This document shows positions 1-64,000 of a stretch of DNA of 64,000 nt, piece after piece. The notes under the pieces are model-generated. The model had not been told where the DNA came from, made no database searches, and saw nothing but the letters and a program-made list of their open reading frames with translations. The stretch is taken from positions 17,195 to 81,194 of the forward strand of contig JALUCS010000097.1 of the NCBI GenBank assembly GCA_027050205.1, in the 5' to 3' direction. Source of the DNA: a candidate division WOR-3 bacterium (lineage in GTDB: Bacteria > Hydrothermota > Hydrothermia > LBFQ01). Numbering within the stretch: the first letter of the stretch is position 1; each line of letters starts with the position of its first letter. The position numbers and the translations under genes are program-made.

Positions 1-2
1 TG

Positions 3-536
<534 letters not shown>

Positions 537-537
537 G

Positions 538-1524
538 ATGAGTATGGAGTACGTCTACGGCAGGCTCAGGGGCAGAAGGTCGCGACTCCTCAAGCCGGAG
601 GTCTACGAAATGCTCGTAAGGGAGGATCTGGCCTCCTACGAGAACATCCTAAAGGACACCCGCTACGGCCAGTACATCTCCCAGCTCAAGAGCGTAAAGG
701 AGGGGGTGGATCTGTACATCTCGGCCGTAAACAGGGCGTTCGCAGACGAGGTCCGGAAGGTCAGGAACCTGATGGACGAAGGTAAAGACCGGAGATCCAT
801 GGACGTCTTCCTCGCCCGGTGGGACCTCCACAACTTCATAACCGTCATACGGGGCAAGTTCTACAACGTAGACGACAGGGCCATAGAGCGGAGTCTCTTC
901 CCCGCTGGGGTACTGGACGAGGTACGTCTCAAGGAACTCCTTCAGGAGGAGGACGCCGTCTCCGCCGCCGAGAGGGCGAAGATGGCCTTCAAGGGCCTGC
1001 CCTTCACCATAAGCAGGGAGGCCATCCTGGAGCTTCGGAACGGCAACCTATCCGGGTTTGAGTACCACGTCTATACGTCCTTCTATGCCGAGGTTTTCGC
1101 GGAGGACGTCCATCCCCTCGTCAAGGAGTTCTACTCCTACACCATTGACGCCAAGAACATAGCCATGGCGTACATCTCCCTATCCTCCGGGGAACGCCCC
1201 TCCTACTGGATAGATGGCGGATACGTAAGCCCCAAGATAAAGAGGCAGGTCCTCGTTATGGAGGACGTTGAGGAGCTGGAGGCCCTCGTTCGGAGGTACG
1301 TCTCCTTTGAGGGACCCTTCTCCCTTGAGAAGATAGACGAGGCCTTTGAGAGGAGGTTCTTTGAGGACATAAAGAGAGGGTTTGCCGTTGAACCCGTCAG
1401 CTTCTACGCCGTCATGGAGTACCTGTGGAGGTTTGAGAGGGAGGTGGTGAAGTTGAGGACGATTATCTACGCGAAGTCCTTCGGGCTTAGCCCGGAGAGG
1501 ATAAAGGAGGTAGCCCATGTCTGA
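538..1524 (+). CDS. ntpC: V/A-type ATP synthase subunit C (AC39/d family)
   Basis: N-terminal YVYGRLRGRRSRLLK, RWDLHNFITVIRGK, DAKNI and C-terminal YLWRFEREVVKLRTI resemble Thermus/archaeal subunit C; 328 aa. Confidence 0.85.
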   Translation: MSMEYVYGRLRGRRSRLLKPEVYEMLVREDLASYENILKDTRYGQYISQLKSVKEGVDLYISAVNRAFADEVRKVRNLMDEGKDRRSMDVFLARWDLHNFITVIRGKFYNVDDRAIERSLFPAGVLDEVRLKELLQEEDAVSAAERAKMAFKGLPFTISREAILELRNGNLSGFEYHVYTSFYAEVFAEDVHPLVKEFYSYTIDAKNIAMAYISLSSGERPSYWIDGGYVSPKIKRQVLVMEDVEELEALVRRYVSFEGPFSLEKIDEAFERRFFEDIKRGFAVEPVSFYAVMEYLWRFEREVVKLRTIIYAKSFGLSPERIKEVAHV

Positions 1525-2251
1525 ACTTTATATGATAGTGATGCAGGGAAAGGAGGAACTGGGAAACGACCCGGAGGCCATACGCCTCTGGGCGGAGCTG
1601 TCCGGTGTGGATATAGACTCCATAAATGAACACACGCCCTTTGACATAGAGGTAGCCGACAGACTCCTACGTACGCTTCCGGAGGTTATGGAAAGGATGA
1701 GGGAGAGGGCGAGGAAGGACGTAGAGAGCCTTGAAGAGAGCCTGAAGAAGGTACTGGAGAGTAAGCAGAGGAAGACTGAAGCCGAGGAACTACTTCAGAA
1801 GTTGGATAGGGAGCTTTCGGAGGCCCGCATAATCCCAGAAGCAGAGGAAGAAAAACCTGAAGAGGAAGTAGATCTACCCCCCGCCGAACTCCCCTTTGAG
1901 CCTGTGGGAGTTCCTAAGGAAGAGTTGCCCCCAAAGGGAACGCCGGCGATGGAGTACGAAACGGTTGAGGAGCCGGTGGATGTGAGGATTCCAGAACTCG
2001 TACGCCTCCTACGTATGGAAGGCAATAAGATTTACGTCCTCAAGGGAGACTGGCCCACGAAGTACGCCTCCCTCCTACCATCTTTGACCAACGAAGCCGT
2101 ACGACGCTTCCACCTCCTCCTAAAGAATGGGAACATCCTATACGGTGAGAGGGTAGATGACTCATACATCGTCGCCGAGTTTGAGGAGAGGAACCTCGGT
2201 ATAGTTAAGCTCCTATACACCAAGGTACTCAAGGCCCTCTCCCTAAGGTAG
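1517..2251 (+). CDS. Hypothetical protein: coiled coil, Pro/Glu-rich linker, possible Roadblock/LC7-like C-terminus
   Basis: 244-aa ORF overlapping the previous stop; acidic heptad region; C-terminal IVAEFEERNLGIVKLL resembles MglB/Roadblock ends. Confidence 0.6.
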   Translation: MSELYMIVMQGKEELGNDPEAIRLWAELSGVDIDSINEHTPFDIEVADRLLRTLPEVMERMRERARKDVESLEESLKKVLESKQRKTEAEELLQKLDRELSEARIIPEAEEEKPEEEVDLPPAELPFEPVGVPKEELPPKGTPAMEYETVEEPVDVRIPELVRLLRMEGNKIYVLKGDWPTKYASLLPSLTNEAVRRFHLLLKNGNILYGERVDDSYIVAEFEERNLGIVKLLYTKVLKALSLR

Positions 2252-2254
2252 GGT

Positions 2255-3112
2255 ATGCTCTGGCTCTTCGTCGCTCAGCAGTCGGCTTTGGACGTTAAGC
2301 CCATTCACCTCAAGGTCCTGAACCTCACGAAGAACGCCCCAGTACTGGACACCCTTCAGGCGGAGGTAGTTACCTTTACGGGGGACGGGGGGGTGAAGGT
2401 CGTAGATACGGTGGAGGTCTACGGAGGCGGTACCCTGTACGTACCCCCCGCCGTCCATATCCTGGCCTTCAACGTCCTCTACGAGGGAGAGGTGTTCCCC
2501 TCAAACGTTGTGGTCGTAGGTAGGGACACCCTGGCCGAACTTTTCGTGTACGATATAACCTACGACACGTCCGTAGTTAAGCTGCTGTCGGAGAACATCG
2601 GCATACTCCGGGACAGGGGCGGGTACAGGGTCGTGGAGGTCTTCTTCGTCTTCAACAACAGTAAGTACGCGTACAGGGGTCCTTCGGTAAGGGTCAAAGT
2701 TCCGAGGTACGCGACAGCCCTCTCCCTCACAACGGGGGACGAGGACATCCTAAGGCAGGGGGAGGAGGTCATTCTCAACCCTCTGGTCCTACCCGGTGAG
2801 GGGAACTTCGCTCTCTCCTACGTGATCCCGAAGGACTACTTCTCCGTCAGCAGGGAGGGGGCCGGAGACTACAAGCTCCTCGTGGATACCCTCACGCCGA
2901 TAGTGGTCAAGTACGCCCTGTACAGGGGGACGGAGGAGTTTGAGGGGGAGCGGATAAGGGTGTGGGAGGGCAAGCACCGCATAGCCTTCTACGTCGGGGT
3001 TCCTCCCCTAAAGAGGGAGATGGTGTATTACGGCCTCGCCCTCCTCTTCGTCCTCTTCGGGGCGGTCTTAGTTAGCCTCCTGTACCTCCCCCCTCGCCGT
3101 AGGAAGGGCTAA
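2255..3112 (+). CDS. Hypothetical exported protein with C-terminal membrane anchor
   Basis: 285 aa; short hydrophobic N-terminus, beta-rich body, C-terminal TM helix followed by PPRRRKG. Confidence 0.7.
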   Translation: MLWLFVAQQSALDVKPIHLKVLNLTKNAPVLDTLQAEVVTFTGDGGVKVVDTVEVYGGGTLYVPPAVHILAFNVLYEGEVFPSNVVVVGRDTLAELFVYDITYDTSVVKLLSENIGILRDRGGYRVVEVFFVFNNSKYAYRGPSVRVKVPRYATALSLTTGDEDILRQGEEVILNPLVLPGEGNFALSYVIPKDYFSVSREGAGDYKLLVDTLTPIVVKYALYRGTEEFEGERIRVWEGKHRIAFYVGVPPLKREMVYYGLALLFVLFGAVLVSLLYLPPRRRKG

Positions 3113-3147
3113 ACCAGGAACGCATTACGGGATTAAAATAACCGCTA

Positions 3148-4944
3148 ATGTTGCTCTTTTTCCTGCTTCAGGCTCCGGATACCTTAGGGCAGCAACCTCC
3201 ACAGGGTGGGCAGGCGGTTGAGGAGGAGGAGGTCATAACGGGTGAGGCCGAATTAGAGATAACGGACTTCAAACGTCCCCTCTACTTCTACATGCCGGAT
3301 ATGACCTCCCTCGTCCCCGACTGGAAGGACGTAATGGCCCTGCGGTTTGAGGACTCCCTGAGGTTCTTCAACACCTACCGCCTCCCCCCCAAGCCGAAGA
3401 AGAAGAGTTGGTTCTCCAAGGGGCCGGAGAGGGAGGAGATGGAGAGGTGGTACCTTCAGGCCGCCAAGTACGGCGTCGGTTTGGTTAGGGTCGGTCTGTT
3501 CAAGGAGGCCATAGAGGTGCTTAGCGAGGTCGTCCAGTCCGACTACCTGACGGGTGGTCCCTCCTACGTGGCCCGTACCTACTACATCCTCGCCTACGTC
3601 TATAGTAAGGACCCGGAGACGGGCAGGGCCTACGGTAGTATGTTCCTCTCCGACTACTACAACAGGCCGTGGAACGAGGGCATAGGCTGGGTAGTCTGGG
3701 CCTCCGGGGAGGCTAACTTCTACGCCAGGCACTGGCTTCAGGCCGAGTCCATATACGTGCGCAACGTCAACGAGGGTAAGAAGCCCCTCCTCATCGCCCT
3801 CTCCCGCATGGGAGCGGCGTGGTGCAACCTCCACGCTGGCAAGTACGAGGACGCGTACAACCACGCGGCACAGGCCGCCCCCAACCTGACGGGGGTACCG
3901 AGGGCGCACGCCCTCCTCGCCGAGGCCATAGCCGCCTTCAACACGGGTAGGACGGAGGAGGCCCTGAACATCCTCCTTAGCATAGGTAAGACGGGCCATC
4001 CCCCCACGGACGCCGACGTCCTCTACTACATCGGCTTCGTCTATGAGGCCATGCACCAGTACGATAAGGCCCTGCAGTACTACCAGAAGGTGATGGAGGA
4101 CTACGCCAACCTACCGAGGGCCGGGGACGCCGCCTACCGCACCTACACCATATACCTCGGCACCAACAGGCAGGACGAGGCCAAGAAGACCCTCGTCTGG
4201 TTCGTTGAGAGGTTCCCCAACCATCCGGACGCCCCGAGGGCGCTCTACACCCTCGCCGAGATCTTCTACAACGAGGGGGAGCACCGGGAGGCCCTGAAGT
4301 ACCTGAAGCAGCTCTATACGAACTACCCCAACTCCGACCTCTATCAGATAGCCCGCCAGAGGGCACAGCAGGTGTATGCCATCCTCGCCAAGCAGGATAC
4401 TACCGTCCTCTGGGAGTTCCTTCGGGAGTTCCCCAACAGCAACGATGTGGCGGACGCCTTCCTGTACTGGGGAGGGAAGTTCCTTGAGGAGGGGAAGGAC
4501 ACTCTCGCCGCCCGCTACCTCTACCGCATGGGCGTGGAGTTCCCCAAGCATCCGCAGGCCCCGGACGCCCTCCTCTCTGCCGGTAAGATATACTACAACC
4601 TGAAGATGTGGAGCGACGCCGCCCAGACCTTCCGGAAGATCGTCAAGCTCTACCCCAACTACAAGAAAGTGAGGGAGGCCAAGATACTTCTCGCCGTCTC
4701 CCTGATAAACCTGAAGAAGGACTACGAGGCGATAAAGCTCCTTGAGGAGGAGCTCCAGAAACCCGACCTGACGGACGCCGAGAGGGCGGACATCTACAAG
4801 TACCTCGGGATGGCCTACAAGGCCCTCGGAAAGTCCTACAAGGCCCGGAACTACCTTGAGGAGGCCAAGGTCCTCTACTTCGGTCTCGGCAAGTTAGACG
4901 AGGTGGATAAGGTGGATAAGCTGATGGAGGACATACCGTACTGA
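3148..4944 (+). CDS. Tetratricopeptide repeat protein (BamD/CpoB-like repeats)
   Basis: 598 aa with repeated TPR units of the type A..ALY..G..YY...Y..A...F..V...YP. Confidence 0.85.
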   Translation: MLLFFLLQAPDTLGQQPPQGGQAVEEEEVITGEAELEITDFKRPLYFYMPDMTSLVPDWKDVMALRFEDSLRFFNTYRLPPKPKKKSWFSKGPEREEMERWYLQAAKYGVGLVRVGLFKEAIEVLSEVVQSDYLTGGPSYVARTYYILAYVYSKDPETGRAYGSMFLSDYYNRPWNEGIGWVVWASGEANFYARHWLQAESIYVRNVNEGKKPLLIALSRMGAAWCNLHAGKYEDAYNHAAQAAPNLTGVPRAHALLAEAIAAFNTGRTEEALNILLSIGKTGHPPTDADVLYYIGFVYEAMHQYDKALQYYQKVMEDYANLPRAGDAAYRTYTIYLGTNRQDEAKKTLVWFVERFPNHPDAPRALYTLAEIFYNEGEHREALKYLKQLYTNYPNSDLYQIARQRAQQVYAILAKQDTTVLWEFLREFPNSNDVADAFLYWGGKFLEEGKDTLAARYLYRMGVEFPKHPQAPDALLSAGKIYYNLKMWSDAAQTFRKIVKLYPNYKKVREAKILLAVSLINLKKDYEAIKLLEEELQKPDLTDAERADIYKYLGMAYKALGKSYKARNYLEEAKVLYFGLGKLDEVDKVDKLMEDIPY

Positions 4945-4970
4945 CGGCTATATCCTCTCCCCCTCCCCCT

Positions 4971-4976
4971 TAGAAT
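4971..4976 (+). promoter_or_regulatory. -10 box TAGAAT 7 nt before nuoA ATG (leaderless-type promoter; example of about 20)
   Basis: TAGAAT-acctccc-ATG with no SD; same geometry recurs throughout the window. Confidence 0.7.
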
Positions 4977-4983
4977 ACCTCCC

Positions 4984-5340
4984 ATGGGCGAGCTGTGGAA
5001 ACTCGGTATAATGATCCTGGTCGGGCTGGCCGTAGCCTACGGGGGTATCCTCGTCTCCTTCGTCCTAGGTCCAAGGCGTCCCAGTAAGACCAAGAACTAT
5101 CCGTACGAGTCGGGTATCCAGGTCAAGGGGGAGGCCCATGGAAAGGTAGCCATCAAGTATTTCTTGGTGGCCTTACTGTTCCTGGTGTTTGACGTGGAGG
5201 CTGCGGTCCTCTTTCCATGGGCTGTGGAGGTTGGGAATCTGAAGCTACTCGCTGCGATAGAGGGAGGGTTCTTCCTACTCGTCCTCATAGCCGCCTACCT
5301 CTACGCCCTCGGCAAGGATGCCATACGGTGGTTGGATTGA
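4984..5340 (+). CDS. nuoA: NADH-quinone oxidoreductase subunit A
   Basis: PYESGI loop, KYFLVALLFLVFDVEAAVLFPWA, three TM helices, 118 aa. Confidence 0.95.
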   Translation: MGELWKLGIMILVGLAVAYGGILVSFVLGPRRPSKTKNYPYESGIQVKGEAHGKVAIKYFLVALLFLVFDVEAAVLFPWAVEVGNLKLLAAIEGGFFLLVLIAAYLYALGKDAIRWLD

Positions 5341-5404
5341 TGGAAGGGAAGTTTTTGAGTCAGGGTAAGACGCTAACGTAGATAGCGATGGTGTGTTCAG
5401 TCAT

Positions 5405-5443
5405 CCCCCCAGTGTGAGGTGGAAACACCCACCCGCTGGGGGG
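5405..5443 (+). terminator. Long GC-rich hairpin with GAAA tetraloop downstream of nuoA; possible terminator
   Basis: CCCCCCAG...GGTG-GAAA-CACC...CTGGGGGG; weak U-tract. Confidence 0.45.
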
Positions 5444-5566
5444 CGTTATTGTTCAGCATTTTCACGGTCTCTTCCCATAATTGATGTATCTAACAGTACT
5501 TTCGCGATTTCGTCTTACAGGTTCAAGAATTGGTTCATTTGTTTTGAAACACACATCTTAAGAATT

Positions 5567-5610
5567 GAAAAAGCCCCTACCCTAGGGACGTTTCGCCCTG
5601 GGAAGGGGCT
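5567..5610 (-). terminator. Intrinsic terminator for the minus-strand ORF 5766..6203
   Basis: AGCCCCT..CCTAGGG..CCCTGGG..AGGGGCT stem preceded on the + strand by an A-run, which is a U-tract on the minus strand. Confidence 0.6.
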
Positions 5611-5765
5611 ATGACTATGAAAAAGATTCTAACAGCCCTACTCGCAGTAGGGAAAGAGAGTATAAGGCTGATATCGGGGTTCTTGGGTAAGGGAGAGCGC
5701 GAATCCATAGCGGGAAGAGGGTGATAAATGGGGGGAGTAGGGAAGTGGAGGATACCCCTAACCTT

Positions 5766-6203
5766 TCAGTCCTCAAGCACGTACCACCACCAGTGCCTTT
5801 GACGGTCTGGCAGAAAGCCTATTTCCTCAACGAGTTCCCTATTGTAGGTGGGGGAATAGTTGGCCCTTGCACCCTCAAGCGTTATCCATCCGCACCTCCC
5901 AGCCTTAACCAACTCCGCCCACTTGTGCATCACGTATTCAAAGACGGGATAGATTTCCAAACGTGTTATGTCGTGGCCCTCATTAACGATACCGGTTAAG
6001 CCCATCATAAGAAGCCTAAACTCATCCACGAACTCTACCACTCTCTCCGGATGGTATCCATCACCCTGCGCCCTGTAAATTAACTCCCACATACCATTCC
6101 ACGCCCCATTTGCATGACGATTATCTCTCAAATCTTCTGGAACGTACGGTGGTTCAATCTCTCCCCAAGTCGCCTTTTCCCACCATCTATCTTTTAAGTA
6201 CAT
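5766..6203 (-). CDS. Trp-rich hypothetical protein (145 aa)
   Basis: ORF in lower-GC DNA; TAAAAT at 6213-6218 lies 9 nt before the ATG; terminator downstream; ends in HWWWYVLED. Confidence 0.65.
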   Translation of the reverse strand: MYLKDRWWEKATWGEIEPPYVPEDLRDNRHANGAWNGMWELIYRAQGDGYHPERVVEFVDEFRLLMMGLTGIVNEGHDITRLEIYPVFEYVMHKWAELVKAGRCGWITLEGARANYSPTYNRELVEEIGFLPDRQRHWWWYVLED

Positions 6204-6473
6204 ACACTGCTTATTTTAGGGCGGACTTGGACATCAGGCCATTGCAGATAAGGTGAAAGACGGGGAGATCGTTGAAAAGTTGGTGGAATGATATTCATCC
6301 CCGAGGTGTAAAGGTAAAAAAGTTTTTAACACTACTAAAAACTCGCGTTTTCCGAAGGCCAACTTCCAATTGGAAATCAAACTGATGTGATTTATTCTAC
6401 TCAGTTGTGATATAAAATTGCAACTACTTTCTCAACCTTCAAGTATCCCCACTTTAACATATTTATCAACAGT

Positions 6474-7109
6474 ATGACGATGATGCTCAACCTTATCCTC
6501 GCACAGACGCCGGTTTACAGGGGACAGCACACCCAGCCCCCTCAACTCCAACGACCCTCCTCCCAGGACACATCCCGTTCCACTCAACAGCTTCCGTATA
6601 TCACCGATCCTTACGTCGCCTGTAAGATGGGGGAGTCAGACGCCGGGAAGGAGACTAGCGTCTGGGAAGAGAAGTGGTTTGCCTTAGGGTGTATCGTGGG
6701 TCTCTGCGTGGGACCCTTTGGCTACATCATCTCCTTATTCGTCAGAGTCCCTTCTCCTAAAGGTCCTTACGTCAATATGTCCCCTGCTGCGAGGAAACGC
6801 TACGAAAAGTGCTACAGGAGAAAGGGGAAGGAGAAACTCCAGGGGGCTGCTATAATGGGTACAACTTCCGCCTGCTTAATCCTTGGATTTCTGCTTAATC
6901 AGGCCGATGAGTCGACTAGGGGGTCAGATATAAATATATCCTGCCCATCTCCTTCACCACCTCCTCCTGTAGTATCCTGCCCCTACTCATATACAGTTGG
7001 GAACCCCGGTAGTTTCGGTCTCCTAAGAGTTATCCCCGAACTTGAGCCGCCAGTTCGGCCACCAGTCAGGTATCGTAAGCAGCAGAGACCAACCCAACAC
7101 CGAAGATAA
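6474..7109 (+). CDS. Hypothetical membrane protein with Pro-rich tail
   Basis: 211 aa; short hydrophobic N-terminus, two hydrophobic segments, YEKCY motif, poly-Pro stretch. Confidence 0.6.
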   Translation: MTMMLNLILAQTPVYRGQHTQPPQLQRPSSQDTSRSTQQLPYITDPYVACKMGESDAGKETSVWEEKWFALGCIVGLCVGPFGYIISLFVRVPSPKGPYVNMSPAARKRYEKCYRRKGKEKLQGAAIMGTTSACLILGFLLNQADESTRGSDINISCPSPSPPPPVVSCPYSYTVGNPGSFGLLRVIPELEPPVRPPVRYRKQQRPTQHRR

Positions 7110-7613
7110 CACCCGAATGCCATATGCAGGTAGGGGCGAGGACCCCCTTGCGGCAGCGATAAGCCCGCATCAAGCGGTATCTTCAAAAACCGGGGATTAA
7201 ACCTCAAAAAGCTGGTAGTTAGACTTTAAAATCGTTATACGCCCTATTTTGAACGGTGTTGCTGCGGCCTATCTACGGAAAGTTGAAGCTGGATTTCGGG
7301 AAGTGAAATTGGCCGATACGAAACTTCGTACTGACGTTCATCGGGGATGCATTGCCCTAAATACCCAATGGGGGGTATCACACCGATAGAAGGATACTCA
7401 ATTCACCGTTTGAAATATATCCTCAAAAACTGAAATTTACTTTAAGTAATTAGAACACGATATTGCAAGGAACTTGCAGTCCGATGATGAAAATTGGTAA
7501 TCCGTTCAAATTTTGATACCGAGATAAATTTTCATGCCGATGACTCCTCGGAGGTTGCAGCGTTCCATATGCCGAACACCCCGATGGGGAAGAGACAATA
7601 TCAAACAAAAAAA

Positions 7614-7687
7614 TTGCGGGGGCGGGATTTGAACCCGCGACCTCCGGGTTATGAGCCCGGCGAGCTTCCTGGCTGCTCCACCCCGCG
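7614..7687 (-). tRNA. Initiator tRNA-fMet (CAT); CCA not encoded
   Basis: CGCGGGGTGGAGCAGCCAGGAAGCTCGCCGGGCTCATAACCCGGAGGTCGCGGGTTCAAATCCCGCCCCCGCAA: C1:A72 mismatch, three G-C pairs in the anticodon stem, A11-U24 pair. Confidence 0.97.
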
Positions 7688-7759
7688 ATTTGAGGAAACT
7701 ATTATAAGGGGGAAAGGGGGGCGTGTGGGGAGGTTGTACCCGTCCTTATAATCCCCATC

Positions 7760-8485
7760 TTGAGAGTAGTAGTGGTCGTACCCACCTACAACGAGGCCGA
7801 TAACATAGCCGACCTGATAGCCGAGTTGCGCTCCGTTCGTATATTCGAACGCATAGTCCCCGACGTACTCGTAGTGGACGACAACTCCCCCGATGGCACC
7901 TGGAGGATCGTTGAAGAGATAGGGAAGAGGGACCCGGCCGTCCATCTCCTCAAGCGTCCGGGGAAGATGGGCCTCGGTTCGGCCTACGTTGAGGGGTTCA
8001 AGTGGGCCTTGGAGCGGGGATACGACGTCATCGTGCAGATGGACGCCGACTTCTCCCACAACCCGAAGGACGTCCAGAAGTTGGTTGAGGCCCTCGCTAA
8101 CTGCGACGTTGTGATAGGCTCCCGGTACTGCAACGGCGTTAGCGTCATAAACTGGCCGATAAGCCGCCTCCTCCTCTCCTACTTCGCCAACCAGTACGCC
8201 CGTCTCCTGACCGGGGTAAAGATAAACGACCTCACCGGGGGTTTCAAGGCCTTCAAGAGGGAGGCCCTTGAGGCGTTGGACCTTGATAAGATAAAGTCGG
8301 ACGGCTACGCCTTCCAGATAGAGGTGAACTTCTACCTCTGGATGAAGAGGTTCAAGATGTGCGAGATCCCGATAGTCTTCGTTGAGAGGAGGGCCGGTAA
8401 GTCCAAACTTAGCCGCTCAATCATATGGGAGGCCTTCTGGCTGGTACTCCGGCTGTTCCTGAAGCGGATAACCGGTAGGGTATGA
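7760..8485 (+). CDS. Polyprenol-phosphate mannose synthase-like glycosyltransferase (GT2, Dpm1 family)
   Basis: VVVPTYNEADNI, VVDDNSPDGT, GLGSAY, QMDADFSH, GYAFQIE; TTG start 7 nt after TATAAT. Confidence 0.92.
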   Translation: MRVVVVVPTYNEADNIADLIAELRSVRIFERIVPDVLVVDDNSPDGTWRIVEEIGKRDPAVHLLKRPGKMGLGSAYVEGFKWALERGYDVIVQMDADFSHNPKDVQKLVEALANCDVVIGSRYCNGVSVINWPISRLLLSYFANQYARLLTGVKINDLTGGFKAFKREALEALDLDKIKSDGYAFQIEVNFYLWMKRFKMCEIPIVFVERRAGKSKLSRSIIWEAFWLVLRLFLKRITGRV

Positions 8486-9432
8486 GGTTCTACGAGCTGT
8501 TGAGGGTGGGGTACGGTGTCCTTGAGGAGGCCCTCACCTCCCTCCGCCGTAGGTTCCCACGAAGTAAGGTGGTCGTCTTCACGGGGGACGAGCTCTCCCT
8601 ACCCTACGGGGAGAAGGTGGCCGAAACCGTCCGCGGCACCCTCGTAGTTGGCGAGCGTTTCCCGGAGGGCGACGGGTACGACCTCGTCCTCGGCGTTGGG
8701 GGCGGGAGCGTGATAGACCGGGCGAAACTCTGGGCCTACGAGAGGGGGGTACCCTTCGTCTCCGTCCCCACGCTGGCCTCCAGCGATGGCATAGCCTCTC
8801 CGGTCAGCGTCCTGAACGGGAAGAGCCGCTTCCTCACCCTCCCCTACGGCGTCATCGTAGAGCTGGAGATAATAGCGAAGGCACCGAGGTGGAGCCTCCT
8901 CGCCGGCATAGGGGACCTCGTATCCAACCTCTCCGCCTCCCTGGACTGGGACCGCTTCCGGGAGAAATCAAGGGAGCCGTACTCACCGGAGGCCTCGGCC
9001 ATGGCGAGGTTGGGGGCGGTCTCCCTCCTCTCCTCCCGCTCCCCTAACCCCCTTGAGGCGCTGGTGTGGGGACTCATCCTAAGCGGCCTGGCCATGAACG
9101 TAGCCGGCTCCTCAAGACCGGCGAGCGGTCCGGAGCATAAGGTGAGCCACGCCCTTGACTCCTTGGGCTACGGGGAGAAGCACGGGATACAGGTGGGCAT
9201 CTTCACCCCCCTGTTCCTGAAGTTGAACGGCTATCCGGCGTGGGAGGAGGTAAGGGAGTACCTTAAGGGGGTAGGGCTTCCGGAGTACGTCACCCTCACC
9301 GAGGAGGGGGCAGTTGAGGTCTTCAGTAAGGCCTCGGAGACCAGGCCCCACAGGTACACCGTCCTTGAGGAGGTTGGCTGGGAGAAGGTCCTTGAGGAGG
9401 CCATCAGGCTGGGTTTCGTCAGGATAGTTTAA
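8482..9432 (+). CDS. egsA: sn-glycerol-1-phosphate dehydrogenase family (EgsA/AraM)
   Basis: GVGGGSVID, SVPTLASSDGIASP, AGIGD, AGSSRPASGPEHKVSHALD, HGIQVG, RPHRYTVLE; coupled to the GT2 gene by an ATGA overlap. Confidence 0.85.
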   Translation: MRFYELLRVGYGVLEEALTSLRRRFPRSKVVVFTGDELSLPYGEKVAETVRGTLVVGERFPEGDGYDLVLGVGGGSVIDRAKLWAYERGVPFVSVPTLASSDGIASPVSVLNGKSRFLTLPYGVIVELEIIAKAPRWSLLAGIGDLVSNLSASLDWDRFREKSREPYSPEASAMARLGAVSLLSSRSPNPLEALVWGLILSGLAMNVAGSSRPASGPEHKVSHALDSLGYGEKHGIQVGIFTPLFLKLNGYPAWEEVREYLKGVGLPEYVTLTEEGAVEVFSKASETRPHRYTVLEEVGWEKVLEEAIRLGFVRIV

Positions 9433-9456
9433 AATCGGCCTTAAAATACTACCGTT

Positions 9457-10203
9457 ATGAGGGACCTCTTAAAGAGGATAAGGTCTCTGGCCTTCGTGGC
9501 CACGGTAGTTTGGGGCATAGGCCCCGGATGCCCTCCCCCTCCACCGGAACTGGCCATATGGGTTGAGAGGTACGAGGTCAGCGGCAACGGTACGAAGATG
9601 GATCTCACCTTATACGTCTCTCCACCGGCCGGCACCCTGTACATAGAGTGTTCCGACGGCAACCCCTTTGATACGGTGGTCTTAGACGAGGGGACGGACT
9701 CCCTGGAGTACTCGCTTGACAGCACCTTCCTCGCCTCCTGCTCCGACCACACCTGGACTCGCTTCACCTACACGTACGAGGGCGACAAGACGATGATGGA
9801 CCTCCTCCACAGCGACGTACCCATACGCACTATCGGGTATCCGAACCGTCCCCGTAAGGTCGTCATAGACTACAGGGATACGGTCCTCATATACGACGAC
9901 TCCTCCGGCTACGTCCTGACTTCCAACGGCTACGTCAAGTTCGCCCCCTACACCGGTGGGGTGTATGCCCCCATCCCTCCGGCCCCCTATATGGATACCC
10001 TTTCCATCACGAAGGGTGGTACGGCGGTGGTATGGATAGACCACGACCGCGACGGTGCCGAGGGGTACGATGGGGACGACCTTTTTGGCGTCCTAACGGC
10101 CACGCCCGACGGTGTAAGGTTCAGCGTCTTAGGGTTGCTCTACACCCACCCCACCCTGACCGGCTACCGGGGACTTGACCTGTGCTTCAGGTGTAGTATG
10201 TAA
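9457..10203 (+). CDS. Hypothetical (lipo)protein
   Basis: Basic n-region, hydrophobic core and GPG-C followed by poly-Pro; beta-rich; DHDRDG motif. Confidence 0.65.
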   Translation: MRDLLKRIRSLAFVATVVWGIGPGCPPPPPELAIWVERYEVSGNGTKMDLTLYVSPPAGTLYIECSDGNPFDTVVLDEGTDSLEYSLDSTFLASCSDHTWTRFTYTYEGDKTMMDLLHSDVPIRTIGYPNRPRKVVIDYRDTVLIYDDSSGYVLTSNGYVKFAPYTGGVYAPIPPAPYMDTLSITKGGTAVVWIDHDRDGAEGYDGDDLFGVLTATPDGVRFSVLGLLYTHPTLTGYRGLDLCFRCSM

Positions 10204-10656
10204 GTGTAGGGGTAGAGGCGGATCGTGGCGCAGAGGGGTGTTGCCACGGAGGATAGGGCGTGTCTCTCACCTTCCCAAGAGCATCTTTAGGATGCTTACG
10301 AACCCGAACTCCTCCGTTAATCCATGGGAACTCCAAGAATTCCTACGGTCCTCTTCGTAAAGTATCAAAGCTGTGAAGGATGTAAGTCATTCATCGTGGT
10401 TTTATGGGGAGTAGAATCGGACGTAATATTAGGTCTAATGAGGGATTGTACCCGCTCCGTATGTAATCCATACCGAGGAAATCCTATAAAAATCTGCCTT
10501 CCGATTCCACTAACGGCGCGAGTCTTCGCCGTCCCAAAGGTTCCGTAAGGGAGAGGCGTTGAGGACATCCGACCTTACATCCCCAATCGGGGGCAAGGCT
10601 CGGCACGTCCCTGCGACTCCCCCCTTAAAATATCCAACATCAAAAGGAGGTAAAGG

Positions 10657-10911
10657 ATGGACAGGAACGAGATACTCAAGAAGATCAAGGACATCGCCGT
10701 GGAAGAGCTGGGAGTCTCCCCGGAGAAGGTTACGGAAGAGGCGCGCTTCATAGAGGACCTCGGAGCCGACTCCATAGGCGTGATGGAGCTGGTGATGAAG
10801 ATGGAGGAGGAGTTCGGCCTCCAGATACCCGACGAGGACATAGAGAAGCTGCGCACCGTGGACGACGTTATAGACTACATCTTAAAGAAGTTAAAGAAGA
10901 CGCAGTCGTGA
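10657..10911 (+). CDS. acpP: Acyl carrier protein
   Basis: FIEDLGADS(IG)VMELVM..EEEFG..IPDE; SD AAGGAGG and TAAAAT upstream. Confidence 0.95.
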
Positions 10912-12152
10912 GAAGGGTTGTTATAACGGGCCTTGGGGCCATAACCTCCCTCGGGGAGGACGTCCCCACCCTGTGGGAGAACCTCGTAAGGGGGAAGAGC
11001 GGAGTCTCACGGATAGAGAGGTTTGACCCCTCCGGCTTCCGGACCCAGATAGCCGCCGAGATAAAGGAGTTTGATCCGAAGAAGCGGTTCCCGAAGGGGA
11101 AGATAGGGGGGGTACCTCTACGGAAGCTGGACCGTTTCCTCCTCTACGCCCTCTGGGCGGCGGATGAGGCCATAAGGGACAGCGGTATCTTAGACTCCGC
11201 CGACCCCGACAGGGTGGGGGTCCTTATCGCCTCCGGCATAGGGGGGGTTGAGACGCTTGAGAGGGAGGTAATAACGGGATACACCCGCGGGTACAACCGG
11301 ATAAGCCCCTACCTCGTCCCTATGATGATACCGGACATGGCCTCCGGCTTAGTAGCCATAGAGTACGGCTTCAAGGGACCGAACTATACCGTCGTCTCCG
11401 CCTGCGCCTCCTCCGCCAACGCCTTGGGGGATGCCCTACGCCTCATCAGGTACGGAGACGCCGACGTTATGGTCGTTGGCGGTTCAGAGGCCCCCATCAT
11501 AAAGACAGCCCTCGCCGGATTCTCCTCTATGCGCGCCCTCTCCACCCGAAACGACGAGCCGGAGAAGGCCTCCCGCCCCTTTGACGCCGAGAGGGACGGC
11601 TTCGTGATGGCCGAGGGTGCGGCCGTCCTCATCCTTGAGGAGTACGAGCATGCGAAGAGGAGGGGGGCCAAGATATACGCCGAGCTTCTCGGCTACGGAG
11701 CCACGGCCGACGCCCACCACATAACCGCACCCTGTGAGGACGGTGAGGGTGCCGTAAAGGCTATACGCCGCGCCCTTGAGGATGCCAACGTAAGCCTAGA
11801 GGACGTTGATTACATAAACGCCCACGGCACCTCCACCAAGCTGAACGACCTCGCCGAAACGAGGGCCATAAAGAAGGCCTTCGGTCCCCATGCCTACAGG
11901 CTCGCCGTCTCCTCAACGAAGTCCATGACCGGACACCTCCTCGGAGGGGCCGGAGCTTTGGAGGCCCTGGCCACCGTCAAGGCCATAGAAACCGGCGTAG
12001 TCCCACCCACCATAAACTACGAGCATCCCGACCCCGAATGCGATTTGGACTACGTCCCCAACGAGGCGAGGGAGATGGAAGTCAGGTACGCCCTATCCAA
12101 CTCCTTCGGGTTCGGCGGCCACAACGCCGTCCTGGTCTTCGGTAAGGTCTAA
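10908..12152 (+). CDS. fabF: Beta-ketoacyl-ACP synthase II
   Basis: Catalytic VSACASS, NAHGTST and GHLLG motifs; C-terminal NSFGFGGHN. Confidence 0.97.
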
Positions 12153-13369
12153 ACGGGGAAGGGGCTACCAAGGAACCTCCTTAGGAAACTCCCGACGAGG
12201 TAGAGGGAACCGGTGATGACGGTAGGTTGGTGGAGGATATTTTGGATCTCGTTGATGCCGTTTAGGGTTGCGCACTTTGGATGGAGGACGAGACAGGCTC
12301 TATAGACCTCATCGGCCGGGAGACTCCTCCGCCAGGGGTACTGGGTCACGAAGATCCAATCGGCCACCTCCGACACCCTCCTTACGAAGGCCACGTAATC
12401 CTTCCCACGGCTGAAGGCGAGGACGAAGTTGAAGCGACGGCGGGGGAATATCCGCTTTAGGGAGGAGACGAGGTATCGGGCGGCAACCTCGTTGTGGGCG
12501 CCATCCACCAGGAGGAGGGGGGATCTCCTCAAGACCTGCATCCTCCCCGGAACGAAAAGCCCCTCCGTTTTGAAGCCAACGCCGAGGGCCTTGAGGACGT
12601 GGTAGGCCAAGGCCCCGTTCTCCGCCTGAAACTCGCCCAAGAGGGGCAACCTTATGACCTTCCCGTCCGTCTCAAACACCGTCCCCTCTTCCCCTACGTA
12701 CAGAACCCTATGCTTCACGACCACCACCTCCGCCCCCACCTCCTTAGCCCTCCCCTCTATCACCGGCAGGATCCGGCGGTTGGACTCCGGGGTTATTACT
12801 AGGGAGCCGGATTTGATTATACCGGCCTTCTCGCGGGCTATCTCCTGCAAGGTATGGCCGAGGATGGAGGTGTGGTCGTAGTCTATGCGGGTTATTATGC
12901 CGACCTTCTGCTCCACGACGTTGGTGGCGTCCAACCTCCCGCCCAGACCCACCTCAAAGACCTCGTACTCCGTCCCCTCCTTCAGGAAGTGGAGGAAGGC
13001 GGCAGCCGTTATGGCCTCAAAGAAGGTCGTAGGTTTCCCCGTAGAGAAGACCCTTGAGAGGGCCTCCGTCAGGTCCTCCTTCCCTATGGGGGAGCCGTCT
13101 ATCTGGATCCTCTCGTGGAGGCTCATCAGGTGGGGGGAGATGTTCATACCCGTCCGGTATCCGGCGTTCGTAAGCCCCTGCGCCACCATATGCACTACGG
13201 AGCCTTTGCCCTTGGTGCCGGCTACGAGGATGGGGTGGGACAGTTTTAGGTGGGGGTCCCCCAGAGCCTCCAACATCTCCCTAAACCGACCTATGTCCTT
13301 TACGAAACCCTTAACCCTCTCGTAGTTGGCGAGGCGGTAGAGCCGGGATAAGACCTCGTGGTACCCCAC
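12149..13369 (-). CDS. folC: Bifunctional folylpolyglutamate/dihydrofolate synthase
   Basis: [22 protein letters not shown] and VDGAHN motifs. Confidence 0.93.
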
Positions 13370-13375
13370 GGCGGG

Positions 13376-13381
13376 ATTCTA
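13376..13381 (-). promoter_or_regulatory. -10 box TAGAAT for folC whose first three bases are the mfd stop codon
   Basis: Minus strand reads TAG(stop)AAT-cccgcc-GTG. Confidence 0.6.
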
Positions 13382-15883
13382 AACGGGGAGGGTGGTGGAG
13401 ACCCTCTTCCGGTGGAGGTTAGCCAGGCGGAGGACAGGCTCCGGAGGTTCCCCGAATATGTCCCGCATCTCGTTTAGGATGCTGTCCACCTCCGACGGCG
13501 ATTGGGCGTCGGCGAACCGGACGTAGTACTCTACCCTCCTGTCGGGGTCCCGTACGTAGTCCTCCGGTATGTGCGCGTACCTGTCCTCGTACTCCCTCCC
13601 CTCCCCCTCAAGACCCAACGCCCGCCTTACGAACTTAAGGTAGAGCTTGAAGCCCACCTTCGCCACCTTGCCGTGCTGCTTTATGCCGAGGAGTTCGCCC
13701 ATCCCCCTTATCTCAAGGTCCCGGAGGGCCAACTTGTAGCCCTCACCGAGGGAGGAGTACATAGCGAGGTACTCTAAGCGTTTCTTTGCGTTTCCCTTCA
13801 GGGGCGGCCGGTAGAGGAAGAGGGCGTAGGCCTGAACCGTCCATCTGCCCACCCTACCCCTAAGCTGGTGCAACTGCGAGAGGCCGAGCATCTCCGGGCG
13901 TTCAACTATCAGGGTGTTGGCGTTGGGGAAGTCCAGACCGGCCTCAACTATGGCCGTAGATACGAGGACCTTCACCTCGTCCTCGTAGAAGGCGTCCATC
14001 ACCTCCCTTATCCGTCGCTTCGGCATCTTGCCGTGGAGCATCTCCATCGGGACACCGGGGAGGAGTCCCCTCAACCGCTCCAAGACCTTCTCTAAGCCCT
14101 CCACCCTGTTGAAGACGTAGAAGACCTGTCCCCCTCTGCTCAACTCCCGGTTTATGGCCTCCGCCACGAGGTGGTCGTCGTACTCCCCTATGTAGGTTAT
14201 GACGGGGAGCCTGCCGGGGGGAGGGGTGCGGATGTGGGAGACGTCCATAAGCCCCTCAAGGCCCATCGCGAGGGTGCGGGGTATGGGGGTGGCGGACAGG
14301 TAGAGATAGTCGGCCTTGGGGTGAAGGCGTTTGAAATGCTCCTTCTGGAGGACACCGAAGTGCTGCTCCTCGTCCACCACGACCAAACCGAGGTTTGGTA
14401 CGTCCATGCGGAGGAGGGCGTGGGTGCCGATATACAAGGCGGGTCCCTCCCCCATCCGTCCCCGTTTGGATATGCGGGACACCATATAGACCGGTATCCC
14501 GAAGGCCTCAAGGCGGGGGGCTACGTTCCGGTAGTGCTGATAGGCGAGGAGGGTACTGGGGACGAGCCAGACGACGGACTTACCGTAGGCGAGGACCCGG
14601 AAGGCCGCCCGCAGGGCCACCTCCGTCTTCCCGAAGGCCACCTCCCCCACCAAGAGCCTGTCCATTACGAAGTCGCCCTCAAGGTCGGAGAGTACCTCCC
14701 TTATCGCCCTCATCTGGTCCTCCGTCTCCGTGTAGGGGAAGGTCGCCCAGAACTCTTTCTCCTCCGGGACGGGGGGATAGTTGAAGCCCCTCGGCACCCT
14801 CCGGCTCACCATTATGTTCAGAAGCTCCCGCGCTATCTTGGAGCTCTCAAGGAGGGCCTTGGCCCTGTCCCTCTGCCACGTCCTGCGGTTTAGGGAGGAG
14901 AGGGGAGGCTCGTACCCCTCCGGCCCTACGTACCGGGTCAGCTTATGGGCCTTGTAGACGGGGACGGAGAGCCTGCCGTCGGAGTACTGCAGGAGTATCA
15001 CCTCCCCGACCTCCCTCCTCTCAAGGCCGAGGAATATGCCAACGCCGTAGTCTTCGTGGACGACGTAATCCCCCGGCTCAAGGTATCGGGGGGCCTTTAC
15101 CTTCACCTTGGAGATAACCTCGCCGGTCGTGGGTTTTGCCCCTATCACCTCCCACTCGCCTAAATACACCTCCCTACGTTCCTCGTCCGTAAAACCCTCG
15201 TAGAGATTCCCCCTTACGAGCCTCACCCCCAGGCCCTCAAAGAGGGCCAGCCTCACAGGATTGCCGGCGAAGAAGACCCTATAGCCCCTCTCCCTCATCG
15301 CCCTGACGTACCGGGCCGCCCGCTCAAAGTTCCCGAAGGGTGGATTGAAGCGTATCCCCTCCGCCTCCGGTGGGGTTATCACCTCGCCCGGTAGGGGAGA
15401 GCTGGAAGGCAGCAGGAATAGAAAGCCTTCAACCTTACCTGTACTCAACTGGGTGTAGGGGGAGAACTCCCTGACCTCCTCCACCTCGTCCCCGTAGAGG
15501 ATGATGCGGAAGGCGGCGTTCTTGAAGACTATATCCAGTATCCCTCCCCGGATGGCGAACTCCCCCGGCCTCTCGGCGAACTCCCCCCTCTCAAAACCCG
15601 CCTCAATCAACCTCACCGATAGAGCCGATAGGTTAATCCTTTTGCCGGGCTTTACCTCCACAGCCTCCGCCCCTATCCCCTCCGTTCCTACCACCACCAG
15701 CCCCTCACCGGGGAGGCGGGCGGCCCACAGCCCGTATTCATCCCCCGGAAAGGCCGGGACACCGAAGGCCTGAAGCTCACCCACGACCTCCGCCACCTTG
15801 TCCCTTACCGGGAGGTACAGGATACCACCCTTCAGCCGCTTTACGGTGTGTAAGGTCAGAAATCCGGAAGGGAGGGGCCTCAT
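13379..15883 (-). CDS. mfd: Transcription-repair coupling factor (compact, 834 aa)
   Basis: GEFAIRGGILD, PGDYVVHEDYGVG (RID domain), GEVAFGKTEVA, DEEQHFG, SATPIPRTL, QLHQLRGRVGR, DLEIRGMGELLG. Confidence 0.93.
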   Translation of the reverse strand: MRPLPSGFLTLHTVKRLKGGILYLPVRDKVAEVVGELQAFGVPAFPGDEYGLWAARLPGEGLVVVGTEGIGAEAVEVKPGKRINLSALSVRLIEAGFERGEFAERPGEFAIRGGILDIVFKNAAFRIILYGDEVEEVREFSPYTQLSTGKVEGFLFLLPSSSPLPGEVITPPEAEGIRFNPPFGNFERAARYVRAMRERGYRVFFAGNPVRLALFEGLGVRLVRGNLYEGFTDEERREVYLGEWEVIGAKPTTGEVISKVKVKAPRYLEPGDYVVHEDYGVGIFLGLERREVGEVILLQYSDGRLSVPVYKAHKLTRYVGPEGYEPPLSSLNRRTWQRDRAKALLESSKIARELLNIMVSRRVPRGFNYPPVPEEKEFWATFPYTETEDQMRAIREVLSDLEGDFVMDRLLVGEVAFGKTEVALRAAFRVLAYGKSVVWLVPSTLLAYQHYRNVAPRLEAFGIPVYMVSRISKRGRMGEGPALYIGTHALLRMDVPNLGLVVVDEEQHFGVLQKEHFKRLHPKADYLYLSATPIPRTLAMGLEGLMDVSHIRTPPPGRLPVITYIGEYDDHLVAEAINRELSRGGQVFYVFNRVEGLEKVLERLRGLLPGVPMEMLHGKMPKRRIREVMDAFYEDEVKVLVSTAIVEAGLDFPNANTLIVERPEMLGLSQLHQLRGRVGRWTVQAYALFLYRPPLKGNAKKRLEYLAMYSSLGEGYKLALRDLEIRGMGELLGIKQHGKVAKVGFKLYLKFVRRALGLEGEGREYEDRYAHIPEDYVRDPDRRVEYYVRFADAQSPSEVDSILNEMRDIFGEPPEPVLRLANLHRKRVSTTLPV

Positions 15884-16841
15884 AAACGCTCACAATTCTA
15901 ACGCAGTTCCGTAGGGGAGGTCCGTCCCCTGACGTCGTTGGGAGCCTTGGGTGGCGTTTATAGGGTTTAGAAATCTTGAACTTGAATTTACAGTTTCCGT
16001 TAATACGACTTCACACTTTTTGAATTCTGACTTATAGATTTTTTGAAGTGTAGTTTCCAGTTTTTGAAGGTGCGGGCGAACTCCATACTCACCCCAACCA
16101 TCTGTGTAATGCCATCCCGAACTTATCGTTGATCCGTCTATAAACTGCACAAATTGCAAGGATACGAATCAGATTTTTACATTTATAACGGGAAAATCAG
16201 GAGTAATTGAACTTGATGATGAATAACCTCCGATTCTACTGCGATTTGTGTTTGGGAAGTCGCAAAAAATCCTCACTGCCGGTTTCGGCAGGTGGAGTTG
16301 AGGGTTTTAAAGTTCCCCGAATTGCCGATTTTCGGTATTTGATGGGCGAGATGGTGAATTTTCTACAGATTACCGGTTTCCGTCAATCTTATTTTGCACT
16401 TTATTGAAAATAGACCGTATTGAAGTATAAGTTTCAATTCTTCAAAACTACGCTTTCATCATTTTTGAAAAGATAAACGAGCCTCGCACTTCTATTCAAC
16501 ACAACCGTGAAATTTATTCACATAGTGCTAGATTTCGGCATTATTGGAACATTTTACTTTAAATAATCTTAAACATATTTTTGGTTAATTTATGCAGAAT
16601 TTCAAATATCATTTCATAAAAATTCGCGTAATTGTGGAGAATACGGATACACATCTCCGGCCTTACGGGGAGCATAACTGTGGGTAAATTCCCGACATAT
16701 GCGACCCTTGAATGGGGGTTGAAGTTTTGCAATCCAAGCATCGTCCCGTTTGCGTAATATCCTCCAAGGACCCCACCACCCTACGACCGTACCCTTGAAA
16801 GCGGGCCTGTACCGTCCTAGTCCCCCTTAAATTTCCCGCCT

Positions 16842-18383
16842 ATGAGCATAGAGGAGAAGCTGCGGCAACTCAAGGAGCTGAAGAAGAAGGCCTACGAGGG
16901 AGGGGGACCGGAGAGGATAAAACGCCAGCACGAGAAGGGCAAGCTGACGGCGAGGGAGAGGATAGACTACCTCCTGGACGAAGGCTCCTTTATGGAGATA
17001 GGGGTGTTCGTCACCCACAGGAACCCTGACGTCAAGCAGAAGTACTACGGCGACGGCGTCGTCGCCGGCTTTGGCACCATAGACGGGAGGCCGGTCGGCA
17101 TCTTCGCCCACGACTTCACCGTAATCGGTGGCACCATATCCGAGAGCAACGCCAAGAAGATCGTACAGGTGATGGACACGGCTATGAGAGTGGGGATCCC
17201 CGTGATAGGCCTGAACGACTCCGGAGGGGCGCGGATCCAGGACGGTGTGGCCTCCCTCGGTGGGTACGCCGAGATATTCCTACGGAACGTCCTCGCCTCC
17301 GGCGTGATACCCCAGATCTCGGCCATACTCGGACCCTCGGCCGGTGGGGCGGTGTATAGCCCAGCCATAACGGACTTCATTTTTATGCGGAGGGGGGCCA
17401 GCTATATGTTCATAACGGGGCCGGAGGTGGTGAAGGCCGTAACCCACGAGGAGGTAACCCACGAGGAACTCGGAGGGGCCGACATCCACGCCGAAAGGTC
17501 GGGGGTGGCCCACTTCGTATATGACAGCGAGGCGGAAATCTTTGAGGGTATAAGGAAGCTCCTCTCCTACCTCCCCTCCAACAACGCCGAAGAGCCGCCA
17601 TACGTACCGACGGACGACCCCGAAGACAGGGAGGACCCCGACCTGAACTACATAGTCCCGGCTGACCCCTACCAGGGGTACGATATGAAGGACGTCATCA
17701 GGAAGATAGTTGATAACGGTGAGTTCTTTGAGGTACACGAGAACTTTGCACCGAACATCATAGTCGGTTTCGCCCGCCTTGGCGGTTTCCCCGTCGGGAT
17801 AGTCGCCCAGCAGCCCCTCCATCTGGCCGGGGCCTTGGACATAAACGCCTCGGTGAAGGCGGCCCGTTTCGTGCGGTTCTGCGACGCCTTCAACATCCCC
17901 ATAATAACCTTTGAGGACATACCCGGATTCCTCCCCGGAGTTGAGCAGGAGCATGGTGGGATAATCAGGCACGGGGCGAAGCTCCTCTTCGCCTACGCCG
18001 AGGCCACCGTCCCCAAGATAACCGTAGTGGTGCGCAAGTCCTACGGTGGGGCCTACTGCGTCCTTGGGTCCAAGCAGGTGAGGGCGGACCTCAACTACGC
18101 CTGGCCTACGGCGGAGTTCGCCGTGATGGGGCCGGAGGGGGCCGTGAAAATACTCTACCGGAAGGAGATAGCCAAGGCCGAGAACCCGCAGGAGCTGATA
18201 GACCGCCTGACGAGGGAGTACAGGGAGAAGTTTGCCAACCCCTACTACGCCGCCTCCCTCGGATACATAGACGACGTTATTGAGCCGGCCAAGACCCGCC
18301 AGGTCCTGATAAAGGGCCTCAGGCTGCTCCGGAACAAGCGTCAGACCCTCCCGCCCAAGAAGCATAGCAACATACCGCTATGA
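16842..18383 (+). CDS. pccB: Acyl-CoA carboxylase/carboxyltransferase beta subunit (PccB/MmdA type)
   Basis: GKLTARERI, DSGGARIQDG, GPSAGGAVYSPA, RKSYGGAY and KKHSNIPL motifs; substrate not determinable. Confidence 0.9.
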   Translation: MSIEEKLRQLKELKKKAYEGGGPERIKRQHEKGKLTARERIDYLLDEGSFMEIGVFVTHRNPDVKQKYYGDGVVAGFGTIDGRPVGIFAHDFTVIGGTISESNAKKIVQVMDTAMRVGIPVIGLNDSGGARIQDGVASLGGYAEIFLRNVLASGVIPQISAILGPSAGGAVYSPAITDFIFMRRGASYMFITGPEVVKAVTHEEVTHEELGGADIHAERSGVAHFVYDSEAEIFEGIRKLLSYLPSNNAEEPPYVPTDDPEDREDPDLNYIVPADPYQGYDMKDVIRKIVDNGEFFEVHENFAPNIIVGFARLGGFPVGIVAQQPLHLAGALDINASVKAARFVRFCDAFNIPIITFEDIPGFLPGVEQEHGGIIRHGAKLLFAYAEATVPKITVVVRKSYGGAYCVLGSKQVRADLNYAWPTAEFAVMGPEGAVKILYRKEIAKAENPQELIDRLTREYREKFANPYYAASLGYIDDVIEPAKTRQVLIKGLRLLRNKRQTLPPKKHSNIPL

Positions 18384-18988
18384 GGTACCGCGTAGGACCC
18401 TCCGTAATAGCCGCCGACTGGGCGAGGTGCTACGAGGAGTTGGAGAGGGCGAAGGAGGGGGATTTCATCCACGTGGACGTGATGGACGGCCACTTCGTCC
18501 CCAACCTCACCCTTGGCCCGGATCTGGCCAAAGCCGTGTACGAGAGGACGGGAAAGCCTCTGGACATACACCTTATGCTAACCCACCCCGACCGTTACAT
18601 CCACCGTTTTTTCCTCCCCGGAGTATTCCGTATAACCGTCCATTACGAGAGTTCGGCCTTTCTATCCTCAACCCTCCGCAGGATACGTGAGGCGGGGTTC
18701 AAAGCAGGGATCGCCATCTCGCCCGATACACCCGTCTCCCGCCTCCTGAAACTCCTGGATAGGCTGGATCAGGTCCTCGTTATGACCGTGTATCCGGGTT
18801 TCGCCGGCCAGAGGATGTTGGAGTGGGTCCTGCCGAAGGTGGACGAGCTGGACAGGATAAGGAGGGAGAGGGGCTTACGCTTCACCATAACGGTGGATGG
18901 TGGGGTTAAATGGGAAAATTTATCTAAGATAGGGCCGGCGGACGAGGTGGTCATGGGGTCCGCCTTCTTTAGAGGCAAAGTGGGGTGA
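18380..18988 (+). CDS. rpe: Ribulose-phosphate 3-epimerase
   Basis: HVDVMDGHFVPNLT, DIHLM, MTVYPGFAGQ and VDGGV motifs. Confidence 0.95.
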   Translation: MRYRVGPSVIAADWARCYEELERAKEGDFIHVDVMDGHFVPNLTLGPDLAKAVYERTGKPLDIHLMLTHPDRYIHRFFLPGVFRITVHYESSAFLSSTLRRIREAGFKAGIAISPDTPVSRLLKLLDRLDQVLVMTVYPGFAGQRMLEWVLPKVDELDRIRRERGLRFTITVDGGVKWENLSKIGPADEVVMGSAFFRGKVG

Positions 18989-19008
18989 AAAAATGCGGCT
19001 TTCAACCC

Positions 19009-19030
19009 TATAATACCCGTACAAGGAGGT
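19009..19030 (+). promoter_or_regulatory. TATAAT -10 box plus SD AAGGAGGT for an unannotated small ORF
   Basis: TATAAT at 19009-19014; AAGGAGGT at 19023-19030, 6 nt before the ATG at 19037. Confidence 0.7.
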
Positions 19031-19036
19031 AAGAGG

Positions 19037-19147
19037 ATGAAGAACGAAAGGCGCGTCCCGCGTATCTCCAAGAGGAAGCCCTATCAGAAACCCCGCATAC
19101 TGGGGAGGACGTCCTCCCGCGGGGGGAGCATCCTCGTGACGTACTGA
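19037..19147 (+). CDS. 36-aa basic small protein, RiPP-precursor-like: MKNERRVPRISKRKPYQKPRILGRTSSRGGSILVTY
   Basis: Translated by hand (below the ORF-track cutoff); ideal SD spacing, own -10 box and downstream hairpin; KPYxKPxI motif. Confidence 0.65.
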   Translation: MKNERRVPRISKRKPYQKPRILGRTSSRGGSILVTY

Positions 19148-19160
19148 GGATGTGAAAGGA

Positions 19161-19197
19161 CCCCACCCCTGCACCAACGGGGGTGGGGGTATTTTGT
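19161..19197 (+). terminator. Hairpin terminator after the small ORF
   Basis: CCCCACCCCT-loop-GGGGGTGGGG followed by GTATTTTGT. Confidence 0.55.
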
Positions 19198-19206
19198 GTA
19201 ATTGTT

Positions 19207-20328
19207 ATGGAAAACAAAAAGAAAAGATTGTTATTTTTTGATTACCTGAAGGGACTCTTCGTCATCTGGATGGTCCCGACCCACACCCTTGACGGCCTGA
19301 TATTCCCCGCCGTAAAGATGACATCTCTCTATAAGTCCGTGGCCTTCTTCAACGGCCTCGTGGCCCCCGCTTTCCTCGTCTCCTCCGGATTTTTGGCCGT
19401 ATATACCTACAACGACGGCAAGTTCTGGAGACGGCTTCGCAGGGGGATAGAGCTGATGGCCTTCGGGTACGCCACGCAGCTCCCGACCAAGTCCCTCCTC
19501 CTACTGCTCCTCTTCACCCTCCTCTTCGTAACCTCCTCTCTGGGGATACACCTCCACCTTCCCCTCCTACCTTCCGACTCCCCCCCGGAATGGTTCGTTA
19601 GAGGGTTGTACGTCTTCAGGAGGGTGGAGATACTGATCAGTATAGGCTCCGGCGTTCTCGTTATAACCACTATTTTGAGGTTGGTTAGCTCTCCGAGGGC
19701 GAGGTTCGCCGTCTTCCTACCCCTCGCCTTGGCCTTCTGGTTAATGACGCCCTGGGTCTGGAGGTGGGGGAAGGGCCTCCCCCTCTTCATCGCCCCCTAC
19801 TTCACCCGCGAGGGTTCCCTCTTCCCCGTGTTTCCCTACTGGGGGTATATGTTCTTCGGCTCCGCTCTCGGTAGCGCCTACGCCTTCAATAGGAGGATGA
19901 TGTTCCTCTTAATGCTCCTGCCCGTATTCGCCGTCGCCCTGACGGTCTTCGTACCCTATCCCCCGTCCGAAGGGGCCTTTTACAACATCCTCGTCAGGGT
20001 GGGGACCCTGATGCTCATCCTCTTCGTCCTCATCGCCGCCGAGGGCTTCGGGGTACATTCCGAGTTTCTGGCTATGCTCGGCCGCAACTCCCTTATGTCC
20101 TACGCCTTCCACAACGCCATCGTCTACGGCTCCCCCTTCACCAGGCCACTGACCCACTTCTACGGCCACAGGGGGTGGTTTGACTCCCTGACGGTGGGGG
20201 TCCTGATCCTCGCCGTTACGACCGTCTTCGTATATACCTGGGAGATGTTAAGAAACCGCTACGGTGCAAAACTCTCAAGAAACGTCTGGAAGTTCTTCGC
20301 GTACGTCTTCGCCCTCAACCCCTGGTGA
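19207..20328 (+). CDS. Multi-TM membrane protein, DUF1624/acyltransferase-3-like
   Basis: RLLFFDYLKGLFVIWMVPTH, FLVSSG, FPVFPYWGYMFFG and LGRNSLMSYAFH motifs; ATG 19207 preferred over GTG 19183. Confidence 0.75.
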   Translation: MENKKKRLLFFDYLKGLFVIWMVPTHTLDGLIFPAVKMTSLYKSVAFFNGLVAPAFLVSSGFLAVYTYNDGKFWRRLRRGIELMAFGYATQLPTKSLLLLLLFTLLFVTSSLGIHLHLPLLPSDSPPEWFVRGLYVFRRVEILISIGSGVLVITTILRLVSSPRARFAVFLPLALAFWLMTPWVWRWGKGLPLFIAPYFTREGSLFPVFPYWGYMFFGSALGSAYAFNRRMMFLLMLLPVFAVALTVFVPYPPSEGAFYNILVRVGTLMLILFVLIAAEGFGVHSEFLAMLGRNSLMSYAFHNAIVYGSPFTRPLTHFYGHRGWFDSLTVGVLILAVTTVFVYTWEMLRNRYGAKLSRNVWKFFAYVFALNPW

Positions 20329-20331
20329 GGA

Positions 20332-20349
20332 GGGGGGCCGAAGCCCCCC
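20332..20349. terminator. Hairpin between convergent genes (possible bidirectional terminator)
   Basis: GGGGGGC-CGAA-GCCCCCC. Confidence 0.5.
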
Positions 20350-20355
20350 GTATCC

Positions 20356-21672
20356 TCACAGCATACCGTAGTAGGTGTTTATCTCGTAGTCCGTTACGGC
20401 CGTCCGGAAGTTGTCCCACTCAACGAGTTTGTTCTCCACCAACTTTGAGAACATCGGCTCGCCGAGGGCCTCCTTGAGGATGGGTTTCCTCTGGGCGAGG
20501 TCTATGGCCTCCTTGAGGGAGGAGGGGAGGGAGCCGATCTTGAGGCGGCGGCGTTTGGACTCCGTCATACGGTAGATGTCCAGCTCAACGGGTGGAGGTA
20601 GGGGAGTACCCTCCTCAACGCCCTTGAAGCCAGCGGTGAGGATGGAGACGAAGGCGAGGTAGGGGTTGGTCCCCGGATCTGGGGAGCGCAGCTCTATGCG
20701 AGCGGAGGAGGGTTTCTTGAAGGCCGGGACCCTCACGAGGGCCGACCTGTTGGACCTGCCCCAGGAGATATAGACGGGGGCCTCGTACCCGACGACGAGC
20801 CTCTTGTAGGAGTTCACCCACTGGTTGAGGACGAGGGTTATGTACCGGACGTTGGAGAGGAGGCCTCCGAGGAAGTGTTGGGCGAACTCCGAAAGCTGGT
20901 ACTCGTGGGAGCCGTCGTAGAAGAGGTTCTCACCGTCCTTCCATACCGACATATGGAGGTGGAGTCCGCTACCGTTGACACCGAAGATGGGTTTGGGCAT
21001 AAAGGAGGCGTAGAGGCCGTGCTTACGGGCCACCTCCTTCACTATCATCTTGGATATCTGGAGGATGTCCGCAGCCCGGAGGGCGTCGGCGTAGCGGAAG
21101 TCTATCTCGTGCTGGCTCGGTGCCACCTCGTGGTGGGAGGCCTCAACCTCTATGTCCATCTCTCTAAGTATCTTCACGGTCTCCTCCCTCGCCAGGGTCG
21201 GCCTGTAGGAGGGCAAGAGGTCAAAGTATCCGGCGCTATCAAGGAGGGAAGGGGCCTCGGTGCTTCCGAAGTAGAAGAACTCCAACTCCGGGCCGACGTA
21301 GTACGCGTAGCCCTCTTTGGCTAGCTCTGTCAGTTTTCTCTTTAGGATACCGCGGGGGTCCCGCGGGAAGGGTTGGCCGTCGGGGGTCAAGATGTCGCAC
21401 ACTATGTAGGCCGTCTTCAGGCCACTCACCTCCGGAGGGGCTACGAAGATAGCATCGGGATCCGGTTTGGCTATAAGGTCGGACTCCTCTATCCGCACGA
21501 AGCCCTCAACGGAGGACCCGTCAAAGACTATCCCCTCGTTGAAGGCCCTTTCCACCTCGGCCACGCTTAGGTTGAACCCCTTCAGGCGGCCGAGGATATC
21601 CGTAAAGACAAGGGTCGCTATATCCACCTTCTCCCCCTTTACGAGGGCGATGGCTTCTTCTACCGTTCTCAT
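20356..21672 (-). CDS. glnA: Glutamine synthetase type I
   Basis: FDGSSVEG, GPELEFF, HHEVAPSQHEI, MPKP...NGSGLHLH, GYEAP and ELRSPD motifs. Confidence 0.96.
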   Translation of the reverse strand: MRTVEEAIALVKGEKVDIATLVFTDILGRLKGFNLSVAEVERAFNEGIVFDGSSVEGFVRIEESDLIAKPDPDAIFVAPPEVSGLKTAYIVCDILTPDGQPFPRDPRGILKRKLTELAKEGYAYYVGPELEFFYFGSTEAPSLLDSAGYFDLLPSYRPTLAREETVKILREMDIEVEASHHEVAPSQHEIDFRYADALRAADILQISKMIVKEVARKHGLYASFMPKPIFGVNGSGLHLHMSVWKDGENLFYDGSHEYQLSEFAQHFLGGLLSNVRYITLVLNQWVNSYKRLVVGYEAPVYISWGRSNRSALVRVPAFKKPSSARIELRSPDPGTNPYLAFVSILTAGFKGVEEGTPLPPPVELDIYRMTESKRRRLKIGSLPSSLKEAIDLAQRKPILKEALGEPMFSKLVENKLVEWDNFRTAVTDYEINTYYGML

Positions 21673-21683
21673 AGTTGCTCTCC

Positions 21684-22460
21684 TTACTTGAGACCGAAGA
21701 GCCTCTTGGGGTTCTCCACCATAACCTTCTCTATCATCGGGAGGTAGTGTCCACTGACCTCAAGGTCGTACAAAACTTCGGGCAGGACGGTGGGGTTGTG
21801 TGCGAAGGCGTCCAGGTTGGACGTCAGGAGTACCCTGTCTATGGGGTAATCGCCCCGCAGGATGCTTTCGGGCAAAGACTCCACGAACGGCCTATCCGGA
21901 AAGAGGGAGAAGCAGAACCAGTAGGGCCTGTCCGACAGCTCCAATACGATGGAGGGGGTTACGTTGTTGAGTACGACGAGCGAGGGAGATAGATCCACCT
22001 CCCTTATGAGTTTCTCTATCCGCTTTAGGGCATGCTTCCTGTTCTCCTCCGGGAGGTCTATGAATATCGGCTTGTTGAACTTCCGGGCCAACTCCATCTG
22101 GAGCTTCAGGGTCTCAAGCTGGAGTAGGTCGTTGTACTCGCTCAATCCCGTCTCACCTATGGCTACGACGAATCCGAACTGGAGGTACTCGGCGAGGTAA
22201 TCCATCAGAGGGAACGGGTCCCTTATGCCGGAAGCGTGGGATATCCCTATAGCGAGGTAGGCCTTAAGGCCGGTAGACTCCACCCTCCCCTTCTCCACCC
22301 TGATGAACCGCTCCAAACGGTCCACGTAGGAGGAGGTACTGGAAAAGCGGTAGTAGGGTTTGAAGAAGGAGACGACCTCCCTGACCCCCATCAAGGCCAT
22401 CTGTCGGAGGTCGTAGATGGATAGACCTTCAGTGTGAATGTGGGCATCTACGAAACGCAT
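21684..22460 (-). CDS. TatD-related TIM-barrel metal-dependent hydrolase (COG1099-like), partly degenerate
   Basis: DAHIH and AIGETGL present; TACAAT 5 nt before the ATG; 11 bp upstream of glnA. Confidence 0.75.
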   Translation of the reverse strand: MRFVDAHIHTEGLSIYDLRQMALMGVREVVSFFKPYYRFSSTSSYVDRLERFIRVEKGRVESTGLKAYLAIGISHASGIRDPFPLMDYLAEYLQFGFVVAIGETGLSEYNDLLQLETLKLQMELARKFNKPIFIDLPEENRKHALKRIEKLIREVDLSPSLVVLNNVTPSIVLELSDRPYWFCFSLFPDRPFVESLPESILRGDYPIDRVLLTSNLDAFAHNPTVLPEVLYDLEVSGHYLPMIEKVMVENPKRLFGLK

Positions 22461-22998
22461 AGGCTATTGTACGGGCGAAAGGGAGGGAGTTGAAAGGGGA
22501 GATAAAGGGTAAATAACGAACTTTATTGAAAATTTCGGAGTTTTCATAAAAACGCAAGGACTGTGGGCAGCAAAAACTACCAACGGGAGGTGTTCGGGCG
22601 GGGACGACCGTAAATTCGGGTTGCCGGCTCCCGTTAGCATCTCTTCGGTATTTGGCGTATGGGGTGATGCGTTCTCTGTGAATTTCCGTCAATTGCGTCC
22701 CGTACTCATTGAGTATGGGATGTGGCTCAAGATTTATCCCGGAACCCTTTGACTACACCCTATCGGGATCCAGAAGATGAATTTTTGTAGGATTTTTCCC
22801 CGATATATGCGACTTCCGGATTTTCAAAGGGTGTTGGGTTGGGTGATGGATACTGCGTAAATGCGATCAACATAGATAAATCGTGCAAAGGGCATCCTTG
22901 CACCTCCGTCCCTTCACAGGAGAACGTCGCCTTAGTTTGAACATCAACGTTCAAAACTTCTAAAGTTTTCCTTTAATTCCGATGTAAAATTTAAAAAT

Positions 22999-24504
22999 AT
23001 GCTCTATATGATAGGCAGGATAGCCATATCCCCTTTGGAGATCCCAACCCCCGCCGTTGAGAGGCGGGCGGAGTTGCCCCCCGACAGCACCATCCACCTG
23101 AACACCCTCACCTTCAACCGTACCTTCGTATGCAACCCCTTAGGTGGCACACTTACGATAGTGACTGACAGGTACGACGTCCTCCACGACATAGATGGCA
23201 ACGGCCTCGTAGATATTCCCTTCACGGCGTCGGAGGGGGACCCTTGGGGTGGATCCCCCTGGCCGGGGTACGCGTACGTGGCCTTCCAGACCTCACCGGA
23301 CAGTTTCTCCTGTCAGGCGGTCTCCAACCGCCACAACGACCCCTACGGCATCTCCGTTGGCGACTTCAACGGGGACGGCAGGCCGGACCTCGTATTCGCC
23401 GCAGCCTTGGACAACGCCACCTTCACCTTGAGGAACGACGGGGGATGGGCCTTCACCGAACGGAGGATCGGCTTCGGCGGTGGCTTCCCCAATCACCTCG
23501 CCGTCCGGAACGTAGACGCTGGCCCCGGTGCCGAGGTGCTATATACGGACGAGTATTACTACCTCTACCTCTACTCCTACGCTGACGACTCCCTAACCGT
23601 CCTGAATACCTCTTGTAAAGAGGGGTTGGCCGTTGAGGACCTGAACGGCGACAGCGAGCAGGACATAGTGTGCGGTACGGGGAACACCGTAGCAAACGGC
23701 CACATCATCTACCAGATAAGGACGGACACCTCGTGGTCCAGCCCACACTACGTCACCTCCACCCCCCACCACTACCACGGTGTAAAGGCCGCCGACATAA
23801 ACGACGACGGTAGGGTGGATGTGGTTTCGTGCGTAGGTTCTACGGTCTACGTATGGTACAACAACGGTGGTACCTACCCGACCTTCACCGAAAGGTACCA
23901 CACCATAGCGACCTCCGGGGTATCCATAGGGTGTGAGGTCACCGTCGCCGACCTCGATTGCGATGGCGATGGGGACATAGTTTGGACCCAAGGGATAGGC
24001 GGGGCCGCCCCCTCCGTGGTCGTCCTCATAAACGACGGCTCCACCCCTTACCCCGACTTCATCGTCCAACCCTTGGAACCTGCGACCCACGCCGTTTACG
24101 GCGTCGCCGTCGGCCTCGTAAACGGAGACCTCAAGGCCGATATAGTGGTCGGTCTGGACGCCGCCCTGTACATCTATTACAACACCTCCCCCATAGACGA
24201 CTCCCACTGCGACCCCCTTGGCTTGAGAGACGGGGAGCTGACCGTAGGTGAGAGGAAGGTTGAGCCTATACCCACCGTCGCCGACTTCAGGGTTGAGGGA
24301 CGTACGGCTATACTTGAGCTGACGGCTCCCTCCAAGGGGATGGAGTACGCCCTCTACGAGGTGAGCGGTAGGTTAGTGCGGAGGGGTAAGGCCGAGGGTA
24401 TGGATCTACGGCTTGAGGTACCGAGGAGCGGGACGTACTTCCTGAAGGTACGGTACGACCGGGGCCACTTGGACTACTTCTCCAAGGCCTTCGTCGTGAG
24501 GTAG
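22999..24504 (+). CDS. FG-GAP/VCBS-repeat protein with T9SS type A-like C-terminal sorting domain
   Basis: Repeated GDFNGDGRPD/ADINDDGRVD/ADLDCDGDGD; C-terminus LYEVSGRLV...GTYFLKV...KAFVVR. Confidence 0.85.
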   Translation: MLYMIGRIAISPLEIPTPAVERRAELPPDSTIHLNTLTFNRTFVCNPLGGTLTIVTDRYDVLHDIDGNGLVDIPFTASEGDPWGGSPWPGYAYVAFQTSPDSFSCQAVSNRHNDPYGISVGDFNGDGRPDLVFAAALDNATFTLRNDGGWAFTERRIGFGGGFPNHLAVRNVDAGPGAEVLYTDEYYYLYLYSYADDSLTVLNTSCKEGLAVEDLNGDSEQDIVCGTGNTVANGHIIYQIRTDTSWSSPHYVTSTPHHYHGVKAADINDDGRVDVVSCVGSTVYVWYNNGGTYPTFTERYHTIATSGVSIGCEVTVADLDCDGDGDIVWTQGIGGAAPSVVVLINDGSTPYPDFIVQPLEPATHAVYGVAVGLVNGDLKADIVVGLDAALYIYYNTSPIDDSHCDPLGLRDGELTVGERKVEPIPTVADFRVEGRTAILELTAPSKGMEYALYEVSGRLVRRGKAEGMDLRLEVPRSGTYFLKVRYDRGHLDYFSKAFVVR

Positions 24505-24611
24505 GGGACCGCCCTCCAACGGGTTTGACGGGAAGGTTCCATTCGCTGTATCACTTTTCAGAGTATTCGTGTAAATGTGAGACACTTTTATTCGGACGTT
24601 TTAAGGTAAAA

Positions 24612-25928
24612 TTATCCCAACCCGTACAGGAGGGCCGCGACGGAGAAGAGGAAGGCGGAGGCGAGGGTCAGGAGGGTTAAAAGGCTCTCCTTGGACAGGC
24701 CGAAGCTCCTGAAGGCCCAGAAGAGGACGGCGAAGGTGTTGGCTATGGAGACGGCGTAGGCTATGCCCGTCGCCCCAAGGAGGCGGGAGAGGGGGAAGAC
24801 GAGGAGGAGGTCGGTTAGGGTGGAGATGACGAGGCCGACGTTGGCCTCCCTTCTCTTAAAGATGGCGAACAGGTAGGACAGATAGACAGAAGATAGTGCG
24901 TAGGCCGGTATGGTGGGGACGTAGCCGAGGAGTACCCGGAAGGTGTTGTGGGCGTCCGCAGGTGTGAACCTCCCCCTGACGAAGGCCACCTCTATGAGGA
25001 GCTGCCCGAAGAGGACGTAGGTCAGGGCGACGCCAAGGGTGATGAGGGAGACGAAGACGATGCCCTTCCAAGTATGCTCCCGTGCGTGCCGGTCGTCCTC
25101 CGCGACACTCTTGGCCAACACCGTACCCGTCGCCACCCCGAAAAGGCCCTGCGGGAGGTGGATGAGGCGAAAGGCGTAGTTCAGGTAGGCGAGGGAACCG
25201 GTGGGGAGGAAGGAGGCGACTACGGCGTTTATCAGGGTGGAGGTCTGGAGGAAGCCCGTGTTTAGGCTCATAGAGAACCAGTTCTTCAGGAACTCCCTTA
25301 TGGCCGGGTGGCGGAAGTTCGGCCTATCGTATTTCTCCCAAGCGAAGGGGAGGAGGAAGAGGAACTGGAGGGCGGTACCGAGGGTGAAGGCGGCCGCTCC
25401 GAGGATGGGCCACCGGTGGGCGAAGAGGAGTAATAGGATGTTTCCGACGTTGAAGAAGACGGGCGACACCCCCGTAATGAAGAACCGCCCCTTCGTGTTC
25501 AGGATGCCCATAGAGATGGCGGCGGCGCTTATGAAGAGGAGGGAGGGGAAGGTGATGCGTACCCCAAGGACGGTAAAGGCAAACTTATCCGGGTCGGATG
25601 CGAAACCCGGCACTATGACCTTAACGACGAGGGGAGCCAAGAGGATGCCGAGGGGGACGACGACGAGGGTAGTCCCCAGGAGGATGAAGACGATAGCCCA
25701 AAGGAGGCTCCGGTCCTTCCAACGGGCTAAGACGGGGACGAAGGCGTTCTGGGATACACCCTCGGCCAGCATCCCCCGTAGCATAGTGGGGATACGTACG
25801 GCCACGACCACCGCATCGGCGTAGGGGGAGGCGCCGAGGGCGTAGGCGAAGACCAACTCCCGTACGAAACCCAAAGCCCTGCTTAGGAGGGTTCCAGCGG
25901 AGAAGGAGAGGACGGACCTTATCTTCAA
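24612..25928 (-). CDS. murJ: Lipid II flippase MurJ/MviN
   Basis: LSRALGFVRE, AVRIPTMLR..LAEG...AFVP and YAFRLIHLPQGLFG motifs; TTG 25928 (10 nt after TAGAAT) preferred over GTG 25970. Confidence 0.9.
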   Translation of the reverse strand: MKIRSVLSFSAGTLLSRALGFVRELVFAYALGASPYADAVVVAVRIPTMLRGMLAEGVSQNAFVPVLARWKDRSLLWAIVFILLGTTLVVVPLGILLAPLVVKVIVPGFASDPDKFAFTVLGVRITFPSLLFISAAAISMGILNTKGRFFITGVSPVFFNVGNILLLLFAHRWPILGAAAFTLGTALQFLFLLPFAWEKYDRPNFRHPAIREFLKNWFSMSLNTGFLQTSTLINAVVASFLPTGSLAYLNYAFRLIHLPQGLFGVATGTVLAKSVAEDDRHAREHTWKGIVFVSLITLGVALTYVLFGQLLIEVAFVRGRFTPADAHNTFRVLLGYVPTIPAYALSSVYLSYLFAIFKRREANVGLVISTLTDLLLVFPLSRLLGATGIAYAVSIANTFAVLFWAFRSFGLSKESLLTLLTLASAFLFSVAALLYGLG

Positions 25929-25993
25929 CGCCCGGCCTATTCTACGGTTGCCCTTCCGTACCCCGGACACCGCACGAGCCTATAATGGCCGGT

Positions 25994-27208
25994 ATGGAGA
26001 GGTACGACGCCGTAGTAGTCGGTGGCGGACCGGCCGGCTCAATGGCCGCCCGCAGGTTGGCCGAGGGAGGGGCGAAGACCCTCCTCCTTGAGAAGCGTCC
26101 GGAGTTCGGGCAGGTGGTACAGTGCGCCGAGGGGATCTCCCACCAGTCCCTTACCCTATACTTTGACGCAGATCCGAGGTTCATAGCCTCCGTAATAAAC
26201 GAGGCCCGCTTCTACTCCCCGGACGGGGACTTCTTCACCGTCAGGAAGGAGAGGGTAGGGTACGTCCTTGAGCGGAAGATCTTTGACAGGTACGTCGCCC
26301 AGACGGCCGCCGAGGCCGGGGCAGAGCTTCTGACCAAGGCCCACTTTACGAAGCTGGAAAGGAAGGGGGAGGGCTGGCTCGTACATTTCAAGTACGGGGG
26401 GAAGGAGGAGGTGGTGGAGGCCCGCCTCGTGATAGGGGCGGACGGACCCGGCTCCAACGTTGGGAGACAGGCCGGCTTAAAGTTGGACCTCGCCCCGGAG
26501 GACTACCACTACGCCGTTGAGTACTTCCTCGTCCATCCAGCCGTGGAGGACGGGAGGATAGACTTCTTCGTGGGGGACTGGTGCTGCTGGAAGGGGTACG
26601 GGTGGAGCTTCCCCAAGGGTGGCCACTACGGGAACGTCGGGGTCGGCGTTGCCGTTCTGCCGGAGGGGGAGTCGGCCGACCTCTACCTCAACCGCTTCGT
26701 ATCCCACTACTTCAAGGGGGCGAAGATAATGGGCAAGACCAGCAGCGTCGTCCCGGTGGGTGGCCATCGGATGCAGATATACGGGGACGGCATAATGGTG
26801 GTGGGGGACGCCGCCCGCCTCGCCGAACCCATATCGGGGGGTGGGATACCGGCCGCCCTCGTCTCCGGTAGTATCGCTGGCGAGGTGGGGGCGAAGGCCC
26901 TGAAGGAGGGGGACCTGTCCGCCAACCGCCTCAAGGAGTACCACGACCGGTTCTGGAAGGTGATAGACCGGCGGGAGTACGAGTTGGCCTACGAGATAAG
27001 GCGGATATTCCTCAAGATGAACGACGACGACCTCCGCTACATCTTCTCCAAGCTCAAGCCCCTCTTTGACGGGGTTGAGATAGATGAGATAGACGCCTTC
27101 AAGTGGGCGCGGTACATCTTCACCAAGGCCCCGGACCTCCTCCTCTTCGCCGCAAAGAAGGCTGGCCCCGCCTTCGTGGATTACCTTAGGAGGGCCGTCG
27201 GGTTATGA
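25994..27208 (+). CDS. Geranylgeranyl reductase family FAD oxidoreductase (DGGGPL reductase-like)
   Basis: VVGGGPAG, CAEGIS, LERKIFD, GADG, YGWSFPKG and GDAARLAEPISGGGI motifs; ATG 25994 is 7 nt after TATAAT. Confidence 0.85.
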   Translation: MERYDAVVVGGGPAGSMAARRLAEGGAKTLLLEKRPEFGQVVQCAEGISHQSLTLYFDADPRFIASVINEARFYSPDGDFFTVRKERVGYVLERKIFDRYVAQTAAEAGAELLTKAHFTKLERKGEGWLVHFKYGGKEEVVEARLVIGADGPGSNVGRQAGLKLDLAPEDYHYAVEYFLVHPAVEDGRIDFFVGDWCCWKGYGWSFPKGGHYGNVGVGVAVLPEGESADLYLNRFVSHYFKGAKIMGKTSSVVPVGGHRMQIYGDGIMVVGDAARLAEPISGGGIPAALVSGSIAGEVGAKALKEGDLSANRLKEYHDRFWKVIDRREYELAYEIRRIFLKMNDDDLRYIFSKLKPLFDGVEIDEIDAFKWARYIFTKAPDLLLFAAKKAGPAFVDYLRRAVGL

Positions 27209-28104
27209 TGCCGTACCTCCTCGCCGCCTCTTACGTCTCAATAGAGGTGAGACTGACGGAGATGCTCATAGGGAGGAACGTCAGCGGCTACACGGCCTCC
27301 CGCAGTGGAAGGCTCTTTGACGAGGTCAAAGGGGTCATATACGTGAGCCGCCCCAACGTATGGGTCCGACTCTCCCAGCCCTTCGCCGCCTGCTCCGACC
27401 TCAAGGCCCTCTACGATGGACAGCCGGCCGACGTGCGACTCCTGGCCTCCCCCCTCCTTGAGGGGGCAATAAACGTCCTCGCCTGGAGTCCCGACAAGCC
27501 CGACCGTATGGCCGTAGTGAGGCTGAAGACCTCCCTGAAGAGCGACACCGAGAGGTACGAGATGCCCGGCTTCAAACTGCGGCTGGAGAGGGGGAAGGTG
27601 GTCAAGAAGGACACCTCCTATACCCTCGTCGTCTCCGGAAGCCGAATAAAGTGCGAGGAGGAGGAGGTTAGGCTCTTCCCCCTTGGGAAGGCCCTGAAGG
27701 ACCCGACCTTCATATGGACGGGGCGGGAGGTATGGGTATTGGACGGCAGGGACCTCTACGCGTACCGCAAGGGCAAACTGGTAAGGCTCCGCACCTTCAA
27801 GGACGAGGTCTTTCCAACGGCCGACGGCGAGGGGACGGTGGCCTTCTACTCCTCCCGCAGGGACAGGCTCCTCATCCTCCGCTTCTCCCCCGGATACTCC
27901 TCCGTCTCCTCCACCGAACTCAAGGGCATATCCAAGGACGTCCGGGGGGAGTTCGTCTCCATCCACTCCGTAAGGGAGGTTAAGAGGGGGGAGGGGATCG
28001 GAAACTGGAGCATAATCCTGACCTTCCGGAAGGACGGAAAGCTGTACTACGTCAAGGTACGGAGGGAGGGGAAAGGCTACACCGTTGAGAGCGATGGGCC
28101 GTAG
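27205..28104 (+). CDS. Hypothetical protein, probably exported and beta-rich
   Basis: 299-aa ORF coupled to the reductase by an ATGA overlap; host-like codon usage. Confidence 0.65.
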   Translation: MMPYLLAASYVSIEVRLTEMLIGRNVSGYTASRSGRLFDEVKGVIYVSRPNVWVRLSQPFAACSDLKALYDGQPADVRLLASPLLEGAINVLAWSPDKPDRMAVVRLKTSLKSDTERYEMPGFKLRLERGKVVKKDTSYTLVVSGSRIKCEEEEVRLFPLGKALKDPTFIWTGREVWVLDGRDLYAYRKGKLVRLRTFKDEVFPTADGEGTVAFYSSRRDRLLILRFSPGYSSVSSTELKGISKDVRGEFVSIHSVREVKRGEGIGNWSIILTFRKDGKLYYVKVRREGKGYTVESDGP

Positions 28105-28683
28105 CGTAGAGTGGCTCTTGGAAACCGCCCGTTATCCTGTGGGGTATAACCGTCGGCAGGGATTGTTGTAAATTTTGACGTAAAATTATTTTTGATACAA
28201 TTTTTGATAGAAAATATGTACCAACGTATCGGAAGGTACCGGGTTTGGACTAAGGAAATGTAGGAACGTTGAGGTATGCTTCCCAAAGGCGTATTTAACA
28301 TCTTTTATGCAGGAAAATTACGATTTTATGCCTTATAACGCCAATCATTTACAACTTTTCCCGTATTTGTGTCATTTCATTAGAGAATATCCCACACAGG
28401 AATTGGTGGAATTTTTGTGATATATTTGTTTTATGTGCAGTAATTGATGGAAAATTTGTGTTATATACGAATACAGAATGACACCAAGAATGGGAAATTT
28501 TATTGTAATTTTGATGATTGCCCGCAACATTTCCAAAAATTTCGGTTCAAATTGGAACATCATTTATATTTTCCATATACAGATTAAGCGTAATTTTCTG
28601 CTACACTATAGAAGAATCTTCACATTTTCATCAAATTCTGCCCTATCAAAAGTTTCATCAGGTGGCGACACGGTGAAGGTTGG

Positions 28684-29400
28684 CTAATCGCCCCTGACCC
28701 TACGCTTCAGGAAGCGGGTAAGGACCTCGTACAGCTCCCTGACGTCCCCCCTGTCCTTCAGGGCCTCAAGGTGCTTCCTTAGGGTACCCTCGTCCCCCCT
28801 AACTATGGGGCCGGTCAGCCCCTCTAAGCCCCTTGACAGGAAGTTCCTGAAGGAAACCTCAACGAGGCGGGCGTAGTCCTCACGGGAGAGTCCGAGGGAG
28901 GCGAAGAGCTCCTCACCGGCGGTTAAGGGGGCGTATATGAGGTTGGAGACGAGGACGGCAGCGGCGTGATACAGGGGCTTTCTCTCCGGAGGTATCTCCA
29001 CCACCCTTACGGGGAGGCGGGAGACGAGGGCCTCAACCAAACGCCTCGCCCCCTCCGTTCCCTCAAACGTTACGGTTATCCCCTCCCAGAGGTGGGGGTC
29101 GGGGCGGTTGAAGGCCTGTAGGGGGTGAAACGAGAACCTCTCCGGGAAGGGTTTCAGGACGTCGGAGGTTAGCGCCCCGGAGAAGTGTCCCACCGCTCCG
29201 TACCTCCTGCCGCTCTCGTATATTCGTCTGGCCGTTGAGGATACGAAATCGTCCTTAGTGCCTATAAACAGAAGATCCGCGTCCTCCAGCTCCCCCCTAC
29301 CGCTCCTCACCTCGTAGGTCAGAACCTCAAAACCTCTACCCTTCAGGAGGAGGGCGAAGGCCCTCCCCACCTTCCCCATCCCCGCGACCTGTACCCTCAC
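28684..29400 (-). CDS. Rossmann-like/DUF2520 oxidoreductase
   Basis: GMGKVG, HFSGAL, FHPLQAF, YHAAAVLVSN and LTGPIVRGD motifs. Confidence 0.85.
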   Translation of the reverse strand: MRVQVAGMGKVGRAFALLLKGRGFEVLTYEVRSGRGELEDADLLFIGTKDDFVSSTARRIYESGRRYGAVGHFSGALTSDVLKPFPERFSFHPLQAFNRPDPHLWEGITVTFEGTEGARRLVEALVSRLPVRVVEIPPERKPLYHAAAVLVSNLIYAPLTAGEELFASLGLSREDYARLVEVSFRNFLSRGLEGLTGPIVRGDEGTLRKHLEALKDRGDVRELYEVLTRFLKRRVRGD

Positions 29401-29864
29401 TTCAGGAGAACTTCGTCCGGATCCTTCCCCTCAATTAGACGCATGTACTCCTTCCACATACACCTGTCCTGAACCACTATCAGGCCCCTCTCAACCAAGG
29501 GGGCGACCGCCTCGTCGTTCCTTATACCCTCCTGAAGCCAGAAGACCTTCACGTCCCCCCTCTCGTCCAACCTCTTGAGGACGTCCTCCACCACCTCCGG
29601 TATGGCATGCGGAGGCCTGAAGACGTCCACCCAGTCCACCTGCCCCGGTATGGCGGAGACCTTCGGGTAGGACTTCCGTCCGAGGATCTTGTCTATGGTG
29701 GGATTTACGGGTATTATGTTGTACCTCTTACCGATGAAGAAACGGGGGACCTTGTGGGCGGGTTTCTCCCTGTTCTTGGAGAAGCCGACGACGGCGATGT
29801 TCCTGTACTTGTGGAAGAGTTCCCTTATAACGTCGTCCGGGGGGTTTTCAAACCTGACGGCCAT
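29397..29864 (-). CDS. CoA-binding protein (YccU-like)
   Basis: IAVVGFS, IPVNP, VDWVDVFRP and WLQEGI motifs. Confidence 0.88.
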   Translation of the reverse strand: MAVRFENPPDDVIRELFHKYRNIAVVGFSKNREKPAHKVPRFFIGKRYNIIPVNPTIDKILGRKSYPKVSAIPGQVDWVDVFRPPHAIPEVVEDVLKRLDERGDVKVFWLQEGIRNDEAVAPLVERGLIVVQDRCMWKEYMRLIEGKDPDEVLLK

Positions 29865-29874
29865 AGTGGGGATT

Positions 29875-31335
29875 CTACGGCCGACCCCTCTTCCTCCGGA
29901 AGCCTCTCCGCTTGAACCTCCTGCGGTACCCTCCCCATCTACCTAAGAGCAGGGATGCCAAACGGCGGATACGGTAGTAGGCCTTGGCTATCGGGGATAC
30001 TCCAGTCGGACGTATCACCGGCCTGACCTCCTCCACCTCCGCCCCAATCTCCACCTCCACCGACGGGGACTTCCTTATCCCTATCCTCTGGGAGGGATAT
30101 ACGCTCCTGTGTCCCGTGATGAGAAAGCTGATTACGCTAACTATGGCGGCGTACGGCCCTATCTTAGGCCCGAATATCTCTATGGCCATTATGCTGGCCG
30201 AAATGGGGGTGTTGGCGGCGCCGGCCAGTACCCCTACGAAGCCGAGGGCGGCGAAGATCCTCCTGTTGAGGTTGAGGAGCTGGGCGAAGAGGACCCCAGA
30301 GGTACTCCCTACGAAGAAGAGGGGCGTCACTATCCCACCGCTACCACCGGAGGCGAGGGTTATGCTGGTGAAGATGGACTTGAGGAGGAAATCGTAGGGC
30401 TTGGCCTCTCCAACCACGAGGGCGTCGTGGATCCTGTCAAGGCCGAGGCCGAGGTAATCGTCGGAAAAGATGAGGGTTAGGGCTATCAGCACCGCCCCAC
30501 CGAAGATGGCCTTATATACGTCCTTCCAGCGGAGTTTGTGGAAAAATGCCTCCGTAAGACGGAGTATCTCTATAAAGATGACGGCGATTATGCCAAAGAA
30601 TATGCCGGCGAGGACGCTGTAGGTCAGGAAGTGGGTGATGGATGGGACGTAGAAGCTTAGGGGGAAGTACTCGTAGGATATGCCGAAGGTCCGGGCGGTC
30701 TGGTATGCCACTATACCGGAGACGAAGGAGGGTAGTATCACCTCGTACATTACACTCCCAAGGAAGAGGACCTCCATACCGAATAGGGCGCCCGATATGG
30801 GGGTGCCGAAGATGGAGGCGAAGCCAGCGCTTATGCCGCAGACGACTATCTTCTTCCTGTCCGTATCGCTGAAGCGGAGGAAGTCGGCGAAAAGGGAGGC
30901 TATACCCGCACCGATCTGGGCGGCCGGCCCCTCCTTACCTACGGATCCTCCCGCTCCGAGGGTTACGACGGTGGCGGCGAGCTTCACCGGTACGACCTTG
31001 ACGTCTATCTTCCCGTTCCTCTTGTGTATGGCCTCTATGACCTTCTCCGTACCGTGTCCCTCGGCCTCCGGGGCGAGGTACTTTATCGTCAGTTTGCTGA
31101 TGAGGATGGCGATGGGGAGGAGGAGGTAGTAGTACTGGACGTCGGCGTGAAGGGAGATGGTTATGTCCAAGGTCTTTAGGAAGAGGGTAGTTGATATGCC
31201 AACGAGTACACCGACGATGGTGGCGAGGAAGATCCACTTGATGACGCTGAAGAAGAGGACGACCTCTTCAAAGAAGACGATCTCAAGTTCCTCCTTGATT
31301 ATATCCTTCAGATGTTCGTTCTCTTTATTCCTCAT
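29875..31335 (-). CDS. ClC-family chloride channel/H+ antiporter
   Basis: EGHGTE, GKEGP, AGFASIFGTP and SGGIVTP motifs; ATG 31335 with GGAAGGGGG SD preferred over TTG 31356. Confidence 0.9.
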   Translation of the reverse strand: MRNKENEHLKDIIKEELEIVFFEEVVLFFSVIKWIFLATIVGVLVGISTTLFLKTLDITISLHADVQYYYLLLPIAILISKLTIKYLAPEAEGHGTEKVIEAIHKRNGKIDVKVVPVKLAATVVTLGAGGSVGKEGPAAQIGAGIASLFADFLRFSDTDRKKIVVCGISAGFASIFGTPISGALFGMEVLFLGSVMYEVILPSFVSGIVAYQTARTFGISYEYFPLSFYVPSITHFLTYSVLAGIFFGIIAVIFIEILRLTEAFFHKLRWKDVYKAIFGGAVLIALTLIFSDDYLGLGLDRIHDALVVGEAKPYDFLLKSIFTSITLASGGSGGIVTPLFFVGSTSGVLFAQLLNLNRRIFAALGFVGVLAGAANTPISASIMAIEIFGPKIGPYAAIVSVISFLITGHRSVYPSQRIGIRKSPSVEVEIGAEVEEVRPVIRPTGVSPIAKAYYRIRRLASLLLGRWGGYRRRFKRRGFRRKRGRP

Positions 31336-31582
31336 TACCCCCTTCCAAGGGGGCAATTCTACCCCCGACGGGAGAACCGTCCCCTACTGCATACCGTACC
31401 TTCGCTCATCCAACGTTCTTTAGAACCGGCAAGCAACCCACAGTCCAGCAACTCCCTATTGAGCTTCAGATTCTATCTAAATTACTAATTCGTTCAAAAA
31501 TTATCCTATTTACGATACTTGAAAATTGTTATCAACTTTCACTTGTTGCGGAAACCATATCACCGTTATAATATCCCCGCAT

Positions 31583-33058
31583 ATGATCAGAAAGATCGTT
31601 TCCTACGTTATCATAGGTTCTGGAGTGTTCTTGGCGGTGATTCCACCCTTAAACGCCCAGCTGTGTCCGTCCAGTTGCCCTACTTCCATAGTGAGCGATA
31701 CCTTGAGATTCTGCAGATGTACCATCTATATCGGAGACTCGGCGGACAGGGTCCAACTCGTGACGGATAGATCGGTGACCATCGTGGACGTGGACGGGGA
31801 TGGCCTTAGGGATATACCCTTCGGGGTGTGGGCCTACGGCAACCAAGGAGCCTACGTCCTGAAGCAGACCTCTCCCGGAATTCCGGGTAGTTTTGTAGCC
31901 TATAGGATAAGCTCGCACCCCACCTACGGTATAACGACCATAGGGGACATAAACGGCGATAGCATAAAGGATTTCGCCATAGCAGGGCATTGGGCGAACT
32001 ACTCCGTGTATATGCTCCTATCCGACGGCACGTTCCCATCGTACTACGACACCCTCATACGCCGTCATACGGGTTCGCACAACGACCCCAACAGCATCGT
32101 TGGACACGGAGGATTGATATACTGGAGCGCCTACGACGGTAGTATAAGCTTCTACAACGCCTATACCAACACCCTTGTAGTAAGGAACGACAGCCTCTGC
32201 GGTGACGGGGTGGCCTTCGGCGACTTCAACGGGGACGGGTACGAGGACGCAGCTTGCAGCAATCGGGGATGGCCGAGATCCAACCATGGGATTTACCTGT
32301 ACTACTTTGACGGCTCGTCCTTTTACACTGCTGATACGGTGGATACGACGAGGAAGTGGCAGGGTATATTGGCCTACGATATAAACGGGGACGGGCTTTC
32401 GGATATCGTAGCAGTGGGAGAGGATGCCTCTATATGGTTCAATCGCGGCGGGTACTTTGAGGAGCTGAAGATAGATGATGATCTGTCTATAGGTAGTATT
32501 CCCTTCGCCCGTGTTAATATAGCCGACCTTGATTGCGATGGGGATATGGACATCGTTGCGGCTACGGCCTGCCCTCCCTCCGGTGGGGCCATACTCAAGT
32601 GGTACGAGCAGGTGGATACCACCACGTGGTTGATCCATCCCATAGACTTCGGAGGGAACGCCTGCTCCGGCACTGCCCCCTATCCCTACGGCGTCCGAGT
32701 CGGTCTCCTCAACGAGACCACGGATACGGGGAGGGCCGACATCGTCATAGTGAGGGGAAACCGGAATATCATTGAGGCGTACTACAACGTCTCACCCATA
32801 AACGCCTGTAAGCCTCTGGGCTGGGAGGGAGATCTCGGTATATCGGAAACCCGTCCCAATCCACGTTGGAACGTCGTCCCATCGCCGGACGGCATCACCG
32901 TTATGGCCGCACGTCCTATACGGGTTAAAATATACGACTCCGCCGGCCGGTTGCTGAAAGACGTTAGGGTGCCGAACGTTGCCCGCATACCTCTCCCTTC
33001 GGGGGTCTTCTTTGCCGTAGGCGAGGGGAGGGACGTCAGGAGGGTCGTCGTAAGGTAG
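31583..33058 (+). CDS. FG-GAP/VCBS-repeat protein with signal peptide and T9SS type A-like C-terminal domain; paralog of 22999..24504
   Basis: GDINGDS/GDFNGDG/ADLDCDGD repeats; IYDSAGRLL...GVFF...RRVVVR; ATG 31583 gives a classical signal peptide. Confidence 0.85.
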   Translation: MIRKIVSYVIIGSGVFLAVIPPLNAQLCPSSCPTSIVSDTLRFCRCTIYIGDSADRVQLVTDRSVTIVDVDGDGLRDIPFGVWAYGNQGAYVLKQTSPGIPGSFVAYRISSHPTYGITTIGDINGDSIKDFAIAGHWANYSVYMLLSDGTFPSYYDTLIRRHTGSHNDPNSIVGHGGLIYWSAYDGSISFYNAYTNTLVVRNDSLCGDGVAFGDFNGDGYEDAACSNRGWPRSNHGIYLYYFDGSSFYTADTVDTTRKWQGILAYDINGDGLSDIVAVGEDASIWFNRGGYFEELKIDDDLSIGSIPFARVNIADLDCDGDMDIVAATACPPSGGAILKWYEQVDTTTWLIHPIDFGGNACSGTAPYPYGVRVGLLNETTDTGRADIVIVRGNRNIIEAYYNVSPINACKPLGWEGDLGISETRPNPRWNVVPSPDGITVMAARPIRVKIYDSAGRLLKDVRVPNVARIPLPSGVFFAVGEGRDVRRVVVR

Positions 33059-33099
33059 CGTACCGGTATCCCCCGCCTCACCGCCGGTAGAATACCCCC

Positions 33100-33795
33100 G
33101 TGGAGTTGAAACCCAACCCCGGAAAGAGCCTAACCATAGACGTAAATGGGGAGGTGTGGGCGAGGTACCCCGTAAGGACTCATGTTATAAAACCCGGTGA
33201 GGACATAGTGGAGGTTGTGGCCCGGTACGTAAAGCCCCACCTCAAGGAGGGGGACATAGTCTTCGTGAGCGAGAAGATAGTCGCCATATCCCAGGGTAGG
33301 GCGTACCCCATAGACGAGATAAGGCCCTCCTTCTGGGCGCGCCTCCTCTCCCGCTTCGTGACGAAGAGTCCGTACGGCATAGGTCTGGGCAGCCCCTGGA
33401 CGATGGAGCTGGCCATAAGGGAGGCCGGCCTTCCCCGTATCCTCCTGGCCGCCTTTATCGCCGCCCTCACCAAACCCTTCGGCATCCGTGGCCTGTTCTA
33501 CAGGGTGGCTGGCAGGAACGTCTCGGCCATAGACGGCCCCACCCCCTACACCCTCCCCCCCTACAACCGCTACGCCAAGCTGCCACCGAAGGATCCGGAG
33601 GGTGTGGCCCGCAGAATATCCGAGAGGATAGATGCCCCCGTGGTTATAGTGGACGCCAACGACCTCGGCGTAGAGGCGCTGGGCATATCCCACCCTCAAA
33701 TATCTCCCGACTTCGTCAAGGCAGTCTTCAGGGACAACCCCCTCGGCCAGGCCTCCCAGCAGACCCCCCTCTGCATAGTTAGGCGGCTAAAGTGA
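33100..33795 (+). CDS. Coenzyme F420-0:L-glutamate ligase (CofE)-like protein
   Basis: THVIKPGEDI, GDIVFVSEKIVAISQGR, AIDG and IVDANDLG motifs; GTG 6 nt after TAGAAT. Confidence 0.75.
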   Translation: MELKPNPGKSLTIDVNGEVWARYPVRTHVIKPGEDIVEVVARYVKPHLKEGDIVFVSEKIVAISQGRAYPIDEIRPSFWARLLSRFVTKSPYGIGLGSPWTMELAIREAGLPRILLAAFIAALTKPFGIRGLFYRVAGRNVSAIDGPTPYTLPPYNRYAKLPPKDPEGVARRISERIDAPVVIVDANDLGVEALGISHPQISPDFVKAVFRDNPLGQASQQTPLCIVRRLK

Positions 33796-33834
33796 CCTCC
33801 CCGCACCTCCCTACAGGCTTATAATATCCACATC

Positions 33835-34470
33835 ATGGTAGAGACCTTGAGAGACCTGTTCGTACGCGGCGGCTTGATGATGTGGTTCATCCTCGCTGTC
33901 GCCCTTATCGCCACTGCCATCTCCATAGAGAGGTTCTACTCCCTATTCTGGAAAATTCGCGTCAATCCTATAAAACTCGTAGAGCAGGTGATAAAGATAA
34001 TAGAGGAGAAGGGCGTCAACGAGGCCATAGAGTTCCTCGCCAACCAGAAGAACCCCGTCGCCAAGGTCCTCGCCGCTGGCCTTGAGAAGGTAGGCAAGTC
34101 CAAGGTGGTGGTAGAGGAGGCTATGACCCGCAGGGCGATCCGCGAGCTGGCCTTCCTGGACCGTGGAATGATATACATCGCCGCATCCGTTACCCTCGCC
34201 CCCATCCTCGGGTTCTTGGGTACGGTCTCCGGAATGATCAACGCCTTTGACGCCATAGCCAAGGCCGGAGAGGTGGAGCCGACCGTCGTGGCCGCCGGTA
34301 TCTCCGAGGCTCTGATAACCACAGCCTTCGGTCTGATCGTGGCCGCTCCCTTCTCGCTCCTTTACGCGATCTTTATGGACAGGATCAACTCGTATCAGAG
34401 GCAGATAGAAGAGGCGGCCAACTTCCTCCTTGAGTACCTCGCCGAGGCGGGTATAGTCAGGGAGGCTTAG
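33835..34470 (+). CDS. exbB: MotA/TolQ/ExbB proton channel
   Basis: APILGFLGTVSGMINAF and AGISEALITTAFGL motifs. Confidence 0.93.
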   Translation: MVETLRDLFVRGGLMMWFILAVALIATAISIERFYSLFWKIRVNPIKLVEQVIKIIEEKGVNEAIEFLANQKNPVAKVLAAGLEKVGKSKVVVEEAMTRRAIRELAFLDRGMIYIAASVTLAPILGFLGTVSGMINAFDAIAKAGEVEPTVVAAGISEALITTAFGLIVAAPFSLLYAIFMDRINSYQRQIEEAANFLLEYLAEAGIVREA

Positions 34471-34471
34471 A

Positions 34472-34897
34472 ATGGCCATCATTCAACGGAAGAAGATGGA
34501 GGAGGAGGCTGAAATCCCGACGGCCTCCATGGCCGACATAGCCTTCCTCCTCATCATATTCTTCATGACCACGACCAACTTCGCACGGGAGAAGGGCCTC
34601 AAGTTCCTGCTACCGGAGAAGAAGGAGCAGCCGCAGGAGATAAAGATAGCCAAGAAGAACCTACTCAAGATATCCATCAACGACAGGGGGGAAGTATTCC
34701 TCAACGACGAGCAGGTAGACCCCAACCGCCTTGAGGAGGAGGTAAAGAGGCGCCTTCAGGAGAACAAGAAGCTGATAATCCTCATACGTACGCACGAGAA
34801 CGCCCCCTACGGGATGATGATCAAGGTATTTGACGCCGTAAAGGCCGCCGGAGGCAAGAAGGTCGGTCTCGGCGTAATAAAGGAGGAAGGGTCATGA
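34472..34897 (+). CDS. exbD: ExbD/TolR biopolymer transporter
   Basis: SMADIAFLLIIFFM with the conserved Asp. Confidence 0.92.
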   Translation: MAIIQRKKMEEEAEIPTASMADIAFLLIIFFMTTTNFAREKGLKFLLPEKKEQPQEIKIAKKNLLKISINDRGEVFLNDEQVDPNRLEEEVKRRLQENKKLIILIRTHENAPYGMMIKVFDAVKAAGGKKVGLGVIKEEGS

Positions 34898-35301
34898 AGC
34901 TGAAGCGGAAAAAGGAGATGAAGGCCCAGATACCGACGGCTTCCATGTCCGACATCGCGTTCCTCCTTATAATATTCTTCATGACCGTCACTGTGTTCCG
35001 GAAGTCGCAGGGCCTACCCGTCCAGCTACCCTTCGCCAAGACCACCGAGCGTATCCTCAAGCAGCGCGACCTCGCTTTCGTATGGATCGGGCGGAACGGT
35101 AAGGTGAGTGTGGACGACAACATAGTGCCGCCGGAGAAGGTGGCTATAATATTCCGTACCAAAGTTAGCGAGAACCCTACTTTGATAGTAGATATCAAGG
35201 CGGATCAGAACGTTAAGTACCGCTACGTGTATAAGGTTATGGAGGCCCTGCGGGAGGCCAACGCCCTAAGGGTGGTATTTGCTACGAGGAAGGGACAATG
35301 A
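34894..35301 (+). CDS. exbD: Second ExbD/TolR paralog
   Basis: SMSDIAFLLIIFFM and IKADQNVKY motifs. Confidence 0.92.
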   Translation: MKLKRKKEMKAQIPTASMSDIAFLLIIFFMTVTVFRKSQGLPVQLPFAKTTERILKQRDLAFVWIGRNGKVSVDDNIVPPEKVAIIFRTKVSENPTLIVDIKADQNVKYRYVYKVMEALREANALRVVFATRKGQ

Positions 35302-35957
35302 AGGAGAAGGACAAGAAGAGCCTTGTGAAGAAGATCTTCCTCGAGAGCGAGCTTGAGGAAGAGTATACGAGGGACCTTAACGTGGCCTTCACTCTATCTC
35401 TGCTTCTGGCCATAGGGGCTTTCCTCTTCGTAAAGGGTTGTAAGATGGAAAGCTACAAGCCTAAGAAGGCTCAAGAGACCGTCCTTGAGCAGATAGACAT
35501 CCAGACCCAATTTGAGGAGCCACCGCCTCCACCTCCGAAGCCCAAGGTGGCCCTGCCGGAGGAGGTGGAAGAGGTGGAGAGCGAGGCCGAACAGGACACC
35601 ATAAACATAGCCGAGACGGTGGAGTTTGACGAGGATAAGGAACCTCCTCCGCCCCCTCCTCCGAAGGTGTTTGAGGTTTTTGACGTGGACGAACCTCCGG
35701 AGCCGGTTGTGAACGTCCAGCCGGAGTACCCGGAGATAGCCCGTCAGGCCGGTCTTGAGGGCAAGGTGTTGGTGGAGGCCGTGATAGACGAGAACGGGAA
35801 CGTGATAGACGCCCGCATAAAGTACTCCGACAACGAGATCTTCAACGACGCCGCCCTAGCCGCCATGCGCAAGATGAAGTTCAAGCCGGCGAAACAGAAG
35901 GGCATACCCGTAAAGGTGAGGATAATACAGCCCTTCATCTTCAAGCTAAGGAGGTAA
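35298..35957 (+). CDS. tonB: Energy transducer TonB
   Basis: N-terminal TM, poly-Pro spacer, C-terminal PEYPEIARQAGLEGKV...FKPAKQKG domain. Confidence 0.93.
   Translation: MKEKDKKSLVKKIFLESELEEEYTRDLNVAFTLSLLLAIGAFLFVKGCKMESYKPKKAQETVLEQIDIQTQFEEPPPPPPKPKVALPEEVEEVESEAEQDTINIAETVEFDEDKEPPPPPPPKVFEVFDVDEPPEPVVNVQPEYPEIARQAGLEGKVLVEAVIDENGNVIDARIKYSDNEIFNDAALAAMRKMKFKPAKQKGIPVKVRIIQPFIFKLRR
35751..35866 (+). repeat. 116-bp direct repeat, copy 1 (TonB CTD core); copy 2 at 36147..36262
   Basis: Copies identical except GTG vs ATC at one codon (2 mismatches by eye). Confidence 0.9.
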
Positions 35958-35960
35958 AAC

Positions 35961-36368
35961 ATGAGGCGCTTCTTAATAGGGCTTCTGGCCCTGACGATAA
36001 GCATACCATCCTTCGCGGTGTATGCCGCGAAGCAGCAGAGTGCAGGTAGGTCCGGTGCCACGGTTTTGGGAGCCGACGAGGTGGATAAGGCGCCGGAGGT
36101 CATACACTACGTTGCCCCAAAGTATCCGAAAGCGGCACTTGAAAAAGGTCTTGAGGGCAAGGTGTTGGTGGAGGCCATCATAGACGAGAACGGGAACGTG
36201 ATAGACGCCCGCATAAAGTACTCCGACAACGAGATCTTCAACGACGCCGCCCTAGCCGCCATCAAGCAGACGAAGTTCAAGCCCGCCCTGGTGAACGGCC
36301 ACCCCGTCAAGGTCAAGATAACCGTACCCTTCGTATTTAGGCTGAAGGAGAACGGGGAGAGTAAATGA
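35961..36368 (+). CDS. Stand-alone TonB C-terminal domain protein with signal peptide
   Basis: MRRFLIGLLALTISIPSFA signal; no Pro-rich spacer; CTD nearly identical to the upstream TonB. Confidence 0.85.
   Translation: MRRFLIGLLALTISIPSFAVYAAKQQSAGRSGATVLGADEVDKAPEVIHYVAPKYPKAALEKGLEGKVLVEAIIDENGNVIDARIKYSDNEIFNDAALAAIKQTKFKPALVNGHPVKVKITVPFVFRLKENGESK
36147..36262 (+). repeat. 116-bp direct repeat, copy 2
   Basis: Matches 35751..35866. Confidence 0.9.
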
Positions 36369-36393
36369 GAGGCTTTTAAAGAAGGAGGCGAAT

Positions 36394-39300
36394 ATGAAAC
36401 GTTTCTTAGCGGGACTCTTTGGCCTGCTTGTGGCCCTACCGCTCTTCGGACAGTACGGAAAGATAGCGGGTAGGGTAGTCAGCGCCGAAAGTGGCGAGCC
36501 GATACCGGCCGCCGTCGTCAGGATCGTGAGCGGTCCTGCCAAGGGCGGGACCTACGCGGACGAGAACGGGTACTACGTCCTCTTGAGGCTCCCCCCCGGA
36601 ACCTACACCCTTGAGGCCAGAGCCATAGGGTACAAGCCACAGATAGTGAAGAACGTTGTGGTAGATGCCGACCACACCACCGAAGTCAACTTCAGCCTCC
36701 CCTCCAAGGCCATCAAGGTCAAGGCGGTGGTCGTAGAGGCGAAGGAGAAGATCATAAAGAAAGACGAAACGGAGAGCAAGGCCGTAGTAAAAGGTGAAAA
36801 CATTCAGAACATACCCGTCGCCTCACTGGAGCAGGCCATATCGCTCTCCTCCGGTGTCAGGGTCAGCGGCGGTGTGATACAGGTGCGCGGTGGTCGTCCC
36901 GGTGAGGTGTCCTACGTCGTAGACGGTGTGGAGGTAACGGATCCCTACACCGGGTACCAGAGCGTAGACCTCCCCCTGAACGCCATTCAGGAGGCCTCCG
37001 TCAGTAAGGGTGGCTTCGGTGCCGAGTACGGTTCCGCCTCCTCCGGTGTGATACAGGTCGCCACCCGTGAGGGTACCGACAAGTACGAGTTCTCCCTCCA
37101 GCTCTTCTCCAGCGTCGGAATGGGCGGCTTCTTCAATACGAACGTGGGCGACCCCTACATGAAGTACTTCCAGCCCCCCTACTTCTACGGTGGAGACAAG
37201 TACAAGAAGAGCGCCACCCAGACCGGTACCGAGTACTGGAAGGAGCTGGTGAGTTTTGATGAAAATAGGGCGAAAGTTTATCAGGATAATGTGGATGAAT
37301 TTTCCAAAAAGGACCCCTACTTTGCCGACTTCGCCACCTACTTCGTTGGCAGGGATTACTTCAAATATCCCTGGCGGGAGAACTACTTCCGGCCCATAAT
37401 CGGTATAGGTGGTCCCATCCTTCCCTTCTACGACGCCCTTCGTTTCTACCTCTCCTACGATTACACCACCACCCAAGGGACATTCCAAAACAGCATGAGA
37501 AAGGAAGGCTCCTACCAGTTCAAGATCTCGTGGTTCGTCACTCCTAAGGTCAAGCTCTTCTTCGGAAGCGTAGGTACGGACGGTGAGTACGCCTTCGGTT
37601 TCCGACCCGACTGGAGGCTCCTACTCCGCCGCCTGCCTGTCATAGAGTCCAAGAACAGGCAGTTCGCTGCTGGGGTCAACTACGCCCCCAGCCCCAAGTC
37701 CTACCTTGAACTCAGGTTTGGATACTTCAACACCTACCGCCTCTATCTGCCCTTCATAGACATAGACATGGACGGGGTCGCGGACTTCACGGATCGCGAC
37801 GGTGACCTCCTCGTTGAGGTGGACCCCGACATGCTCAAGCTCATCGGTCGCGCCCTTGATCCCAACCTCATCCACGAGGACAAAGGCGATTGGGTAGAGC
37901 TTCGTACCTTCTGGTGGGAGACCCCTCCGCAGGGTTATTACCCCACCTTCGTTAAAGGAACAAAGAAACAGAACTACTACCTCGGCGTGGTTAAGGGTAC
38001 GAACGACACCGTCCTCATAGCCTACGGCGATACCCTCTACGATAGCAACGGCAACCCCGTGGAGGTTGATACTGTTTTCCGGGTTAAGAACTGCTACGTC
38101 CCTGCTGAAGGTAAAGTTAAGGCCTGCACTACTAAGATTGCCTTCTCCAATCTCTACACCCCCGAACCCTACACGTGGCCGAGATGGGTCTTCTACACTC
38201 GCAACACGAAGACCTGGAGTACCCGTCTGGACTTCCTCTCGCAGGATCCCTTCGGCCTTAAAGGACACGAGTTCAAGACGGGGTTTGAGTTTTACAAGTA
38301 CGACATAAAGCAGACGGACGTTGACTACGCCTCCGGTGGAAACATCTACATGGACTTAGTAGATGCCCAACCCTACAAGGGGGCGTACTACATCCGCGAT
38401 AAGATGGAGTTTGAGGGCTTCATAGCCAACGTGGGCTTCCGGTTTGACTACTACAACCCCAACGCCTGGGTGCCGGGTGACTTCCTGAACCCCGTAAAGG
38501 ACCTGAACCTTGCCCAGATGGGACCGATATTCAACAGAGACTCCTCCTGGTGGTATCACGACAAGACTACAAGGGACACCTTCTTCCTCCGGGATCCCAA
38601 GAGGGTAAGCCCCACCTTCTACGTTAGCCCCCGTATCGGTATATCCCACCCTATATCCGAAAACGACGTTCTCCACTTCACCTACGGCCACTACTTCCAG
38701 GTGCCGAGACTCCGGTGGCTCTTCTCCAACCAGTACTGGTTCTTCACGGGTGCCTTCAACATAATAGGTAATCCATCCCTCAAGCCTGAGAAGACCATAT
38801 CCTACGAGGTCGGTATAAAGCACGCCTTCACACCCTACACCGTCATAGACGTAACGGCCTTCTACAAGGACATAGCCGACCTCGTGCAGAGTAAGTGGAT
38901 ATACATCGGAAACACCGGGTGGCAGTACACTACCTTCGTGAACCAGGACTTCGGCTCCGTCAGGGGCGTTGAGGTGAACTTCACCAAGACCCCCGGCGGA
39001 AACAACCCCTACCTCCGCTTCCTCACCCTCAACATAGCATACACCCTGCAGTTCGCTAAGGCCAGCTTCGCCAACCAGTACGCCCTCTACGCCCTCACCT
39101 GGCTGGGTATAGCCCCGGAGTACGCCGAGGAACATTACGTAAGCTGGGATCAGAGGCACGTCATAAACGCCGTGGTGTCCTACGATATTCCTCTCATCAG
39201 GAAGAACCTCCGTATGCAGTTCTTAACGGGTTACGGTACTTCGCTGATATACTCCTTCGGTACGGGTACCCCTTGGTCCCCTCCGCTGCGTAGCCCTCGC

Positions 39301-39573
39301 GACGTCCTTGAGAAGATGAACAGCCTCCGTCTCCCCGCTACGCACAACGTAGACTTCCGTATCTACAAGAGCTTCGGGCTGCCCTTCGGTGCCAACCTCC
39401 GCCTCTTCGCGGACATCTATAACCTCCTAAACGACCGCACCATAGTTGACTACGCCGATCAGAACTACTACTACTACTTCGGCGACCCCGAAGGTCCGAG
39501 CAGAAACCCAACGGTGTATAAGAGGGGTAGGCTCACGAGGTACGGCCTGCAGATAACTTGGAAGCAGAGGTAA
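36394..39573 (+). CDS. TonB-dependent receptor (FCB type, carboxypeptidase-regulatory-like N-domain)
   Basis: Signal peptide; GKIAGRV..GEP; plug VRGGRPGEVSYVVDG and GGFGAEYGSASSGVIQ; GNPSLKPEKTISYEVG; aromatic C-terminal strand. Confidence 0.93.
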   Translation: MKRFLAGLFGLLVALPLFGQYGKIAGRVVSAESGEPIPAAVVRIVSGPAKGGTYADENGYYVLLRLPPGTYTLEARAIGYKPQIVKNVVVDADHTTEVNFSLPSKAIKVKAVVVEAKEKIIKKDETESKAVVKGENIQNIPVASLEQAISLSSGVRVSGGVIQVRGGRPGEVSYVVDGVEVTDPYTGYQSVDLPLNAIQEASVSKGGFGAEYGSASSGVIQVATREGTDKYEFSLQLFSSVGMGGFFNTNVGDPYMKYFQPPYFYGGDKYKKSATQTGTEYWKELVSFDENRAKVYQDNVDEFSKKDPYFADFATYFVGRDYFKYPWRENYFRPIIGIGGPILPFYDALRFYLSYDYTTTQGTFQNSMRKEGSYQFKISWFVTPKVKLFFGSVGTDGEYAFGFRPDWRLLLRRLPVIESKNRQFAAGVNYAPSPKSYLELRFGYFNTYRLYLPFIDIDMDGVADFTDRDGDLLVEVDPDMLKLIGRALDPNLIHEDKGDWVELRTFWWETPPQGYYPTFVKGTKKQNYYLGVVKGTNDTVLIAYGDTLYDSNGNPVEVDTVFRVKNCYVPAEGKVKACTTKIAFSNLYTPEPYTWPRWVFYTRNTKTWSTRLDFLSQDPFGLKGHEFKTGFEFYKYDIKQTDVDYASGGNIYMDLVDAQPYKGAYYIRDKMEFEGFIANVGFRFDYYNPNAWVPGDFLNPVKDLNLAQMGPIFNRDSSWWYHDKTTRDTFFLRDPKRVSPTFYVSPRIGISHPISENDVLHFTYGHYFQVPRLRWLFSNQYWFFTGAFNIIGNPSLKPEKTISYEVGIKHAFTPYTVIDVTAFYKDIADLVQSKWIYIGNTGWQYTTFVNQDFGSVRGVEVNFTKTPGGNNPYLRFLTLNIAYTLQFAKASFANQYALYALTWLGIAPEYAEEHYVSWDQRHVINAVVSYDIPLIRKNLRMQFLTGYGTSLIYSFGTGTPWSPPLRSPRDVLEKMNSLRLPATHNVDFRIYKSFGLPFGANLRLFADIYNLLNDRTIVDYADQNYYYYFGDPEGPSRNPTVYKRGRLTRYGLQITWKQR

Positions 39574-39584
39574 GGAGGTAGAAA

Positions 39585-41918
39585 ATGAAGAGGTACGCTT
39601 TGCTCTTATCGTTGACAGCTCTAGCCCTCCCGCTCTGGGGTAGGGATAAGGTCCCCAGAGGCAACGCGGGAGACTTCCGCGTCCTGGCCACTTCGGACAA
39701 ACAGTACGTGGTCTCCGTAGGGGACGTATGGACGACCTTCACCAACTACGGTGAGCATGGGGACGCTAACCTGATACTTCCCGGGTACAGTAGGCCCGGA
39801 AACACTCCGGGGCAGAACGTGTACTACCTCTGGGACGGGCGAGTCTGGATAGCAGCCTTCTTCCAGGGGAACAAGTACGTGACCGTTTACGACTACGGGG
39901 TCAAGGAGTGGTCCCCGAGCCCGGACAACGGTCCCACCGGGTTCGCCTTCATCGGGGCGGACAAGTCCTTCCTTGACGTTGAGGCCCGCTATCAGGACTT
40001 CAAGAACGACACCAGAAACAGCGGGCGACACACCGGTCTCAAGGTGATAGAGAGGCTCCTCTCCTGGCCCCACGACCCCTACAACCAGTTCTTCGCTTAC
40101 GAGATGGGTATAACCTTCGTCAAAGACTCCTTTGACATATCCGACAACAAGCCCGACTCCCTGCAGATATACGTAGCCTGGACTTACGACGCCGACGTCT
40201 GCGGTGCGGACAGGGAGTACCCTCACATAGATGACCTGGTCTATTACGACGGCGCGCCCGAGGACTGTAACATCTCCCTAATGGCCCACCCTATGGGATG
40301 GGAGGACAGCGTTTCCGTCCTCATAGATACGACCATACACACCCCAGACGACGTACCTGACGGCTACACCATATGGGGTGATGATCCTAAGGAGAAAGAG
40401 ATAACGATAGCATACTACGAGTCTCACTTCGGTCCCGGTGCCCGTCCCGACTCTTTCATGCTGGTGCGTCCCAACCGTGAAAACCCCGACCAGATGGACA
40501 CGGTGTATTACTACTACCTCATCCCCCGCAACACGTCTATGATATACGACTGGGACAACCCCTCCGAGGCCGGAGATGACATCGGAGACAACGGTATGTG
40601 TAAGGGATACATCGGTATGAGGCTCATATACGCCCCGCCGAGCGACAACGACCTCTCCGCCAGCGACGGTCAGGGCGTCGGCTCCCTCTGCCGTCCCATA
40701 ACCCTCGCCAAGAGTACGGGTACTGGGGACAACGTGCGCATAATCTACCCCCACGCCCACCAGTGGTGGAACATAGAGACGGATCCCGGAGACGACAACG
40801 CCCGCTACGACTACATCGTGGGGGATCACCCCGCCACCAGGCCCTACAAGTTCGCCCCCCATCCGTTTGACTTCGGTGCCACGCAGTTTGACTACAGGTT
40901 CCTCCTCTCCACCGGCCCGTACTGGATCCACAACGGAGATACCCTCTGGTTCGTAGTGGCCGCCGGTGTGGGTGAGGGACTGAACGGAGATACGAACAAC
41001 TACTGGTATGGTGGCGATTACAAGCTCGGTCTCCGTCAGCTCATGGATCAGGCCCTTCTGGCCTACTACACCGGTGTCAACGGTCTGTGCGATCCCGCCC
41101 ACCCCTGTGGTCCCAACGAGGCCCCTCACTGGAAGATCCCCATTCCGCCTGTCACCCCTTCCCTAAGCTACGGTCCCTCCGGCGACTCCGTCATCCTCAT
41201 ATGGGACAAGAAGGCCGAGTACACCATAGACCCCATCAAGAAGGAGATAGACTTCATGGGGTACGCCATATACCGTGCCAAGTTCGGTCCCAAGTTCAAC
41301 AACCCTCCGGTTAAGATCCTCATAGACGCCGACAAGGACCCCGCCCTCATAGACTCCGTGAGGAACTACTGGATAAGCTACTGGCAGAAGGTCGCGAACG
41401 TAGATGTGAGCGATCGGATAGAGGTCAAGTCCTTCAGGGGGCAGAACACTTACATAGACAAGAACCCTCCGAAGGGCTATCCTCTCTACTACGCCGTTAC
41501 GGCCTTTGACTGGGAGCCGGCCATACACGCCAGCCTTGAGTCCTCTGCCAACAACTACCTGAAGAGTGCGGACGGATCTCCCAAGCCCATTTACGTCGGT
41601 GGTCCCGCCGGCGGGAGCGATTGGACCAAACAGGTCGTCATAGCGCCCAACCCGGTCTACGGCTCTACGAAGTGGTCCGCCACTGGTATTACCCCCGAGA
41701 TCAAGTTCTTCAACGTCCCGGCCTCTGCTCGTATAGACATATACTCCTTCACGGGGGACCACATCAAGACCTTATACAACAACCTTCCCACCACCGGTGC
41801 CGTCTCCTGGAACCTCCTGACGCCCCAGGGCCGTATGGTATCGCCCGGAATCTACTTTGTGCGCATCGTGGATAAGGACGGCAACACGTACTACGGCAAG
41901 TTCGTGGTACTTAGATAG
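39585..41918 (+). CDS. Receptor-associated exported protein with FN3-like and FlgD-Ig/T9SS-like C-terminal domain
   Basis: Signal peptide; TNYG..G...YLWDGRVW; WDKKAEYTIDP..DFMGYAIYR; PNPVY...IYSFTG...WNL...GIYFV..GKFVVLR. Confidence 0.8.
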   Translation: MKRYALLLSLTALALPLWGRDKVPRGNAGDFRVLATSDKQYVVSVGDVWTTFTNYGEHGDANLILPGYSRPGNTPGQNVYYLWDGRVWIAAFFQGNKYVTVYDYGVKEWSPSPDNGPTGFAFIGADKSFLDVEARYQDFKNDTRNSGRHTGLKVIERLLSWPHDPYNQFFAYEMGITFVKDSFDISDNKPDSLQIYVAWTYDADVCGADREYPHIDDLVYYDGAPEDCNISLMAHPMGWEDSVSVLIDTTIHTPDDVPDGYTIWGDDPKEKEITIAYYESHFGPGARPDSFMLVRPNRENPDQMDTVYYYYLIPRNTSMIYDWDNPSEAGDDIGDNGMCKGYIGMRLIYAPPSDNDLSASDGQGVGSLCRPITLAKSTGTGDNVRIIYPHAHQWWNIETDPGDDNARYDYIVGDHPATRPYKFAPHPFDFGATQFDYRFLLSTGPYWIHNGDTLWFVVAAGVGEGLNGDTNNYWYGGDYKLGLRQLMDQALLAYYTGVNGLCDPAHPCGPNEAPHWKIPIPPVTPSLSYGPSGDSVILIWDKKAEYTIDPIKKEIDFMGYAIYRAKFGPKFNNPPVKILIDADKDPALIDSVRNYWISYWQKVANVDVSDRIEVKSFRGQNTYIDKNPPKGYPLYYAVTAFDWEPAIHASLESSANNYLKSADGSPKPIYVGGPAGGSDWTKQVVIAPNPVYGSTKWSATGITPEIKFFNVPASARIDIYSFTGDHIKTLYNNLPTTGAVSWNLLTPQGRMVSPGIYFVRIVDKDGNTYYGKFVVLR

Positions 41919-41928
41919 GAGGTAGAAA

Positions 41929-42915
41929 ATGATCCTGTGGATGCTTGTCCTTCAGTACGGCGAGAGGAATTACAACCCTTTCGCCAAGGTAGGAGTTGCG
42001 GGAAGTAAGTTCCTCCAGCTCTATACCTCCCCCAAGGTGGGTGCTATGGGGGAGGCCTCCGTCAGCTACTTCACGGACGACCCCCTACTAATGGTGAACA
42101 ACCCCGCCTCCGCCATGTTTATGAACAGCAAGGCTGTAGGTGTGGGGTTCATGCCCTACTGGGTCCAGACCTACGTCACGGATATAGCATACATCCACCC
42201 CCGCGGTAGGTTCAAGTTCGGTGGGTACCTCCACGCGGCCACATCCCTCGGATTCAAACACACCGTAGTTACGGACGACGGCTACGAAGAGCAGGGGACG
42301 TTTAACTACACCGGTATGGCCATGGCCTTCGTTATGGGTGCCCGCCTGACCGACAAGTTCTCCGTGGCCCTCGCCCCTAAGCTCATATACGAGGGTTTTG
42401 GCTCCTTTACGAATACCTACGCCTTCGCTGTAGATGTCGGGACGGTGTTTGAAACCGGATGGCACGGTGTAAACATCGGAATGACCGTCCAGAACTTCGG
42501 GACGGACCCGAGGCTCTCTGGAAATTACGTAATCTACAGCTTTACAGGAAACGAGGTGGTTGAGGATACTGTTCCCTACAAGGCCTATAACCTTCCGCTG
42601 ACCTTCAGGGCCGGCCTCTCCTTTGACGTATTCCGCAGGTCCTACCACGCCCTCATAGGGGTACTTGAGGTCAATCACCCCAACGACAACGCCGAGTCCT
42701 ACAACCTGGGTTTCCAGTACTCCTACGCCGATATGTTCTTCCTCCGTCTGGGCAAGAAGTTCCGCGGAGGGTTCAACTGGGTATCCGACTCCCACGACGA
42801 GGTCTTCAACTTCGGCTTCGGCCTGAAGTTCGCCAGTATGTCCTTTGACTACGCGTACACCGTAAACTACCGCATGCCGGACGTCAGCAGGTTCGGTCTC
42901 GTATATACCTTTTAA
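41929..42915 (+). CDS. porV: PorV/PorQ-family outer-membrane beta-barrel
   Basis: KVGVAGSKFL...KVGAMGEA...NNPA N-terminal signature; AVDVGT and LPLTFRAG motifs; C-terminal FDYAY...RFGLVYTF. Confidence 0.85.
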   Translation: MILWMLVLQYGERNYNPFAKVGVAGSKFLQLYTSPKVGAMGEASVSYFTDDPLLMVNNPASAMFMNSKAVGVGFMPYWVQTYVTDIAYIHPRGRFKFGGYLHAATSLGFKHTVVTDDGYEEQGTFNYTGMAMAFVMGARLTDKFSVALAPKLIYEGFGSFTNTYAFAVDVGTVFETGWHGVNIGMTVQNFGTDPRLSGNYVIYSFTGNEVVEDTVPYKAYNLPLTFRAGLSFDVFRRSYHALIGVLEVNHPNDNAESYNLGFQYSYADMFFLRLGKKFRGGFNWVSDSHDEVFNFGFGLKFASMSFDYAYTVNYRMPDVSRFGLVYTF

Positions 42916-42927
42916 GGAGGTAGTGAA

Positions 42928-45723
42928 ATGAAACGGTTTGCGATAGCCCTTGGTCTCTTAGGCGCTACACCCCTTATGGGGGTAGATAGCGTTGAGGTAT
43001 ACCTGCCCACCTTTAAGCTCATATTCTCCATAGATGAGGTTCCTACGAAGGTTCCCGTCCTGGACTCAACGGAGTACGCGTACATCGCCCTCCTGAAGAA
43101 GAACATCTACGGTATGAACCTCGTTGAGGTGGCCTCCTTCAGGGACTTCCCTCCTGTCGGATGGTCCGCCGACCCCGAGTGGGGTATGACCTACGAGCTG
43201 ATAGAGGGGTCCTACTACTATCCAGCCGTGGTTTATACGGCCACGCCGGCCACCGGTTCCTACTCCCTGACCTCCGCCGTGCTTGACCTGTCCGTTACGG
43301 ACGTACCCATTCCGGACACCCTGACCTTCACCTACAAGCTAACCGGTATGGAAAACGGGGATACCATGTACATAGAGGTCATAGGAAGCGGGGACGACAC
43401 GACCACGTGCTGGACCCCCATAGGCACCCTAACCTCCGCGGACATTACGGATACGATGAGTGTCAGGCGCTTCCAGGTTCTCCCCGACTCCTACACCTGC
43501 GGCACTTTGGACGATAACTCCGTTGTGCAGCTAAGGTTCCGCTTCAAGGACAACAGCAGCCCCACAATGGATAGCTCTAAGTTCTTCGCCCTCTACAACG
43601 TGTATGTCGGTGGATACTGGTACAGGCCCACCGCCAACGACACCATTCCGGACTCTCTGGTGAGCTACTACGTCGGCACGGTCAAGGCTGCCTTTGAGAA
43701 CGTACCCGACAGGATGCTCAGCTTTCTCGGCCTGACCAAGGACGCCCTGAAGACCAAGAGCGCCGACAAGAAGGTCGTCATCCTCATAGCCCCCTTTAAT
43801 ATGTCTGACGTCTATCTGAATCAGAGGTACCTCGGTTATTGGGACGCCTACGACACCCTCAACAGCTACGACCTCATATACATAAACTACGCCAAGCAGA
43901 CGGCCCAGGGTGTCTTCGGCGGGGTACACTGGGATACCACGAAGGTGCGCAGGTATCTGGCCTTCCAGTACGCCCGTCTGGTGGCCTACAGCCTTGACAC
44001 TACCGAAGCTTACAACTACTACCCTGTATGGTTCAACCAGTTCCAGATGGCCATCAAGGCCGCTTGGATAGCCCACAAGGTACTCCGGAGAGACTTCGGT
44101 GATCCTCTCGGACTGGCAGGAGGTATAAAGGGAGGAACGCCGGAGAAGAGCAGTCAGCCCCTCATCATAGCGTCCTTTACGTACGATGGAAAGGTATATA
44201 CTGACGAGTACATCAGCAAACTCCTACCTTGGGTTATCCACGTAGAGGACATCGCCGGTGAATCCGCCGTTAAGGAGGCTTTGAGTGAGAAGGACGTTCC
44301 CTTCTTATGGTATCCTTACCTCGCAAACTCCTTAAACAACCTCATCCTAGGAGCCGGTTCCAACTTCTACAAGGAGGTGGAGACCTTTTACCTCAAGGAG
44401 TTGGGTGCTGGTCAGACTTGGGACGATGCCCTCGCAGACTATCCGCACTTTACCAGCGATGACGTCTTCAACACCCTTGACTACACGGCCTCCAGTGCCG
44501 CCAACGTGGTGAATAAGGTCGCCTTCCCGTTTGTGGCTTACAGGTATAGCGTAAACCAGCCCGGCCGTAAGTACCTGAGGTTTGACGGTGCAGACTACAA
44601 CTCCGTGACTACGTACATAGGCGGTAGCCTTGACACCATACCGGGCTTTGTGCTTTATAAGGTGGACCTTAACAACAACACGTGGGAAAGGGTACAGCTG
44701 GACGAGAGGTTAAGGTGGTCCTTTAGGGATGACGCCGGCCTAAGGGGTAATTACTACTTCCTGCTGATAAACGTCGGTGCCACCGCTCTCTACTCCATAA
44801 GCGCCGACTTTAGGGATACTTTGCCGCCTACGGTGGCCGACTTCGGTATCCTCCCCGATGCTGCTGCCCCCGAGTTCATAGACGTCTATCTGTACTCCGA
44901 TAGTAAAGTGTACTTTGACGCCGGTCAGGAGGGGGCGCTCGTGCAGTTCTGGCCGAAGAACGACTCGGCCAAGTACCAGGTCTACAACCTGTACCTTGAC
45001 TACGCCGGCATGGCCGACACCACCTACCTGGTCTATAGGAAGCAGATCAGGCTCTCCTTCACGGATATCTTCGGAAACGAGTACTTCGGTCCTATCAAGT
45101 ACCGCCTCACCCGCGCCCAGAACGCCGCCGGCGTGGACTACATAACAACCCTGACCGACACTTCCGGTGAGTTCTACAAGGTGAAGCTCGGTACGGACAT
45201 GGCTGACATCATACCCGACGTCCTTTCTATGGCCTCCACGGCCGGGGAGCAGAGGTTCTACCTCTTCCCTAACGGTAGGGAGTACGTCTTCAACGTCCCC
45301 GTCCACGCTCAGGTCAAAGTGGCCGCCCAGGAGGGAGACCGGGTCTTCTACTTCAACGGATACGAGTGGGTGGAGGCCCGTTCCTACTACTATCCCGAAG
45401 AGGGTAAGGTTGAGGCCTTCGTGAGCGGCGCCTACCGCATATACGTCGGCAAGGAGAAGCCCTCCACCGCTCCCGTTACCGCCTTTAACGTCAAGAGCGA
45501 GGTCAACAAGGTGATCGTATCCACCCCCGAAGAGGGACAAATCACCCTTAAGATATACAACCCGATGGGTCGTCTCGTTCGCACCCTTATCCACAACGCT
45601 AAGGGAGCCGGGAACTACGCCTTCAGGATAGACGACCTGCCGCGCGGTGTCTATCTCGTGCGCGTGAAGGCCGGTAAGTACGCCCGTACGGTTAAGCTCC
45701 TTGTACTTGGAGGTGTAAGATGA
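42928..45723 (+). CDS. Large exported multi-domain protein with degenerate zinc-metallopeptidase-like domain and T9SS type A-like C-terminal domain
   Basis: Signal peptide; LAFQYARLV...WFNQ where HExxH...WxNE is expected; C-terminus IYNPMGRLVRTL...GVYLVRV...KLLV. Confidence 0.75.
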   Translation: MKRFAIALGLLGATPLMGVDSVEVYLPTFKLIFSIDEVPTKVPVLDSTEYAYIALLKKNIYGMNLVEVASFRDFPPVGWSADPEWGMTYELIEGSYYYPAVVYTATPATGSYSLTSAVLDLSVTDVPIPDTLTFTYKLTGMENGDTMYIEVIGSGDDTTTCWTPIGTLTSADITDTMSVRRFQVLPDSYTCGTLDDNSVVQLRFRFKDNSSPTMDSSKFFALYNVYVGGYWYRPTANDTIPDSLVSYYVGTVKAAFENVPDRMLSFLGLTKDALKTKSADKKVVILIAPFNMSDVYLNQRYLGYWDAYDTLNSYDLIYINYAKQTAQGVFGGVHWDTTKVRRYLAFQYARLVAYSLDTTEAYNYYPVWFNQFQMAIKAAWIAHKVLRRDFGDPLGLAGGIKGGTPEKSSQPLIIASFTYDGKVYTDEYISKLLPWVIHVEDIAGESAVKEALSEKDVPFLWYPYLANSLNNLILGAGSNFYKEVETFYLKELGAGQTWDDALADYPHFTSDDVFNTLDYTASSAANVVNKVAFPFVAYRYSVNQPGRKYLRFDGADYNSVTTYIGGSLDTIPGFVLYKVDLNNNTWERVQLDERLRWSFRDDAGLRGNYYFLLINVGATALYSISADFRDTLPPTVADFGILPDAAAPEFIDVYLYSDSKVYFDAGQEGALVQFWPKNDSAKYQVYNLYLDYAGMADTTYLVYRKQIRLSFTDIFGNEYFGPIKYRLTRAQNAAGVDYITTLTDTSGEFYKVKLGTDMADIIPDVLSMASTAGEQRFYLFPNGREYVFNVPVHAQVKVAAQEGDRVFYFNGYEWVEARSYYYPEEGKVEAFVSGAYRIYVGKEKPSTAPVTAFNVKSEVNKVIVSTPEEGQITLKIYNPMGRLVRTLIHNAKGAGNYAFRIDDLPRGVYLVRVKAGKYARTVKLLVLGGVR

Positions 45724-46997
45724 AAAGGTTTATAACCGTCCTGTTGGTGTCCGGAACTCTGGTGTGGGGTGTGAGCGGGTGTAAGCTGTTCCACGCACAG
45801 GACACCACCCCTGAGGCTGCCGAGATGGGTAAACTCCTGAAGGAGGGGTGGCAGTACTATAAGGAGGGGAAGTTTGACTCGGCCCTGGCCAAGTTTGACA
45901 CGGCCGCTATCATAGTGGACCCCTCCAACATGGAGGCCCACCTCGGTAGGGGACTCACACTCATGAGGAAGGGCCTTTACATTGATGCCCACCAGGAGTT
46001 CGCCCTGATATACACCCCTTACGTCCAGGAGAACGTCTGGATCGTACCTCTCTACGTCCCCGGCGATAGGGAGGGGGTGTTTGATACGATAATAAGCGGC
46101 ACCGACACGTTGGCCTTTGGTATAGACAGCAACGACTTGCTTAGAGCCGATCAGAACAGTAGGCTCATCAGTTCCCCCAACTATACGATCCTCGCCGCGT
46201 GGGAGCTCGGCCCCCTCTTCGCTTCCAACGGTATCTCCTTTGAGGATGCGGACTACGTCTATCTTCCCGTTGACCTCAAGAAGATCATGGTTAAGCCCGA
46301 CACGGCTCTCCTACCTAAGGGCATAGACCCCGTAACCTTTACGACGGCTTTTACCCCCACGACGGCACCTCTAAACGTTACCTCGTCCTCTATCTCCTAT
46401 GTTGATACGGCTGGACCCGTCGTCTTCCTAAGCAGCACCAAGAGCGGTCCCGATAGGGAAACGGAGTTCCCCCTTCTGTTCGACTGGTTGTACGATGTCG
46501 ACACCGCCACCTCAACGCCCATAGGGGACACCATCACCCTGACTATGGTCGTCCTGAAGATGGCCAAGAGCGGTCTCGGGGAGAGGCCCGATATAGTTTG
46601 GATGGCCCTCGCCGCCGACGCCCACACCTACTACATGGAGGCCATAGACAACAGGAAGGCAGCCTACCTCGCCTTCGCCGCCTACCTCCTCTTCCCTATG
46701 AGGGGTGATATACCCTCCGACGCGAACTACGCCGGTATCCCCGGTCTGACCACGGACGACGCCTCCGTCCTAAAGGGCCTCGCCGGAGTGGCCGCCCTCG
46801 GGTACCACAAGGCCGGATGGGTCGGGAACGCTGTCTCCGTCATCCGTTTCTTCGGCGACAGCACCTATCCCAACTCCCTGTGGAACTACATACCCGACAC
46901 CTACGAGGAGATGGTAAACACGGTGGGCTTCACCAAGGACGCGAACGTTAACTATTCGGTCTATAACAGGGCCAACGAGCTTTTCTTCGGTATGTAA
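45720..46997 (+). CDS. Lipoprotein with N-terminal TPR
   Basis: Lipobox VSG-C; TPR GWQYYKEGKFDSALAKF...AHLGRG. Confidence 0.75.
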   Translation: MKRFITVLLVSGTLVWGVSGCKLFHAQDTTPEAAEMGKLLKEGWQYYKEGKFDSALAKFDTAAIIVDPSNMEAHLGRGLTLMRKGLYIDAHQEFALIYTPYVQENVWIVPLYVPGDREGVFDTIISGTDTLAFGIDSNDLLRADQNSRLISSPNYTILAAWELGPLFASNGISFEDADYVYLPVDLKKIMVKPDTALLPKGIDPVTFTTAFTPTTAPLNVTSSSISYVDTAGPVVFLSSTKSGPDRETEFPLLFDWLYDVDTATSTPIGDTITLTMVVLKMAKSGLGERPDIVWMALAADAHTYYMEAIDNRKAAYLAFAAYLLFPMRGDIPSDANYAGIPGLTTDDASVLKGLAGVAALGYHKAGWVGNAVSVIRFFGDSTYPNSLWNYIPDTYEEMVNTVGFTKDANVNYSVYNRANELFFGM

Positions 46998-47013
46998 AAA
47001 AGGAGGTATGAGT

Positions 47014-48663
47014 ATGATTTGGGTAATCGCGGCTTTGCCCAACATGCAGGTTATAAACCTGCACAGCGCTCCCCGTATGAGGGTGGCGAAGGGCCTTATG
47101 GAGCATCTAGAGGCCCGCAAGAGGATAGACACGAGGGTGCCCAAGACGGTTGGCTCCTCGTCCTACACCCCCTTCACCCTGAGCGAGGTCTTCGGCGATA
47201 CCGCCCCCAACCAGTACACCCTTTGGGGGAGCAGCCACCGTTCCCTCTACAGGCACGGCGATACGCTCTGTGTGGCTTACAGGCGTACAGATACCCGTGG
47301 AAGCGGGTACATAGCCGTAGCCTTCTCCTTTGACAACGGCGCTACCTGGACCGTGCGCGAGGATATAAACGAGGCGGCCGGTCTCCTTGATGCTGGTGGC
47401 CGTTATCCTAACTGCGTGGGCTTCTACAACGGTGACCCCGTCGTAACCTGGCCCGAGCTCACGGCCGGTCCAGCCTGGGGTGCTGCATGCGTAGCCGTTG
47501 CCTCTACTTCCCCTTACGGTTTCTGTACTGATCCTTCTTACCAGACCTATCACACCTTCGCCTGGCCTATAGATGCCAACACCTACGCCGTTATCGGTTT
47601 CACATCTAACGACGATATAATCTACTATACCTATGACCTCTCCACAGCCACGGCGAGCTCCGTTCAGATAATCCGCAACTCCGGGACGGGTGAAGGTGTG
47701 TATATGTATGACATAGGTCGCTATCAGGCCGACGCTTACGTCTACGGCTACAGCTACGCCGATTCTGGGGACGTTATCTTCAGGATACAGGGCGACGGTA
47801 CGGTCACCCCTGCAGCCTATCCCGTCTATTACGGTTTCGTTACGCCTTCTGACACGATAATGTACATCTTTGATGCCAACCTCTCTATAGATCTGGACGG
47901 TAATCCGTGGGTGGTTTACATGGCGAAGGATACCCTTAATAACGCCGGAAGTGGTATAGGCCACGTTATGCTGTTCAATCAGGCCGAGGATACGTCCGGT
48001 GCCACGGCAAGGGCGCTCTACATCCCCGATCCCTCCGATCCTTACAGGGCATTCCGTAAGAATCCTATGTACAGGCCGACTTTGGCTTTTGGGCCTGACA
48101 ACAATACCATCCTCGCAACGGTCCTCGTATTCTCTGACTCCGCCAACTACGGATGTCCGACCGTGACCGGTAGCTCTGCTCCTCCCACCGAGCTCGTGGC
48201 CTTCGCTTCCACGGACGGGGGTGCCAACTGGTTCCCTGCGGACGGTGACCTCATAGGTGACGATGCTACCGCCGACGTGATGGAGGACCTGTACCTCCTC
48301 AACTTCTATCCCACCAACGGGTACTACGTCTATCCCGGCGGCGACGTGTGTGTCGTTTATCTCACTCCTCTTGACGGCACCACCCAGCTATACTGTAATG
48401 CTGCGGAGGAGAACGGTGTGGCTCAGGCCCTCATCCACGTCTCCTGCGGCCAGGCCGTTGGCGTAGCCGAGAAGCCCGCTAAGAGCGGTGCCATCACCAC
48501 CGTCTCCGTCCTCAAGGGCGGCGTTGAGGTCAGCGGTCCCGCCTCCATCTACGACGCCAAGGGCGCCCTCGTCGCCACGACCAAGGGTGGCTTCGTCTCC
48601 CTTGATAGGGGCGTCTACTTCGTCAAGACCGGAAACCGCGTGAGCAAGGTGGTGGTCAGGTAA
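47014..48663 (+). CDS. Exported beta-propeller (BNR/Asp-box) protein with T9SS type A-like C-terminal domain
   Basis: Asp-boxes SFDNGATW and STDGGANW; C-terminus IYDAKGALV...GVYFV...KVVVR; ATG 47014 is better spaced from AGGAGGT than 47008. Confidence 0.75.
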   Translation: MIWVIAALPNMQVINLHSAPRMRVAKGLMEHLEARKRIDTRVPKTVGSSSYTPFTLSEVFGDTAPNQYTLWGSSHRSLYRHGDTLCVAYRRTDTRGSGYIAVAFSFDNGATWTVREDINEAAGLLDAGGRYPNCVGFYNGDPVVTWPELTAGPAWGAACVAVASTSPYGFCTDPSYQTYHTFAWPIDANTYAVIGFTSNDDIIYYTYDLSTATASSVQIIRNSGTGEGVYMYDIGRYQADAYVYGYSYADSGDVIFRIQGDGTVTPAAYPVYYGFVTPSDTIMYIFDANLSIDLDGNPWVVYMAKDTLNNAGSGIGHVMLFNQAEDTSGATARALYIPDPSDPYRAFRKNPMYRPTLAFGPDNNTILATVLVFSDSANYGCPTVTGSSAPPTELVAFASTDGGANWFPADGDLIGDDATADVMEDLYLLNFYPTNGYYVYPGGDVCVVYLTPLDGTTQLYCNAAEENGVAQALIHVSCGQAVGVAEKPAKSGAITTVSVLKGGVEVSGPASIYDAKGALVATTKGGFVSLDRGVYFVKTGNRVSKVVVR

Positions 48664-48681
48664 GAACCTGACCCCTCATTT

Positions 48682-48711
48682 ACGCCCCGCCGTACGGCGG
48701 GGCGTTTTTTT
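48682..48711 (+). terminator. Intrinsic terminator ending the TonB/PorV operon
   Basis: Perfect inverted repeat ACGCCCCGCCG-TA-CGGCGGGGCGT followed by a T run. Confidence 0.85.
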
Positions 48712-50680
48712 ATCTGACGTCAAGCGACCCCGGAACCCTTACAACGAAGGCGTTCCCCTCCTTAACGTCCCCGAAGACCCTCTTTTCGCCCTTGAGGGTG
48801 CCGGTGTCCCCCGCGATGCCGGCGACGAACACGTACCCCCTGGGTCCTACGGCTAAAGCGCGGGTCTCTGCTCCTCCCCTCGGTGAGAGCAGGACGGTGG
48901 CCAAGTGCCGGGAGAGGTCGCTGCTCAACTTACTGACGAACGGGTAGGGGGGACCTATGTCGGGAGGTTCCACCATAAACCACTGCGTTATCCCGGCGAC
49001 GAAGACGTTCCCGCTGTCATCTACGGCGATTGCGTAAGCGAAGTTGTGTTTCTTGTGGGAGAGCGCCGCCGTAGCCAAGAGTTTAAGGTCCTCGGTGAAT
49101 TTGGCCACGAAAACGTAGAAAACGTACATCTTGAAGGGATTTCCCACGACGACCCTCAACTTCGGTAATCTGATGGAAGGGTTGCCTATAGTCCCGGCGA
49201 TGAATACGTCCCCGTTGGAATCTACGGCGATGGACGGAATTGACCAAAGGAAGGGAACTAAGGGCAGAAACACTGTGGATGTGAGGCTGTCTAAGCCGTT
49301 GGACAACCTACCGACGAAGTAAGACGAAATTTTGTGGTGCGGGAATAGGTTGAGAACCTTGATAATTTTGCCGTCCGGGTCAAACTCCTCGGAAGACAAT
49401 GTAAAGCCGGTGATATAGACGTCTCCCTTCGGGCCTACGGCTACGGACCTGGACAAGTCCAACCCCTCCGACCCCAGTACGGCCGTGGCGATGACTTCGG
49501 TTAGGTCGTTGGTTAGCTTACTGACGAAGATGTCGTCTCTTCCGGGCGAACCGAAGACCACCATGTTCGTCGCGAAGTCCTCGTAGTGCTTAGTTATGCC
49601 TAACGCAAAAACGTTCCCATCGCCGTCCATAGATAGGGACTCCACCCTGTCCCCCCTGCTTGAGGCGAGTATTACCGTGGAGATGTGCCGGTTCAGGTCC
49701 CCGCTCAACTTACTGACGAAGGCATCCGTTCCACCCCCCGGTTTACCGAAGACCTTCCTGCTCGGTGCGAACCCGTAGTAATCCTGCGTCCATCCCGCAA
49801 CGAACACCTCCCCGCTGCGGCTCACGAGGACGGCCCTCGCTCCATCGCTCGCCTCCGATCCCAGTACGGCCGTGGCGATGTGTTCCGTAAGGTCGTTGCT
49901 CAACTTACTGACGAAGGCGTCAAAGTAGTAGGGGAAGGTGGAGCCGAAGACCTTCGCATTCGGTGCGAAGTCATCGTAAAGGGCGGTCTCGCCAGCGACG
50001 AAGACGTAGCCGTCGGGTGATACGGCTACAGATGTGGCCGCGTCTACGCTACTGGAGGCCAGTATCGCCGCAACTATCGGGTCAATAACGAGGGTGTGCC
50101 TCCTGTCGTACTCCCCGACTGCAAACTTGAGGGTGTTTCCTGAAAGTACGGGTCTGACCTCAACCTCCTCCGCCCCCTGATAGGCCTTGAGACCGCTTAT
50201 CTTCACAACCTTCTTACCATCCTTGACGATATAGAGGCCATCCCCCTCCACTTTCATATCTCCATCCGTCTCAACCCTTATCTGTTCCGGATCCCCACCG
50301 GGGCGGACGATGAACTGGAGTTCAACGACCCCCCTGCCGTCGGCCGTCAGGACGGCGTCTATCTTCGGATAGACTTCCTTCAGGACGACCCGCCTGTACG
50401 TCGGTACGTTGCTTATGGCCTTCCCTTGGCCGAAGTAGGAGACCTTCGTCTTCAGGGGCATATCGCCCGTTATGAACCTCGGTTTCGTCCCGAAGGATAC
50501 CCTTACGCCGTTGATGTGGATGGTGCCGTCCTTGAGGACGTAGGCCGTCGTCGGGTGCATAGAGTAGAAGACCACCTCGTTGGGCAGCTGGCCGACGTTC
50601 TGGACGAAGAGCATACGGAGGCCCTCACCGTAAAGCCCAACAAGCTCCGGCGATACGGACATCTGGATCAGGAGGAACAT
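48710..50680 (-). CDS. SBBP-repeat beta-propeller exported protein
   Basis: N-domain FVQNVGQL...YRRVVLKEVYPKID..F.V.PGGDP..IDP; repeated DAFVSKLS.DL and AVD..GNVFVAG; ATG 50680 (6 nt after TATAAT) preferred over 50764. Confidence 0.85.
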   Translation of the reverse strand: MFLLIQMSVSPELVGLYGEGLRMLFVQNVGQLPNEVVFYSMHPTTAYVLKDGTIHINGVRVSFGTKPRFITGDMPLKTKVSYFGQGKAISNVPTYRRVVLKEVYPKIDAVLTADGRGVVELQFIVRPGGDPEQIRVETDGDMKVEGDGLYIVKDGKKVVKISGLKAYQGAEEVEVRPVLSGNTLKFAVGEYDRRHTLVIDPIVAAILASSSVDAATSVAVSPDGYVFVAGETALYDDFAPNAKVFGSTFPYYFDAFVSKLSNDLTEHIATAVLGSEASDGARAVLVSRSGEVFVAGWTQDYYGFAPSRKVFGKPGGGTDAFVSKLSGDLNRHISTVILASSRGDRVESLSMDGDGNVFALGITKHYEDFATNMVVFGSPGRDDIFVSKLTNDLTEVIATAVLGSEGLDLSRSVAVGPKGDVYITGFTLSSEEFDPDGKIIKVLNLFPHHKISSYFVGRLSNGLDSLTSTVFLPLVPFLWSIPSIAVDSNGDVFIAGTIGNPSIRLPKLRVVVGNPFKMYVFYVFVAKFTEDLKLLATAALSHKKHNFAYAIAVDDSGNVFVAGITQWFMVEPPDIGPPYPFVSKLSSDLSRHLATVLLSPRGGAETRALAVGPRGYVFVAGIAGDTGTLKGEKRVFGDVKEGNAFVVRVPGSLDVR

Positions 50681-50718
50681 TGGACGATTATAGAGCCGGA
50701 AGTTGGGCCGTGGTGCGA

Positions 50719-51807
50719 TTAACGGTGCTTTTCCTCCAAAGCCGAGGCGAAAGTGGTCGCCCACCTGTCGGGTGTGGCCAACTCCTCTACCCTCTTACGG
50801 GCGTAGGAGACGAGGTCCTCCCTCCTGCGTGGGTCTTTGAGATGCTCAACCTTACGGGCTATCTCCCCCACATCACCAACGGGGAAGATGGCGTACGGTG
50901 GTAGGAAGTCCTTGGCACCCACACCGGAGGAGACAAGAACCGCAACGGAGGACAGGACGGCCTCAACTACGACGAAGCCGAAAACCTCCCAACGGGAGGG
51001 GAGGACGAGGAGGTCGTACCTCCGGTAAAGGTTCGGCATCTCCTCGTAAGGGCGGCTTCTTAGGAAACGGACCCTGCCTCCGAGTCCCAACCTCTCGGAA
51101 AGATCCTTCAGTTCATCCATAAGCGGGCCTTCCCCTACGATGTCAAGGGCCACCCCCCCGACCCCGGTAAGGGCGAAGAGGAGATCCGGAATCCTTTTGA
51201 CCTTTATCAGGCGGCCGACGAACAGGAGGGATAGGCACCTACCCCTGTGCCTCTTATCGTACCGGAACCTGTCCGCCTTGAAGGCCGTATGCGCCACCAT
51301 CACCCTCTTAGCACCGAGCCGACGGGCGTGTTCCGCCGCCAAGGTCGTAGCCGCCACCACTACATCGGCGTTGGAGAAGAGGAGGAACCGGATGGGGATG
51401 CGGTAGGGTACCCCCCACCATCCCCCGAAGGTTAAGGATGGGGCGCCACTCCACAGGACGTAAGGCACCCCCTCACCGACCGACCTCAAGGCCAGGAGCA
51501 ACTCCGAAGGTGTCAGACCACCGCTGATGACCACCTTCCTGAAGTGCCGCAACGGGGGTAGGCGGGTCGGGAGGAAGGCGTAGCCCTCGTCGGCGGCGAA
51601 GCCGATGGAGGTCTTCACCCTGCGGGTCTCCATTATCTCGTACCGGAAGTTGGCCCTCCTTAGGGTCCTCTCCCAACCCTTTCGCTTGGGGACGGACTTG
51701 GCGTAGAAGAAGAAGACTATCCGACCCGACAGGATTTCACTCAAACGGTTAAACAGGTCCACCTTTTGAGGGGTGGGGAAGTTCGTAAAGAAGGCGTACT
51801 CCCTCAC
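50719..51807 (-). CDS. Glycosyltransferase family 4
   Basis: LLFVGRLIKVK and DLLVLPSRWEVFGFVVVEA motifs. Confidence 0.88.
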   Translation of the reverse strand: MREYAFFTNFPTPQKVDLFNRLSEILSGRIVFFFYAKSVPKRKGWERTLRRANFRYEIMETRRVKTSIGFAADEGYAFLPTRLPPLRHFRKVVISGGLTPSELLLALRSVGEGVPYVLWSGAPSLTFGGWWGVPYRIPIRFLLFSNADVVVAATTLAAEHARRLGAKRVMVAHTAFKADRFRYDKRHRGRCLSLLFVGRLIKVKRIPDLLFALTGVGGVALDIVGEGPLMDELKDLSERLGLGGRVRFLRSRPYEEMPNLYRRYDLLVLPSRWEVFGFVVVEAVLSSVAVLVSSGVGAKDFLPPYAIFPVGDVGEIARKVEHLKDPRRREDLVSYARKRVEELATPDRWATTFASALEEKHR

Positions 51808-52184
51808 TTACCCTGTTGGGGCGTAGGTTGGGTGGGCTTGGCCGGGGCCACCGCACCACCCTGGGCGGGTGGAGCCTGACGCTGAAGCTCCTGTAGGACC
51901 TTATAGACCGTCCCCTTGCCCGCCTCACGGGCAACGACGGAGGTTGAGGCCGTACCCGCCCCCGACATCATAGACAGGATGAAGGCCATGACCCCGAAGG
52001 CTACGCCGAGTCCGATGGTCAGGTTGGTAAAGAAGGTGGGAGCCGTCTTCACCCCTATGACGTTCTCAACCCCCCCACCGAAGGCTATACCGAGACCGCC
52101 CCCCGTCCGAGGCTCCTGAATGAGTACAACGACAATCATCACGAGGACGAGGAGGATGTATAAAACGATAAGGGCCACGTACAT
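51804..52184 (-). CDS. secG: Preprotein translocase subunit SecG
   Basis: Two TM helices around VLIQEPRTGGGLGIAFGGG; LTNLT-type second segment; polar tail. Confidence 0.9.
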   Translation of the reverse strand: MYVALIVLYILLVLVMIVVVLIQEPRTGGGLGIAFGGGVENVIGVKTAPTFFTNLTIGLGVAFGVMAFILSMMSGAGTASTSVVAREAGKGTVYKVLQELQRQAPPAQGGAVAPAKPTQPTPQQGK

Positions 52185-52190
52185 AGAGGA

Positions 52191-52838
52191 CTATTCTAAG
52201 GGTGGAGAGGGAGGCTTTCCCGTCTGGCCGGCGATGGCGTGGAGGAGGAACGCCAGGAGCAGTAAGGGCAAAAGCCGCCAATCCCCTTTGGCCTTCGGTA
52301 GAGGGACCACTACGTCCAACTTTCTATCGGGGTCGTAGGGACCGTCCCCCACCAGTCTAAGGGCCGAGAACCCCGGAATCCTAGCCACCCTTAGGGACCC
52401 CGCCATCACCGTTGAAGGAAGGGAGGAGTCGGGCGAGAGTAGGAGGACCTCTACGTAGTCTATGGGTACCGGAAAGTCCCCGTTCAGGACGTTCAGGCGG
52501 AGGGTTCCCCTTCTGGGATAGAGGCGGTAGAAGAGGGTTATCCTGTGCCTTCCTGGAGGGAGGCAGCCCTCCCCCAAGGTTATGAGGGTGGCGGTGTCGG
52601 TGGTGGTGTGGGAGATGGGCATAGGCCGGGTGTTGTCGTAGGCTCGGAGGGGTTCAACCTCCCCAGAGGAAGCGGGTACGGCTCTCCGGAGCGGGCCTCC
52701 CAACCTCTTACCGGCGACGATCAGGGAGTAGTCTTCCCGGACCTCTACGGGGTATCCGAGTCTCACTATACTCCTGCGGTAGGTCATCCTCTCGGAGTAG
52801 GGGGCGGTGTCGCAGGCGAAGGAGAGGAGTAGAAGCAC
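52191..52838 (-). CDS. Hypothetical membrane protein, DUF2207-like
   Basis: LRLNVLNGDFPVPIDYVEV segment; C-terminal TM. Confidence 0.55.
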   Translation of the reverse strand: MLLLLSFACDTAPYSERMTYRRSIVRLGYPVEVREDYSLIVAGKRLGGPLRRAVPASSGEVEPLRAYDNTRPMPISHTTTDTATLITLGEGCLPPGRHRITLFYRLYPRRGTLRLNVLNGDFPVPIDYVEVLLLSPDSSLPSTVMAGSLRVARIPGFSALRLVGDGPYDPDRKLDVVVPLPKAKGDWRLLPLLLLAFLLHAIAGQTGKPPSPPLE

Positions 52839-52839
52839 G

Positions 52840-53604
52840 TCAGTAAAGCTCCGGTCTCCTGTCCTTTAGGACGTTTATGCTCTCTCTTGCCGACTTCACC
52901 TCTTCGGTTTCTATCTCCACCACCCCTACGGCCTCCCGTTTGCCCAGCGTAAGGAGTACCTCGCCGGAGGGGGAAATCACGGCGGAGTTCCCACCGTAGG
53001 TTATGCCGTTCTCCTCCCCGACCCGGTTGGTTCCGACTACGAATATACCGTTCTCGGCGGCACGGGATACGAGGAGGGACCTCCACACCTCCACCCTGAC
53101 CAACGGCCACTGGGCGGGGACGAATACCACCTCGGCACCGGAGAGGGCGAGCTTACGGAAGGCCTCCGGAAACCTTAGGTCGTAGCATATCTGCAGCCCC
53201 GCCTTTACGCCCCCGAAGGCCACGAAAGCCCCTATCTTATCCCCGGCCGCAAACATCTCCCCTTCCCTTAAGGGTAAAAAGAGGTGGACCTTGTCGTAGT
53301 AGGAGGCTATCCTCCCGTCCCTATCTATCACCACGGCCGTATTCCTGACCCTCCCGTCCTCGTCCCTCCGGGCGAAGGAGAAGACGAAGGCCACCCCTTT
53401 ATCTTCGGCCAGTTCCCTCAACCTCGTTATGGTCTCCCCTCTAAAGCTCTCCGCCTTACCTACGGGGTCCTTGTAGCCCGTAGTGAGAAGCTCCGGTAGT
53501 ACGTAGATGTGCGCCCGGAAGTCCCGGACGCTACTTTCTACCTTTCTTAGGACTTCCTCCCTCGTCGTCGTGTCTAACTGCACGAGAGCTATCCTTAACC
53601 TCAC
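52840..53604 (-). CDS. Carbon-nitrogen hydrolase (nitrilase/omega-amidase family)
   Basis: Catalytic triad LPEL, YDKVHLF and ICYDLRFPE. Confidence 0.92.
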   Translation of the reverse strand: MRLRIALVQLDTTTREEVLRKVESSVRDFRAHIYVLPELLTTGYKDPVGKAESFRGETITRLRELAEDKGVAFVFSFARRDEDGRVRNTAVVIDRDGRIASYYDKVHLFLPLREGEMFAAGDKIGAFVAFGGVKAGLQICYDLRFPEAFRKLALSGAEVVFVPAQWPLVRVEVWRSLLVSRAAENGIFVVGTNRVGEENGITYGGNSAVISPSGEVLLTLGKREAVGVVEIETEEVKSARESINVLKDRRPELY

Positions 53605-53782
53605 GGCTTACCCCCTTTTTCAAAAGCACCATATCGGTTTTATACACCGTTATGGCCGCCCTTATCCGTCCCATCTCGGCCTCCAACCTCCTCAACTCCG
53701 CGTAGTTGTACAGGAAGGTGATAAGGCTGAAGAGGAACCACAGGATGGCGATGGCGTACCCGAAGGCTACTATCCACCTCAT
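53531..53782 (-). CDS. Small TM plus coiled-coil protein (FtsB/DivIC-like architecture)
   Basis: ATG 53782 overlaps the pyrR TGA; MRWIVAFGYAIAILWFLFSL followed by a heptad segment; 3' end overlaps the nitrilase start. Confidence 0.45.
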   Translation of the reverse strand: MRWIVAFGYAIAILWFLFSLITFLYNYAELRRLEAEMGRIRAAITVYKTDMVLLKKGVSREVKDSSRAVRHDDEGGSPKKGRK

Positions 53783-54312
53783 CGCTCTACTATCAGAACC
53801 CTCGGTGCGGGTACGTCGTCCGTTTCGGGACATTGGACTTTCACTATCTGTCTCTCCGTCGTGGTTATGGCCTTACCGACGATATCGGCGTGTATGGGCA
53901 GCTCCCTCCACCCCCTGTCTATCAAGACGGCCAACTTCACCACCTTGGGCCTCCCGAACTCAAATATCTGGTCCAGGGCCGCTCTGACCGTTCTACCCGT
54001 GTAGAGGACGTCGTCCACTAAGAGTACCCTTCGGTCGTCTAAGGAGAACGGGAGGTTCGTACCCTTCACCTTCGGAGCCTCGGAGACGAGGGAGAGGTCG
54101 TCCCGGTAGAAGGTTATGTCCACCTCACCGAGCTGGACGTCGTAGCCGGAGAAGGCTTTGAGGTTCTCCTTTAACCTCCGGGCCAAGGGGACCCCGCGGG
54201 TCTTTATACCTACGATGATGAGGTTCTCCAGATCCTCAAACTCCTCCCAGACCTGAAGGGCCATCCGTTTTAGGGTGCGGTTTATCTGCTCCTCGTTCAT
54301 CAGGACGTACAT
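53779..54312 (-). CDS. pyrR: Bifunctional pyr regulator/uracil phosphoribosyltransferase
   Basis: GIKTRG, DITFYRDD, LVDDVLYTGRTVRAA and DRGWRELPIHAD motifs. Confidence 0.96.
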   Translation of the reverse strand: MYVLMNEEQINRTLKRMALQVWEEFEDLENLIIVGIKTRGVPLARRLKENLKAFSGYDVQLGEVDITFYRDDLSLVSEAPKVKGTNLPFSLDDRRVLLVDDVLYTGRTVRAALDQIFEFGRPKVVKLAVLIDRGWRELPIHADIVGKAITTTERQIVKVQCPETDDVPAPRVLIVER

Positions 54313-54332
54313 AGGCGGTATTTTACGGAGGA

Positions 54333-54431
54333 CTGGCGTAGTTTCCCGTATCCGGCATTAAGCCAGTAGAGGGATCCCTATCCGCTGTCGGGGGTCCCGT
54401 TCGCCATCGGACGGAAGGCGAACGTATTTTT
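54333..54431 (+). ncRNA. Candidate small structured RNA (three hairpins ending in a U-tract)
   Basis: CTGGC/GCCAG, GGGATCCC/GGGGTCCC and CGTTCGCC/GGCGAACG stems followed by TATTTTT; family not recognised. Confidence 0.25.
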
Positions 54432-54944
54432 AAAATCTGAAACTTACCCTTTAGAAAATCGCTAATACCTATTTAGGAAATATAAAGGCTTACTTTCGTA
54501 AACTGAAAGCCCATTTTAAAATTCCACTTCCCCGTTTGATAGGGCTACGGAGCAATCCCCACCCCATCAGCGTAATGCGATACGGGGAATGATCTTAGAG
54601 GATGTATCACACTATCCGCCAATACTCATCCGACAACTCCTCAAATCGTACCGTCGCACATTCCAACGTATTTGGGTGTAAGTTAGGCACCTGCTCGTGC
54701 GATCGGTCCTATGACGACTGAAAGGAGAGGGATAAGCGTTCGGTGATGCACTTTCAAAATCCGCAATTATGACTTCAAGGAACTGAAAGTCGTACTTCAA
54801 GAAATCGTAAGTTACACTTAAGAATTCTTGATCTCCCCATTAACAGACTTTGAACACATCGCATACCCACCGTCTGCCGAATACCCGCCTACGTCCCCTC
54901 GGAGGTTGGCCACCACCCTATCCCTCCCTTAAAATCTCCGTACG

Positions 54945-55628
54945 ATGTGGAACTTCCTCGCGGCTATTCTCCTACCCTCTTCAAAGTACGCCGTAGGGTT
55001 CAGCGGACTCTGGTTTGACTTCGGGGGAGAGGTTGCCAACTTCCAACACGGGTATGGCCGTTTTATCTTGGAGGATGATGGGGAAGGGGTGCTATTCTCC
55101 AAGGGGAAGGCCGCACTATTCGGATGGGGGGTAAAGGGAGGGGTGTTGCTCCGTTTCGGTCCCCGTCCTGTCTTCGTTGGCTTGGGGGTATCTCACTACG
55201 TCGGTTCGGGTGGTACGACCTACAGAGGAGCGAAGTGGACCGACTTTAGGGGGAGGCATATAGTTAGGGCTAGCTGGGGGTTGCTTCCTTGGAAGGCGTC
55301 CGTCTCTACCCTGCGGCTCTCCGTCGGTTATATAGTCAGGCTATCTTCCAACGTTCTATGGGTCGGGGTTTCCCCCGGACGTATGTCCCTCTCTATGAAT
55401 CTGGACTGGGATCTCCTAGAGGAATACGACGGCCTGTTCATCGGTGCCTTTGCGACACTTTACCGCCGATACCGTCCTTTCTTCTTGGGAATTTCGCTCT
55501 CTTACGATTTCCTACCGGATTTGAGGCGACGGACCAAGAATATATACGGTTTTTTCCCCGACCGTCTGATGGGGAACTCCAATCTGGGGATAGGCTTCAA
55601 GGTGAAGTACCTGTGGGTGATGATGTGA
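54945..55628 (+). CDS. Hypothetical outer-membrane beta-barrel-like protein
   Basis: Alternating hydrophobic strands, aromatic-rich, ends LGIGFKVKYLWVMM; TAAAAT 9 nt upstream. Confidence 0.6.
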   Translation: MWNFLAAILLPSSKYAVGFSGLWFDFGGEVANFQHGYGRFILEDDGEGVLFSKGKAALFGWGVKGGVLLRFGPRPVFVGLGVSHYVGSGGTTYRGAKWTDFRGRHIVRASWGLLPWKASVSTLRLSVGYIVRLSSNVLWVGVSPGRMSLSMNLDWDLLEEYDGLFIGAFATLYRRYRPFFLGISLSYDFLPDLRRRTKNIYGFFPDRLMGNSNLGIGFKVKYLWVMM

Positions 55629-55697
55629 GGAGAACCAACGCAGATATGCCGGAAAACCCGTCCTCTACGGGGCCTTCGGCGGTAAAATCACCACCCT

Positions 55698-56438
55698 ATG
55701 AAGGTACTGGTATTCATAAAACGTACCCCTGACACCGCAGCCGTCGTCAAACCCACGGCCGACGGCAAGGACATAGTCAGGGACGGCCTCGCCTTTATCA
55801 TCAACCCCTACGACGAGTTCGCCGTGCAGGAGGCCGTGAACGTAAAGGCGGCCAAGGGTGGTGAGACCGTAGTTATGACGGTGGGGGACGACGCCTCCAC
55901 CGAGCAGCTCCGCCGCGCCCTCGCCATGGGCATAGACAGGGCTATACTGGTCAAGCACGATAGGTTCTGGGAGCTGAACCCCTCGCAGGTCGGGTACGCC
56001 ATAGCAGAGATAGCGAAGAAGGAGAAACCCGACCTCATCCTTATGGGGAAGGTCACCATAGACGACTACACCTACGCCCTCGCCGGGTACGTCGCCCAGG
56101 CCCTCGGCTACAACCTCGTCACCTACGCCACCAAGATAGAGTACGGCGACACCTCCATGAAGGTGGAGAGGGAGAGCGACCTCGGTAAAGAGACGTGGGA
56201 GGTACCCTATCCCGCCGTCATCAGCGCCGAGAAGGGCCTGAACGAGCCGAAGATCCCCAGCGTTATGGGGATAATGAAGGCCAAAAAGAAGCCCCTTGAC
56301 GTCGTGGAGATGGAGCTGCCGTCCTACACCTACGAGATCGTGCAATTCACCCCGCCGCCTCCGAGGAAGGGAGTCAAGCTCCTTGAGAGCGTAGACGACC
56401 TCATAAGGGTTCTCAAAGAGGAGGTGAAGATACTATGA
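55698..56438 (+). CDS. etfB: Electron transfer flavoprotein beta subunit
   Basis: INPYDEFAVQEA, RALAMGIDRA and LNEPKIPS motifs. Confidence 0.96.
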   Translation: MKVLVFIKRTPDTAAVVKPTADGKDIVRDGLAFIINPYDEFAVQEAVNVKAAKGGETVVMTVGDDASTEQLRRALAMGIDRAILVKHDRFWELNPSQVGYAIAEIAKKEKPDLILMGKVTIDDYTYALAGYVAQALGYNLVTYATKIEYGDTSMKVERESDLGKETWEVPYPAVISAEKGLNEPKIPSVMGIMKAKKKPLDVVEMELPSYTYEIVQFTPPPPRKGVKLLESVDDLIRVLKEEVKIL

Positions 56439-57382
56439 AAGCCCTCGTCTTCGTTGAGACCGTAAAGGGAAAGGTAAAGGAGGCTTCGCTTGAGGCCATA
56501 GGCTTCGCCCATATGGTGGCCGACGAGGTCGTGGCGGTGGTCGTGGGTAAGGGGGTTGAGAGGAACCTGAAGGGCGTAAAGAAGGCCTACGTTTACGAGG
56601 ACGACCGCCTTGAGTACCCTCTGTCAGCCCCCATCGCCAAGGTGATGGAGGAGGTGCAGGCCAAGGAGGGTGCCAAGTACGTTATCCTCTCCGCCACCCC
56701 CTTCGGGAAAGAGCTGGGTGGAAGGCTGGCCGCCCTCTTCAACGCCCCCATCCTTGACGACTTCACCGGGTACGAGGACGGCCTCTTCGTGAAGGGCTTC
56801 TACTCCAACAAGGTCTTCGCCCGCATAAAGATAGACGGGGATACGGTCGTACTCTCCCCCCGTCCCAAGGCCTTCAAGCCCACGGAGGACGCCACCGAGC
56901 CGGAGTACGTGGACCTCTCCCTCTCCCTTGACGACAGCCTCTTCGCCGCTCACCCAGTTGAGATAAAGGAGAAGTCCCCCGAGGAGATAGACGTCACCGA
57001 GGCCGACATAGTCGTCTCCGGTGGCAGGGGGATGGGCAGCGCCGAGAACTACCAGAAGTGGATCCCCGCCCTCAAGGACGCCCTCGCCAAGGCTACGGGC
57101 CTGAAGGTGGCCTACGGCGCCTCCCGTGCGGCGGTCGACGCCGGGTGGGTAGACCACTCCCATCAGGTGGGCCAGACCGGTAAGACGGTCTCCCCTCTGG
57201 TGTACTTCGCCATCGGCATATCCGGGGCGATACAGCACCAGGCCGGTATGCGCACATCCAAGGTCATAATCGCCATAAACAAGGACCCGGAGGCCCCCAT
57301 ATTTGGCCTCGCGGACTACGGTATCGTTGCGAAGTGGGAGGACACCCTCCCGGAGCTCATAGAGAAGCTGAAGGGCGAGTAA
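56435..57382 (+). CDS. etfA: Electron transfer flavoprotein alpha subunit
   Basis: VVSGGRG, GASRAAVDAGW, QVGQTGK, GISGAIQH and AINKDPEAPIF motifs. Confidence 0.96.
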   Translation: MKALVFVETVKGKVKEASLEAIGFAHMVADEVVAVVVGKGVERNLKGVKKAYVYEDDRLEYPLSAPIAKVMEEVQAKEGAKYVILSATPFGKELGGRLAALFNAPILDDFTGYEDGLFVKGFYSNKVFARIKIDGDTVVLSPRPKAFKPTEDATEPEYVDLSLSLDDSLFAAHPVEIKEKSPEEIDVTEADIVVSGGRGMGSAENYQKWIPALKDALAKATGLKVAYGASRAAVDAGWVDHSHQVGQTGKTVSPLVYFAIGISGAIQHQAGMRTSKVIIAINKDPEAPIFGLADYGIVAKWEDTLPELIEKLKGE

Positions 57383-57403
57383 GAGTGGCTCCAACGTACG
57401 GAA

Positions 57404-57434
57404 GGGGAGGGGGAGACCCCTCCCTTTTTGTTTT
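57404..57434 (+). terminator. Intrinsic terminator after etfA
   Basis: GGGAGGGG-GAGA-CCCCTCCC followed by TTTTTGTTTT. Confidence 0.8.
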
Positions 57435-57461
57435 CGGCCCCACCCCGTATAATACGGACCG

Positions 57462-59432
57462 TTGGCCAAGCGACACTACCTCCTTGAGGGGGAGAGGAGA
57501 CTCCGGCCGGAGGCGGGAAGAATAGCCGGTGTAGTGTGGTCCCCGTCCGGTGAGACCTTCGCCCCCCTCTCCGTAGACCTCGCCGTTTACGACCTCAATG
57601 GGAGAAGATTGCTCTATAAAAAACGTCCGTCCAGCGAGTACCTCCACATCGGCGTCGCCCTCGTAGGGGACTACGTCTTAGTGGGTAAGACTACGCCGGA
57701 GGTCTGGAGCCTTAAGACGGGTGAGGTCTTGAAGAAGCTGAAGGTCAATATATACTGGAGTTCGGGCATATCCGCCCCGTCCTTCTTCCTGTCCCAAGAT
57801 GCCTCCCTCGTCGCCGCCGTCTCAAGGTTGGAGACCAGCGCCCACCGCTTCACCGTATGGGATACCGGGACGTGGGAGACTGTGAAGAAGGGGTACATGG
57901 AGGGGAAGGGGAGGATAGTCTCCGTCGCCTTCTCGCCGGACAACTCCGTCCTGGCTCTGGGAGATGTCTTCGGGAACGTACGGTTCGTGGAGACTAGAGG
58001 GAAGGCCCGCAGGTACGGCAGGACCCCCCTGCCCGGTGTATCCGCCGTCGTCTCCTGGGATAACTGGGAGAACGAACCTTACGGGGATACCTACGTCGCG
58101 TGGAAAGGGGAGGAGCTCCTGGCTCTCTCGTGGGCGAAGTGGGGGACCCTGGCCGTCCCCGTCCTCTACGTCCTTGATGGCCAACGGCAGAGGGTTAGGG
58201 ACGTCTTAAACCTCTACGACCTCTTCAAGGCCTACGCTGTCCAAGAGGTTTTGACGGGGACGTACGGCCTTCCGGAGCTTTCCCTTCAGGCCTTCAGAGG
58301 AGGATGGGCCGTCAGCGTTGGAAGCGCTACCCTCCTCCTTGACGACTCCCTGAACCCGCGGGGCGTAATGTGGGAGGGGCCCGTATCCGTCTCCCCCGAC
58401 GGGAGGCACTACGTGGTCTACGGTGAGCGCACAAGGGGGGTTCAGGTCTATGACCTTAAGACGGGGAAGGCCGTCCTGCCCTACGTACCCATCGGTGAGG
58501 TGAAGGGGGCCGCGTACCTCCCGGAGCGGATAACCTTCTCAACCTTCAGGGGAGAGGTGGCATCCGTAGGGTACGAGGGCGAAGATGTAAGAGAACACAG
58601 GGTGCCGGGGAGGGCTATAGGGGTGGCCCCATGGAGGGAGGGGACGGCCCTTGTCCTGGCGTCCGTAGCCCCGGATCCGGACGAGATCCTGCTCTCCGAG
58701 AACACAGGTCGGGTTATGGCCTTCGTCCTTGACGGGGAGGGGGCGACAGACGGGTACGCCCTTCAGGATCTCCCCCTCGTCTATCCGAAGGGGGCCTACG
58801 GGCCATCCATCTTAAAAGACGGGAGGTTTGAGAAGGTTGAGGTCAGCCTGCTATCCGTACCGGAGGGTGAAATATTCGCCGTCCTGTCTGGAGACAGCGC
58901 CCACATCTACATCTACGGCAAAGGGGAGGCTATGCTGAAGTACGACTCCGTTTCGGCCCTTGGCTTCTATCGGGACGGCTTTGTGATCAAGCAGAACGGG
59001 GAGGTGATAGAGGTAAGGTTCAACGGTGAGGAGGAGAGGTTCCCGGTGGGTAAGGACTTCTTCCCCGTCCACGCCCCCGATTCCCCCGTCCCGGTACTCG
59101 TGTCCAGGGACTCCGTCTTCATAAACGGGGAGGAGGTCCCGTACGAAATGGATACGGGTATCGTCTTCATCCTCAAGCGGCTCGTCTTCGGAGGTCCCCC
59201 CTTCCTCCCCGCTCACTACGACGGGAAACGGAACACCCTCCTTATACCCTACGCCAACTACGTCCTCATCGTCCCCCTTGGCGGCTCACAACCGGAGGCG
59301 ATAAAGCTGGAGGAGAGGGAAACGTCCTCGGAGTACGCCGTAGGGAGCGTATTCTGTCGCAAAAACACCCTCTACGGTCTTGAGCTGGGCGAGATAAGAC
59401 GCTGGAGAAAGAGGGGGTTGAAATGTACTTAG
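57462..59432 (+). CDS. WD40/beta-propeller repeat protein
   Basis: VWSPSGETF, TVWDTGTWE, SVAFSPDNSVLALG and VSPDGRH repeats; TTG 8 nt after TATAAT. Confidence 0.75.
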   Translation: MAKRHYLLEGERRLRPEAGRIAGVVWSPSGETFAPLSVDLAVYDLNGRRLLYKKRPSSEYLHIGVALVGDYVLVGKTTPEVWSLKTGEVLKKLKVNIYWSSGISAPSFFLSQDASLVAAVSRLETSAHRFTVWDTGTWETVKKGYMEGKGRIVSVAFSPDNSVLALGDVFGNVRFVETRGKARRYGRTPLPGVSAVVSWDNWENEPYGDTYVAWKGEELLALSWAKWGTLAVPVLYVLDGQRQRVRDVLNLYDLFKAYAVQEVLTGTYGLPELSLQAFRGGWAVSVGSATLLLDDSLNPRGVMWEGPVSVSPDGRHYVVYGERTRGVQVYDLKTGKAVLPYVPIGEVKGAAYLPERITFSTFRGEVASVGYEGEDVREHRVPGRAIGVAPWREGTALVLASVAPDPDEILLSENTGRVMAFVLDGEGATDGYALQDLPLVYPKGAYGPSILKDGRFEKVEVSLLSVPEGEIFAVLSGDSAHIYIYGKGEAMLKYDSVSALGFYRDGFVIKQNGEVIEVRFNGEEERFPVGKDFFPVHAPDSPVPVLVSRDSVFINGEEVPYEMDTGIVFILKRLVFGGPPFLPAHYDGKRNTLLIPYANYVLIVPLGGSQPEAIKLEERETSSEYAVGSVFCRKNTLYGLELGEIRRWRKRGLKCT

Positions 59433-60142
59433 ACCTAAGACTCCGCCTTATGGGGGAGGAGGGCCTTAGGGAGATCCTCGGCGACCGGTTCGTAGAAAAA
59501 GGCCGGGAGATTGCGGAGAAGGGTGAGGTCCTCTTCTACGACTCCACGGATACGGAGGCGACGGCCGTTGTGTCTGGCTGCGAAGTACGAGCCTCCTACG
59601 ACTGGATGAGGGACGAGATGAAATTCAAATGCGGATGCCACGGGAAGGCCAAGGCGTGCGAGCATGTGGCCGCCCTCCTTCTGACCGTTCTGAAGGAAAA
59701 GGAGAGGTACGAGGCCCTAAGCGAAAAACTTTCATCAACGGCCCTCAAAGGGGATCTGGCCGTACCGGTGAGCCTTCCGGAGGTTAAGGGTACGTCCCTC
59801 GCCCTCTTCGTCTTCGGCTCTAACAGGGAAGAGATAGAGTCCATGGGGCTATCCCATTTCCTTGAGGTGATAAATCTGGCCGAGAGGATGGGGGTAAGGG
59901 ACCCCGTGGCCGTAGGTGCGGCGGCCGAGAAGGTCATAGACTTCTTCGGAGGGGAGCCGGAGGAGGCCGCAGACCGTATCCTGAAGACCTACGGGGACGA
60001 TGAGGAGGTTCTGACAGCCATCCTTAGGCTCCTTGTGCGTGCCTCGTATTTGGCACCTACGGAGAAGATAACGGCCACCCTCCGGTTGTTGGCCGGACGT
60101 ATGGAAGTGTGGGAGGATATAAAGGGGTACTTGAAGGTGTGA
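59423..60142 (+). CDS. SWIM zinc-finger protein
   Basis: CGC-HGKAKA-CEH (CxC..CxH) followed by VAALLL; overlaps the end of the WD40 gene. Confidence 0.8.
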   Translation: MYLDLRLRLMGEEGLREILGDRFVEKGREIAEKGEVLFYDSTDTEATAVVSGCEVRASYDWMRDEMKFKCGCHGKAKACEHVAALLLTVLKEKERYEALSEKLSSTALKGDLAVPVSLPEVKGTSLALFVFGSNREEIESMGLSHFLEVINLAERMGVRDPVAVGAAAEKVIDFFGGEPEEAADRILKTYGDDEEVLTAILRLLVRASYLAPTEKITATLRLLAGRMEVWEDIKGYLKV

Positions 60143-60152
60143 GGTAGAGACA

Positions 60153-60716
60153 TTATTTCAACACATCATCAACCTTAAGCCTAAAGCCTTTTAGGATGCA
60201 CGACTCAACCTCCCCGCTGCCAGCGGCGATACTGTGCAGGACGTACTTATCGTCCTTCAAACACCAAACTTCAATCGTCTTCAGTCCCGGATACACTATC
60301 CAGTACTCTTTGACGCCGTACCTCTCGTACAGGGCGAACTTTTCGTATCGGTCCCTTACGTAGCTACTCGGTGAAACGATCTCAACCGCCAAGTCCGGAG
60401 GGCCAAAGAGACGCCCGTCTTTGACGTTTTTCAGATTTTCGTTAGGGATGAATACTATATCGGGCTGGACGACTACAGTCTCGGATAGGATGACGTCAAA
60501 GGGAGCATAAACAACCACCCCACTGTTCCTATCGCTGACGAAGCGGTCAAGTGCTATCACTATAGCCTTAGAAATCAGTTGATGTTCAAAGGACGGTGCC
60601 GGCATTTCCTCCAACCTCCCGTTTATAAGTTCGTACCTTTTGTCATCGTCAAGTTGGAGATAGTCCTCGTAAGTTAAAACCTTCTCCTCCGGCTTATCAA
60701 CTACCGCTTCCCCCAT
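60153..60716 (-). CDS. Uma2/DUF820 family putative endonuclease, copy 6
   Basis: TYEDY..RYELING..EMPAP..EHQ..QPD..PDLAVEIVS..K..LY..YGVKEYW; ATG 60716 follows AAGGAGGT. Confidence 0.9.
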   Translation of the reverse strand: MGEAVVDKPEEKVLTYEDYLQLDDDKRYELINGRLEEMPAPSFEHQLISKAIVIALDRFVSDRNSGVVVYAPFDVILSETVVVQPDIVFIPNENLKNVKDGRLFGPPDLAVEIVSPSSYVRDRYEKFALYERYGVKEYWIVYPGLKTIEVWCLKDDKYVLHSIAAGSGEVESCILKGFRLKVDDVLK

Positions 60717-61263
60717 CTTCAACCTCCTTCAGCAGGTCCTTGAGCCTGAACTTCACCCCCTCTAAAAGCTCCACCTCCTCATCTTCACCGAAAGATTTAA
60801 CTCCTCCCTTGTCAATCACTACTACCTCTCTATCCTCCGGGAAAACCCAAACCTGCCTCTTCACCCCCCACCTCCTGTAGCCCTCCATCTTCTCAAGGAT
60901 GTAGGGTAGGCTGTCGGATGGCGATACTATTTCAACCACCAAATCTGGCGGCACCTCTATGGCTCCTCCCTTTAATTTCCACTTATTTCTAGAAATAGCC
61001 ACTACATCGGCTCCGCGGAGAGTTAGAGGAGAACGGGAGAGAAGCAGAGCCACATCTCCGACCAATACGAGCATCTGTTTCGTACCCTCCCTTATCAGGG
61101 AGGCTATTTCCATCTCCAAGAAACCGTGGGTGTCTCCCGTAGGCATCTTTCTAACCTCCTTACCTCTTACAACTTCCGAGACTTCTTCCGGTATCCTACC
61201 GCTTAGGTAGTCCTCGTAGGTCCAAATCCTCTCCTTTGGTTTCTCAAGTACGGCCGCCTTCAT
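60697..61263 (-). CDS. Uma2/DUF820 family, copy 5 (divergent subtype)
   Basis: TYEDY, H, GAD and PPDLVVEIVSP, YRRWGVKRQVW; little similarity to siblings beyond these. Confidence 0.85.
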   Translation of the reverse strand: MKAAVLEKPKERIWTYEDYLSGRIPEEVSEVVRGKEVRKMPTGDTHGFLEMEIASLIREGTKQMLVLVGDVALLLSRSPLTLRGADVVAISRNKWKLKGGAIEVPPDLVVEIVSPSDSLPYILEKMEGYRRWGVKRQVWVFPEDREVVVIDKGGVKSFGEDEEVELLEGVKFRLKDLLKEVEDGGSGS

Positions 61264-61823
61264 TTCATCACCTCCTCAACTTTTACTTTAAAGCCCTTGA
61301 GGACGCAGGATTCAACCTCCCCGTTGCCAGCGGCGATGCTATGCAGGACGTATTTGCCGTCCTTCAAACACCATACTTCAATCGCCTTCAGTTCCGGATA
61401 CACTATCCAGTACTCTTTGACGCCATACCTCTCGTACAGGGAGAACTTTTCATATCGGTCCCTTACGTAGCTCGTGGGGGATACCACCTCAACTACCAGA
61501 TCAGGAGAACCGAAGAGACGACCGTTCTTGACGTTCTTCAGGTTTTCGTCGGATATAAAGACTATATCGGGTTGGACAACCACCATCTCGGATAGGACCA
61601 CGTCAAAGGGAGCATCTACGACCTGTCCGATTCTCCTCTTCCTTACGTATTCCCAGAGGAGGAACTCTAAATCCCGTGAGATAACTTGATGCTCAAAGGA
61701 CGGTGCGGGCATTTCTTCCAACCTCCCGTTTATAAGCTCGTACCTCCTTTCATCCTCAAGCCTCAAATAGTCTTCGTAGGTCAAGACCTTTTTCTTAGGC
61801 CTGTCAAGTACGGCTTCCTTCAT
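61260..61823 (-). CDS. Uma2/DUF820 family, copy 4
   Basis: Same motifs; ATGA overlap with neighbours. Confidence 0.92.
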   Translation of the reverse strand: MKEAVLDRPKKKVLTYEDYLRLEDERRYELINGRLEEMPAPSFEHQVISRDLEFLLWEYVRKRRIGQVVDAPFDVVLSEMVVVQPDIVFISDENLKNVKNGRLFGSPDLVVEVVSPTSYVRDRYEKFSLYERYGVKEYWIVYPELKAIEVWCLKDGKYVLHSIAAGNGEVESCVLKGFKVKVEEVMK

Positions 61824-61942
61824 TTCAATACCTCCTCAACCTTTACTTTAAAACCCTTGAGGACGCAGGATTCAACCTCCCCGCTGCCGACGGCGACAGA
61901 ATGCAGTACGTACTTGCCGTCTTTCAAGCACCAGACCTCTAT
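61701..61942. repeat. ~242-bp near-identical direct repeat spanning the copy3/copy4 junction; second copy at 62255..62496 (554-bp period)
   Basis: Aligned by eye from CGGTGCGGGCATTTC to CCAGACCTCTAT; few mismatches, clustered in the short N-terminal KKK/GE patch. Confidence 0.88.
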
Positions 61943-62377
61943 TGCCCTGTATTCCGGATACACCAACCAGTATTCCTTAACCCCGTATCTCTCGTAGAGG
62001 GAGAACTTCTCGTACCTGTCCCTCGCGTAGCTACTCGGTGAGACCACCTCAACCACAAGGTCGGGAGGGCCGAAGATACGACCCCTCACTTCGTTTTTAC
62101 CCTGCTGGAAAACGATAACTATATCGGGCTGTAAGACGACGTTCTCCGAAAGTATAACATCCACAGGGGACGGTAAAACCTCCCATTTGGATTCGTCCTC
62201 CATCGGTAAGATCGCCTTCATAAGCCTCTTAAGTATCCTCTGATGCTCCGTCGTCGGTGCGGGCATTTCTTCCAACCTCCCGTTTATAAGCTCGTACCTC
62301 CTTTCATCCTCAAGCCTCAAATAGTCCTCGTAGGTCAAAACCTCCCCCTTCGGCCTATCAAGTACGGCTTCCTTCAT
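61820..62377 (-). CDS. Uma2/DUF820 family, copy 3
   Basis: Same motifs. Confidence 0.92.
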   Translation of the reverse strand: MKEAVLDRPKGEVLTYEDYLRLEDERRYELINGRLEEMPAPTTEHQRILKRLMKAILPMEDESKWEVLPSPVDVILSENVVLQPDIVIVFQQGKNEVRGRIFGPPDLVVEVVSPSSYARDRYEKFSLYERYGVKEYWLVYPEYRAIEVWCLKDGKYVLHSVAVGSGEVESCVLKGFKVKVEEVLK

Positions 62378-62496
62378 TTCAGTACCTCCTCAACCTTTAC
62401 TTTAAAGCCCTTGAGGACGCAGGATTCAACCTCCCCACTGCCGACGGCGACAGAATGCAGTACGTACTTGCCGTCTTTCAAGCACCAGACCTCTAT
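62255..62496. repeat. Junction repeat spanning copy2/copy3
   Basis: Matches 61701..61942. Confidence 0.88.
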
Positions 62497-62937
62497 CACC
62501 TTCTCACGGGGCAGAACGATCCAGTACTCCCTTACGCCATACTTCTCGTAAAGCCTGAACTTCTCGTATCTGTCTCTCGTGTAGCTGCTCGGTGAGACTA
62601 CCTCAACCACTAAGTCAGGAGGGCCGAATAATCTTCCCTGTTTGACATCCTTTAAAGTCTCGTTGGATATAAAAATCACATCCGGCTGGACGACAACGGT
62701 CTCGGAGAGTATGACGTCAAAGGGAGCGGGGAGAACTTCCCCCAAATTGCCTTTATCGGAAAAGCCACGCATTATAAGGATTATTTTGGATATGATCCTC
62801 TGATGTTCAAGGCCTGGCGCAGGCATCTCGTACAACCTCCCGTTTATAAGCTCATAACGCTTTTCATCCTCAAGTCGGAGGTAATCTTCATAGGTTAGGA
62901 CCTTCTCCCTCGGCCTATCAAGAACCGCTTCCTTCAT
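62374..62937 (-). CDS. Uma2/DUF820 family, copy 2
   Basis: Same motifs. Confidence 0.92.
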   Translation of the reverse strand: MKEAVLDRPREKVLTYEDYLRLEDEKRYELINGRLYEMPAPGLEHQRIISKIILIMRGFSDKGNLGEVLPAPFDVILSETVVVQPDVIFISNETLKDVKQGRLFGPPDLVVEVVSPSSYTRDRYEKFRLYEKYGVREYWIVLPREKVIEVWCLKDGKYVLHSVAVGSGEVESCVLKGFKVKVEEVLK

Positions 62938-63494
62938 TTCAGTACCTCCTCAACCTTCACCTTGAGGCCCTTGAGGACGCACGACTCAACCTCTCCGCTG
63001 CCAGCGGCGACGGAGTGCAGGGCGTACTTGCCGTCTTTCAGGCACCAGACTTCTATTGCCCTGTATTCCGGATATACCAACCAATATTCCTTAACGCTGT
63101 GCTTCTCGTACAGAGAGAACTTCTCGTACCTGTCGCGGTGATAACTACCCGGTGAAACTATCTCAACGACAAGGTCAGGGGGGCCGAATATACGCTCTTT
63201 CACAATATGGGTCCGTTCTGCAGCCACGAAGAGAATGTCAGGCTGGACAACGGTTGTTTCGGAGAGTATCACATCCACAGGCGCATACAGGACAAGACCC
63301 AGATTCCCTTTACCGACGAACCTCTCCAGAAGGATAAAGAGACGCTTTGAGATTATCTGATGTTCCGTCGTAGGTGCGGGCATTTCTATTAACCTCCCGT
63401 TTATGAGTTCGTACCTCTTATCGTCCTCAAGCCTCAAATAGTCCTCGTAGGTTAAAACCTTTTTCTTAGGCCCATCAACTACCTCTTCCTTCAT
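62934..63494 (-). CDS. Uma2/DUF820 family, copy 1 (first in transcript)
   Basis: Same motifs; SD GGGAGG at 63501-63506 and TAGAAT at 63523-63528 upstream. Confidence 0.92.
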   Translation of the reverse strand: MKEEVVDGPKKKVLTYEDYLRLEDDKRYELINGRLIEMPAPTTEHQIISKRLFILLERFVGKGNLGLVLYAPVDVILSETTVVQPDILFVAAERTHIVKERIFGPPDLVVEIVSPGSYHRDRYEKFSLYEKHSVKEYWLVYPEYRAIEVWCLKDGKYALHSVAAGSGEVESCVLKGLKVKVEEVLK

Positions 63495-63548
63495 CTTAAA
63501 CCTCCCGTTTCCTGCCGTCCATATTCTAAGGCCGATGGCAGACGGTAA

Positions 63549-64000
63549 TCAGTGCCTGAAGAGCCGCTTCCCCGTAAAGACCAGCTTTATGCCCAACTCC
63601 TTCGCCTTTTCAATAACCTCCGCATCCCTCTTGGACCCTCCCGGCTCGGCCACCACCTTGACGCCGAAGGTGTGCGCCCACTCTACGGAGTCGGGGAAGG
63701 GGAAGAAGGCGTCCGAAACGAGGGTGGCACCGTAGGCGTTCTCGTCCGCCTTGATCAGGGCGACCCTTACGGCCGTGACGCGGTCCACGAGGCCGCTACC
63801 CGTACCGAAGAGAGTCTTATCCTTAACCACGACGGCGGCGTTGGATCTGGCCCACTTTACCATCTTGAGGCCGAAGATGATGTCTTCCACCTCCCGGTCG
63901 GTCAGCGGTTCCGTCTTGCTCTCTATGTACTCGTAAGGAGGGTCAAAGTCGGTGGTCTGGACGAGGATGTCCCCTCCCTGCATGAGCATCTGAAGGTGCG
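63549..64000 (-). CDS. purH: AICAR transformylase/IMP cyclohydrolase, C-terminal part (truncated by window edge)
   Basis: KWARSNAAV, GSGLVDRVTAV, SDAFFPFPD, EPGGSKRD and TGKRLFRH motifs. Confidence 0.93.
   Translation of the reverse strand, partial: HLQMLMQGGDILVQTTDFDPPYEYIESKTEPLTDREVEDIIFGLKMVKWARSNAAVVVKDKTLFGTGSGLVDRVTAVRVALIKADENAYGATLVSDAFFPFPDSVEWAHTFGVKVVAEPGGSKRDAEVIEKAKELGIKLVFTGKRLFRH

Follow-up and report, generated by a model that had tools for sequence, protein, structure and literature searches.

Short, Uncharged Hydrophobic N-Termini as Probable Minimal Sec Signals in a Candidate Division WOR-3 Bacterium

Introduction

The locus described here raises the question of how envelope proteins that begin with only a handful of uncharged, hydrophobic residues could be exported. 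Classical Sec signals processed by signal peptidase I (SPI) consist of n-, h- (about 7–15 residues) and c-regions, carry an AxA site and are cleaved by LepB. The DNA examined (the window, 64,000 nt in all) comes from an uncultured hydrothermal-vent bacterium of candidate division WOR-3, the genome of which is a metagenome-assembled genome (MAG) of 135 contigs. A first-pass annotation of the window had listed a series of very short N-termini (stubs) next to textbook signals, and had proposed a second, minimal signal class served by an adapted export apparatus or by a dedicated route. Such stubs fall below textbook signal length (about 20 residues is normal), and standard secretion predictors would overlook them.

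Results

The PorV/PorQ-family outer-membrane barrel (nt 41929–42915, + strand; NF033709, 132.7 bits, cut-off 90, profile match from residue 26) begins with an 8-residue stub followed by Gln, MILWMLVL↓QYGERNYNPFAKVG (arrows mark putative cleavage sites). Direct reading of the sequence (nt 41917–41925, + strand) gives a Shine-Dalgarno (SD) site, AGGAGGT, at nt 41917–41923 and an in-frame TAG at nt 41923–41925. The SD site lies 5 nt upstream of the ATG, the stop being two codons upstream, and the TAG bars extension of the reading frame, as had been claimed. The same SD geometry is seen at the neighbouring genes at nt 39585 and 42928. In an alignment of the PorV upstream region (10 usable rows of 11, the G011 row being left out), TAGGAGGT is nearly invariant upstream of the ATG, with small A/G and A/T changes in the GAAA spacer. 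Ten genomes, from two genera, share the stub, in the form MILWMLVLQ, MILLILSQ, MIWMLLAQ or MMWILLAQ. Elsewhere in the class, outside the host's family (f1), each of the 16 PorV orthologues has a classical MKR…A↓Q signal, which ends in a small residue followed by Gln in 15, and a classical K/R signal is present in 63 of 67 database homologues from outside the clade (P0009–P0075); the other four (P0021, P0037, P0046 and P0074) look N-terminally short, beginning within the signal or the mature protein. These classical PorV signals are 18–30 aa long, contain K/R and end just before a conserved KVGT motif.

Similar N-termini occur elsewhere in the window. A BNR-repeat protein (nt 47014–48663, + strand) that gives a weak match to the T9SS C-terminal sorting domain (TIGR04183, residues 503–550, E = 0.0036) starts with MIWVIAALP, 6 nt behind an SD site, and its orthologues in genus g2 begin with MLGLILAAAP or MIGLILVAAP. 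A TPR protein resembling YbgF/CpoB and BamD (nt 3148–4944, + strand; MLLFFLL↓QAPD; TIGR02795, 1.7e-38) is specified by a leaderless mRNA, with TAAAAT at nt 3134–3139, 8 nt upstream; in its g2 orthologue, MLLWVFIF↓QEGNQAVEEEEV, homology picks up directly behind the stub. Also leaderless are the genes for a DUF7948/SBBP beta-propeller protein (nt 48710–50680, − strand; MFLLIQ; PF25778, 7.9e-29, SBBP repeats), with TATAAT at nt 50692–50687, 6 nt before the ATG, and for a 227-aa protein (nt 54945–55628, + strand; MWNFLAAILLP), with TAAAAT at nt 54930–54935, 9 nt upstream. A paralogue of the beta-propeller protein begins MLWITAFPLRVDSEAVEAYNRGINMLFVQNVG, and the 227-aa protein matched no family in profile searches. 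The listed starts of these four genes are backed by an SD site (nt 47014) or a −10 box (the other three). Two further starts were found where cited: that of a 285-aa protein (nt 2255–3112, + strand; MLWLFVA↓QQSALD), which matched no family in profile searches and, judged by its N-terminus, would be exported, and that of a 209-aa protein, also of no matched family (nt 6480–7109, + strand; MMLNLILA↓QTPVYRGQ), the start of which is ambiguous between nt 6474 and 6480.

Three entries of the original list need qualification. The start at nt 52838 (215-aa protein, nt 52191–52838, − strand) is positioned as cited, but it is a GTG, so that the protein reads VLLLLSFAC, one of the few lipoprotein-type stubs, with a lipobox-like Cys behind it; this start is less certain, the start chooser having favoured an internal GTG. 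An FG-GAP repeat protein (nt 22999–24504, + strand; PF13517, 1.4e-21; TAAAAT at nt 22985–22990), which starts MLYMIGRIAISP, had been counted as uncharged but has one Arg in its stub, at position 7, although the stub of a paralogue at C93:2129, MIGIVAILPVAPLDISEPVVERRAELPPDSTI (MIGIVAILP), is clean. For a 299-aa protein of an unmatched family (nt 27205–28104, + strand; MMPYLLAAS), the start of which overlaps the stop of an upstream geranylgeranyl-reductase-like gene (ATGA), no evidence of export was found, making it the weakest member of the list.

Classical signals are carried in the same window, and the textbook MKR signals reported at nt 36394, 39585, 42928 and 45720 are as described. The TonB-dependent receptor (nt 36394–39573, + strand; MKRFLAGLFGLLVALPLFG↓QYGK), with matching plug and barrel domains, has a paralogue elsewhere in the genome that begins with the stub MLIVMALTV↓SGRV and aligns with an offset of 15 residues. 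A T9SS cargo protein (nt 42928–45723, + strand; MKRFAIALGLLGATPLMG; PF18962, 28.3 bits) bears one of only four classical signals among 18 proteins with the C-terminal sorting domain (CTD), and a TPR lipoprotein (nt 45720–46997, + strand; MKRFITVLLVSGTLVWGVSGC) has a classical SPII signal.

Strict stubs were defined by the absence of K, R, D, E, H, N, Q and P at residues 2–7. Across the genome, 133 of 1,770 proteins (7.5%) qualify, compared with 1.9% in a null drawn from internal Met residues; these counts are estimates that depend on conservative, home-made gene calls with imperfect start choice. The short, uncharged N-termini are real and commoner than was noted at first. Strict stubs were absent from the 191 proteins examined in sister family f8 and from 41 annotated E. 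coli CDS. For 96 of the 133, there is no upstream in-frame ATG, GTG or TTG, making a longer start impossible, while a classical-looking upstream start is possible for 6 of the 37 non-forced stubs. A TAnAAT box lies 4–12 nt upstream of 81 and an SD site precedes 38 of the 133, and starts in public gene calls are identical to those of the stub genes. At many of these genes the TAnAAT −10 box is 6–9 nt before the ATG, indicating leaderless mRNAs, and this arrangement accounts for many of the in-frame stops seen close upstream. The short N-termini are the true gene starts.

The consensus stub is M-L-[LW]-[IL]-L-L-[SA]↓Q, i.e., the initiator Met, five or six strongly hydrophobic residues and a small residue (Ser/Ala), often followed by Gln. 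The uncharged run ends at position 7–9 in 88 of 133, giving a core of about six residues (seven with the initiator Met) that is 40% Leu, frequently has Trp at position 3 and lacks Gly and Pro. Such a core is at, or short of, the minimum for a classical h-region (about 7–15 residues). Within this genome, mean Kyte-Doolittle values are 2.8 for stub cores and 2.1 for classical h-regions, and the positively charged (K/R) n-region of the classical signals is missing from strict stubs. The number of residues before the first Gln is bimodal: 6–9 (peak 7, n = 43) in sequences without K/R, where 3 of 48 exceed 9 (lengths 10 and 13), and 15–22 in those with K/R, with next to nothing at 10–12. In 25.6% of stubs the first polar residue is Gln, compared with a background rate of 5.3% (p = 9e-15). 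The Q-type sequences of this genome (G000) comprise 42 stubs and 15 classical signals. Position −1 of the 42 stubs is Ser or Ala in 34 and one of S/A/T/G/C in 39; position −3 is Leu in 24 and L/I/V in 32. At −1 the stubs prefer Ser, whereas the classical signals prefer Ala or Gly. The [SA]↓Q site is present in only about one third of stubs, and many run straight into D, E or K; outside the Q-type stubs no clear site is seen.

Three other types of leader were considered and rejected. Lipoprotein (SPII) signals, which end in a lipobox ([LVI][ASTVI][GAS]C), are contradicted by a lipobox-like Cys behind only about six stubs, and Tat signals, with their twin-arginine motif (S/T-R-R-x-F-L-K), by the lack of Arg in stubs, true Tat leaders being separate in the genome. 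Type IV prepilin (class III) leaders are short and charged with a Gly end, followed by a hydrophobic helix of about 20 residues with Glu at +5, whereas stubs are uncharged and their hydrophobic run of 6–12 residues leads into globular or barrel domains.

Stubs occur on proteins whose functions lie outside the cytoplasm. Besides PorV, they are found on BamA, SurA, Skp/OmpH, a TolC-like OEP, an Omp85 protein and a TlpA-like redoxin, with Pfam profiles starting at residues 8–13 in these six, and on 13–14 of the 18 PF18962 CTD (T9SS cargo) proteins. Among 13 stub/classical paralogue pairs within the genome, 11 align with an offset of 11–16 residues, the classical member being longer. In orthologues and paralogues, the stub aligns with the last seven or so residues of the classical signals, including the small↓Gln site. 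These alignments, and carriers that must be exported, uphold the proposal of a second, minimal and uncharged signal class in this lineage, and suggest that stubs have replaced classical signals on most SPI substrates of the family. Classical K/R leaders are kept by about 50 lipoproteins genome-wide (compared with the roughly six lipobox-bearing stubs) and by Tat substrates (MKRRDFLK…, MTRRDFLK…). The trait extends beyond one family as a gradient across the WOR-3 class: family f5 also has many stubs, and the uncharged leaders of BamA form a continuous series from 7 to 17 residues.

The adapted signal peptidase or dedicated route suggested by the first-pass annotation was not found, and LepB, SecA and SecY look ordinary. 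LepB is single-copy, with the usual TM anchor, a GSMEDT Ser box and a GDNRDFSWDSR box; SecY and PDF are present, as is SecA (in congeners). The sole lead in the machinery is in the SecY pore ring, where the position equivalent to E. coli I187 is Ala in f1. Across families this Ile is replaced by Ala or Ser in f1, f2 and f3 and kept in f5, so that the change tracks stub frequency imperfectly (a partial correlation only). The PrlA4 positions F286 and I408 are unchanged.

Discussion

We consider it probable that the stubs are lineage-specific minimal Sec signals that lack an n-region and are probably cut by SPI; export by the Sec route and the cleavage are both inferred. A Leu-rich hexapeptide with the N-terminal Met would suffice for engagement of SecA/SecYEG (or SRP) and for opening of the lateral gate, and this lineage would have no need of a K/R n-region. 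LepB, single-copy and ordinary, would then cut at the retained [SA]↓Q, exposing the same N-terminal Gln as do the classical signals of the class. Since Gln is found at positions 7–10 behind a small residue, and L-x-[AS]↓Q is shared by both forms, stubs and classical signals may well undergo the same processing step. Lipoproteins would keep charged, full-length leaders because membrane anchoring is needed for lipidation, and Tat substrates because of the twin-arginine motif. A bilayer is too thick to be spanned by a 7-residue helix and the LepB active site lies at the periplasmic membrane surface, so access of LepB to the stub site is a difficulty for cleavage. Signal-peptide cleavage at −7 is, to our knowledge, unprecedented, and a literature search found no earlier description of it or of such stub signals.

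A more specific version, which we offer tentatively, is that M-Φ5-[S/A], an uncharged, Leu-rich heptapeptide, serves in itself as a full Sec signal that can be cleaved, and that most of the SPI secretome, including BamA, SurA and Skp, has moved to it. A translocon that is PrlA-like by nature would have made the move possible, I187→Ala being the candidate substitution. If true, neither the n-region nor a membrane-spanning h-region would be a universal requirement for Sec export. The class covers more than 100 proteins, among them these essential outer-membrane assembly factors.

Cleavage is the point at which a different and rather unlikely reading departs: the stub would help to trigger the channel and then stay on the protein, export depending on mature-domain targeting and a naturally relaxed, PrlA-like SecY. 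Seven residues are too short for the usual LepB hairpin geometry of established Sec/SPase topology, [SA]↓Q is missing from about two thirds of stubs, and the I187 position is substituted in f1, f2 and f3; prlA alleles map to the pore ring and permit signal-less export (PMC7530735). Against this, the enrichment of Gln at positions 7–10 behind a small residue follows the pattern of classical signals, a retained Leu-rich N-terminus would be awkward on the soluble periplasmic chaperones SurA and Skp, and f5 bears stubs yet keeps the pore-ring Ile. Less likely again is a separate export route or accessory factor for the non-lipoprotein envelope proteins of the lineage. The sharp split between length classes, the strict sorting of substrates (lipoproteins and Tat substrates classical, most SPI-type proteins with stubs) and the distinctive Ser at −1 would suit it, but no candidate machinery was found, members of the same families use either type interchangeably, and the graded BamA leaders suit a gradual shortening within one pathway better than a switch. 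Mis-called starts, or 5′ truncation by assembly error or pseudogenisation, are largely refuted, for although the genome is a fragmented MAG, the start chooser errs at some genes and six non-forced stubs have a possible alternative, identical starts recur across 10 genomes that were assembled independently, the starts are immediately preceded by stops, SD sites and −10 boxes, and the essential genes bamA, surA and skp are among those affected and remain intact across 35–40% sequence divergence, stub sequences drifting yet staying hydrophobic.

Read as minimal Sec signals, the stubs resemble classical Sec/SPI signals in their N-terminal position, hydrophobic core, small residue at −1 and aliphatic residue at −3 (in most Q-type stubs) and cargo families; LepB, SecY and SecA are all present, and orthologues and paralogues may carry either form. 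They differ in having no K/R n-region, in their length (7–9 residues, compared with 15–22 in the same genome and at least 20 in E. coli), in a Leu-rich, Gly/Pro-free core of about six residues and in the preference for Ser over Ala at −1. Work on E. coli in the Inouye and Mizushima laboratories in the 1980s–90s reportedly found that a more hydrophobic core compensates for loss of the positive n-region. The stubs share with those engineered signals an uncharged N-terminus and a very hydrophobic core, but the engineered forms retained a c-region and at least eight core residues, and we know of no signal of seven residues in total, nor of a natural, proteome-wide case.

The Q-rule of Bacteroidetes describes Gln at +1 after SPI cleavage and its cyclisation to pyroglutamate (PMC5837995, PMC10653852); as reported, it is typical of Bacteroidetes but does not hold across the FCB group as a whole, and Gln can also cyclise spontaneously (PMC5837995). 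WOR-3 stubs and classical signals likewise very often end in small↓Gln, which would give the same +1 Gln, but the host belongs to WOR-3, and a search for type-I glutaminyl cyclase (PF05096) found none in 31 genomes. In E. coli, prlA (secY) suppressors allow export of proteins whose signals are defective or absent (PMC7530735), and the SecY of f1 is likewise altered, to Ala, at one of six pore-ring positions. The prlA alleles, however, are laboratory alleles with fitness costs and do not represent a natural state of a whole proteome.

Results

The source genome (2.05 Mb in 135 contigs, 93.5% complete; the window is C97:17195-81194, C97 being contig JALUCS010000097.1) has close relatives that are labelled candidate division WOR-3 and derive from hydrothermal-vent metagenomes. 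Along with various housekeeping genes, the window carries an operon specifying a TonB receptor, PorV and a cargo protein with a type IX secretion (T9SS) C-terminal domain. The PorV/PorQ-family gene (41929-42915, + strand; NF033709, 132.7 bits, profile from residue 26) starts at 41929 with MILWMLVLQ. An AGGAGGT motif lies 5 nt before the start, a geometry shared with the neighbouring genes at 39585 and 42928, and the protein cannot be longer because an in-frame TAG stands two codons upstream. The first-pass annotation had listed this and other short, uncharged N-termini as possible non-canonical export signals. Read from the window sequence, these starts are present as cited and the trait extends well beyond them. 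Most can be regarded as stubs, that is, a Met and about six uncharged hydrophobic residues in place of a classical signal peptide; the weak entries are 27205, where nothing indicates export, and 22999, which has an Arg within the stub while its paralogue has a clean one.

The in-frame stops upstream of such starts are in many cases TAA or TAG triplets inside a TAnAAT -10 box located 6-9 nt before the ATG, a spacing that predicts leaderless mRNAs. Starts of this type include 3148 (box to start, 3134-3148), 50680 (50678-50692), 54945 (54930-54947) and 22999 (22985-23001), and the majority of stub genes in the rest of the genome; a search for RNA runs containing this sequence returned none. Recoding or read-through of stop codons before stubs was considered and rejected, as these stops include both TAG and TAA and can be put down to -10 boxes, to SD sites or to the end of the gene before. 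Leaderless starts are common genome-wide and enriched among exported and membrane proteins: TAnAAT boxes precede 57% of stub genes, 44% of genes with classical signals and 52% of those with TM-like N-termini, versus 23% of other genes. Two window ORFs (1517-2251 and 2255-3112), neither of which matched a known family, share a frame and are separated only by a TAG and one codon (…KALSLR, stop, G-MLWLFVAQQ…), which could reflect ordinary close coupling or else one gene that is split or read through.

Genes were predicted genome-wide with a home-made caller (codon log-odds, greedy ORF selection, starts scored by SD or -10 box). A strict stub was defined as having at least five of residues 2-7 from LIVFMWAC, none of K/R/D/E/H/N/Q/P there, and a hydrophobic run that is over by position 14. 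By this test 133 of 1,770 proteins (7.5%) carry stubs, a conservative count because the caller sometimes prefers internal SD-like starts (2492 and 3517 were chosen over 2255 and 3148, which were therefore missed). The same test gave 1.9% at internal Met, 0/191 genes in family f8 and 1/75 in f7 (f1-f9 being the WOR-3 families compared, f1 that of the source genome), and 0/41 among annotated E. coli CDS. Of the 133 stubs, 96 are preceded by no in-frame start codon; a -10 box stands before 81 and an SD before 38.

Residues 2-7 of the stubs are 40% Leu with nearly no Gly or Pro, and 25 of the 133 have a Trp within positions 2-4 (proteome frequency 1.4%). With a large residue at position 2 in nearly every case, the methionine aminopeptidase rule predicts that the initiator Met stays in place. 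The first polar residue is Gln in 25.6% of stubs, as against 5.3% expected (p = 9e-15). Where the first Gln of a protein comes after a hydrophobic tail, the pre-Gln length is bimodal, with a class of 6-9 residues (peak 7; n = 43) without K/R and another of 15-22 with K/R; lengths 10-12 are empty or nearly so, and only three of the 48 cases without K/R exceed 9 (lengths 10 and 13). Position -1 of the short class is Ser (21), Ala (13) or Thr (3), and that of the long class is Ala or Gly; position -3 is mostly Leu in both. The stub consensus is M-L-[LW]-[IL]-L-L-[SA]↓Q (arrow, putative cleavage site).

Judging from their predicted domains, stub carriers are proteins that must be exported. Among the 18 T9SS C-terminal domain proteins of the genome, 13-14 have stubs and four have classical signals. 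Nine more stub proteins were scanned against Pfam, which identified BamA (five POTRA domains plus Omp85; MLLIFLS↓Q), SurA (MIILLAA↓Q, SurA_N from residue 12), Skp/OmpH (MVLTLLLA↓Q, the profile aligning from its first position at residue 12), a TolC-like OEP, another Omp85 protein, an M16 peptidase and a TlpA-like redoxin. Lipoproteins are distributed differently, about 50 having MKR/MRR leaders and lipoboxes versus about six lipobox stubs, and Tat substrates (MKRRDFLK…) and some 30-40 proteins of the signal peptidase I (SPI) type keep classical leaders. Two stub-bearing sets, spread over several contigs, are recently duplicated families: four near-identical paralogues of ~210 aa that start MLL[YC][LF]LS↓Q[PT]VELEG.WWAALPLKRDTLIL, and two of ~479 aa that start MLWILI[ST]↓QDLYGVWNEAWPMFRHDYKRTG. 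The window also carries six tandem ~187-aa genes (60153-63494, - strand) with overlapping stop and start codons, all starting MKEAVLDRPK..VLTYEDYLRLED…YELINGRL.

PorV was compared across 30 relatives. In the same-family set the open frame is 329-336 aa in 11/11 genomes, the SD and ATG are conserved in the DNA alignment, the intervening spacer varying only slightly, and the stub drifts yet stays hydrophobic (MILWMLVLQ, MILWFLLSQ, MLMLMVLSQ, MILLILSQ, MIWMLLAQ, MMWILLAQ). Public gene predictions give identical starts, and conservation of this kind indicates that the PorV stub is not an assembly or annotation artefact. All 16 orthologues from other families of the class start MKR/MRK…, and a conserved KVG/KAG motif follows within a few residues of the …A↓Q, G↓Q or S↓Q that closes the signal. 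Of 67 database homologues from further afield (Calditrichia, Ignavibacteria, Marinimicrobia and others), 63 have K/R-containing signals of 18-30 residues and four appear shortened at the start. Within the genome, 13 stub/classical paralogue pairs were found, 11 of which align with a shift of 11-16 residues. Examples are MLMAVVS↓QVVV and MRKIGGLISVLTPALLLG↓QTVV, MLSFVVATTLLYEDFES… and MRKVLLVAALSITTPLYGGFALYENFEES…, and MLIVMALTV↓SGRV and the window's TonB receptor, MKRFLAGLFGLLVALPLFG↓QYGKIAGRV. By these alignments, the stub occupies the place of the classical signal peptide.

The stub of PorV is found in f1 only; as a description of the trait overall, restriction to that family fails, as BamA and a census of 16 relatives (13 kb to 300 kb sampled from each) give a class-wide gradient. 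Strict-stub frequency is 8.9% in f1 genus 2, ~6.9% in f2, 7.2% in f5, 4.9% in f3, 3.1% in f4, 1.3% in f7 and 0% in f8, and short uncharged N-termini outnumber long charged ones by 1.4-2.0 to 1 in f1, the ratio dropping to 0.17 in f8. For BamA, the leaders of most sampled families have no K/R n-region (single Lys residues occur in that of f3 and in one from f4), and leader length is 7-8 residues in f1/f2, 11-12 in f3/f4, 13 in f7 and 16-17 in f8. The pattern suggests that genes were shortened one by one against a permissive background rather than in a single switch. The window encodes an archaeal-type, glycerol-1-phosphate-dehydrogenase-like protein (Fe-ADH_2, 8482-9432, adjoining a GT2 gene), and a change in membrane lipids was considered as the reason for losing the charged n-region; this was rejected, since the patchy distribution of homologues (in f1, f5, f7, f8 and f9; absent from f2, f3, f4 and f6) does not follow stub frequency.

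Sec and LepB genes were identified by family searches. LepB is single-copy in 29/31 genomes, and the source genome's copy has the usual TM anchor and boxes (GSMEDT, GDNRDFSWDSR), so that the adapted signal peptidase suggested by the first-pass annotation was not borne out. Peptide deformylase (PDF) is present by pattern search of the ORF set. No SecA_DEAD match was found anywhere in the assembly; six congeners have one (four being full SecA proteins of ~1,010 aa), and the absence probably reflects incomplete assembly. SecY occurs in 31/31 genomes (source copy at C95:13078-14097).

Discussion

Few sorting signals have been studied as closely as signal peptides, and textbooks and predictors are built on the n-h-c model, with its charged n-region and 7-15-residue core. 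The second, minimal signal class proposed earlier stands, and is extended, as an observation; its interpretation is only partly supported. The data show that the gene starts are real, that the stubs are conserved and replace classical signals, and that their cargo is of exported kinds; the export route and the cleavage are inferred. On balance we favour the stubs being minimal Sec signals cut by LepB. A Leu-rich hexapeptide behind the retained Met would suffice to trigger SecA/SecYEG, and LepB would cleave at the retained [S/A]↓Q site; for lipoproteins, the need to remain anchored while being lipidated would explain why full leaders are kept. The chief problem is one of geometry: seven residues cannot span the membrane, which leaves the access of LepB to its site unexplained.

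An uncleaved trigger acting on a PrlA-like translocon is possible but unlikely. When aligned to the E. coli protein, SecY conserves five of six pore-ring isoleucines; at the sixth, equivalent to I187, f1, f2 genus 3 and f3 have Ala, f2 genus 4 has Ser and f4-f9 have Ile. Near the plug, f1 has private changes (G58N, S68A). The match to stubs is imperfect, as f5 has stubs and keeps Ile, and the PrlA4 positions are unchanged, so a link between the pore-ring change and stubs may be taken as a lead only. A dedicated export route, also raised by the first-pass annotation, is improbable. That the stubs are an artefact is very improbable given their recurrence at the same PorV start across the family.

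If minimal Sec signals are confirmed, essential envelope proteins exported with about seven uncharged residues would set a new lower bound for recognition by Sec and signal peptidase, provide a natural counterpart to prlA genetics and offer very short secretion tags for testing. SignalP-type inferences of secretomes, CAZymes, peptidases and T9SS cargo for WOR-3 genomes probably miss about half of the exported proteins. The finding is of interest in being systematic, conserved and directly testable; literature searches on WOR-3 and on very short or minimal, leaderless or n-region-less signal peptides did not turn up any account of natural signals this short.

Classical SPI signals in the WOR-3 class very often end …A↓Q or G↓Q (in the window, 36394 and 31583), and 15/16 PorV orthologues conform. 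This +1 Gln, in stubs and classical signals, matches the Q-rule of Bacteroidetes and carries it outside that group; the rule had been described as not applying generally across the FCB group (PMC5837995). A search for type-I glutaminyl cyclase (PF05096) gave no match in 31/31 genomes. The stubs are not lipoprotein, Tat or prepilin leaders. Compared with classical signal peptides, they lack the n-region and have an h-region at or below the lower limit. They share position and cargo with these, and the stubs followed by Gln show a similar putative cleavage-site pattern.

Follow-up and report, generated by a model that had tools for sequence, protein, structure and literature searches.

The lipid divide separates the glycerol-1-phosphate (G1P) isoprenoid ethers of Archaea from the G3P fatty-acid esters of Bacteria, and is central to ideas on early cell evolution. 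In Bacillus subtilis, a glycerol-1-phosphate dehydrogenase (G1PDH) together with PcrB leads to an ether lipid; according to Coleman et al. 2019, nothing shows this lipid to be employed in membrane phospholipids. This Bacillus type is also the only experimentally documented bacterial pair of G1PDH and a GGGPS-family enzyme in the summary given there (Guldan et al., summarised in Coleman et al. 2019). Two studies of the FCB group describe GGGPS and DGGGPS, for the most part without a G1PDH, and leave open where the backbone comes from and which handedness it has (Coleman et al. 2019; Villanueva et al. 2021, PMC7852524); G1PDH was recorded in only two of 12 FCB phyla (Coleman et al. 2019). Bacterial enzymes encoded by the MAGs of Villanueva et al. 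2021 (PMC7852524) can carry the later ether-lipid steps, as stated there. The candidate division WOR-3 is entered only under GGGP and DGGGP in the supplementary table of Coleman et al. 2019, and this paper was the only open-access report found to join WOR-3 with G1PDH or with archaeal or mixed-membrane lipids.

The locus described here comes from a WOR-3 MAG of 2.05 Mb from a hydrothermal vent, which is 93.5% complete, so that absences from it are provisional. The window, i.e. the whole 64,000-nucleotide stretch of DNA that was analysed, contains the following features.

7613..7688, minus strand: tRNA-Met (CAT), found with ARAGORN; marks the 5' limit of the GT2-G1PDH transcription unit
7760..8485, plus strand: GT2 of the Dpm1/DPMS type, 241 aa, TTG start; predicted catalytic domain of a polyprenyl-phosphate hexosyltransferase
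8482..8485, plus strand: ATGA start/stop overlap of the GT2 and G1PDH-like genes (translational coupling), read from the sequence
8482..9432, plus strand: short-form G1PDH-family dehydrogenase, 316 aa, ATG start
9457..10203, plus strand: 248-aa ORF without known family, 24 nt 3' of the G1PDH gene, with a signal/lipobox-like N-terminus
10657-10911, plus strand: ACP, bacterial fatty-acid synthesis; named by reading the translation, not by profile scan
10908-12152, plus strand: FabF, bacterial fatty-acid synthesis; named by reading the translation, not by profile scan
25985..27208, plus strand: geranylgeranyl reductase family protein, 407 aa (TIGR02032), a candidate saturase of isoprenoid ether lipids

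Both ORFs of the pair, their coordinates and the motifs quoted in the original prediction (AGIGD, SGPEH, HG and RPxRYTVLE) were confirmed in the sequence. The translational coupling that it described is also real: the junction reads ...GGTAGGGTATGAGG..., in which the G1PDH start codon ATG (8482-8484) overlaps the GT2 stop codon TGA (8483-8485) within a 4-nt ATGA, immediately preceded by a purine-rich stretch. No promoter-like or terminator-like site was found between the two genes on the plus strand. The 248-aa ORF downstream gave no match in the Pfam and NCBIfam scans and was found by tblastn in three of the 12 loci of the genome's own family (f1), the window included, indicating partial conservation within the genus; it is probably not part of the G1PDH/GT2 function. 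The ACP-FabF pair (10657..12152, plus strand) sits 1.2 kb downstream of the G1PDH gene.

Profile searches gave NF002022, the G1PDH model, as the best match to the 316-aa protein, with 195.8 bits (E 9.9e-58), compared to 60 bits for the GldA model, a lead of 136 bits, and 16 bits for aroB. The score lies under the curated cut-off of 413, as do those of other bacterial members of the family (226-310 bits); the cut-off was passed in only three of the 12 control genomes that gave a match. The profile aligns to residues 66-301, leaving the first ~65 residues unaligned. Thus the "intact EgsA motifs" of the original prediction are all present, metal ligands included, whereas residues 1-65 fall off the profile and the score stays well short of the cut-off. 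Against solved chains, the best match was M. jannaschii G1PDH (4rgq, E 6.5e-39), with P. calidifontis 5fb3 also among the best; B. subtilis AraM (9h4x) followed with an E-value of 1.2e-21, and GldA chains ranged from 1e-10 to 1e-15. An AF2 model (pLDDT 94.1, pTM 0.92) was searched with Foldseek, which again revealed 4rgq as the best hit, with a TM-score of 0.87 and an RMSD of 2.7 Å, compared to 0.81 for AraM and 0.80 for GldA 1kq3. The top ten hits comprise nine M. jannaschii G1PDH chains and 3ce9 (TM 0.82-0.87), whereas the GldA chains range from 0.74 to 0.81. The modelled fold is of the two-domain DHQS-like/Fe-ADH superfamily type, and is closest to the solved G1PDHs.

The motifs of the family are distributed along the protein as follows, all on the plus strand.

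8692..8709 (residues 71-76): GVGGGS, glycine-rich dinucleotide-binding loop; G73-G75 invariant in alignment A1
residues 100-107: SSDGIASP
8902..8916 (residues 141-145): AGIGD, with the first metal ligand (D145, by alignment to 4rgq)
9109..9138: SSRPASGPEH, in which SGPEH spans residues 215-219 (nt 9124-9138); H219 is the second metal ligand
9178..9186 (residues 233-235): KHG, with the third metal ligand (H234)
9343..9369 (residues 288-296): RPHRYTVLE, the C-terminal motif of the family, in which R291 and T293 do not vary

The nucleotide-binding elements are kept, comprising GGG (73-75), D79, K82 and S100/D102 of the SxDG motif. In the alignment to 4rgq, D145, H219 and H234 fall on the metal-ligand residues, numbered 148 (Asp148), 226 and 247 in M. 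jannaschii G1PDH, and they are invariant in alignments of 32 and of 110 sequences. The family-specific motifs SSRPASGxEHxxSH and RPxRYT are both present and invariant in the alignments, and of the 55 columns with a conservation of at least 85% across 99 other members of the family, the f1 consensus retains 50.

Two quick SH-aLRT trees, of 114 rows (111 G1PDH-family and three GldA) and 61 rows (58 and three GldA), had the GldA rows, which came from plasmid records, as outgroup; a DHQ synthase row is absent since the genome gave no aroB match. The GldA rows split from all G1PDH-family rows with a support of 100* in both trees, so that clustering with glycerol dehydrogenase, named beforehand as an outcome that would speak against a G1PDH, was not seen. 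Because NF002022 leads GldA and aroB, the trees separate the GldA rows and the model comes closest in fold to M. jannaschii G1PDH, the protein is assigned to the G1PDH family rather than to GldA or DHQ synthase.

Within this family, however, the f1 proteins are divergent. According to the alignment and the model, the nucleotide-binding N-domain of the 316-aa protein is short of one helix, which in other members connects strands three and four. Residue 236, next to the metal ligand H234, is an Ile, compared to a Glu in 87% of other family members (E236I); the same Ile occurs in another WOR-3 G1PDH-like protein, L041. Four further changes occur at conserved columns. The f1 G1PDHs have the lowest NF002022 scores of all members scanned (169-196 bits), and the stem of their clade measures ~1.5 changes per site in both trees. 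In the 114-row tree, the f1 clade groups with WOR-3 rows of the same class (f3 and f8) at an unstarred support of 92 that carries a long-branch warning, whereas in the 61-row tree it joins an open polytomy at the base. The label "archaeal-type" given earlier holds only in part: the protein belongs to the G1PDH family and matches M. jannaschii G1PDH best, but neither tree puts it on the archaeal side, and its identity to the archaeal sequences compared does not exceed 43%. As placed by these trees, it is a short, fast-evolving member of the bacterial G1PDH branch.

The gene at 8482..9432 is the sole G1PDH-like gene of the genome. A GGGPS gene (C7:6128-6691, 226 aa) scores 166.6 bits against TIGR01769 (cut-off 161.55) and 146.1 bits against TIGR01768 (cut-off 113.25), and is the last gene of a housekeeping operon, in which it shares one base with nuoN. 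Among seven UbiA genes, one (L005) matches the DGGGPS-type models best, with 113-138 bits, where the cut-offs lie at 269-296; all 11 other f1 genomes conserve it, and its orthologues outside the family are 29-38% identical. A search with this UbiA at E <= 1e-25 reached 32 of 272 genomes, a count that is uninformative outside f1 as the family diverges fast. The geranylgeranyl reductase at 25985..27208 passes the TIGR02032 cut-off (220.3 bits against 158.8), and its second-best model is the digeranylgeranylglycerophospholipid reductase (208 bits, under the cut-off of that model). The genome also encodes a bacterial CdsA, GpsA and PlsY (the latter two over their cut-offs), two polyprenyl synthases and one IspDF fusion, whereas PF01864 (CarS) gave no match. 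Altogether, of the genes by which the original prediction was to be judged, GGGPS, GpsA and PlsY were found, a DGGGPS-like UbiA was found only under the cut-offs, and CarS was missing; the objection that no G1P-using enzyme exists downstream fails, given the GGGPS, the UbiA candidate and the geranylgeranyl reductase. Only one CDP-alcohol transferase is encoded, which is similar to inositol-phosphate lipid synthases. A CDP-glycerol route was also considered and found no support in this MAG, nor was another route for G1P apparent: tblastn detected no IPCT-like nucleotidyltransferase in the genome, and its five PF12804 matches are GlmU, IspDF, KdsB, a mannose-1-P guanylyltransferase and one unclassified protein.

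Of the 272 species genomes that cover the phylum, 124 have a G1PDH homologue. GGGPS is present in 109 of these 124, compared to 56 of the 148 G1PDH-negative genomes, which is to be read as a trend and not as a test, the genomes being kin and not independent. Fifteen G1PDH-positive genomes lack GGGPS, including 9 of the 11 of family f19, whereas all 11 other f1 genomes retain both genes.

Taken together, we lean towards the explanation that G1P in this WOR-3 bacterium feeds archaeal-style ether lipids initiated by GGGPS, and that the link to GT2 is operon hitch-hiking rather than shared chemistry. Judging from its conserved residues and fold, the 316-aa enzyme would most likely use NAD(P)H to reduce DHAP to G1P, at the Asp/His/His metal site, and G1P would most likely be taken by GGGPS to form the first isoprenoid ether bond. 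The product would then pass to the DGGGPS-like UbiA, to CdsA in place of CarS, and to the single CDP-alcohol transferase, while the geranylgeranyl reductase would saturate the chains. As suggested by gene content and phyletic co-occurrence, such archaeal-style ether lipids would be made alongside the G3P/fatty-acid lipids from GpsA, PlsY, ACP and FabF. Against this explanation stand the dehydrogenase score of less than half the cut-off, its unaligned N-terminus and deleted helix, the low scores of the UbiA candidate, the missing CarS, the G1PDH-positive genomes without GGGPS and the cytidylyltransferase neighbours of G1PDH in other families and phyla.

The alternative that survives best, although we consider it improbable, is that G1P is made and used by GGGPS, with a single-chain prenylglyceryl phosphate or a modified derivative of it as the end product; this would be a minor, non-bilayer lipid as in Bacillus, and no archaeol-type diether phospholipid would form. 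The only documented bacterial G1PDH/GGGPS-family pair behaves in this way (Guldan et al., in the summary of Coleman et al. 2019), and the absence of a CarS match, as well as the low scores of the UbiA candidate and the low identity of its orthologues outside the family, would fit such an early stop. However, the GGGPS passes the GGGP equivalog cut-off of TIGR01769, the UbiA candidate is kept in every other f1 genome, and the geranylgeranyl reductase passes its cut-off with a digeranylgeranylglycerophospholipid reductase model second-best. Moreover, CdsA is present, and bacterial enzymes can run the later steps, as reported for those encoded by the MAGs of Villanueva et al. 2021 (PMC7852524).

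The upstream GT2 matches PF00535 (E 1.7e-31), bears a PTYNE start and a DAD motif (residues 95-97), and scores under every NCBIfam equivalog cut-off. The solved chain closest to it is the P. furiosus DPMS (5mlz), whose catalytic domain aligns with residues 1-232 at E 2.8e-36, far ahead of ArnC (1.4e-8) and GtrB (4.7e-7); this bears out the earlier description of a Dpm1-like protein. The matches to PF00535 and 5mlz, like those of the dehydrogenase to NF002022 and 4rgq, greatly exceed chance expectation. No transmembrane segment was found in the GT2 (maximal 19-residue hydropathy of 1.1), and the protein stops where the transmembrane domain of DPMS starts. The human DPM1 type also has no membrane anchor, thus the absence of an anchor is compatible with a polyprenyl-phosphate mechanism.

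GT2 orthologues are present in 253 of the 272 species genomes, including families f6, f7, f14, f28 and f29, all of which have neither G1PDH nor GGGPS. Outside f1, 16 of 46 GT2 loci have a second GT2, a Bac_transf or a YfhO gene within two ORFs, and none has a G1PDH; a comparison of flanking synteny in eight loci of other families found none of the window's neighbouring genes beside the GT2. A YfhO-like gene is present elsewhere in the WOR-3 MAG, which also encodes the mannose-1-P guanylyltransferase. These neighbours and the guanylyltransferase give indirect hints as to donor sugar and acceptor lipid, YfhO and Bac_transf suggesting polyprenyl phosphate as the acceptor of the GT2. Conversely, the head-to-tail GT2-G1PDH adjacency was found in 12 of 12 f1 loci, but in 0 of 18 other WOR-3 G1PDH loci and 0 of 80 named loci elsewhere. 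In those, the G1PDH lies beside a cytidylyltransferase, and not beside lipid genes, in three of the 18 (L026, L031 and L038) and five of the 80 named bacterial loci, and elsewhere beside GT4 or polysaccharide-export genes. A reading of the coupling as a clue to G1P chemistry is not supported, since the GT2 occurs throughout the phylum as a housekeeping gene and the adjacency is confined to f1. On this distribution, the link looks like a local, family-specific operon arrangement that reflects co-expression and not shared chemistry. Since a few other families place the GT2 beside glycerolipid genes (a PlsY-GpsA fusion in two loci of f31, a CDP-alcohol transferase in two loci and a PlsC-like gene in one locus), there may be a looser functional tie of the GT2 to glycerolipid synthesis.

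These data also bear on a second alternative, which we regard as more doubtful than the first, that G1P and the GT2 act in one pathway, e.g. towards a glycosylated G1P-based lipid phosphate or a glycerol-phosphate glycan. The retention of the ATGA coupling in all 12 family genomes, the envelope contexts of G1PDH elsewhere and the coupling of the GT2 to the PlsY-GpsA fusion in f31 are consistent with such a product. Against it, the GT2 is kept whether G1PDH is present or not, among solved proteins it is nearest to a dolichyl-phosphate mannose synthase, and its YfhO and Bac_transf neighbours suit polyprenyl-phosphate acceptors; in addition, an IPCT-like nucleotidyltransferase was not found in the genome, and the only CDP-alcohol transferase resembles inositol-phosphate lipid synthases. 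A third alternative, that the dehydrogenase was neofunctionalised after the N-domain deletion and rapid divergence, and now takes some other substrate (a small polyol, a polyol phosphate or an aldehyde) instead of DHAP/G1P, would account for the long stem, the lowest profile scores, E236I beside the metal ligand and the new genomic context. It is very improbable, however, considering the 50 of 55 conserved columns kept (SSRPASGxEH and RPxRYT included), the lack of a second G1PDH-like gene although GGGPS is retained, the presence of both genes throughout f1 and the same Ile in L041.

For the favoured explanation, in which G1P supplies ether lipids, the GT2 would be a phylum-wide polyprenyl-phosphate sugar synthase for envelope glycosylation, behind which the G1PDH gene would have come to sit directly in the f1 ancestor, the two now being co-translated; such hitch-hiking, much as the GGGPS gene closes a housekeeping operon, would tie the G1P supply to envelope biogenesis. 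Given the long stem, E236I and the four other changes, the short G1PDH may also have altered its use of substrate or cofactor.

The wider meaning is more tentative. The Bacillus ether lipid has no evident membrane use, so gene content alone does not show a mixed membrane. We nevertheless raise the possibility, with considerable reservation, that f1, and perhaps ~40% of the species of the phylum, have their own G1P supply and place saturated G1P isoprenoid diether phospholipids beside G3P fatty-acid lipids in a natural heterochiral mixed membrane. The short G1PDH would then be the step reported missing in Cloacimonetes, and its coupling to the GT2 would keep G1P synthesis constitutive. It matters that an FCB-related phylum has G1PDH in 124 of 272 species genomes, mostly alongside GGGPS, and that the vent-dwelling f1 family offers a compact, divergent form that could be directly expressed and assayed. 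If active, the G1PDH, GGGPS, UbiA and geranylgeranyl reductase would constitute a concrete set for asking whether heterochiral membranes are built by bacteria in nature. What was not borne out matters too: the attractive reading of a G1PDH coupled to a mannose synthase carries no pathway signal.

Compared to the P. furiosus DPMS (5MLZ, Dpm1/Ppm1 type), the WOR-3 GT2 shares the catalytic domain but is shorter (241 versus 374 aa), the transmembrane domain being missing. The nucleotidyltransferase-G1PDH pairs of other WOR-3 families and other bacteria involve the same dehydrogenase family, whereas the partner in the WOR-3 MAG is the Dpm1-like GT2.

Similar to archaeal EgsA (M. jannaschii 4RGQ/4RGV and P. 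calidifontis 5FB3), the WOR-3 dehydrogenase has the same fold, metal ligands, GGG loop, SxDG, SSRPASGxEH and RPxRYT. Despite this shared architecture, it is only ~30% identical to the archaeal enzymes and smaller (316 aa versus about 335-350 aa), without the N-domain helix between the third and fourth strands and with several shorter loops. It further differs in having a Ser for Lys/Arg after GGG and an Ile for Glu after the HG ligand; it lies on the bacterial side of the tree, and its host also encodes GpsA and PlsY.

The pair of B. subtilis AraM, a Ni2+-dependent G1PDH (9H4X), and PcrB likewise combines a bacterial G1PDH family member with a GGGPS/PcrB-family prenyltransferase in one genome. 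AraM is ~80 residues longer than the WOR-3 protein and shares 21% identity with it in the structural alignment (TM 0.81); its sequence match is weaker than that of EgsA (E 1.2e-21 versus 6.5e-39). In contrast to Bacillus PcrB, the WOR-3 partner matches the GGGP synthase equivalog and not the heptaprenyl type, and the WOR-3 genome adds the DGGGPS-like UbiA and the geranylgeranyl reductase.

The "mixed membrane" gene sets of Ca. Cloacimonetes, of the FCB group (PMC7852524), resemble that of the FCB-related WOR-3 MAG in combining GGGPS, a DGGGPS-like gene, CdsA and G3P/fatty-acid genes. They are a weaker precedent than the original prediction had supposed: the Cloacimonetes MAGs have neither egsA nor araM (Villanueva et al. 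2021, PMC7852524), whereas the WOR-3 phylum has a G1PDH in those 124 of 272 genomes.

Two co-directional ORFs fill window 7760-9432, as the original prediction described, and all the motifs quoted there lie at their stated places. The upstream ORF encodes a Dpm1-like glycosyltransferase (GT2) and the downstream one a protein of the sn-glycerol-1-phosphate dehydrogenase family (hereafter the short G1PDH).

Features of the GT2-G1PDH locus (window positions)
7613-7688, opposite strand (-): tRNA-Met gene, bounding the GT2-G1PDH unit upstream
7760-8485, + strand: ORF of GT2, TTG start, 241 aa
8482-9432, + strand: ORF of the short G1PDH, ATG start, 316 aa
9457-10203, downstream of G1PDH: ORF of no known family, 248 aa

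The ATG of the G1PDH gene overlaps the TGA of GT2 (ATGA), immediately preceded by a purine-rich stretch, and no promoter-like or terminator-like site was found on the + strand between the two genes. Genes of ACP and FabF follow the 248-residue ORF. DNA of this locus was found in several hydrothermal-vent metagenome runs, with no RNA run among those listed. Elsewhere in the window, positions 33835-48663 (+) hold an ExbB-ExbD-ExbD-TonB-TonB set and a 1059-residue TonB-dependent receptor, followed by five large ORFs (328-931 aa), none of which matches Pfam; together they possibly form an uptake locus. A tandem array of six paralogues, 185-189 aa long and most of them overlapping, lies at 60153-63494 (-); every one belongs to Uma2 (PF05685, a family of putative restriction endonucleases), with E values of 1e-35 to 1e-38 for five and 1.8e-13 for the sixth.

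The best NCBIfam model for the short G1PDH is the G1PDH profile NF002022 (E 9.9e-58, residues 66-301), with 195.8 bits against a curated cut-off of 413, compared to 60 bits for GldA and 16 bits for aroB. Pfam detects the central Fe-ADH_2 portion alone (residues 64-135, E 4.7e-21). By sequence, the best solved structures are Methanocaldococcus jannaschii G1PDH (4rgq, 6.5e-39), C. acetobutylicum 3ce9 and P. calidifontis G1PDH (5fb3), followed by weaker matches to B. subtilis AraM (9h4x, 1.2e-21) and to GldA chains (1e-15 to 1e-6). Alignment to 4rgq places D145, H219 and H234 at the metal-ligand positions, which we take to be Asp148, His226 and His247 in the archaeal numbering; this is consistent with the observed offsets if the deposited chain has a 33-residue tag. 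The AlphaFold2 model, built from a 32-sequence alignment (pLDDT 94.1, pTM 0.92), has M. jannaschii G1PDH as its best fold match (TM 0.87, E 3.8e-23), followed by AraM (0.81) and T. maritima GldA (0.80). It is safe to state that the protein belongs to the G1PDH family. Public annotation (JGI names) already labels some of the closest proteins G1PDH, and therefore the assignment of the gene family is not new.

The short G1PDH, a new and compact form within the bacterial G1PDH branch, has 20-45 residues fewer than its relatives. Alignment and model reveal a reduced N-terminus and two shortened loops; moreover, in the nucleotide-binding domain the helix linking strands three and four is lost, with residues 57-67 forming a loop in its place, and a Ser replaces the Lys/Arg after the GGG loop. 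In 99 other family members, 55 columns show conservation of 85% or more (a count that omits the three GldA rows and one very long row); the consensus of f1, the WOR-3 family to which the window belongs, keeps 50 of them. The five f1 changes are P4Y, L158R, A159F, E236I and I294V, of which E236I adjoins a metal ligand and also occurs in one other WOR-3 protein. Judged from these residues, the catalytic machinery appears intact; stereochemistry and cofactor use lie beyond the sequence. The very long row comes from WOR-3 family f42, which has a 477-499-residue G1PDH-like protein (L132:1316-2749(+) in genome G263, and contig G261:C48) that scores 185.7 bits with NF002022 over profile positions 12-284 only, carries a long extra C-terminal part and forms the longest branch in the tree (3.18).

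The window's own assembly (2.05 Mb, 135 contigs, 93.5% complete, 0.9% contaminated) has one single G1PDH-like gene. The nearest proteins in the database fall into 14 full-length clusters (316-326 aa, 54-98% identity), alongside a single 236-residue fragment; named members are labelled candidate division WOR-3, and identity below this tight group falls to 47% or less. The fragment, P0015, is 63% identical to the short G1PDH and bears the source label Thiovulum sp. ES, which may reflect a mis-binned contig. Across the phylum, a G1PDH homologue (E <= 1e-5) is found in 124 of 272 species genomes, including the present one. The short form occurs in all 11 other f1 genomes, which span two genera (56-82% identity; one copy is in two pieces, in a 57%-complete genome), and the sister family f2 has G1PDH in none of seven genomes. 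Other WOR-3 families carry forms of about 350-360 aa with 36-47% identity.

A quick tree with SH-aLRT support was built from 114 rows. WOR-3 contributed 11 f1 proteins (without the broken gene L025), 18 others and a further long one; the remaining rows were 80 named loci, a plasmid protein of C. butyricum and three GldA proteins encoded on plasmids. The tree split GldA from all G1PDH-family rows (100, starred), recovered the f1 clade (100, starred), whose stem measures 1.5 changes per site, and set the 64 archaeal rows on one side of a branch with support 83. The f1 proteins grouped with rows of the same class (families f3 and f8) at 92, unstarred and with a long-branch warning. In a second tree of 61 rows, from which L075, L132, three duplicates and 48 archaeal rows were dropped, f1 (100, starred; stem 1.57) fell in an open basal polytomy beside the f3 pair, and Archaea lay on one side at 96 (starred). 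Recent import from Archaea is ruled out, the best archaeal identity among the fetched loci being 43%; the distribution is most simply read as vertical descent within WOR-3 at an accelerated rate.

A search of the genome for G1P users, as called for by the original prediction, revealed a geranylgeranylglyceryl phosphate synthase (GGGPS) above the TIGR01769 and TIGR01768 cut-offs, encoded at C7:6128-6691, at the tail of a nuo operon with a one-base overlap with nuoN. One of seven UbiA-family genes (C83:57052-58032) best matches DGGGPS-type models, far below cut-off, and all 11 other f1 genomes retain this candidate. At window 25985-27208 (+), some 16.5 kb away from G1PDH, lies the gene of a geranylgeranyl reductase that scores above cut-off and has digeranylgeranylglycerophospholipid reductase as its second-best model; a 299-residue ORF (27205-28104, +) without a Pfam or NCBIfam match is translationally coupled to it. 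CdsA, two polyprenyl synthases and an IspDF fusion are also encoded, and CarS was not found in this 93.5%-complete genome. The sole CDP-alcohol phosphatidyltransferase (L193:1432-2013(+), contig G000:C40) scores 138.7 bits as archaetidylinositol-phosphate synthase (cut-off 180) versus 132.2 as bacterial PIP synthase (170). The bacterial G3P route is present as well, with GpsA and PlsY above cut-off, and ACP and FabF in the window. Another UbiA-family protein (L008:1402-2247(-); G000:C7:37201-37881), adjoining a transketolase-like N-terminal half, matches decaprenyl-phosphate phosphoribosyltransferase (238.8 versus a cut-off of 234), a surprising match for a member of this phylum.

Of the 272 genomes of the phylum, 165 have GGGPS. 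G1PDH and GGGPS are both present in 109 and both absent in 92, with G1PDH alone in 15 and GGGPS alone in 56; as kin are not independent, these counts represent a trend rather than a test. The G1PDH-only genomes, which take in nine of the 11 of family f19, indicate that G1PDH can serve another purpose. In the present genome, G1P would most likely feed GGGPS-initiated ether lipids.

One such purpose is suggested by the neighbours of longer G1PDH genes at 18 loci of other WOR-3 families. These include a nucleotidyltransferase best matched by the model for the cytidylyltransferase half of IPCT/DIPPS (3/18), a CofE-like gene (3/18), GT4, polysaccharide-export and SLH-like genes (2/18 each) and FabH (1/18); neither GGGPS nor UbiA was found beside G1PDH at any of the 18. 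The nucleotidyltransferase lies directly upstream of G1PDH (L026:2496-3287(-), L031:542-1261(+) and L038:542-1261(+)), and also adjoins it in five of 80 named loci (L064, L065, L073, L101 and L109), where it stands upstream of the G1PDH match by about 250-1000 nt; these five loci come from Patescibacteria, Melainabacteria, Coprothermobacterota, Flavobacteriales and one uncultured bacterium. These pairs suggest a CDP-glycerol route from G1P, separate from ether lipids. Such a route has no visible parts in the window's own genome: tblastn with two such queries found no IPCT-like nucleotidyltransferase, and the five PF12804 matches are GlmU, IspDF, KdsB, mannose-1-phosphate guanylyltransferase and one unclassified protein. 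The CofE-like (PF01996) genes lie directly downstream of G1PDH in three f26 loci (L033:2831-3559, L035:2342-3073 and L039:2856-3581), and a 64%-identical homologue is found in the window at 33100-33795 (+), 24 kb from the G1PDH gene.

GT2 has the PF00535 domain and a DAD motif and no transmembrane segment. The label Dpm1-like proved right. Among solved structures, the dolichyl-phosphate mannose synthase of P. furiosus (5mlz, E 2.8e-36, residues 1-232) is clearly the best relative, versus 1.4e-8 for ArnC and 4.7e-7 for GtrB. The coupling to G1PDH is not taken as a pathway signal, and GT2 is rejected as a G1P-pathway gene: orthologues of about 240 aa occur in 253 of 272 genomes, nearly all with one match (51-66% identity outside f1 among the rows listed), including families that lack G1PDH as well as GGGPS, and adjacency is confined to f1 (12/12 f1 loci, 0/18 other WOR-3 G1PDH loci, 0/80 named loci). 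At eight loci of other families, GT2 is accompanied by none of the other genes that flank it in the window. Within two ORFs of GT2 at 46 loci outside f1 (8, plus 38 of 40; in two, ORF calling missed GT2), we found a second GT2 (14), a WbaP-like phosphoglycosyl transferase (Bac_transf, 9), a YfhO-family membrane protein (5), IspD plus IspF (4), a PlsY-GpsA fusion (2, both f31), a CDP-alcohol transferase (2), a PlsC-like acyltransferase (1) and G1PDH (0). At least one of the first three is present at 16 loci, and a YfhO-like and a Bac_transf gene occur elsewhere in the window's own genome. A GT2-family enzyme paired with YfhO is the arrangement typical of systems that make a polyprenyl-phosphate sugar and then transfer the sugar outside the cytoplasm, such as Bacillus CsbB/YfhO. 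The best reading of this distribution and these neighbourhoods is therefore that GT2 is a housekeeping synthase and G1PDH a coupled passenger; a polyprenyl-phosphate sugar synthase would have gained the G1PDH gene, translationally coupled, in the f1 ancestor. In other families GT2 sporadically adjoins glycerolipid and isoprenoid genes, which gives a looser functional link a small probability. The f31 loci have GT2 followed by a 540-550-residue fusion of G3P acyltransferase and G3P dehydrogenase in one chain (L051:1861-3483(-), overlapping, and L167:3237-4889(+)), an arrangement that mirrors the f1 pair.

The GT2-G1PDH link is an operon arrangement. Altogether, we lean slightly towards the whole reading in which the short G1PDH would supply G1P to GGGPS-initiated ether lipids, with GT2 joined to it by that arrangement; the observation behind the original prediction is confirmed, and its interpretation is supported in part, for the two gene families and the G1P users and not for the coupling. 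In the supplementary table of Coleman et al., WOR-3 proteins appear under GGGP and DGGGP only, and no other paper linking WOR-3 with these genes was found in open-access full text and bioRxiv. Relative to the published work compared, three things are new: how widely G1PDH occurs in the phylum, its short and divergent form, and the operon specific to f1. According to Villanueva et al. 2021 (PMC7852524), their Cloacimonetes MAGs have neither egsA nor araM, and B. subtilis araM supplied G1P in E. coli. The present locus, from an uncultured organism, would provide a candidate, open to direct testing, for the “missing G1PDH” in bacteria related to the FCB group.

Follow-up and report, generated by a model that had tools for sequence, protein, structure and literature searches.

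The window, a stretch of 64,000 nucleotides (GCA_027050205.1, contig JALUCS010000097.1, positions 17,195 to 81,194 of the forward strand), comes from an uncultured hydrothermal-vent bacterium of the phylum WOR-3 (candidate division; LBFQ01). It contains an operon of eleven co-oriented open reading frames (ORFs) on the + strand at positions 33835-48663 (Table 1). The first five genes encode ExbB, two ExbD proteins, TonB and a TonB_C-only protein. Next come the genes for a TonB-dependent receptor (TBDR), for a protein of 777 aa that bears a type IX secretion system (T9SS) C-terminal domain (CTD) and for an outer-membrane barrel, followed by those for a CTD protein of 931 aa, a TPR lipoprotein and a second CTD protein with Asp-boxes. 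The first-pass annotation had described contiguous, co-oriented genes with gaps under 30 nt, one strong terminator, and strong AGGAGG-type Shine-Dalgarno (SD) sites 5' of the TBDR, 777-aa, barrel, 931-aa and Asp-box genes. All of these were borne out, with gaps ranging from -4 to +25 nt and a GC-rich terminator stem followed by a T7 tract. exbB probably has a leaderless or almost leaderless mRNA, because a TATAAT hexamer, undetected by a two-hexamer scan, lies 9 nt from the ATG and exbB has no SD. The SD spacing suggests that the true start of the Asp-box gene is perhaps the ATG at 47014. In a run search, reads holding the operon sequence were found in DNA runs only.

Table 1. Features of the operon and its flanks (positions in the window)
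Feature	Positions	Strand	Evidence
TATAAT -10-like hexamer	33820..33825	+	9 nt before exbB ATG; direct sequence reading
ExbB, 211 aa, Ton-motor proton channel	33835..34470	+	PF01618 (MotA_ExbB), 101.8 bits
ExbD 1, 141 aa	34472..34897	+	PF02472, 107.3 bits
ExbD 2, 135 aa	34894..35301	+	PF02472, 89.5 bits
TonB, 219 aa	35298..35957	+	TonB_C, 77.9 bits, residues 141-217
TonB_C-only protein, 135 aa	35961..36368	+	TonB_C, 80 bits, residues 52-128
TBDR, 1059 aa	36394..39573	+	PF13620 (CarboxypepD_reg), PF07715 (plug), PF00593 (barrel), all above cut-off
777-aa partner	39585..41918	+	AF2 model, pLDDT 82.8; Foldseek; profile search of PDB
PorV/PorQ-family outer-membrane barrel, 328 aa	41929..42915	+	NF033709, 132.7 bits (cut-off 90)
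931-aa CTD protein	42928..45723	+	Por_Secre_tail, 28.3 and 33.9 bits; AF2 pLDDT 81
TPR lipoprotein, 425 aa, lipobox ...VSGC	45720..46997	+	TPR_16 and TPR_11 matches
Asp-box (BNR) protein, 551 aa, generic T9SS CTD	47008..48663	+	BNR 21.6 bits, CTD 17.3 bits, both below cut-off
Intrinsic terminator	48682..48712	+	10-bp stem (9 GC pairs), 4-nt loop, T7

The TBDR consists of a signal peptide, a CarboxypepD_reg N-terminal extension, a VVVxAK strand, a plug and a long barrel. The VVVxAK strand is TonB-box-like and conserved, and because of this strand and the plug that follows it the protein looks like an importer. Membership of the SusC/RagA family was rejected (TIGR04056, 72.6 bits against a cut-off of 368). 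No match to Oar-named Pfam families was obtained at E <= 0.01, the presence of the model in the library being unconfirmed. The TonB_C-only protein has an N-terminal hydrophobic helix (signal or anchor), a short linker and a TonB C-terminal domain; L059 is the only surveyed locus that holds it, and it is confined to the genus of the host. Among the products of a second Ton-like cluster in the same genome are a TPR protein and a barrel of PorV/FadL-like type.

The 777-aa partner had no match in Pfam. It begins with a signal peptide, and its AF2 model shows a beta-supersandwich (residues ~40-515), an FN3-like domain (~520-650) and a T9SS CTD (~685-777). Foldseek matched the model to the N-domains of GH94 and dextran dextrinase, to FN3 domains, and to PorZ and PorU, and the C-termini of PorZ and PorU were the only matches of its profile in the PDB. 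PorZ and PorU are the two proteins known to retain their CTDs (PMC10202324). The barrel encoded next to it had been annotated as PorV. The family assignment (PorV/PorQ) holds, and the orthologue profile matches PorV in the PDB (6h3i, E 4e-27), but the narrower identity does not, since the barrel scores higher with the PorQ model (71 bits) than with the PorV model (44 bits), below both equivalog cut-offs. It is the sole PorQ-type barrel in this genome and could for that reason serve the T9SS in general.

The AF2 model of the 931-aa protein begins with a low-confidence beta domain, followed by a helical zincin-like domain (~240-515), Ig-like and ZU5-like beta domains and a generic type A CTD. 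Its profile matches the catalytic domain of M1 aminopeptidases (E 3.7e-4), the HExxH zinc-binding motif is absent from the zincin-like domain in the 39 orthologues checked, and an orthologous core of ~690 aa is common to several phyla. The TPR lipoprotein has a conserved position and a Cys21 that is invariant among 17 orthologues, and its profile search of the PDB was strongly TPR. Orthologues of the Asp-box protein score better than the protein itself, with matches to BNR_2, BNR and Por_Secre_tail. A recognisable active site was found in none of the partner proteins, and the module encodes no enzyme, in contrast to polysaccharide utilisation loci.

It had been noted earlier that SprA is missing from the window, which is correct; as a statement on the whole genome, the absence of a T9SS does not hold for SprA, a PorU-like sortase or a PorV-type barrel. 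SprA (322 bits), a PorU-like sortase (280 bits) and a second, PorV-leaning barrel are encoded elsewhere in the genome, so that export of the cargo would require no new route, and SprA occurs in 262 of 272 WOR-3 genomes. At least 34 ORFs of the genome encode CTD proteins; at least 31 CTD genes apart from those of the operon are scattered and unlinked to it. PorK/L/M were not detected: Bacteroidota-trained models of GldK, GldL and GldM, searched without a positive control, had no match in this genome and 20 relatives, and the GldM model, likewise without a positive control, had none in 18 genomes from other phyla that carry the module.

TBDR, partner and barrel are truly linked. At 70 of 73 loci the TBDR gene immediately precedes the 777-aa gene, at 71 of 75 the barrel gene immediately follows it, and both neighbours are in place at 66 of the 69 loci with sufficient contig. 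These loci span WOR-3, TA06, LCP-89, KSB1, Calditrichota, Zixibacteria and Marinimicrobia, and the neighbourhood survey that the first-pass annotation had called for is thus strongly positive. After the triplet the conserved order is a large CTD protein, a TPR lipoprotein and a third CTD protein. Fourteen of 16 further barrels examined showed the same layout with a paralogous partner of ~1000-1100 aa; this triplet type occupies WOR-3 lineages without the operon's own type, and some genomes hold both. Tandem second triplets occur at two loci (L084 and L121), and family f43 reaches 6-8 whole triplets per genome; the triplet duplicates as one unit. The genes ExbB-ExbD-ExbD-TonB lie directly 5' of both triplet types in WOR-3, and ExbB is found upstream of the TBDR throughout the WOR-3 class. 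ExbB was in the flank of 30 of 80 loci, every one from WOR-3, and loci of other phyla have no adjacent exb/tonB. No earlier description of this gene set was found in the literature searched.

The CTDs of the operon differ in conservation. Mean pairwise identity is 45% for the 777-aa CTD and 26-27% for the 931-aa and Asp-box CTDs, in which likeness within a family is no greater than between families; the latter two behave like generic, interchangeable signals. Between the two paralogous types of partner, no segment is better conserved than the CTD (64-93 bits), and the P777 model found no second match among the ORFs of this genome, despite the many that bear CTDs. Judged by sequence comparison, the 777-aa CTD forms a conserved type of its own. 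Evolution of the 777-aa protein is slow overall, which accounts in part for the conservation of its CTD. With TBDR divergence controlled, the divergence of the barrel correlated with that of the partner CTD at a partial Mantel rho of 0.52, against 0.08 for the partner body and 0.28-0.33 for other proteins. These other proteins also give a significant, if weaker, signal, and the pairwise distances are not independent of one another.

The best explanation, to which we give a probability of about one half, is that the operon encodes a nutrient-uptake transporter with T9SS-exported surface partners, at least one of which keeps its CTD uncleaved and is attached through it to the PorQ-like barrel. 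Such a TonB-dependent complex would draw its extracellular parts from type IX cargo and not from surface lipoproteins. The 1059-aa TBDR would be energised by ExbB-ExbD-TonB, and the 777-aa, 931-aa and Asp-box propeller proteins would be exported through the SprA translocon of the genome. The 777-aa protein would retain its specialised CTD and thereby be held on the barrel, which is probably the anchor of this CTD. With the barrel beside the TBDR, the partner could present or cap the substrate, and the assembly would be completed by the 931-aa protein, the Asp-box protein and the TPR lipoprotein. The partners are most likely binders of substrate and not cutters, given that no active site was recognised, and import of a nutrient is the direction of transport that we infer. 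The first-pass annotation had proposed a hybrid complex of this kind; CTD docking on the barrel beside the TBDR is consistent with the triplet linkage, the distinct CTD and the correlated divergence, while the premise of an absent T9SS is borne out only in part.

Parts of this arrangement have precedents. Cognate barrels are known to hold CTDs, with cargo and barrel genes clustered, and in Porphyromonas it is PorQ that holds PorZ (PMC10202324). As in the PorQ-PorZ and PorV-PorU pairs of the T9SS attachment complex of Porphyromonas gingivalis (PMC10202324), a barrel of the PorV/PorQ family is proposed here to hold a protein through a retained type A CTD, and the partner CTD profile matches the C-termini of PorZ and PorU; here, however, the partner body is unrelated, the two genes are neighbours and linked to a TBDR gene, and the barrel falls below the PorQ and PorV equivalog cut-offs. 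Pairs of PorP/SprF with type B CTD cargo such as SprB-SprF (PMC10202324) also show clustered cargo and barrel genes and a barrel as proposed anchor, but no TBDR takes part in the known pairs, and the CTD here is type A-like and the barrel of the PorV/PorQ family. In the Bacteroidota BAM complex BamA-BamG-BamH (PMC12578637), BamG is a FadL-like 14-strand barrel packed against a large barrel, its loops bind an extracellular protein, and it acts as a static adaptor between the two; the barrel here would have a comparable role, although the large barrel there is BamA and not a TBDR, and the bound protein is a lipoprotein and not T9SS cargo. The SusCD/RagAB systems and utilisomes of Bacteroidota have in common with the operon a TonB-dependent barrel whose N-terminal extension is of the CarboxypepD_reg type, together with neighbouring genes for dedicated, surface-exposed proteins that handle substrate; the partner gene here is in the SusD position. 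Unlike them, the operon has no SusD-family protein, its TBDR fails the SusC/RagA model, its partners carry T9SS CTDs in place of lipid anchors, a PorQ-like barrel belongs to the unit, and neither a glycoside hydrolase nor an active peptidase accompanies it. Those loci are variable and multi-copy, whereas this module is deeply conserved and mostly single-copy.

An uptake operon without a barrel-anchored complex would also be conceivable, with CTD proteins that are ordinary cargo (either cleaved and lipid-linked, or released) and a co-expressed barrel that is a PorV/FadL-type channel or general shuttle. PorV-family barrels do have the FadL fold, with weak FadL/TodX matches, the 931-aa and Asp-box CTDs look generic, and co-expression by itself could preserve gene order. 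We nevertheless consider this unlikely, since the partner CTD is a separate type common to both paralogous partner types, its divergence is coupled to that of the barrel more closely than in any other pair, and immediate adjacency has been retained in several phyla.

It is improbable that the 777-aa protein and the barrel are PorZ and PorQ equivalents in a housekeeping T9SS attachment module, bringing surface glycolipid to the PorU sortase, with the TBDR and remaining proteins engaged in cell-surface assembly and not in nutrition. The partner body is not homologous to PorZ, whose structure (5m11) reportedly consists of two beta-propellers, and comparison of the whole chains gives a TM-score of 0.12. 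For a single housekeeping complex one would also not expect so strict a pairing with a TBDR that has a plug, the up to 6-8 triplets per genome of f43 or the presence of both triplet types in some genomes. On the other hand, the barrel leans towards PorQ and is the only one of its kind in the genome, the partner CTD is similar to those of PorZ and PorU, true PorZ was found in none of 21 relatives (C-terminal matches only), and the supersandwich fold is of a type that binds sugars. The module is single-copy, conserved to great depth and, with such a barrel of either triplet type in 255 of 272 WOR-3 genomes, near-universal there; in this it looks more housekeeping-like than nutrient-specific.

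The other option of the first-pass annotation was that Ton/Exb powers the export of CTD proteins. In that case ExbBD-TonB and the TBDR would supply energy or a channel for their export or their delivery to the surface, and the PorQ-like barrel would be the receiving shuttle. This would fit SprA-bearing genomes with no detectable GldLM/PorLM motor, the Ton genes 5' of both triplet types and the barrel and TPR protein of the second Ton-like cluster. Oar, a TonB-dependent transporter, is reportedly required for PopC secretion in Myxococcus xanthus; it is said to be a long TBDR whose N-terminus is of the CarboxypepD_reg type, tied to protein export and not import, in a system without T9SS parts. 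Positive support for such export was not obtained and we regard it as improbable, because the Gld searches used Bacteroidota models without a positive control, the TBDR had no match at E <= 0.01 to Oar-named Pfam families, modules outside WOR-3 lack adjacent exb/tonB, the other CTD genes are scattered away from the operon, and the plug of the TBDR is ordinary and preceded by a TonB-box-like strand.

Eleven open reading frames, all on the plus strand and with intergenic gaps of -4 to +25 nt, make up the operon (see table). In order, domain calls with Pfam and NCBIfam give ExbB, two copies of ExbD, TonB, a TonB_C-only protein, a TonB-dependent receptor (TBDR), a 777-aa protein, a barrel, a 931-aa protein, a TPR protein with a lipobox, and a 551-aa Asp-box protein with weak matches to both BNR repeats and the T9SS C-terminal domain (CTD). 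Shine-Dalgarno sequences of the AGGAGG type precede the TBDR, 777-aa, barrel, 931-aa and Asp-box genes. The exbB gene is without one and has TATAAT 9 nt upstream of its ATG; the last gene is followed by a GC-rich hairpin of 10 bp with a T7 tail. Gene order, co-orientation, small gaps, Shine-Dalgarno sequences and terminator had been described in the first-pass annotation, and all were confirmed by the list of reading frames, the domain calls and reading of the sequence. Only DNA metagenomes turned up when RNA runs were looked for.

Positions of the operon and of other features (plain numbers are window positions; G000 is the window's own genome, other G numbers are surveyed genomes, C numbers are contigs and L numbers are fetched loci)
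Feature	Position	Strand	Remarks
510-aa FG-GAP repeat protein	31526-33058	+	Flanking gene upstream of operon
Operon	33835-48663	+	Eleven genes
TonB_C-only protein	35961-36368	+	135 aa, one hydrophobic helix and TonB_C; gene between tonB and TBDR gene
777-aa partner	39585-41918	+	
Barrel	41929-42915	+	
Short N-terminus of barrel	41929-41990	+	MILWMLVLQ...
931-aa protein	42928-45723	+	
551-aa Asp-box protein	47008-48663	+	
Short N-terminus of Asp-box protein	47008-47060	+	MSMIWVIAALP...
684-aa DUF7948 and SBBP beta-propeller protein	48710-50764	-	Flanking gene, convergent on operon terminator
Second Ton-like cluster	G000:C97:8179-16265 (L138)		1-9 kb upstream of window start
Second ExbB-ExbD-ExbD-TonB set	C97:12582-15316		
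SprA	G000:C56:13255-18810		1851-aa ORF
Conserved CTD protein	G000:C35:6477-8702	-	About 743 aa
Paralogous triplets	L143-L156		WOR-3 genomes G020, G034, G050, G055, G121, G158, G194, G263-G270

Relatives of the 777-aa protein are present in 89 of 272 WOR-3 genomes. Among 37 fetched loci, the order ExbB-ExbD-ExbD-TonB-TBDR-777-barrel is kept through the window's class, and TBDR-777-barrel in other classes. A profile scan of one genome per species gave 261 relatives, and the best 80 loci, which were analysed, belong to WOR-3, TA06, LCP-89, KSB1, Calditrichota, Zixibacteria and Marinimicrobia, with a few record labels that look wrong. Neighbours were counted with family HMMs among those of the best 80 loci whose contig allows a call. 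The TBDR lies immediately upstream of the 777-aa gene in 70 of 73 loci and the barrel immediately downstream in 71 of 75, with 66 of 69 showing both neighbours. The grouping of receptor, partner and barrel singled out in the first-pass annotation therefore recurs in several phyla. After the barrel come a large CTD protein (700-1560 aa), a TPR lipoprotein, whose lipobox cysteine is invariant among orthologues, and a further CTD protein, which is BNR-type in most lineages. An iterated search found a core of about 690 aa common to the large CTD proteins and the window's 931-aa protein. A flanking ExbB is confined to WOR-3 (30 of the best 80 loci).

The triplet is also the unit that duplicates. 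A second triplet stands in tandem in two loci (L084 and L121), and the barrel profile matches 255 of 272 WOR-3 genomes at E <= 1e-40, with scores that fall in two tiers. Fourteen of 16 fetched lower-tier barrels are again in triplet layout, in which a TBDR of about 900-1000 aa is followed by a CTD protein of about 1000-1100 aa matching the 777-aa model and then by the barrel; three of these 14 lie once more behind ExbB-ExbD-ExbD-TonB. This paralogous type, with a barrel of 340-370 aa, fills lineages without the 777-aa type and occurs as extra copies elsewhere, and genomes of one family (f43) carry 6-8 lower-tier-type barrels each.

We read the operon, with a probability of about 0.5, as encoding a TonB-dependent uptake complex with T9SS cargo as its extracellular parts. 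The three CTD proteins would leave the cell through SprA; of these, the 777-aa protein would remain attached to the PorQ-like barrel by its CTD, the barrel would sit beside the TBDR, and the partner proteins would bind substrate. Every contact in this scheme is inferred, as are the direction of transport and the substrate. The 1059-aa TBDR consists of a CarboxypepD_reg N-terminal extension, a plug (PF07715, 43.7 bits against a cut-off of 23.9) and a barrel domain (PF00593, 82.1 bits against 27). A (K/E)xVVVxAK strand, judged by eye, is kept between the extension and the plug in about 30 orthologues, and the plug with this conserved strand before it gives the receptor an importer layout. As in TonB-dependent transporters, a TonB-box-like strand before the plug goes together with a Ton complex, since ExbB, two ExbD and TonB share the operon. 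The receptor falls outside the SusC/RagA family, with 72.6 bits over its N-terminal third only against a cut-off of 368 (TIGR04056), and no operon protein matches the SusD family. Pfam searches that covered the operon proteins and 18 orthologues of the two large CTD proteins found no catalytic family, so that the operon does not qualify as a polysaccharide utilisation locus. Searched as single sequences against the PDB, the TBDR and the barrel yielded no useful match, and profiles were required.

The first-pass annotation had called the barrel PorV. Membership of the PorV/PorQ family is borne out (NF033709, 132.7 bits against a cut-off of 90, model positions 4-326 of 326), and the orthologue profile matches PorV 6h3i_F at E 4e-27. 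The name PorV itself does not hold, as the PorV equivalog NF033710 gave 44.4 bits over the N-terminal half only (cut-off 250). The best of the specific models was the PorQ equivalog NF033711 with 71.2 bits, also below its cut-off of 220, and the barrel is therefore described as PorQ-leaning. It is the sole barrel of its type in the genome; the second family member, encoded on contig C8, is closer to PorV (90.6 bits against 33.7 for PorQ).

Several observations link this barrel to the CTD of the 777-aa protein, beginning with the adjacency of the two genes in 71 of 75 loci. Mean identity over the last 78 residues of the 777-aa family is 45% (46 loci). The other two CTDs have within-family identities of 26-27% over the same 46 loci and are as alike between families (25%), which marks them as generic signals; identity of the 777-aa CTD to them is 21-22%. 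The C-terminal 100 positions are the best-conserved segment between the paralogous partner types (64-93 bits). The 777-aa profile matched only the C-termini of PorZ and PorU in the PDB, and the 777-aa model found no match among the other reading frames of the genome, though the genome has at least 34 CTD proteins. Over 40 loci, distances of the barrel and the 777-aa CTD correlate with rho 0.78 and, with TBDR distance controlled, with a partial rho of 0.52 (permutation p <= 0.0005), against 0.08 for the 777-aa body and 0.28-0.33 for other proteins. As evidence, both the identities and the correlations lose weight because the 777-aa protein as a whole evolves slowly and because pairwise distances depend on one another. 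PorZ and PorU reportedly retain their CTDs, which bind PorQ and PorV, a review of the T9SS suggests that cognate PorV-like barrels shield CTDs from cleavage, and type B cargo genes cluster with the genes of their PorP/SprF barrels (PMC10202324). A precedent for a barrel beside the TBDR is found in the BAM of Bacteroidota, where the FadL-like barrel BamG packs against BamA and its loops hold a surface protein (PMC12578637). The genes might instead form a conserved operon whose products build no anchored complex, as the generic CTDs of two of the proteins would allow; the special CTD of the 777-aa protein speaks against this explanation, which we hold to be unlikely.

Parts of the T9SS are encoded elsewhere in the genome, an assembly of 2.05 Mb and 93.5% completeness from hydrothermal vent metagenome DNA. 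SprA scored 322.5 bits (cut-off 200); among WOR-3 species genomes, 262 of 272 have it. A PorU-like open frame of 1183 aa (1176 aa from the first start codon) on contig C98 gave 280 bits over positions 5-744 of the PorU model, against a cut-off of 420, plus a C-terminal match, and PorU-like proteins were found in 21 of 21 relatives. At least 34 reading frames in the genome end in a CTD. Models for GldK, GldL and GldM, equivalent to PorK/L/M (TIGR03517, TIGR03513, PF12081, TIGR03525), found no credible match in this genome and 20 relatives, and that for GldM was also silent in 18 module-bearing genomes of other phyla; these searches had no positive control, so that absence of the Gld proteins is not proven. 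The window, in which the first-pass annotation saw no SprA or PorK/L/M/N, thus belongs to a genome with SprA, a PorU-like protein and a PorV-leaning barrel, while the motor part of the system stayed undetected in those uncontrolled searches. Since SprA is found in nearly the whole phylum, its presence alongside the module is uninformative. That SprA is so widespread in WOR-3 yet GldKLM undetected raises the question of the power source of type IX secretion there.

One possible answer, the alternative named in the first-pass annotation, is that the Ton motor powers export of CTD proteins. The undetected GldKLM and the recurrent Ton linkage in WOR-3 fit such export, as does the second Ton-like cluster just upstream of the window, with a PorV/FadL-like barrel and a TPR protein of its own. 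However, the module occurs without adjacent exb/tonB genes in other phyla, the TBDR has the layout of an ordinary importer, and about 31 further CTD genes lie dispersed through the genome, which leaves Ton-powered export quite improbable. The upstream cluster encodes a 182-aa FlgD_ig protein, a 419-aa barrel, an 854-aa TPR protein, ExbB, two ExbD, a 362-aa TonB and a 311-aa unknown protein. Its barrel is FadL/PorV-like (NF033709, 39 bits) and fused to a C-terminal FlgD_ig domain. The cluster again joins a PorV-family barrel, a TPR protein and a Ton motor, and its ExbB-ExbD-ExbD-TonB set means that the operon is not the only Ton system of the genome. A housekeeping attachment module of the PorQ-PorZ kind, which the near-universal triplet and the failure to find a true PorZ would suit, is hardly likely given the strict pairing with a TBDR and the multiplied triplets of some genomes.

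Two partner proteins of the proposed uptake complex, of 777 and 931 aa, were modelled with AF2. The 777-aa protein has no Pfam match and is annotated at source as 'hypothetical protein' or 'T9SS type A sorting domain-containing protein'. Its model (28 sequences, pLDDT 82.8, pTM 0.79) starts with a large domain made entirely of beta strands, continues with an FN3-like domain and ends in a beta sandwich. In Foldseek the N-terminal domain aligns with supersandwich N-domains of GH94 phosphorylases and dextran dextrinase (TM about 0.2) and the C-terminal part with PorZ, PorU and FN3 arrays. The protein was rejected as a PorZ orthologue, the match being limited to the C-terminus. A conserved CTD protein on contig C35, present across the family, has the genome's best C-terminal match to the C-terminal regions of PorZ and PorU (28 bits); its body is not that of PorZ. 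Among the operon's CTDs, the 931-aa protein passes the test for type A cargo (PF18962, 28.3 bits against 27; TIGR04183, 33.9 against 23), and the 777-aa (21.2 bits) and Asp-box (17.3 bits) proteins score below the cut-off of 23, with orthologues or profiles of both that do match.

In the 931-aa model (39 sequences, pLDDT 81.2), a beta region of low confidence at the N-terminus is followed by a helical domain (about 240-515), successive beta domains and the CTD. The family profile matches the catalytic domain of the M1 aminopeptidase 3cia (E 3.7e-4), as well as ZU5 domains and gingipain CTDs, and in longer orthologues profiles match propellers of the BNR/GH74 type. HExxH was found neither in the window protein nor in 38 orthologues, which places them outside the M1-like gluzincins. 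At the corresponding site the window has YLAFQ...FNQFQ, and other phyla keep xxLAHQ...VEG, which by eye lines up with HELAHQ...NEG of M1 enzymes. From one weak profile match, this motif and the helical AF2 domain, the region is read as a putative zincin-like domain that has lost its zinc-binding motif. Ig, FN3 and CTD matches made up most of the result of a Foldseek search with the whole-chain model, which left the helical domain without a clear counterpart.

No paper on the triplet or on the T9SS in WOR-3 was found in the literature searched, which took in few subscription journals. Every part belongs to a known kind, and the novelty lies in their combination. If the uptake complex is real, several little-known phyla equip TonB-dependent transporters with substrate-binding proteins in a manner unlike Bacteroidota, parking T9SS-secreted proteins on a dedicated PorQ-like barrel in place of surface lipoproteins. 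Barrels of the PorV/PorQ family would gain wider roles, and the large unannotated 777-aa family would receive a functional context. A bolder proposal is that the triplet forms an ancient outer-membrane machine, so far undescribed, of FCB phyla other than Bacteroidota, with TonB energy and T9SS parts cooperating either in a mechanical lid, made of the T9SS-anchored partner and driven through the TBDR, or with Ton replacing the undetected GldLM for CTD cargo; we give it a low probability.

Other features of the operon are local. The TonB_C-only gene was seen, among surveyed loci, only in the window's genus (L059), and its product might be a periplasmic competitor or regulator of the contact between TonB and TBDR. 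Both flanking proteins, of 684 and 510 aa, probably belong to the cell surface as well. The barrel and the Asp-box protein have very short hydrophobic N-termini without a basic n-region, and the Asp-box protein may start at the ATG at 47014, since its Shine-Dalgarno sequence abuts the first ATG. These short N-termini are confined to the window's genus and family, and orthologues elsewhere have ordinary signal peptides.
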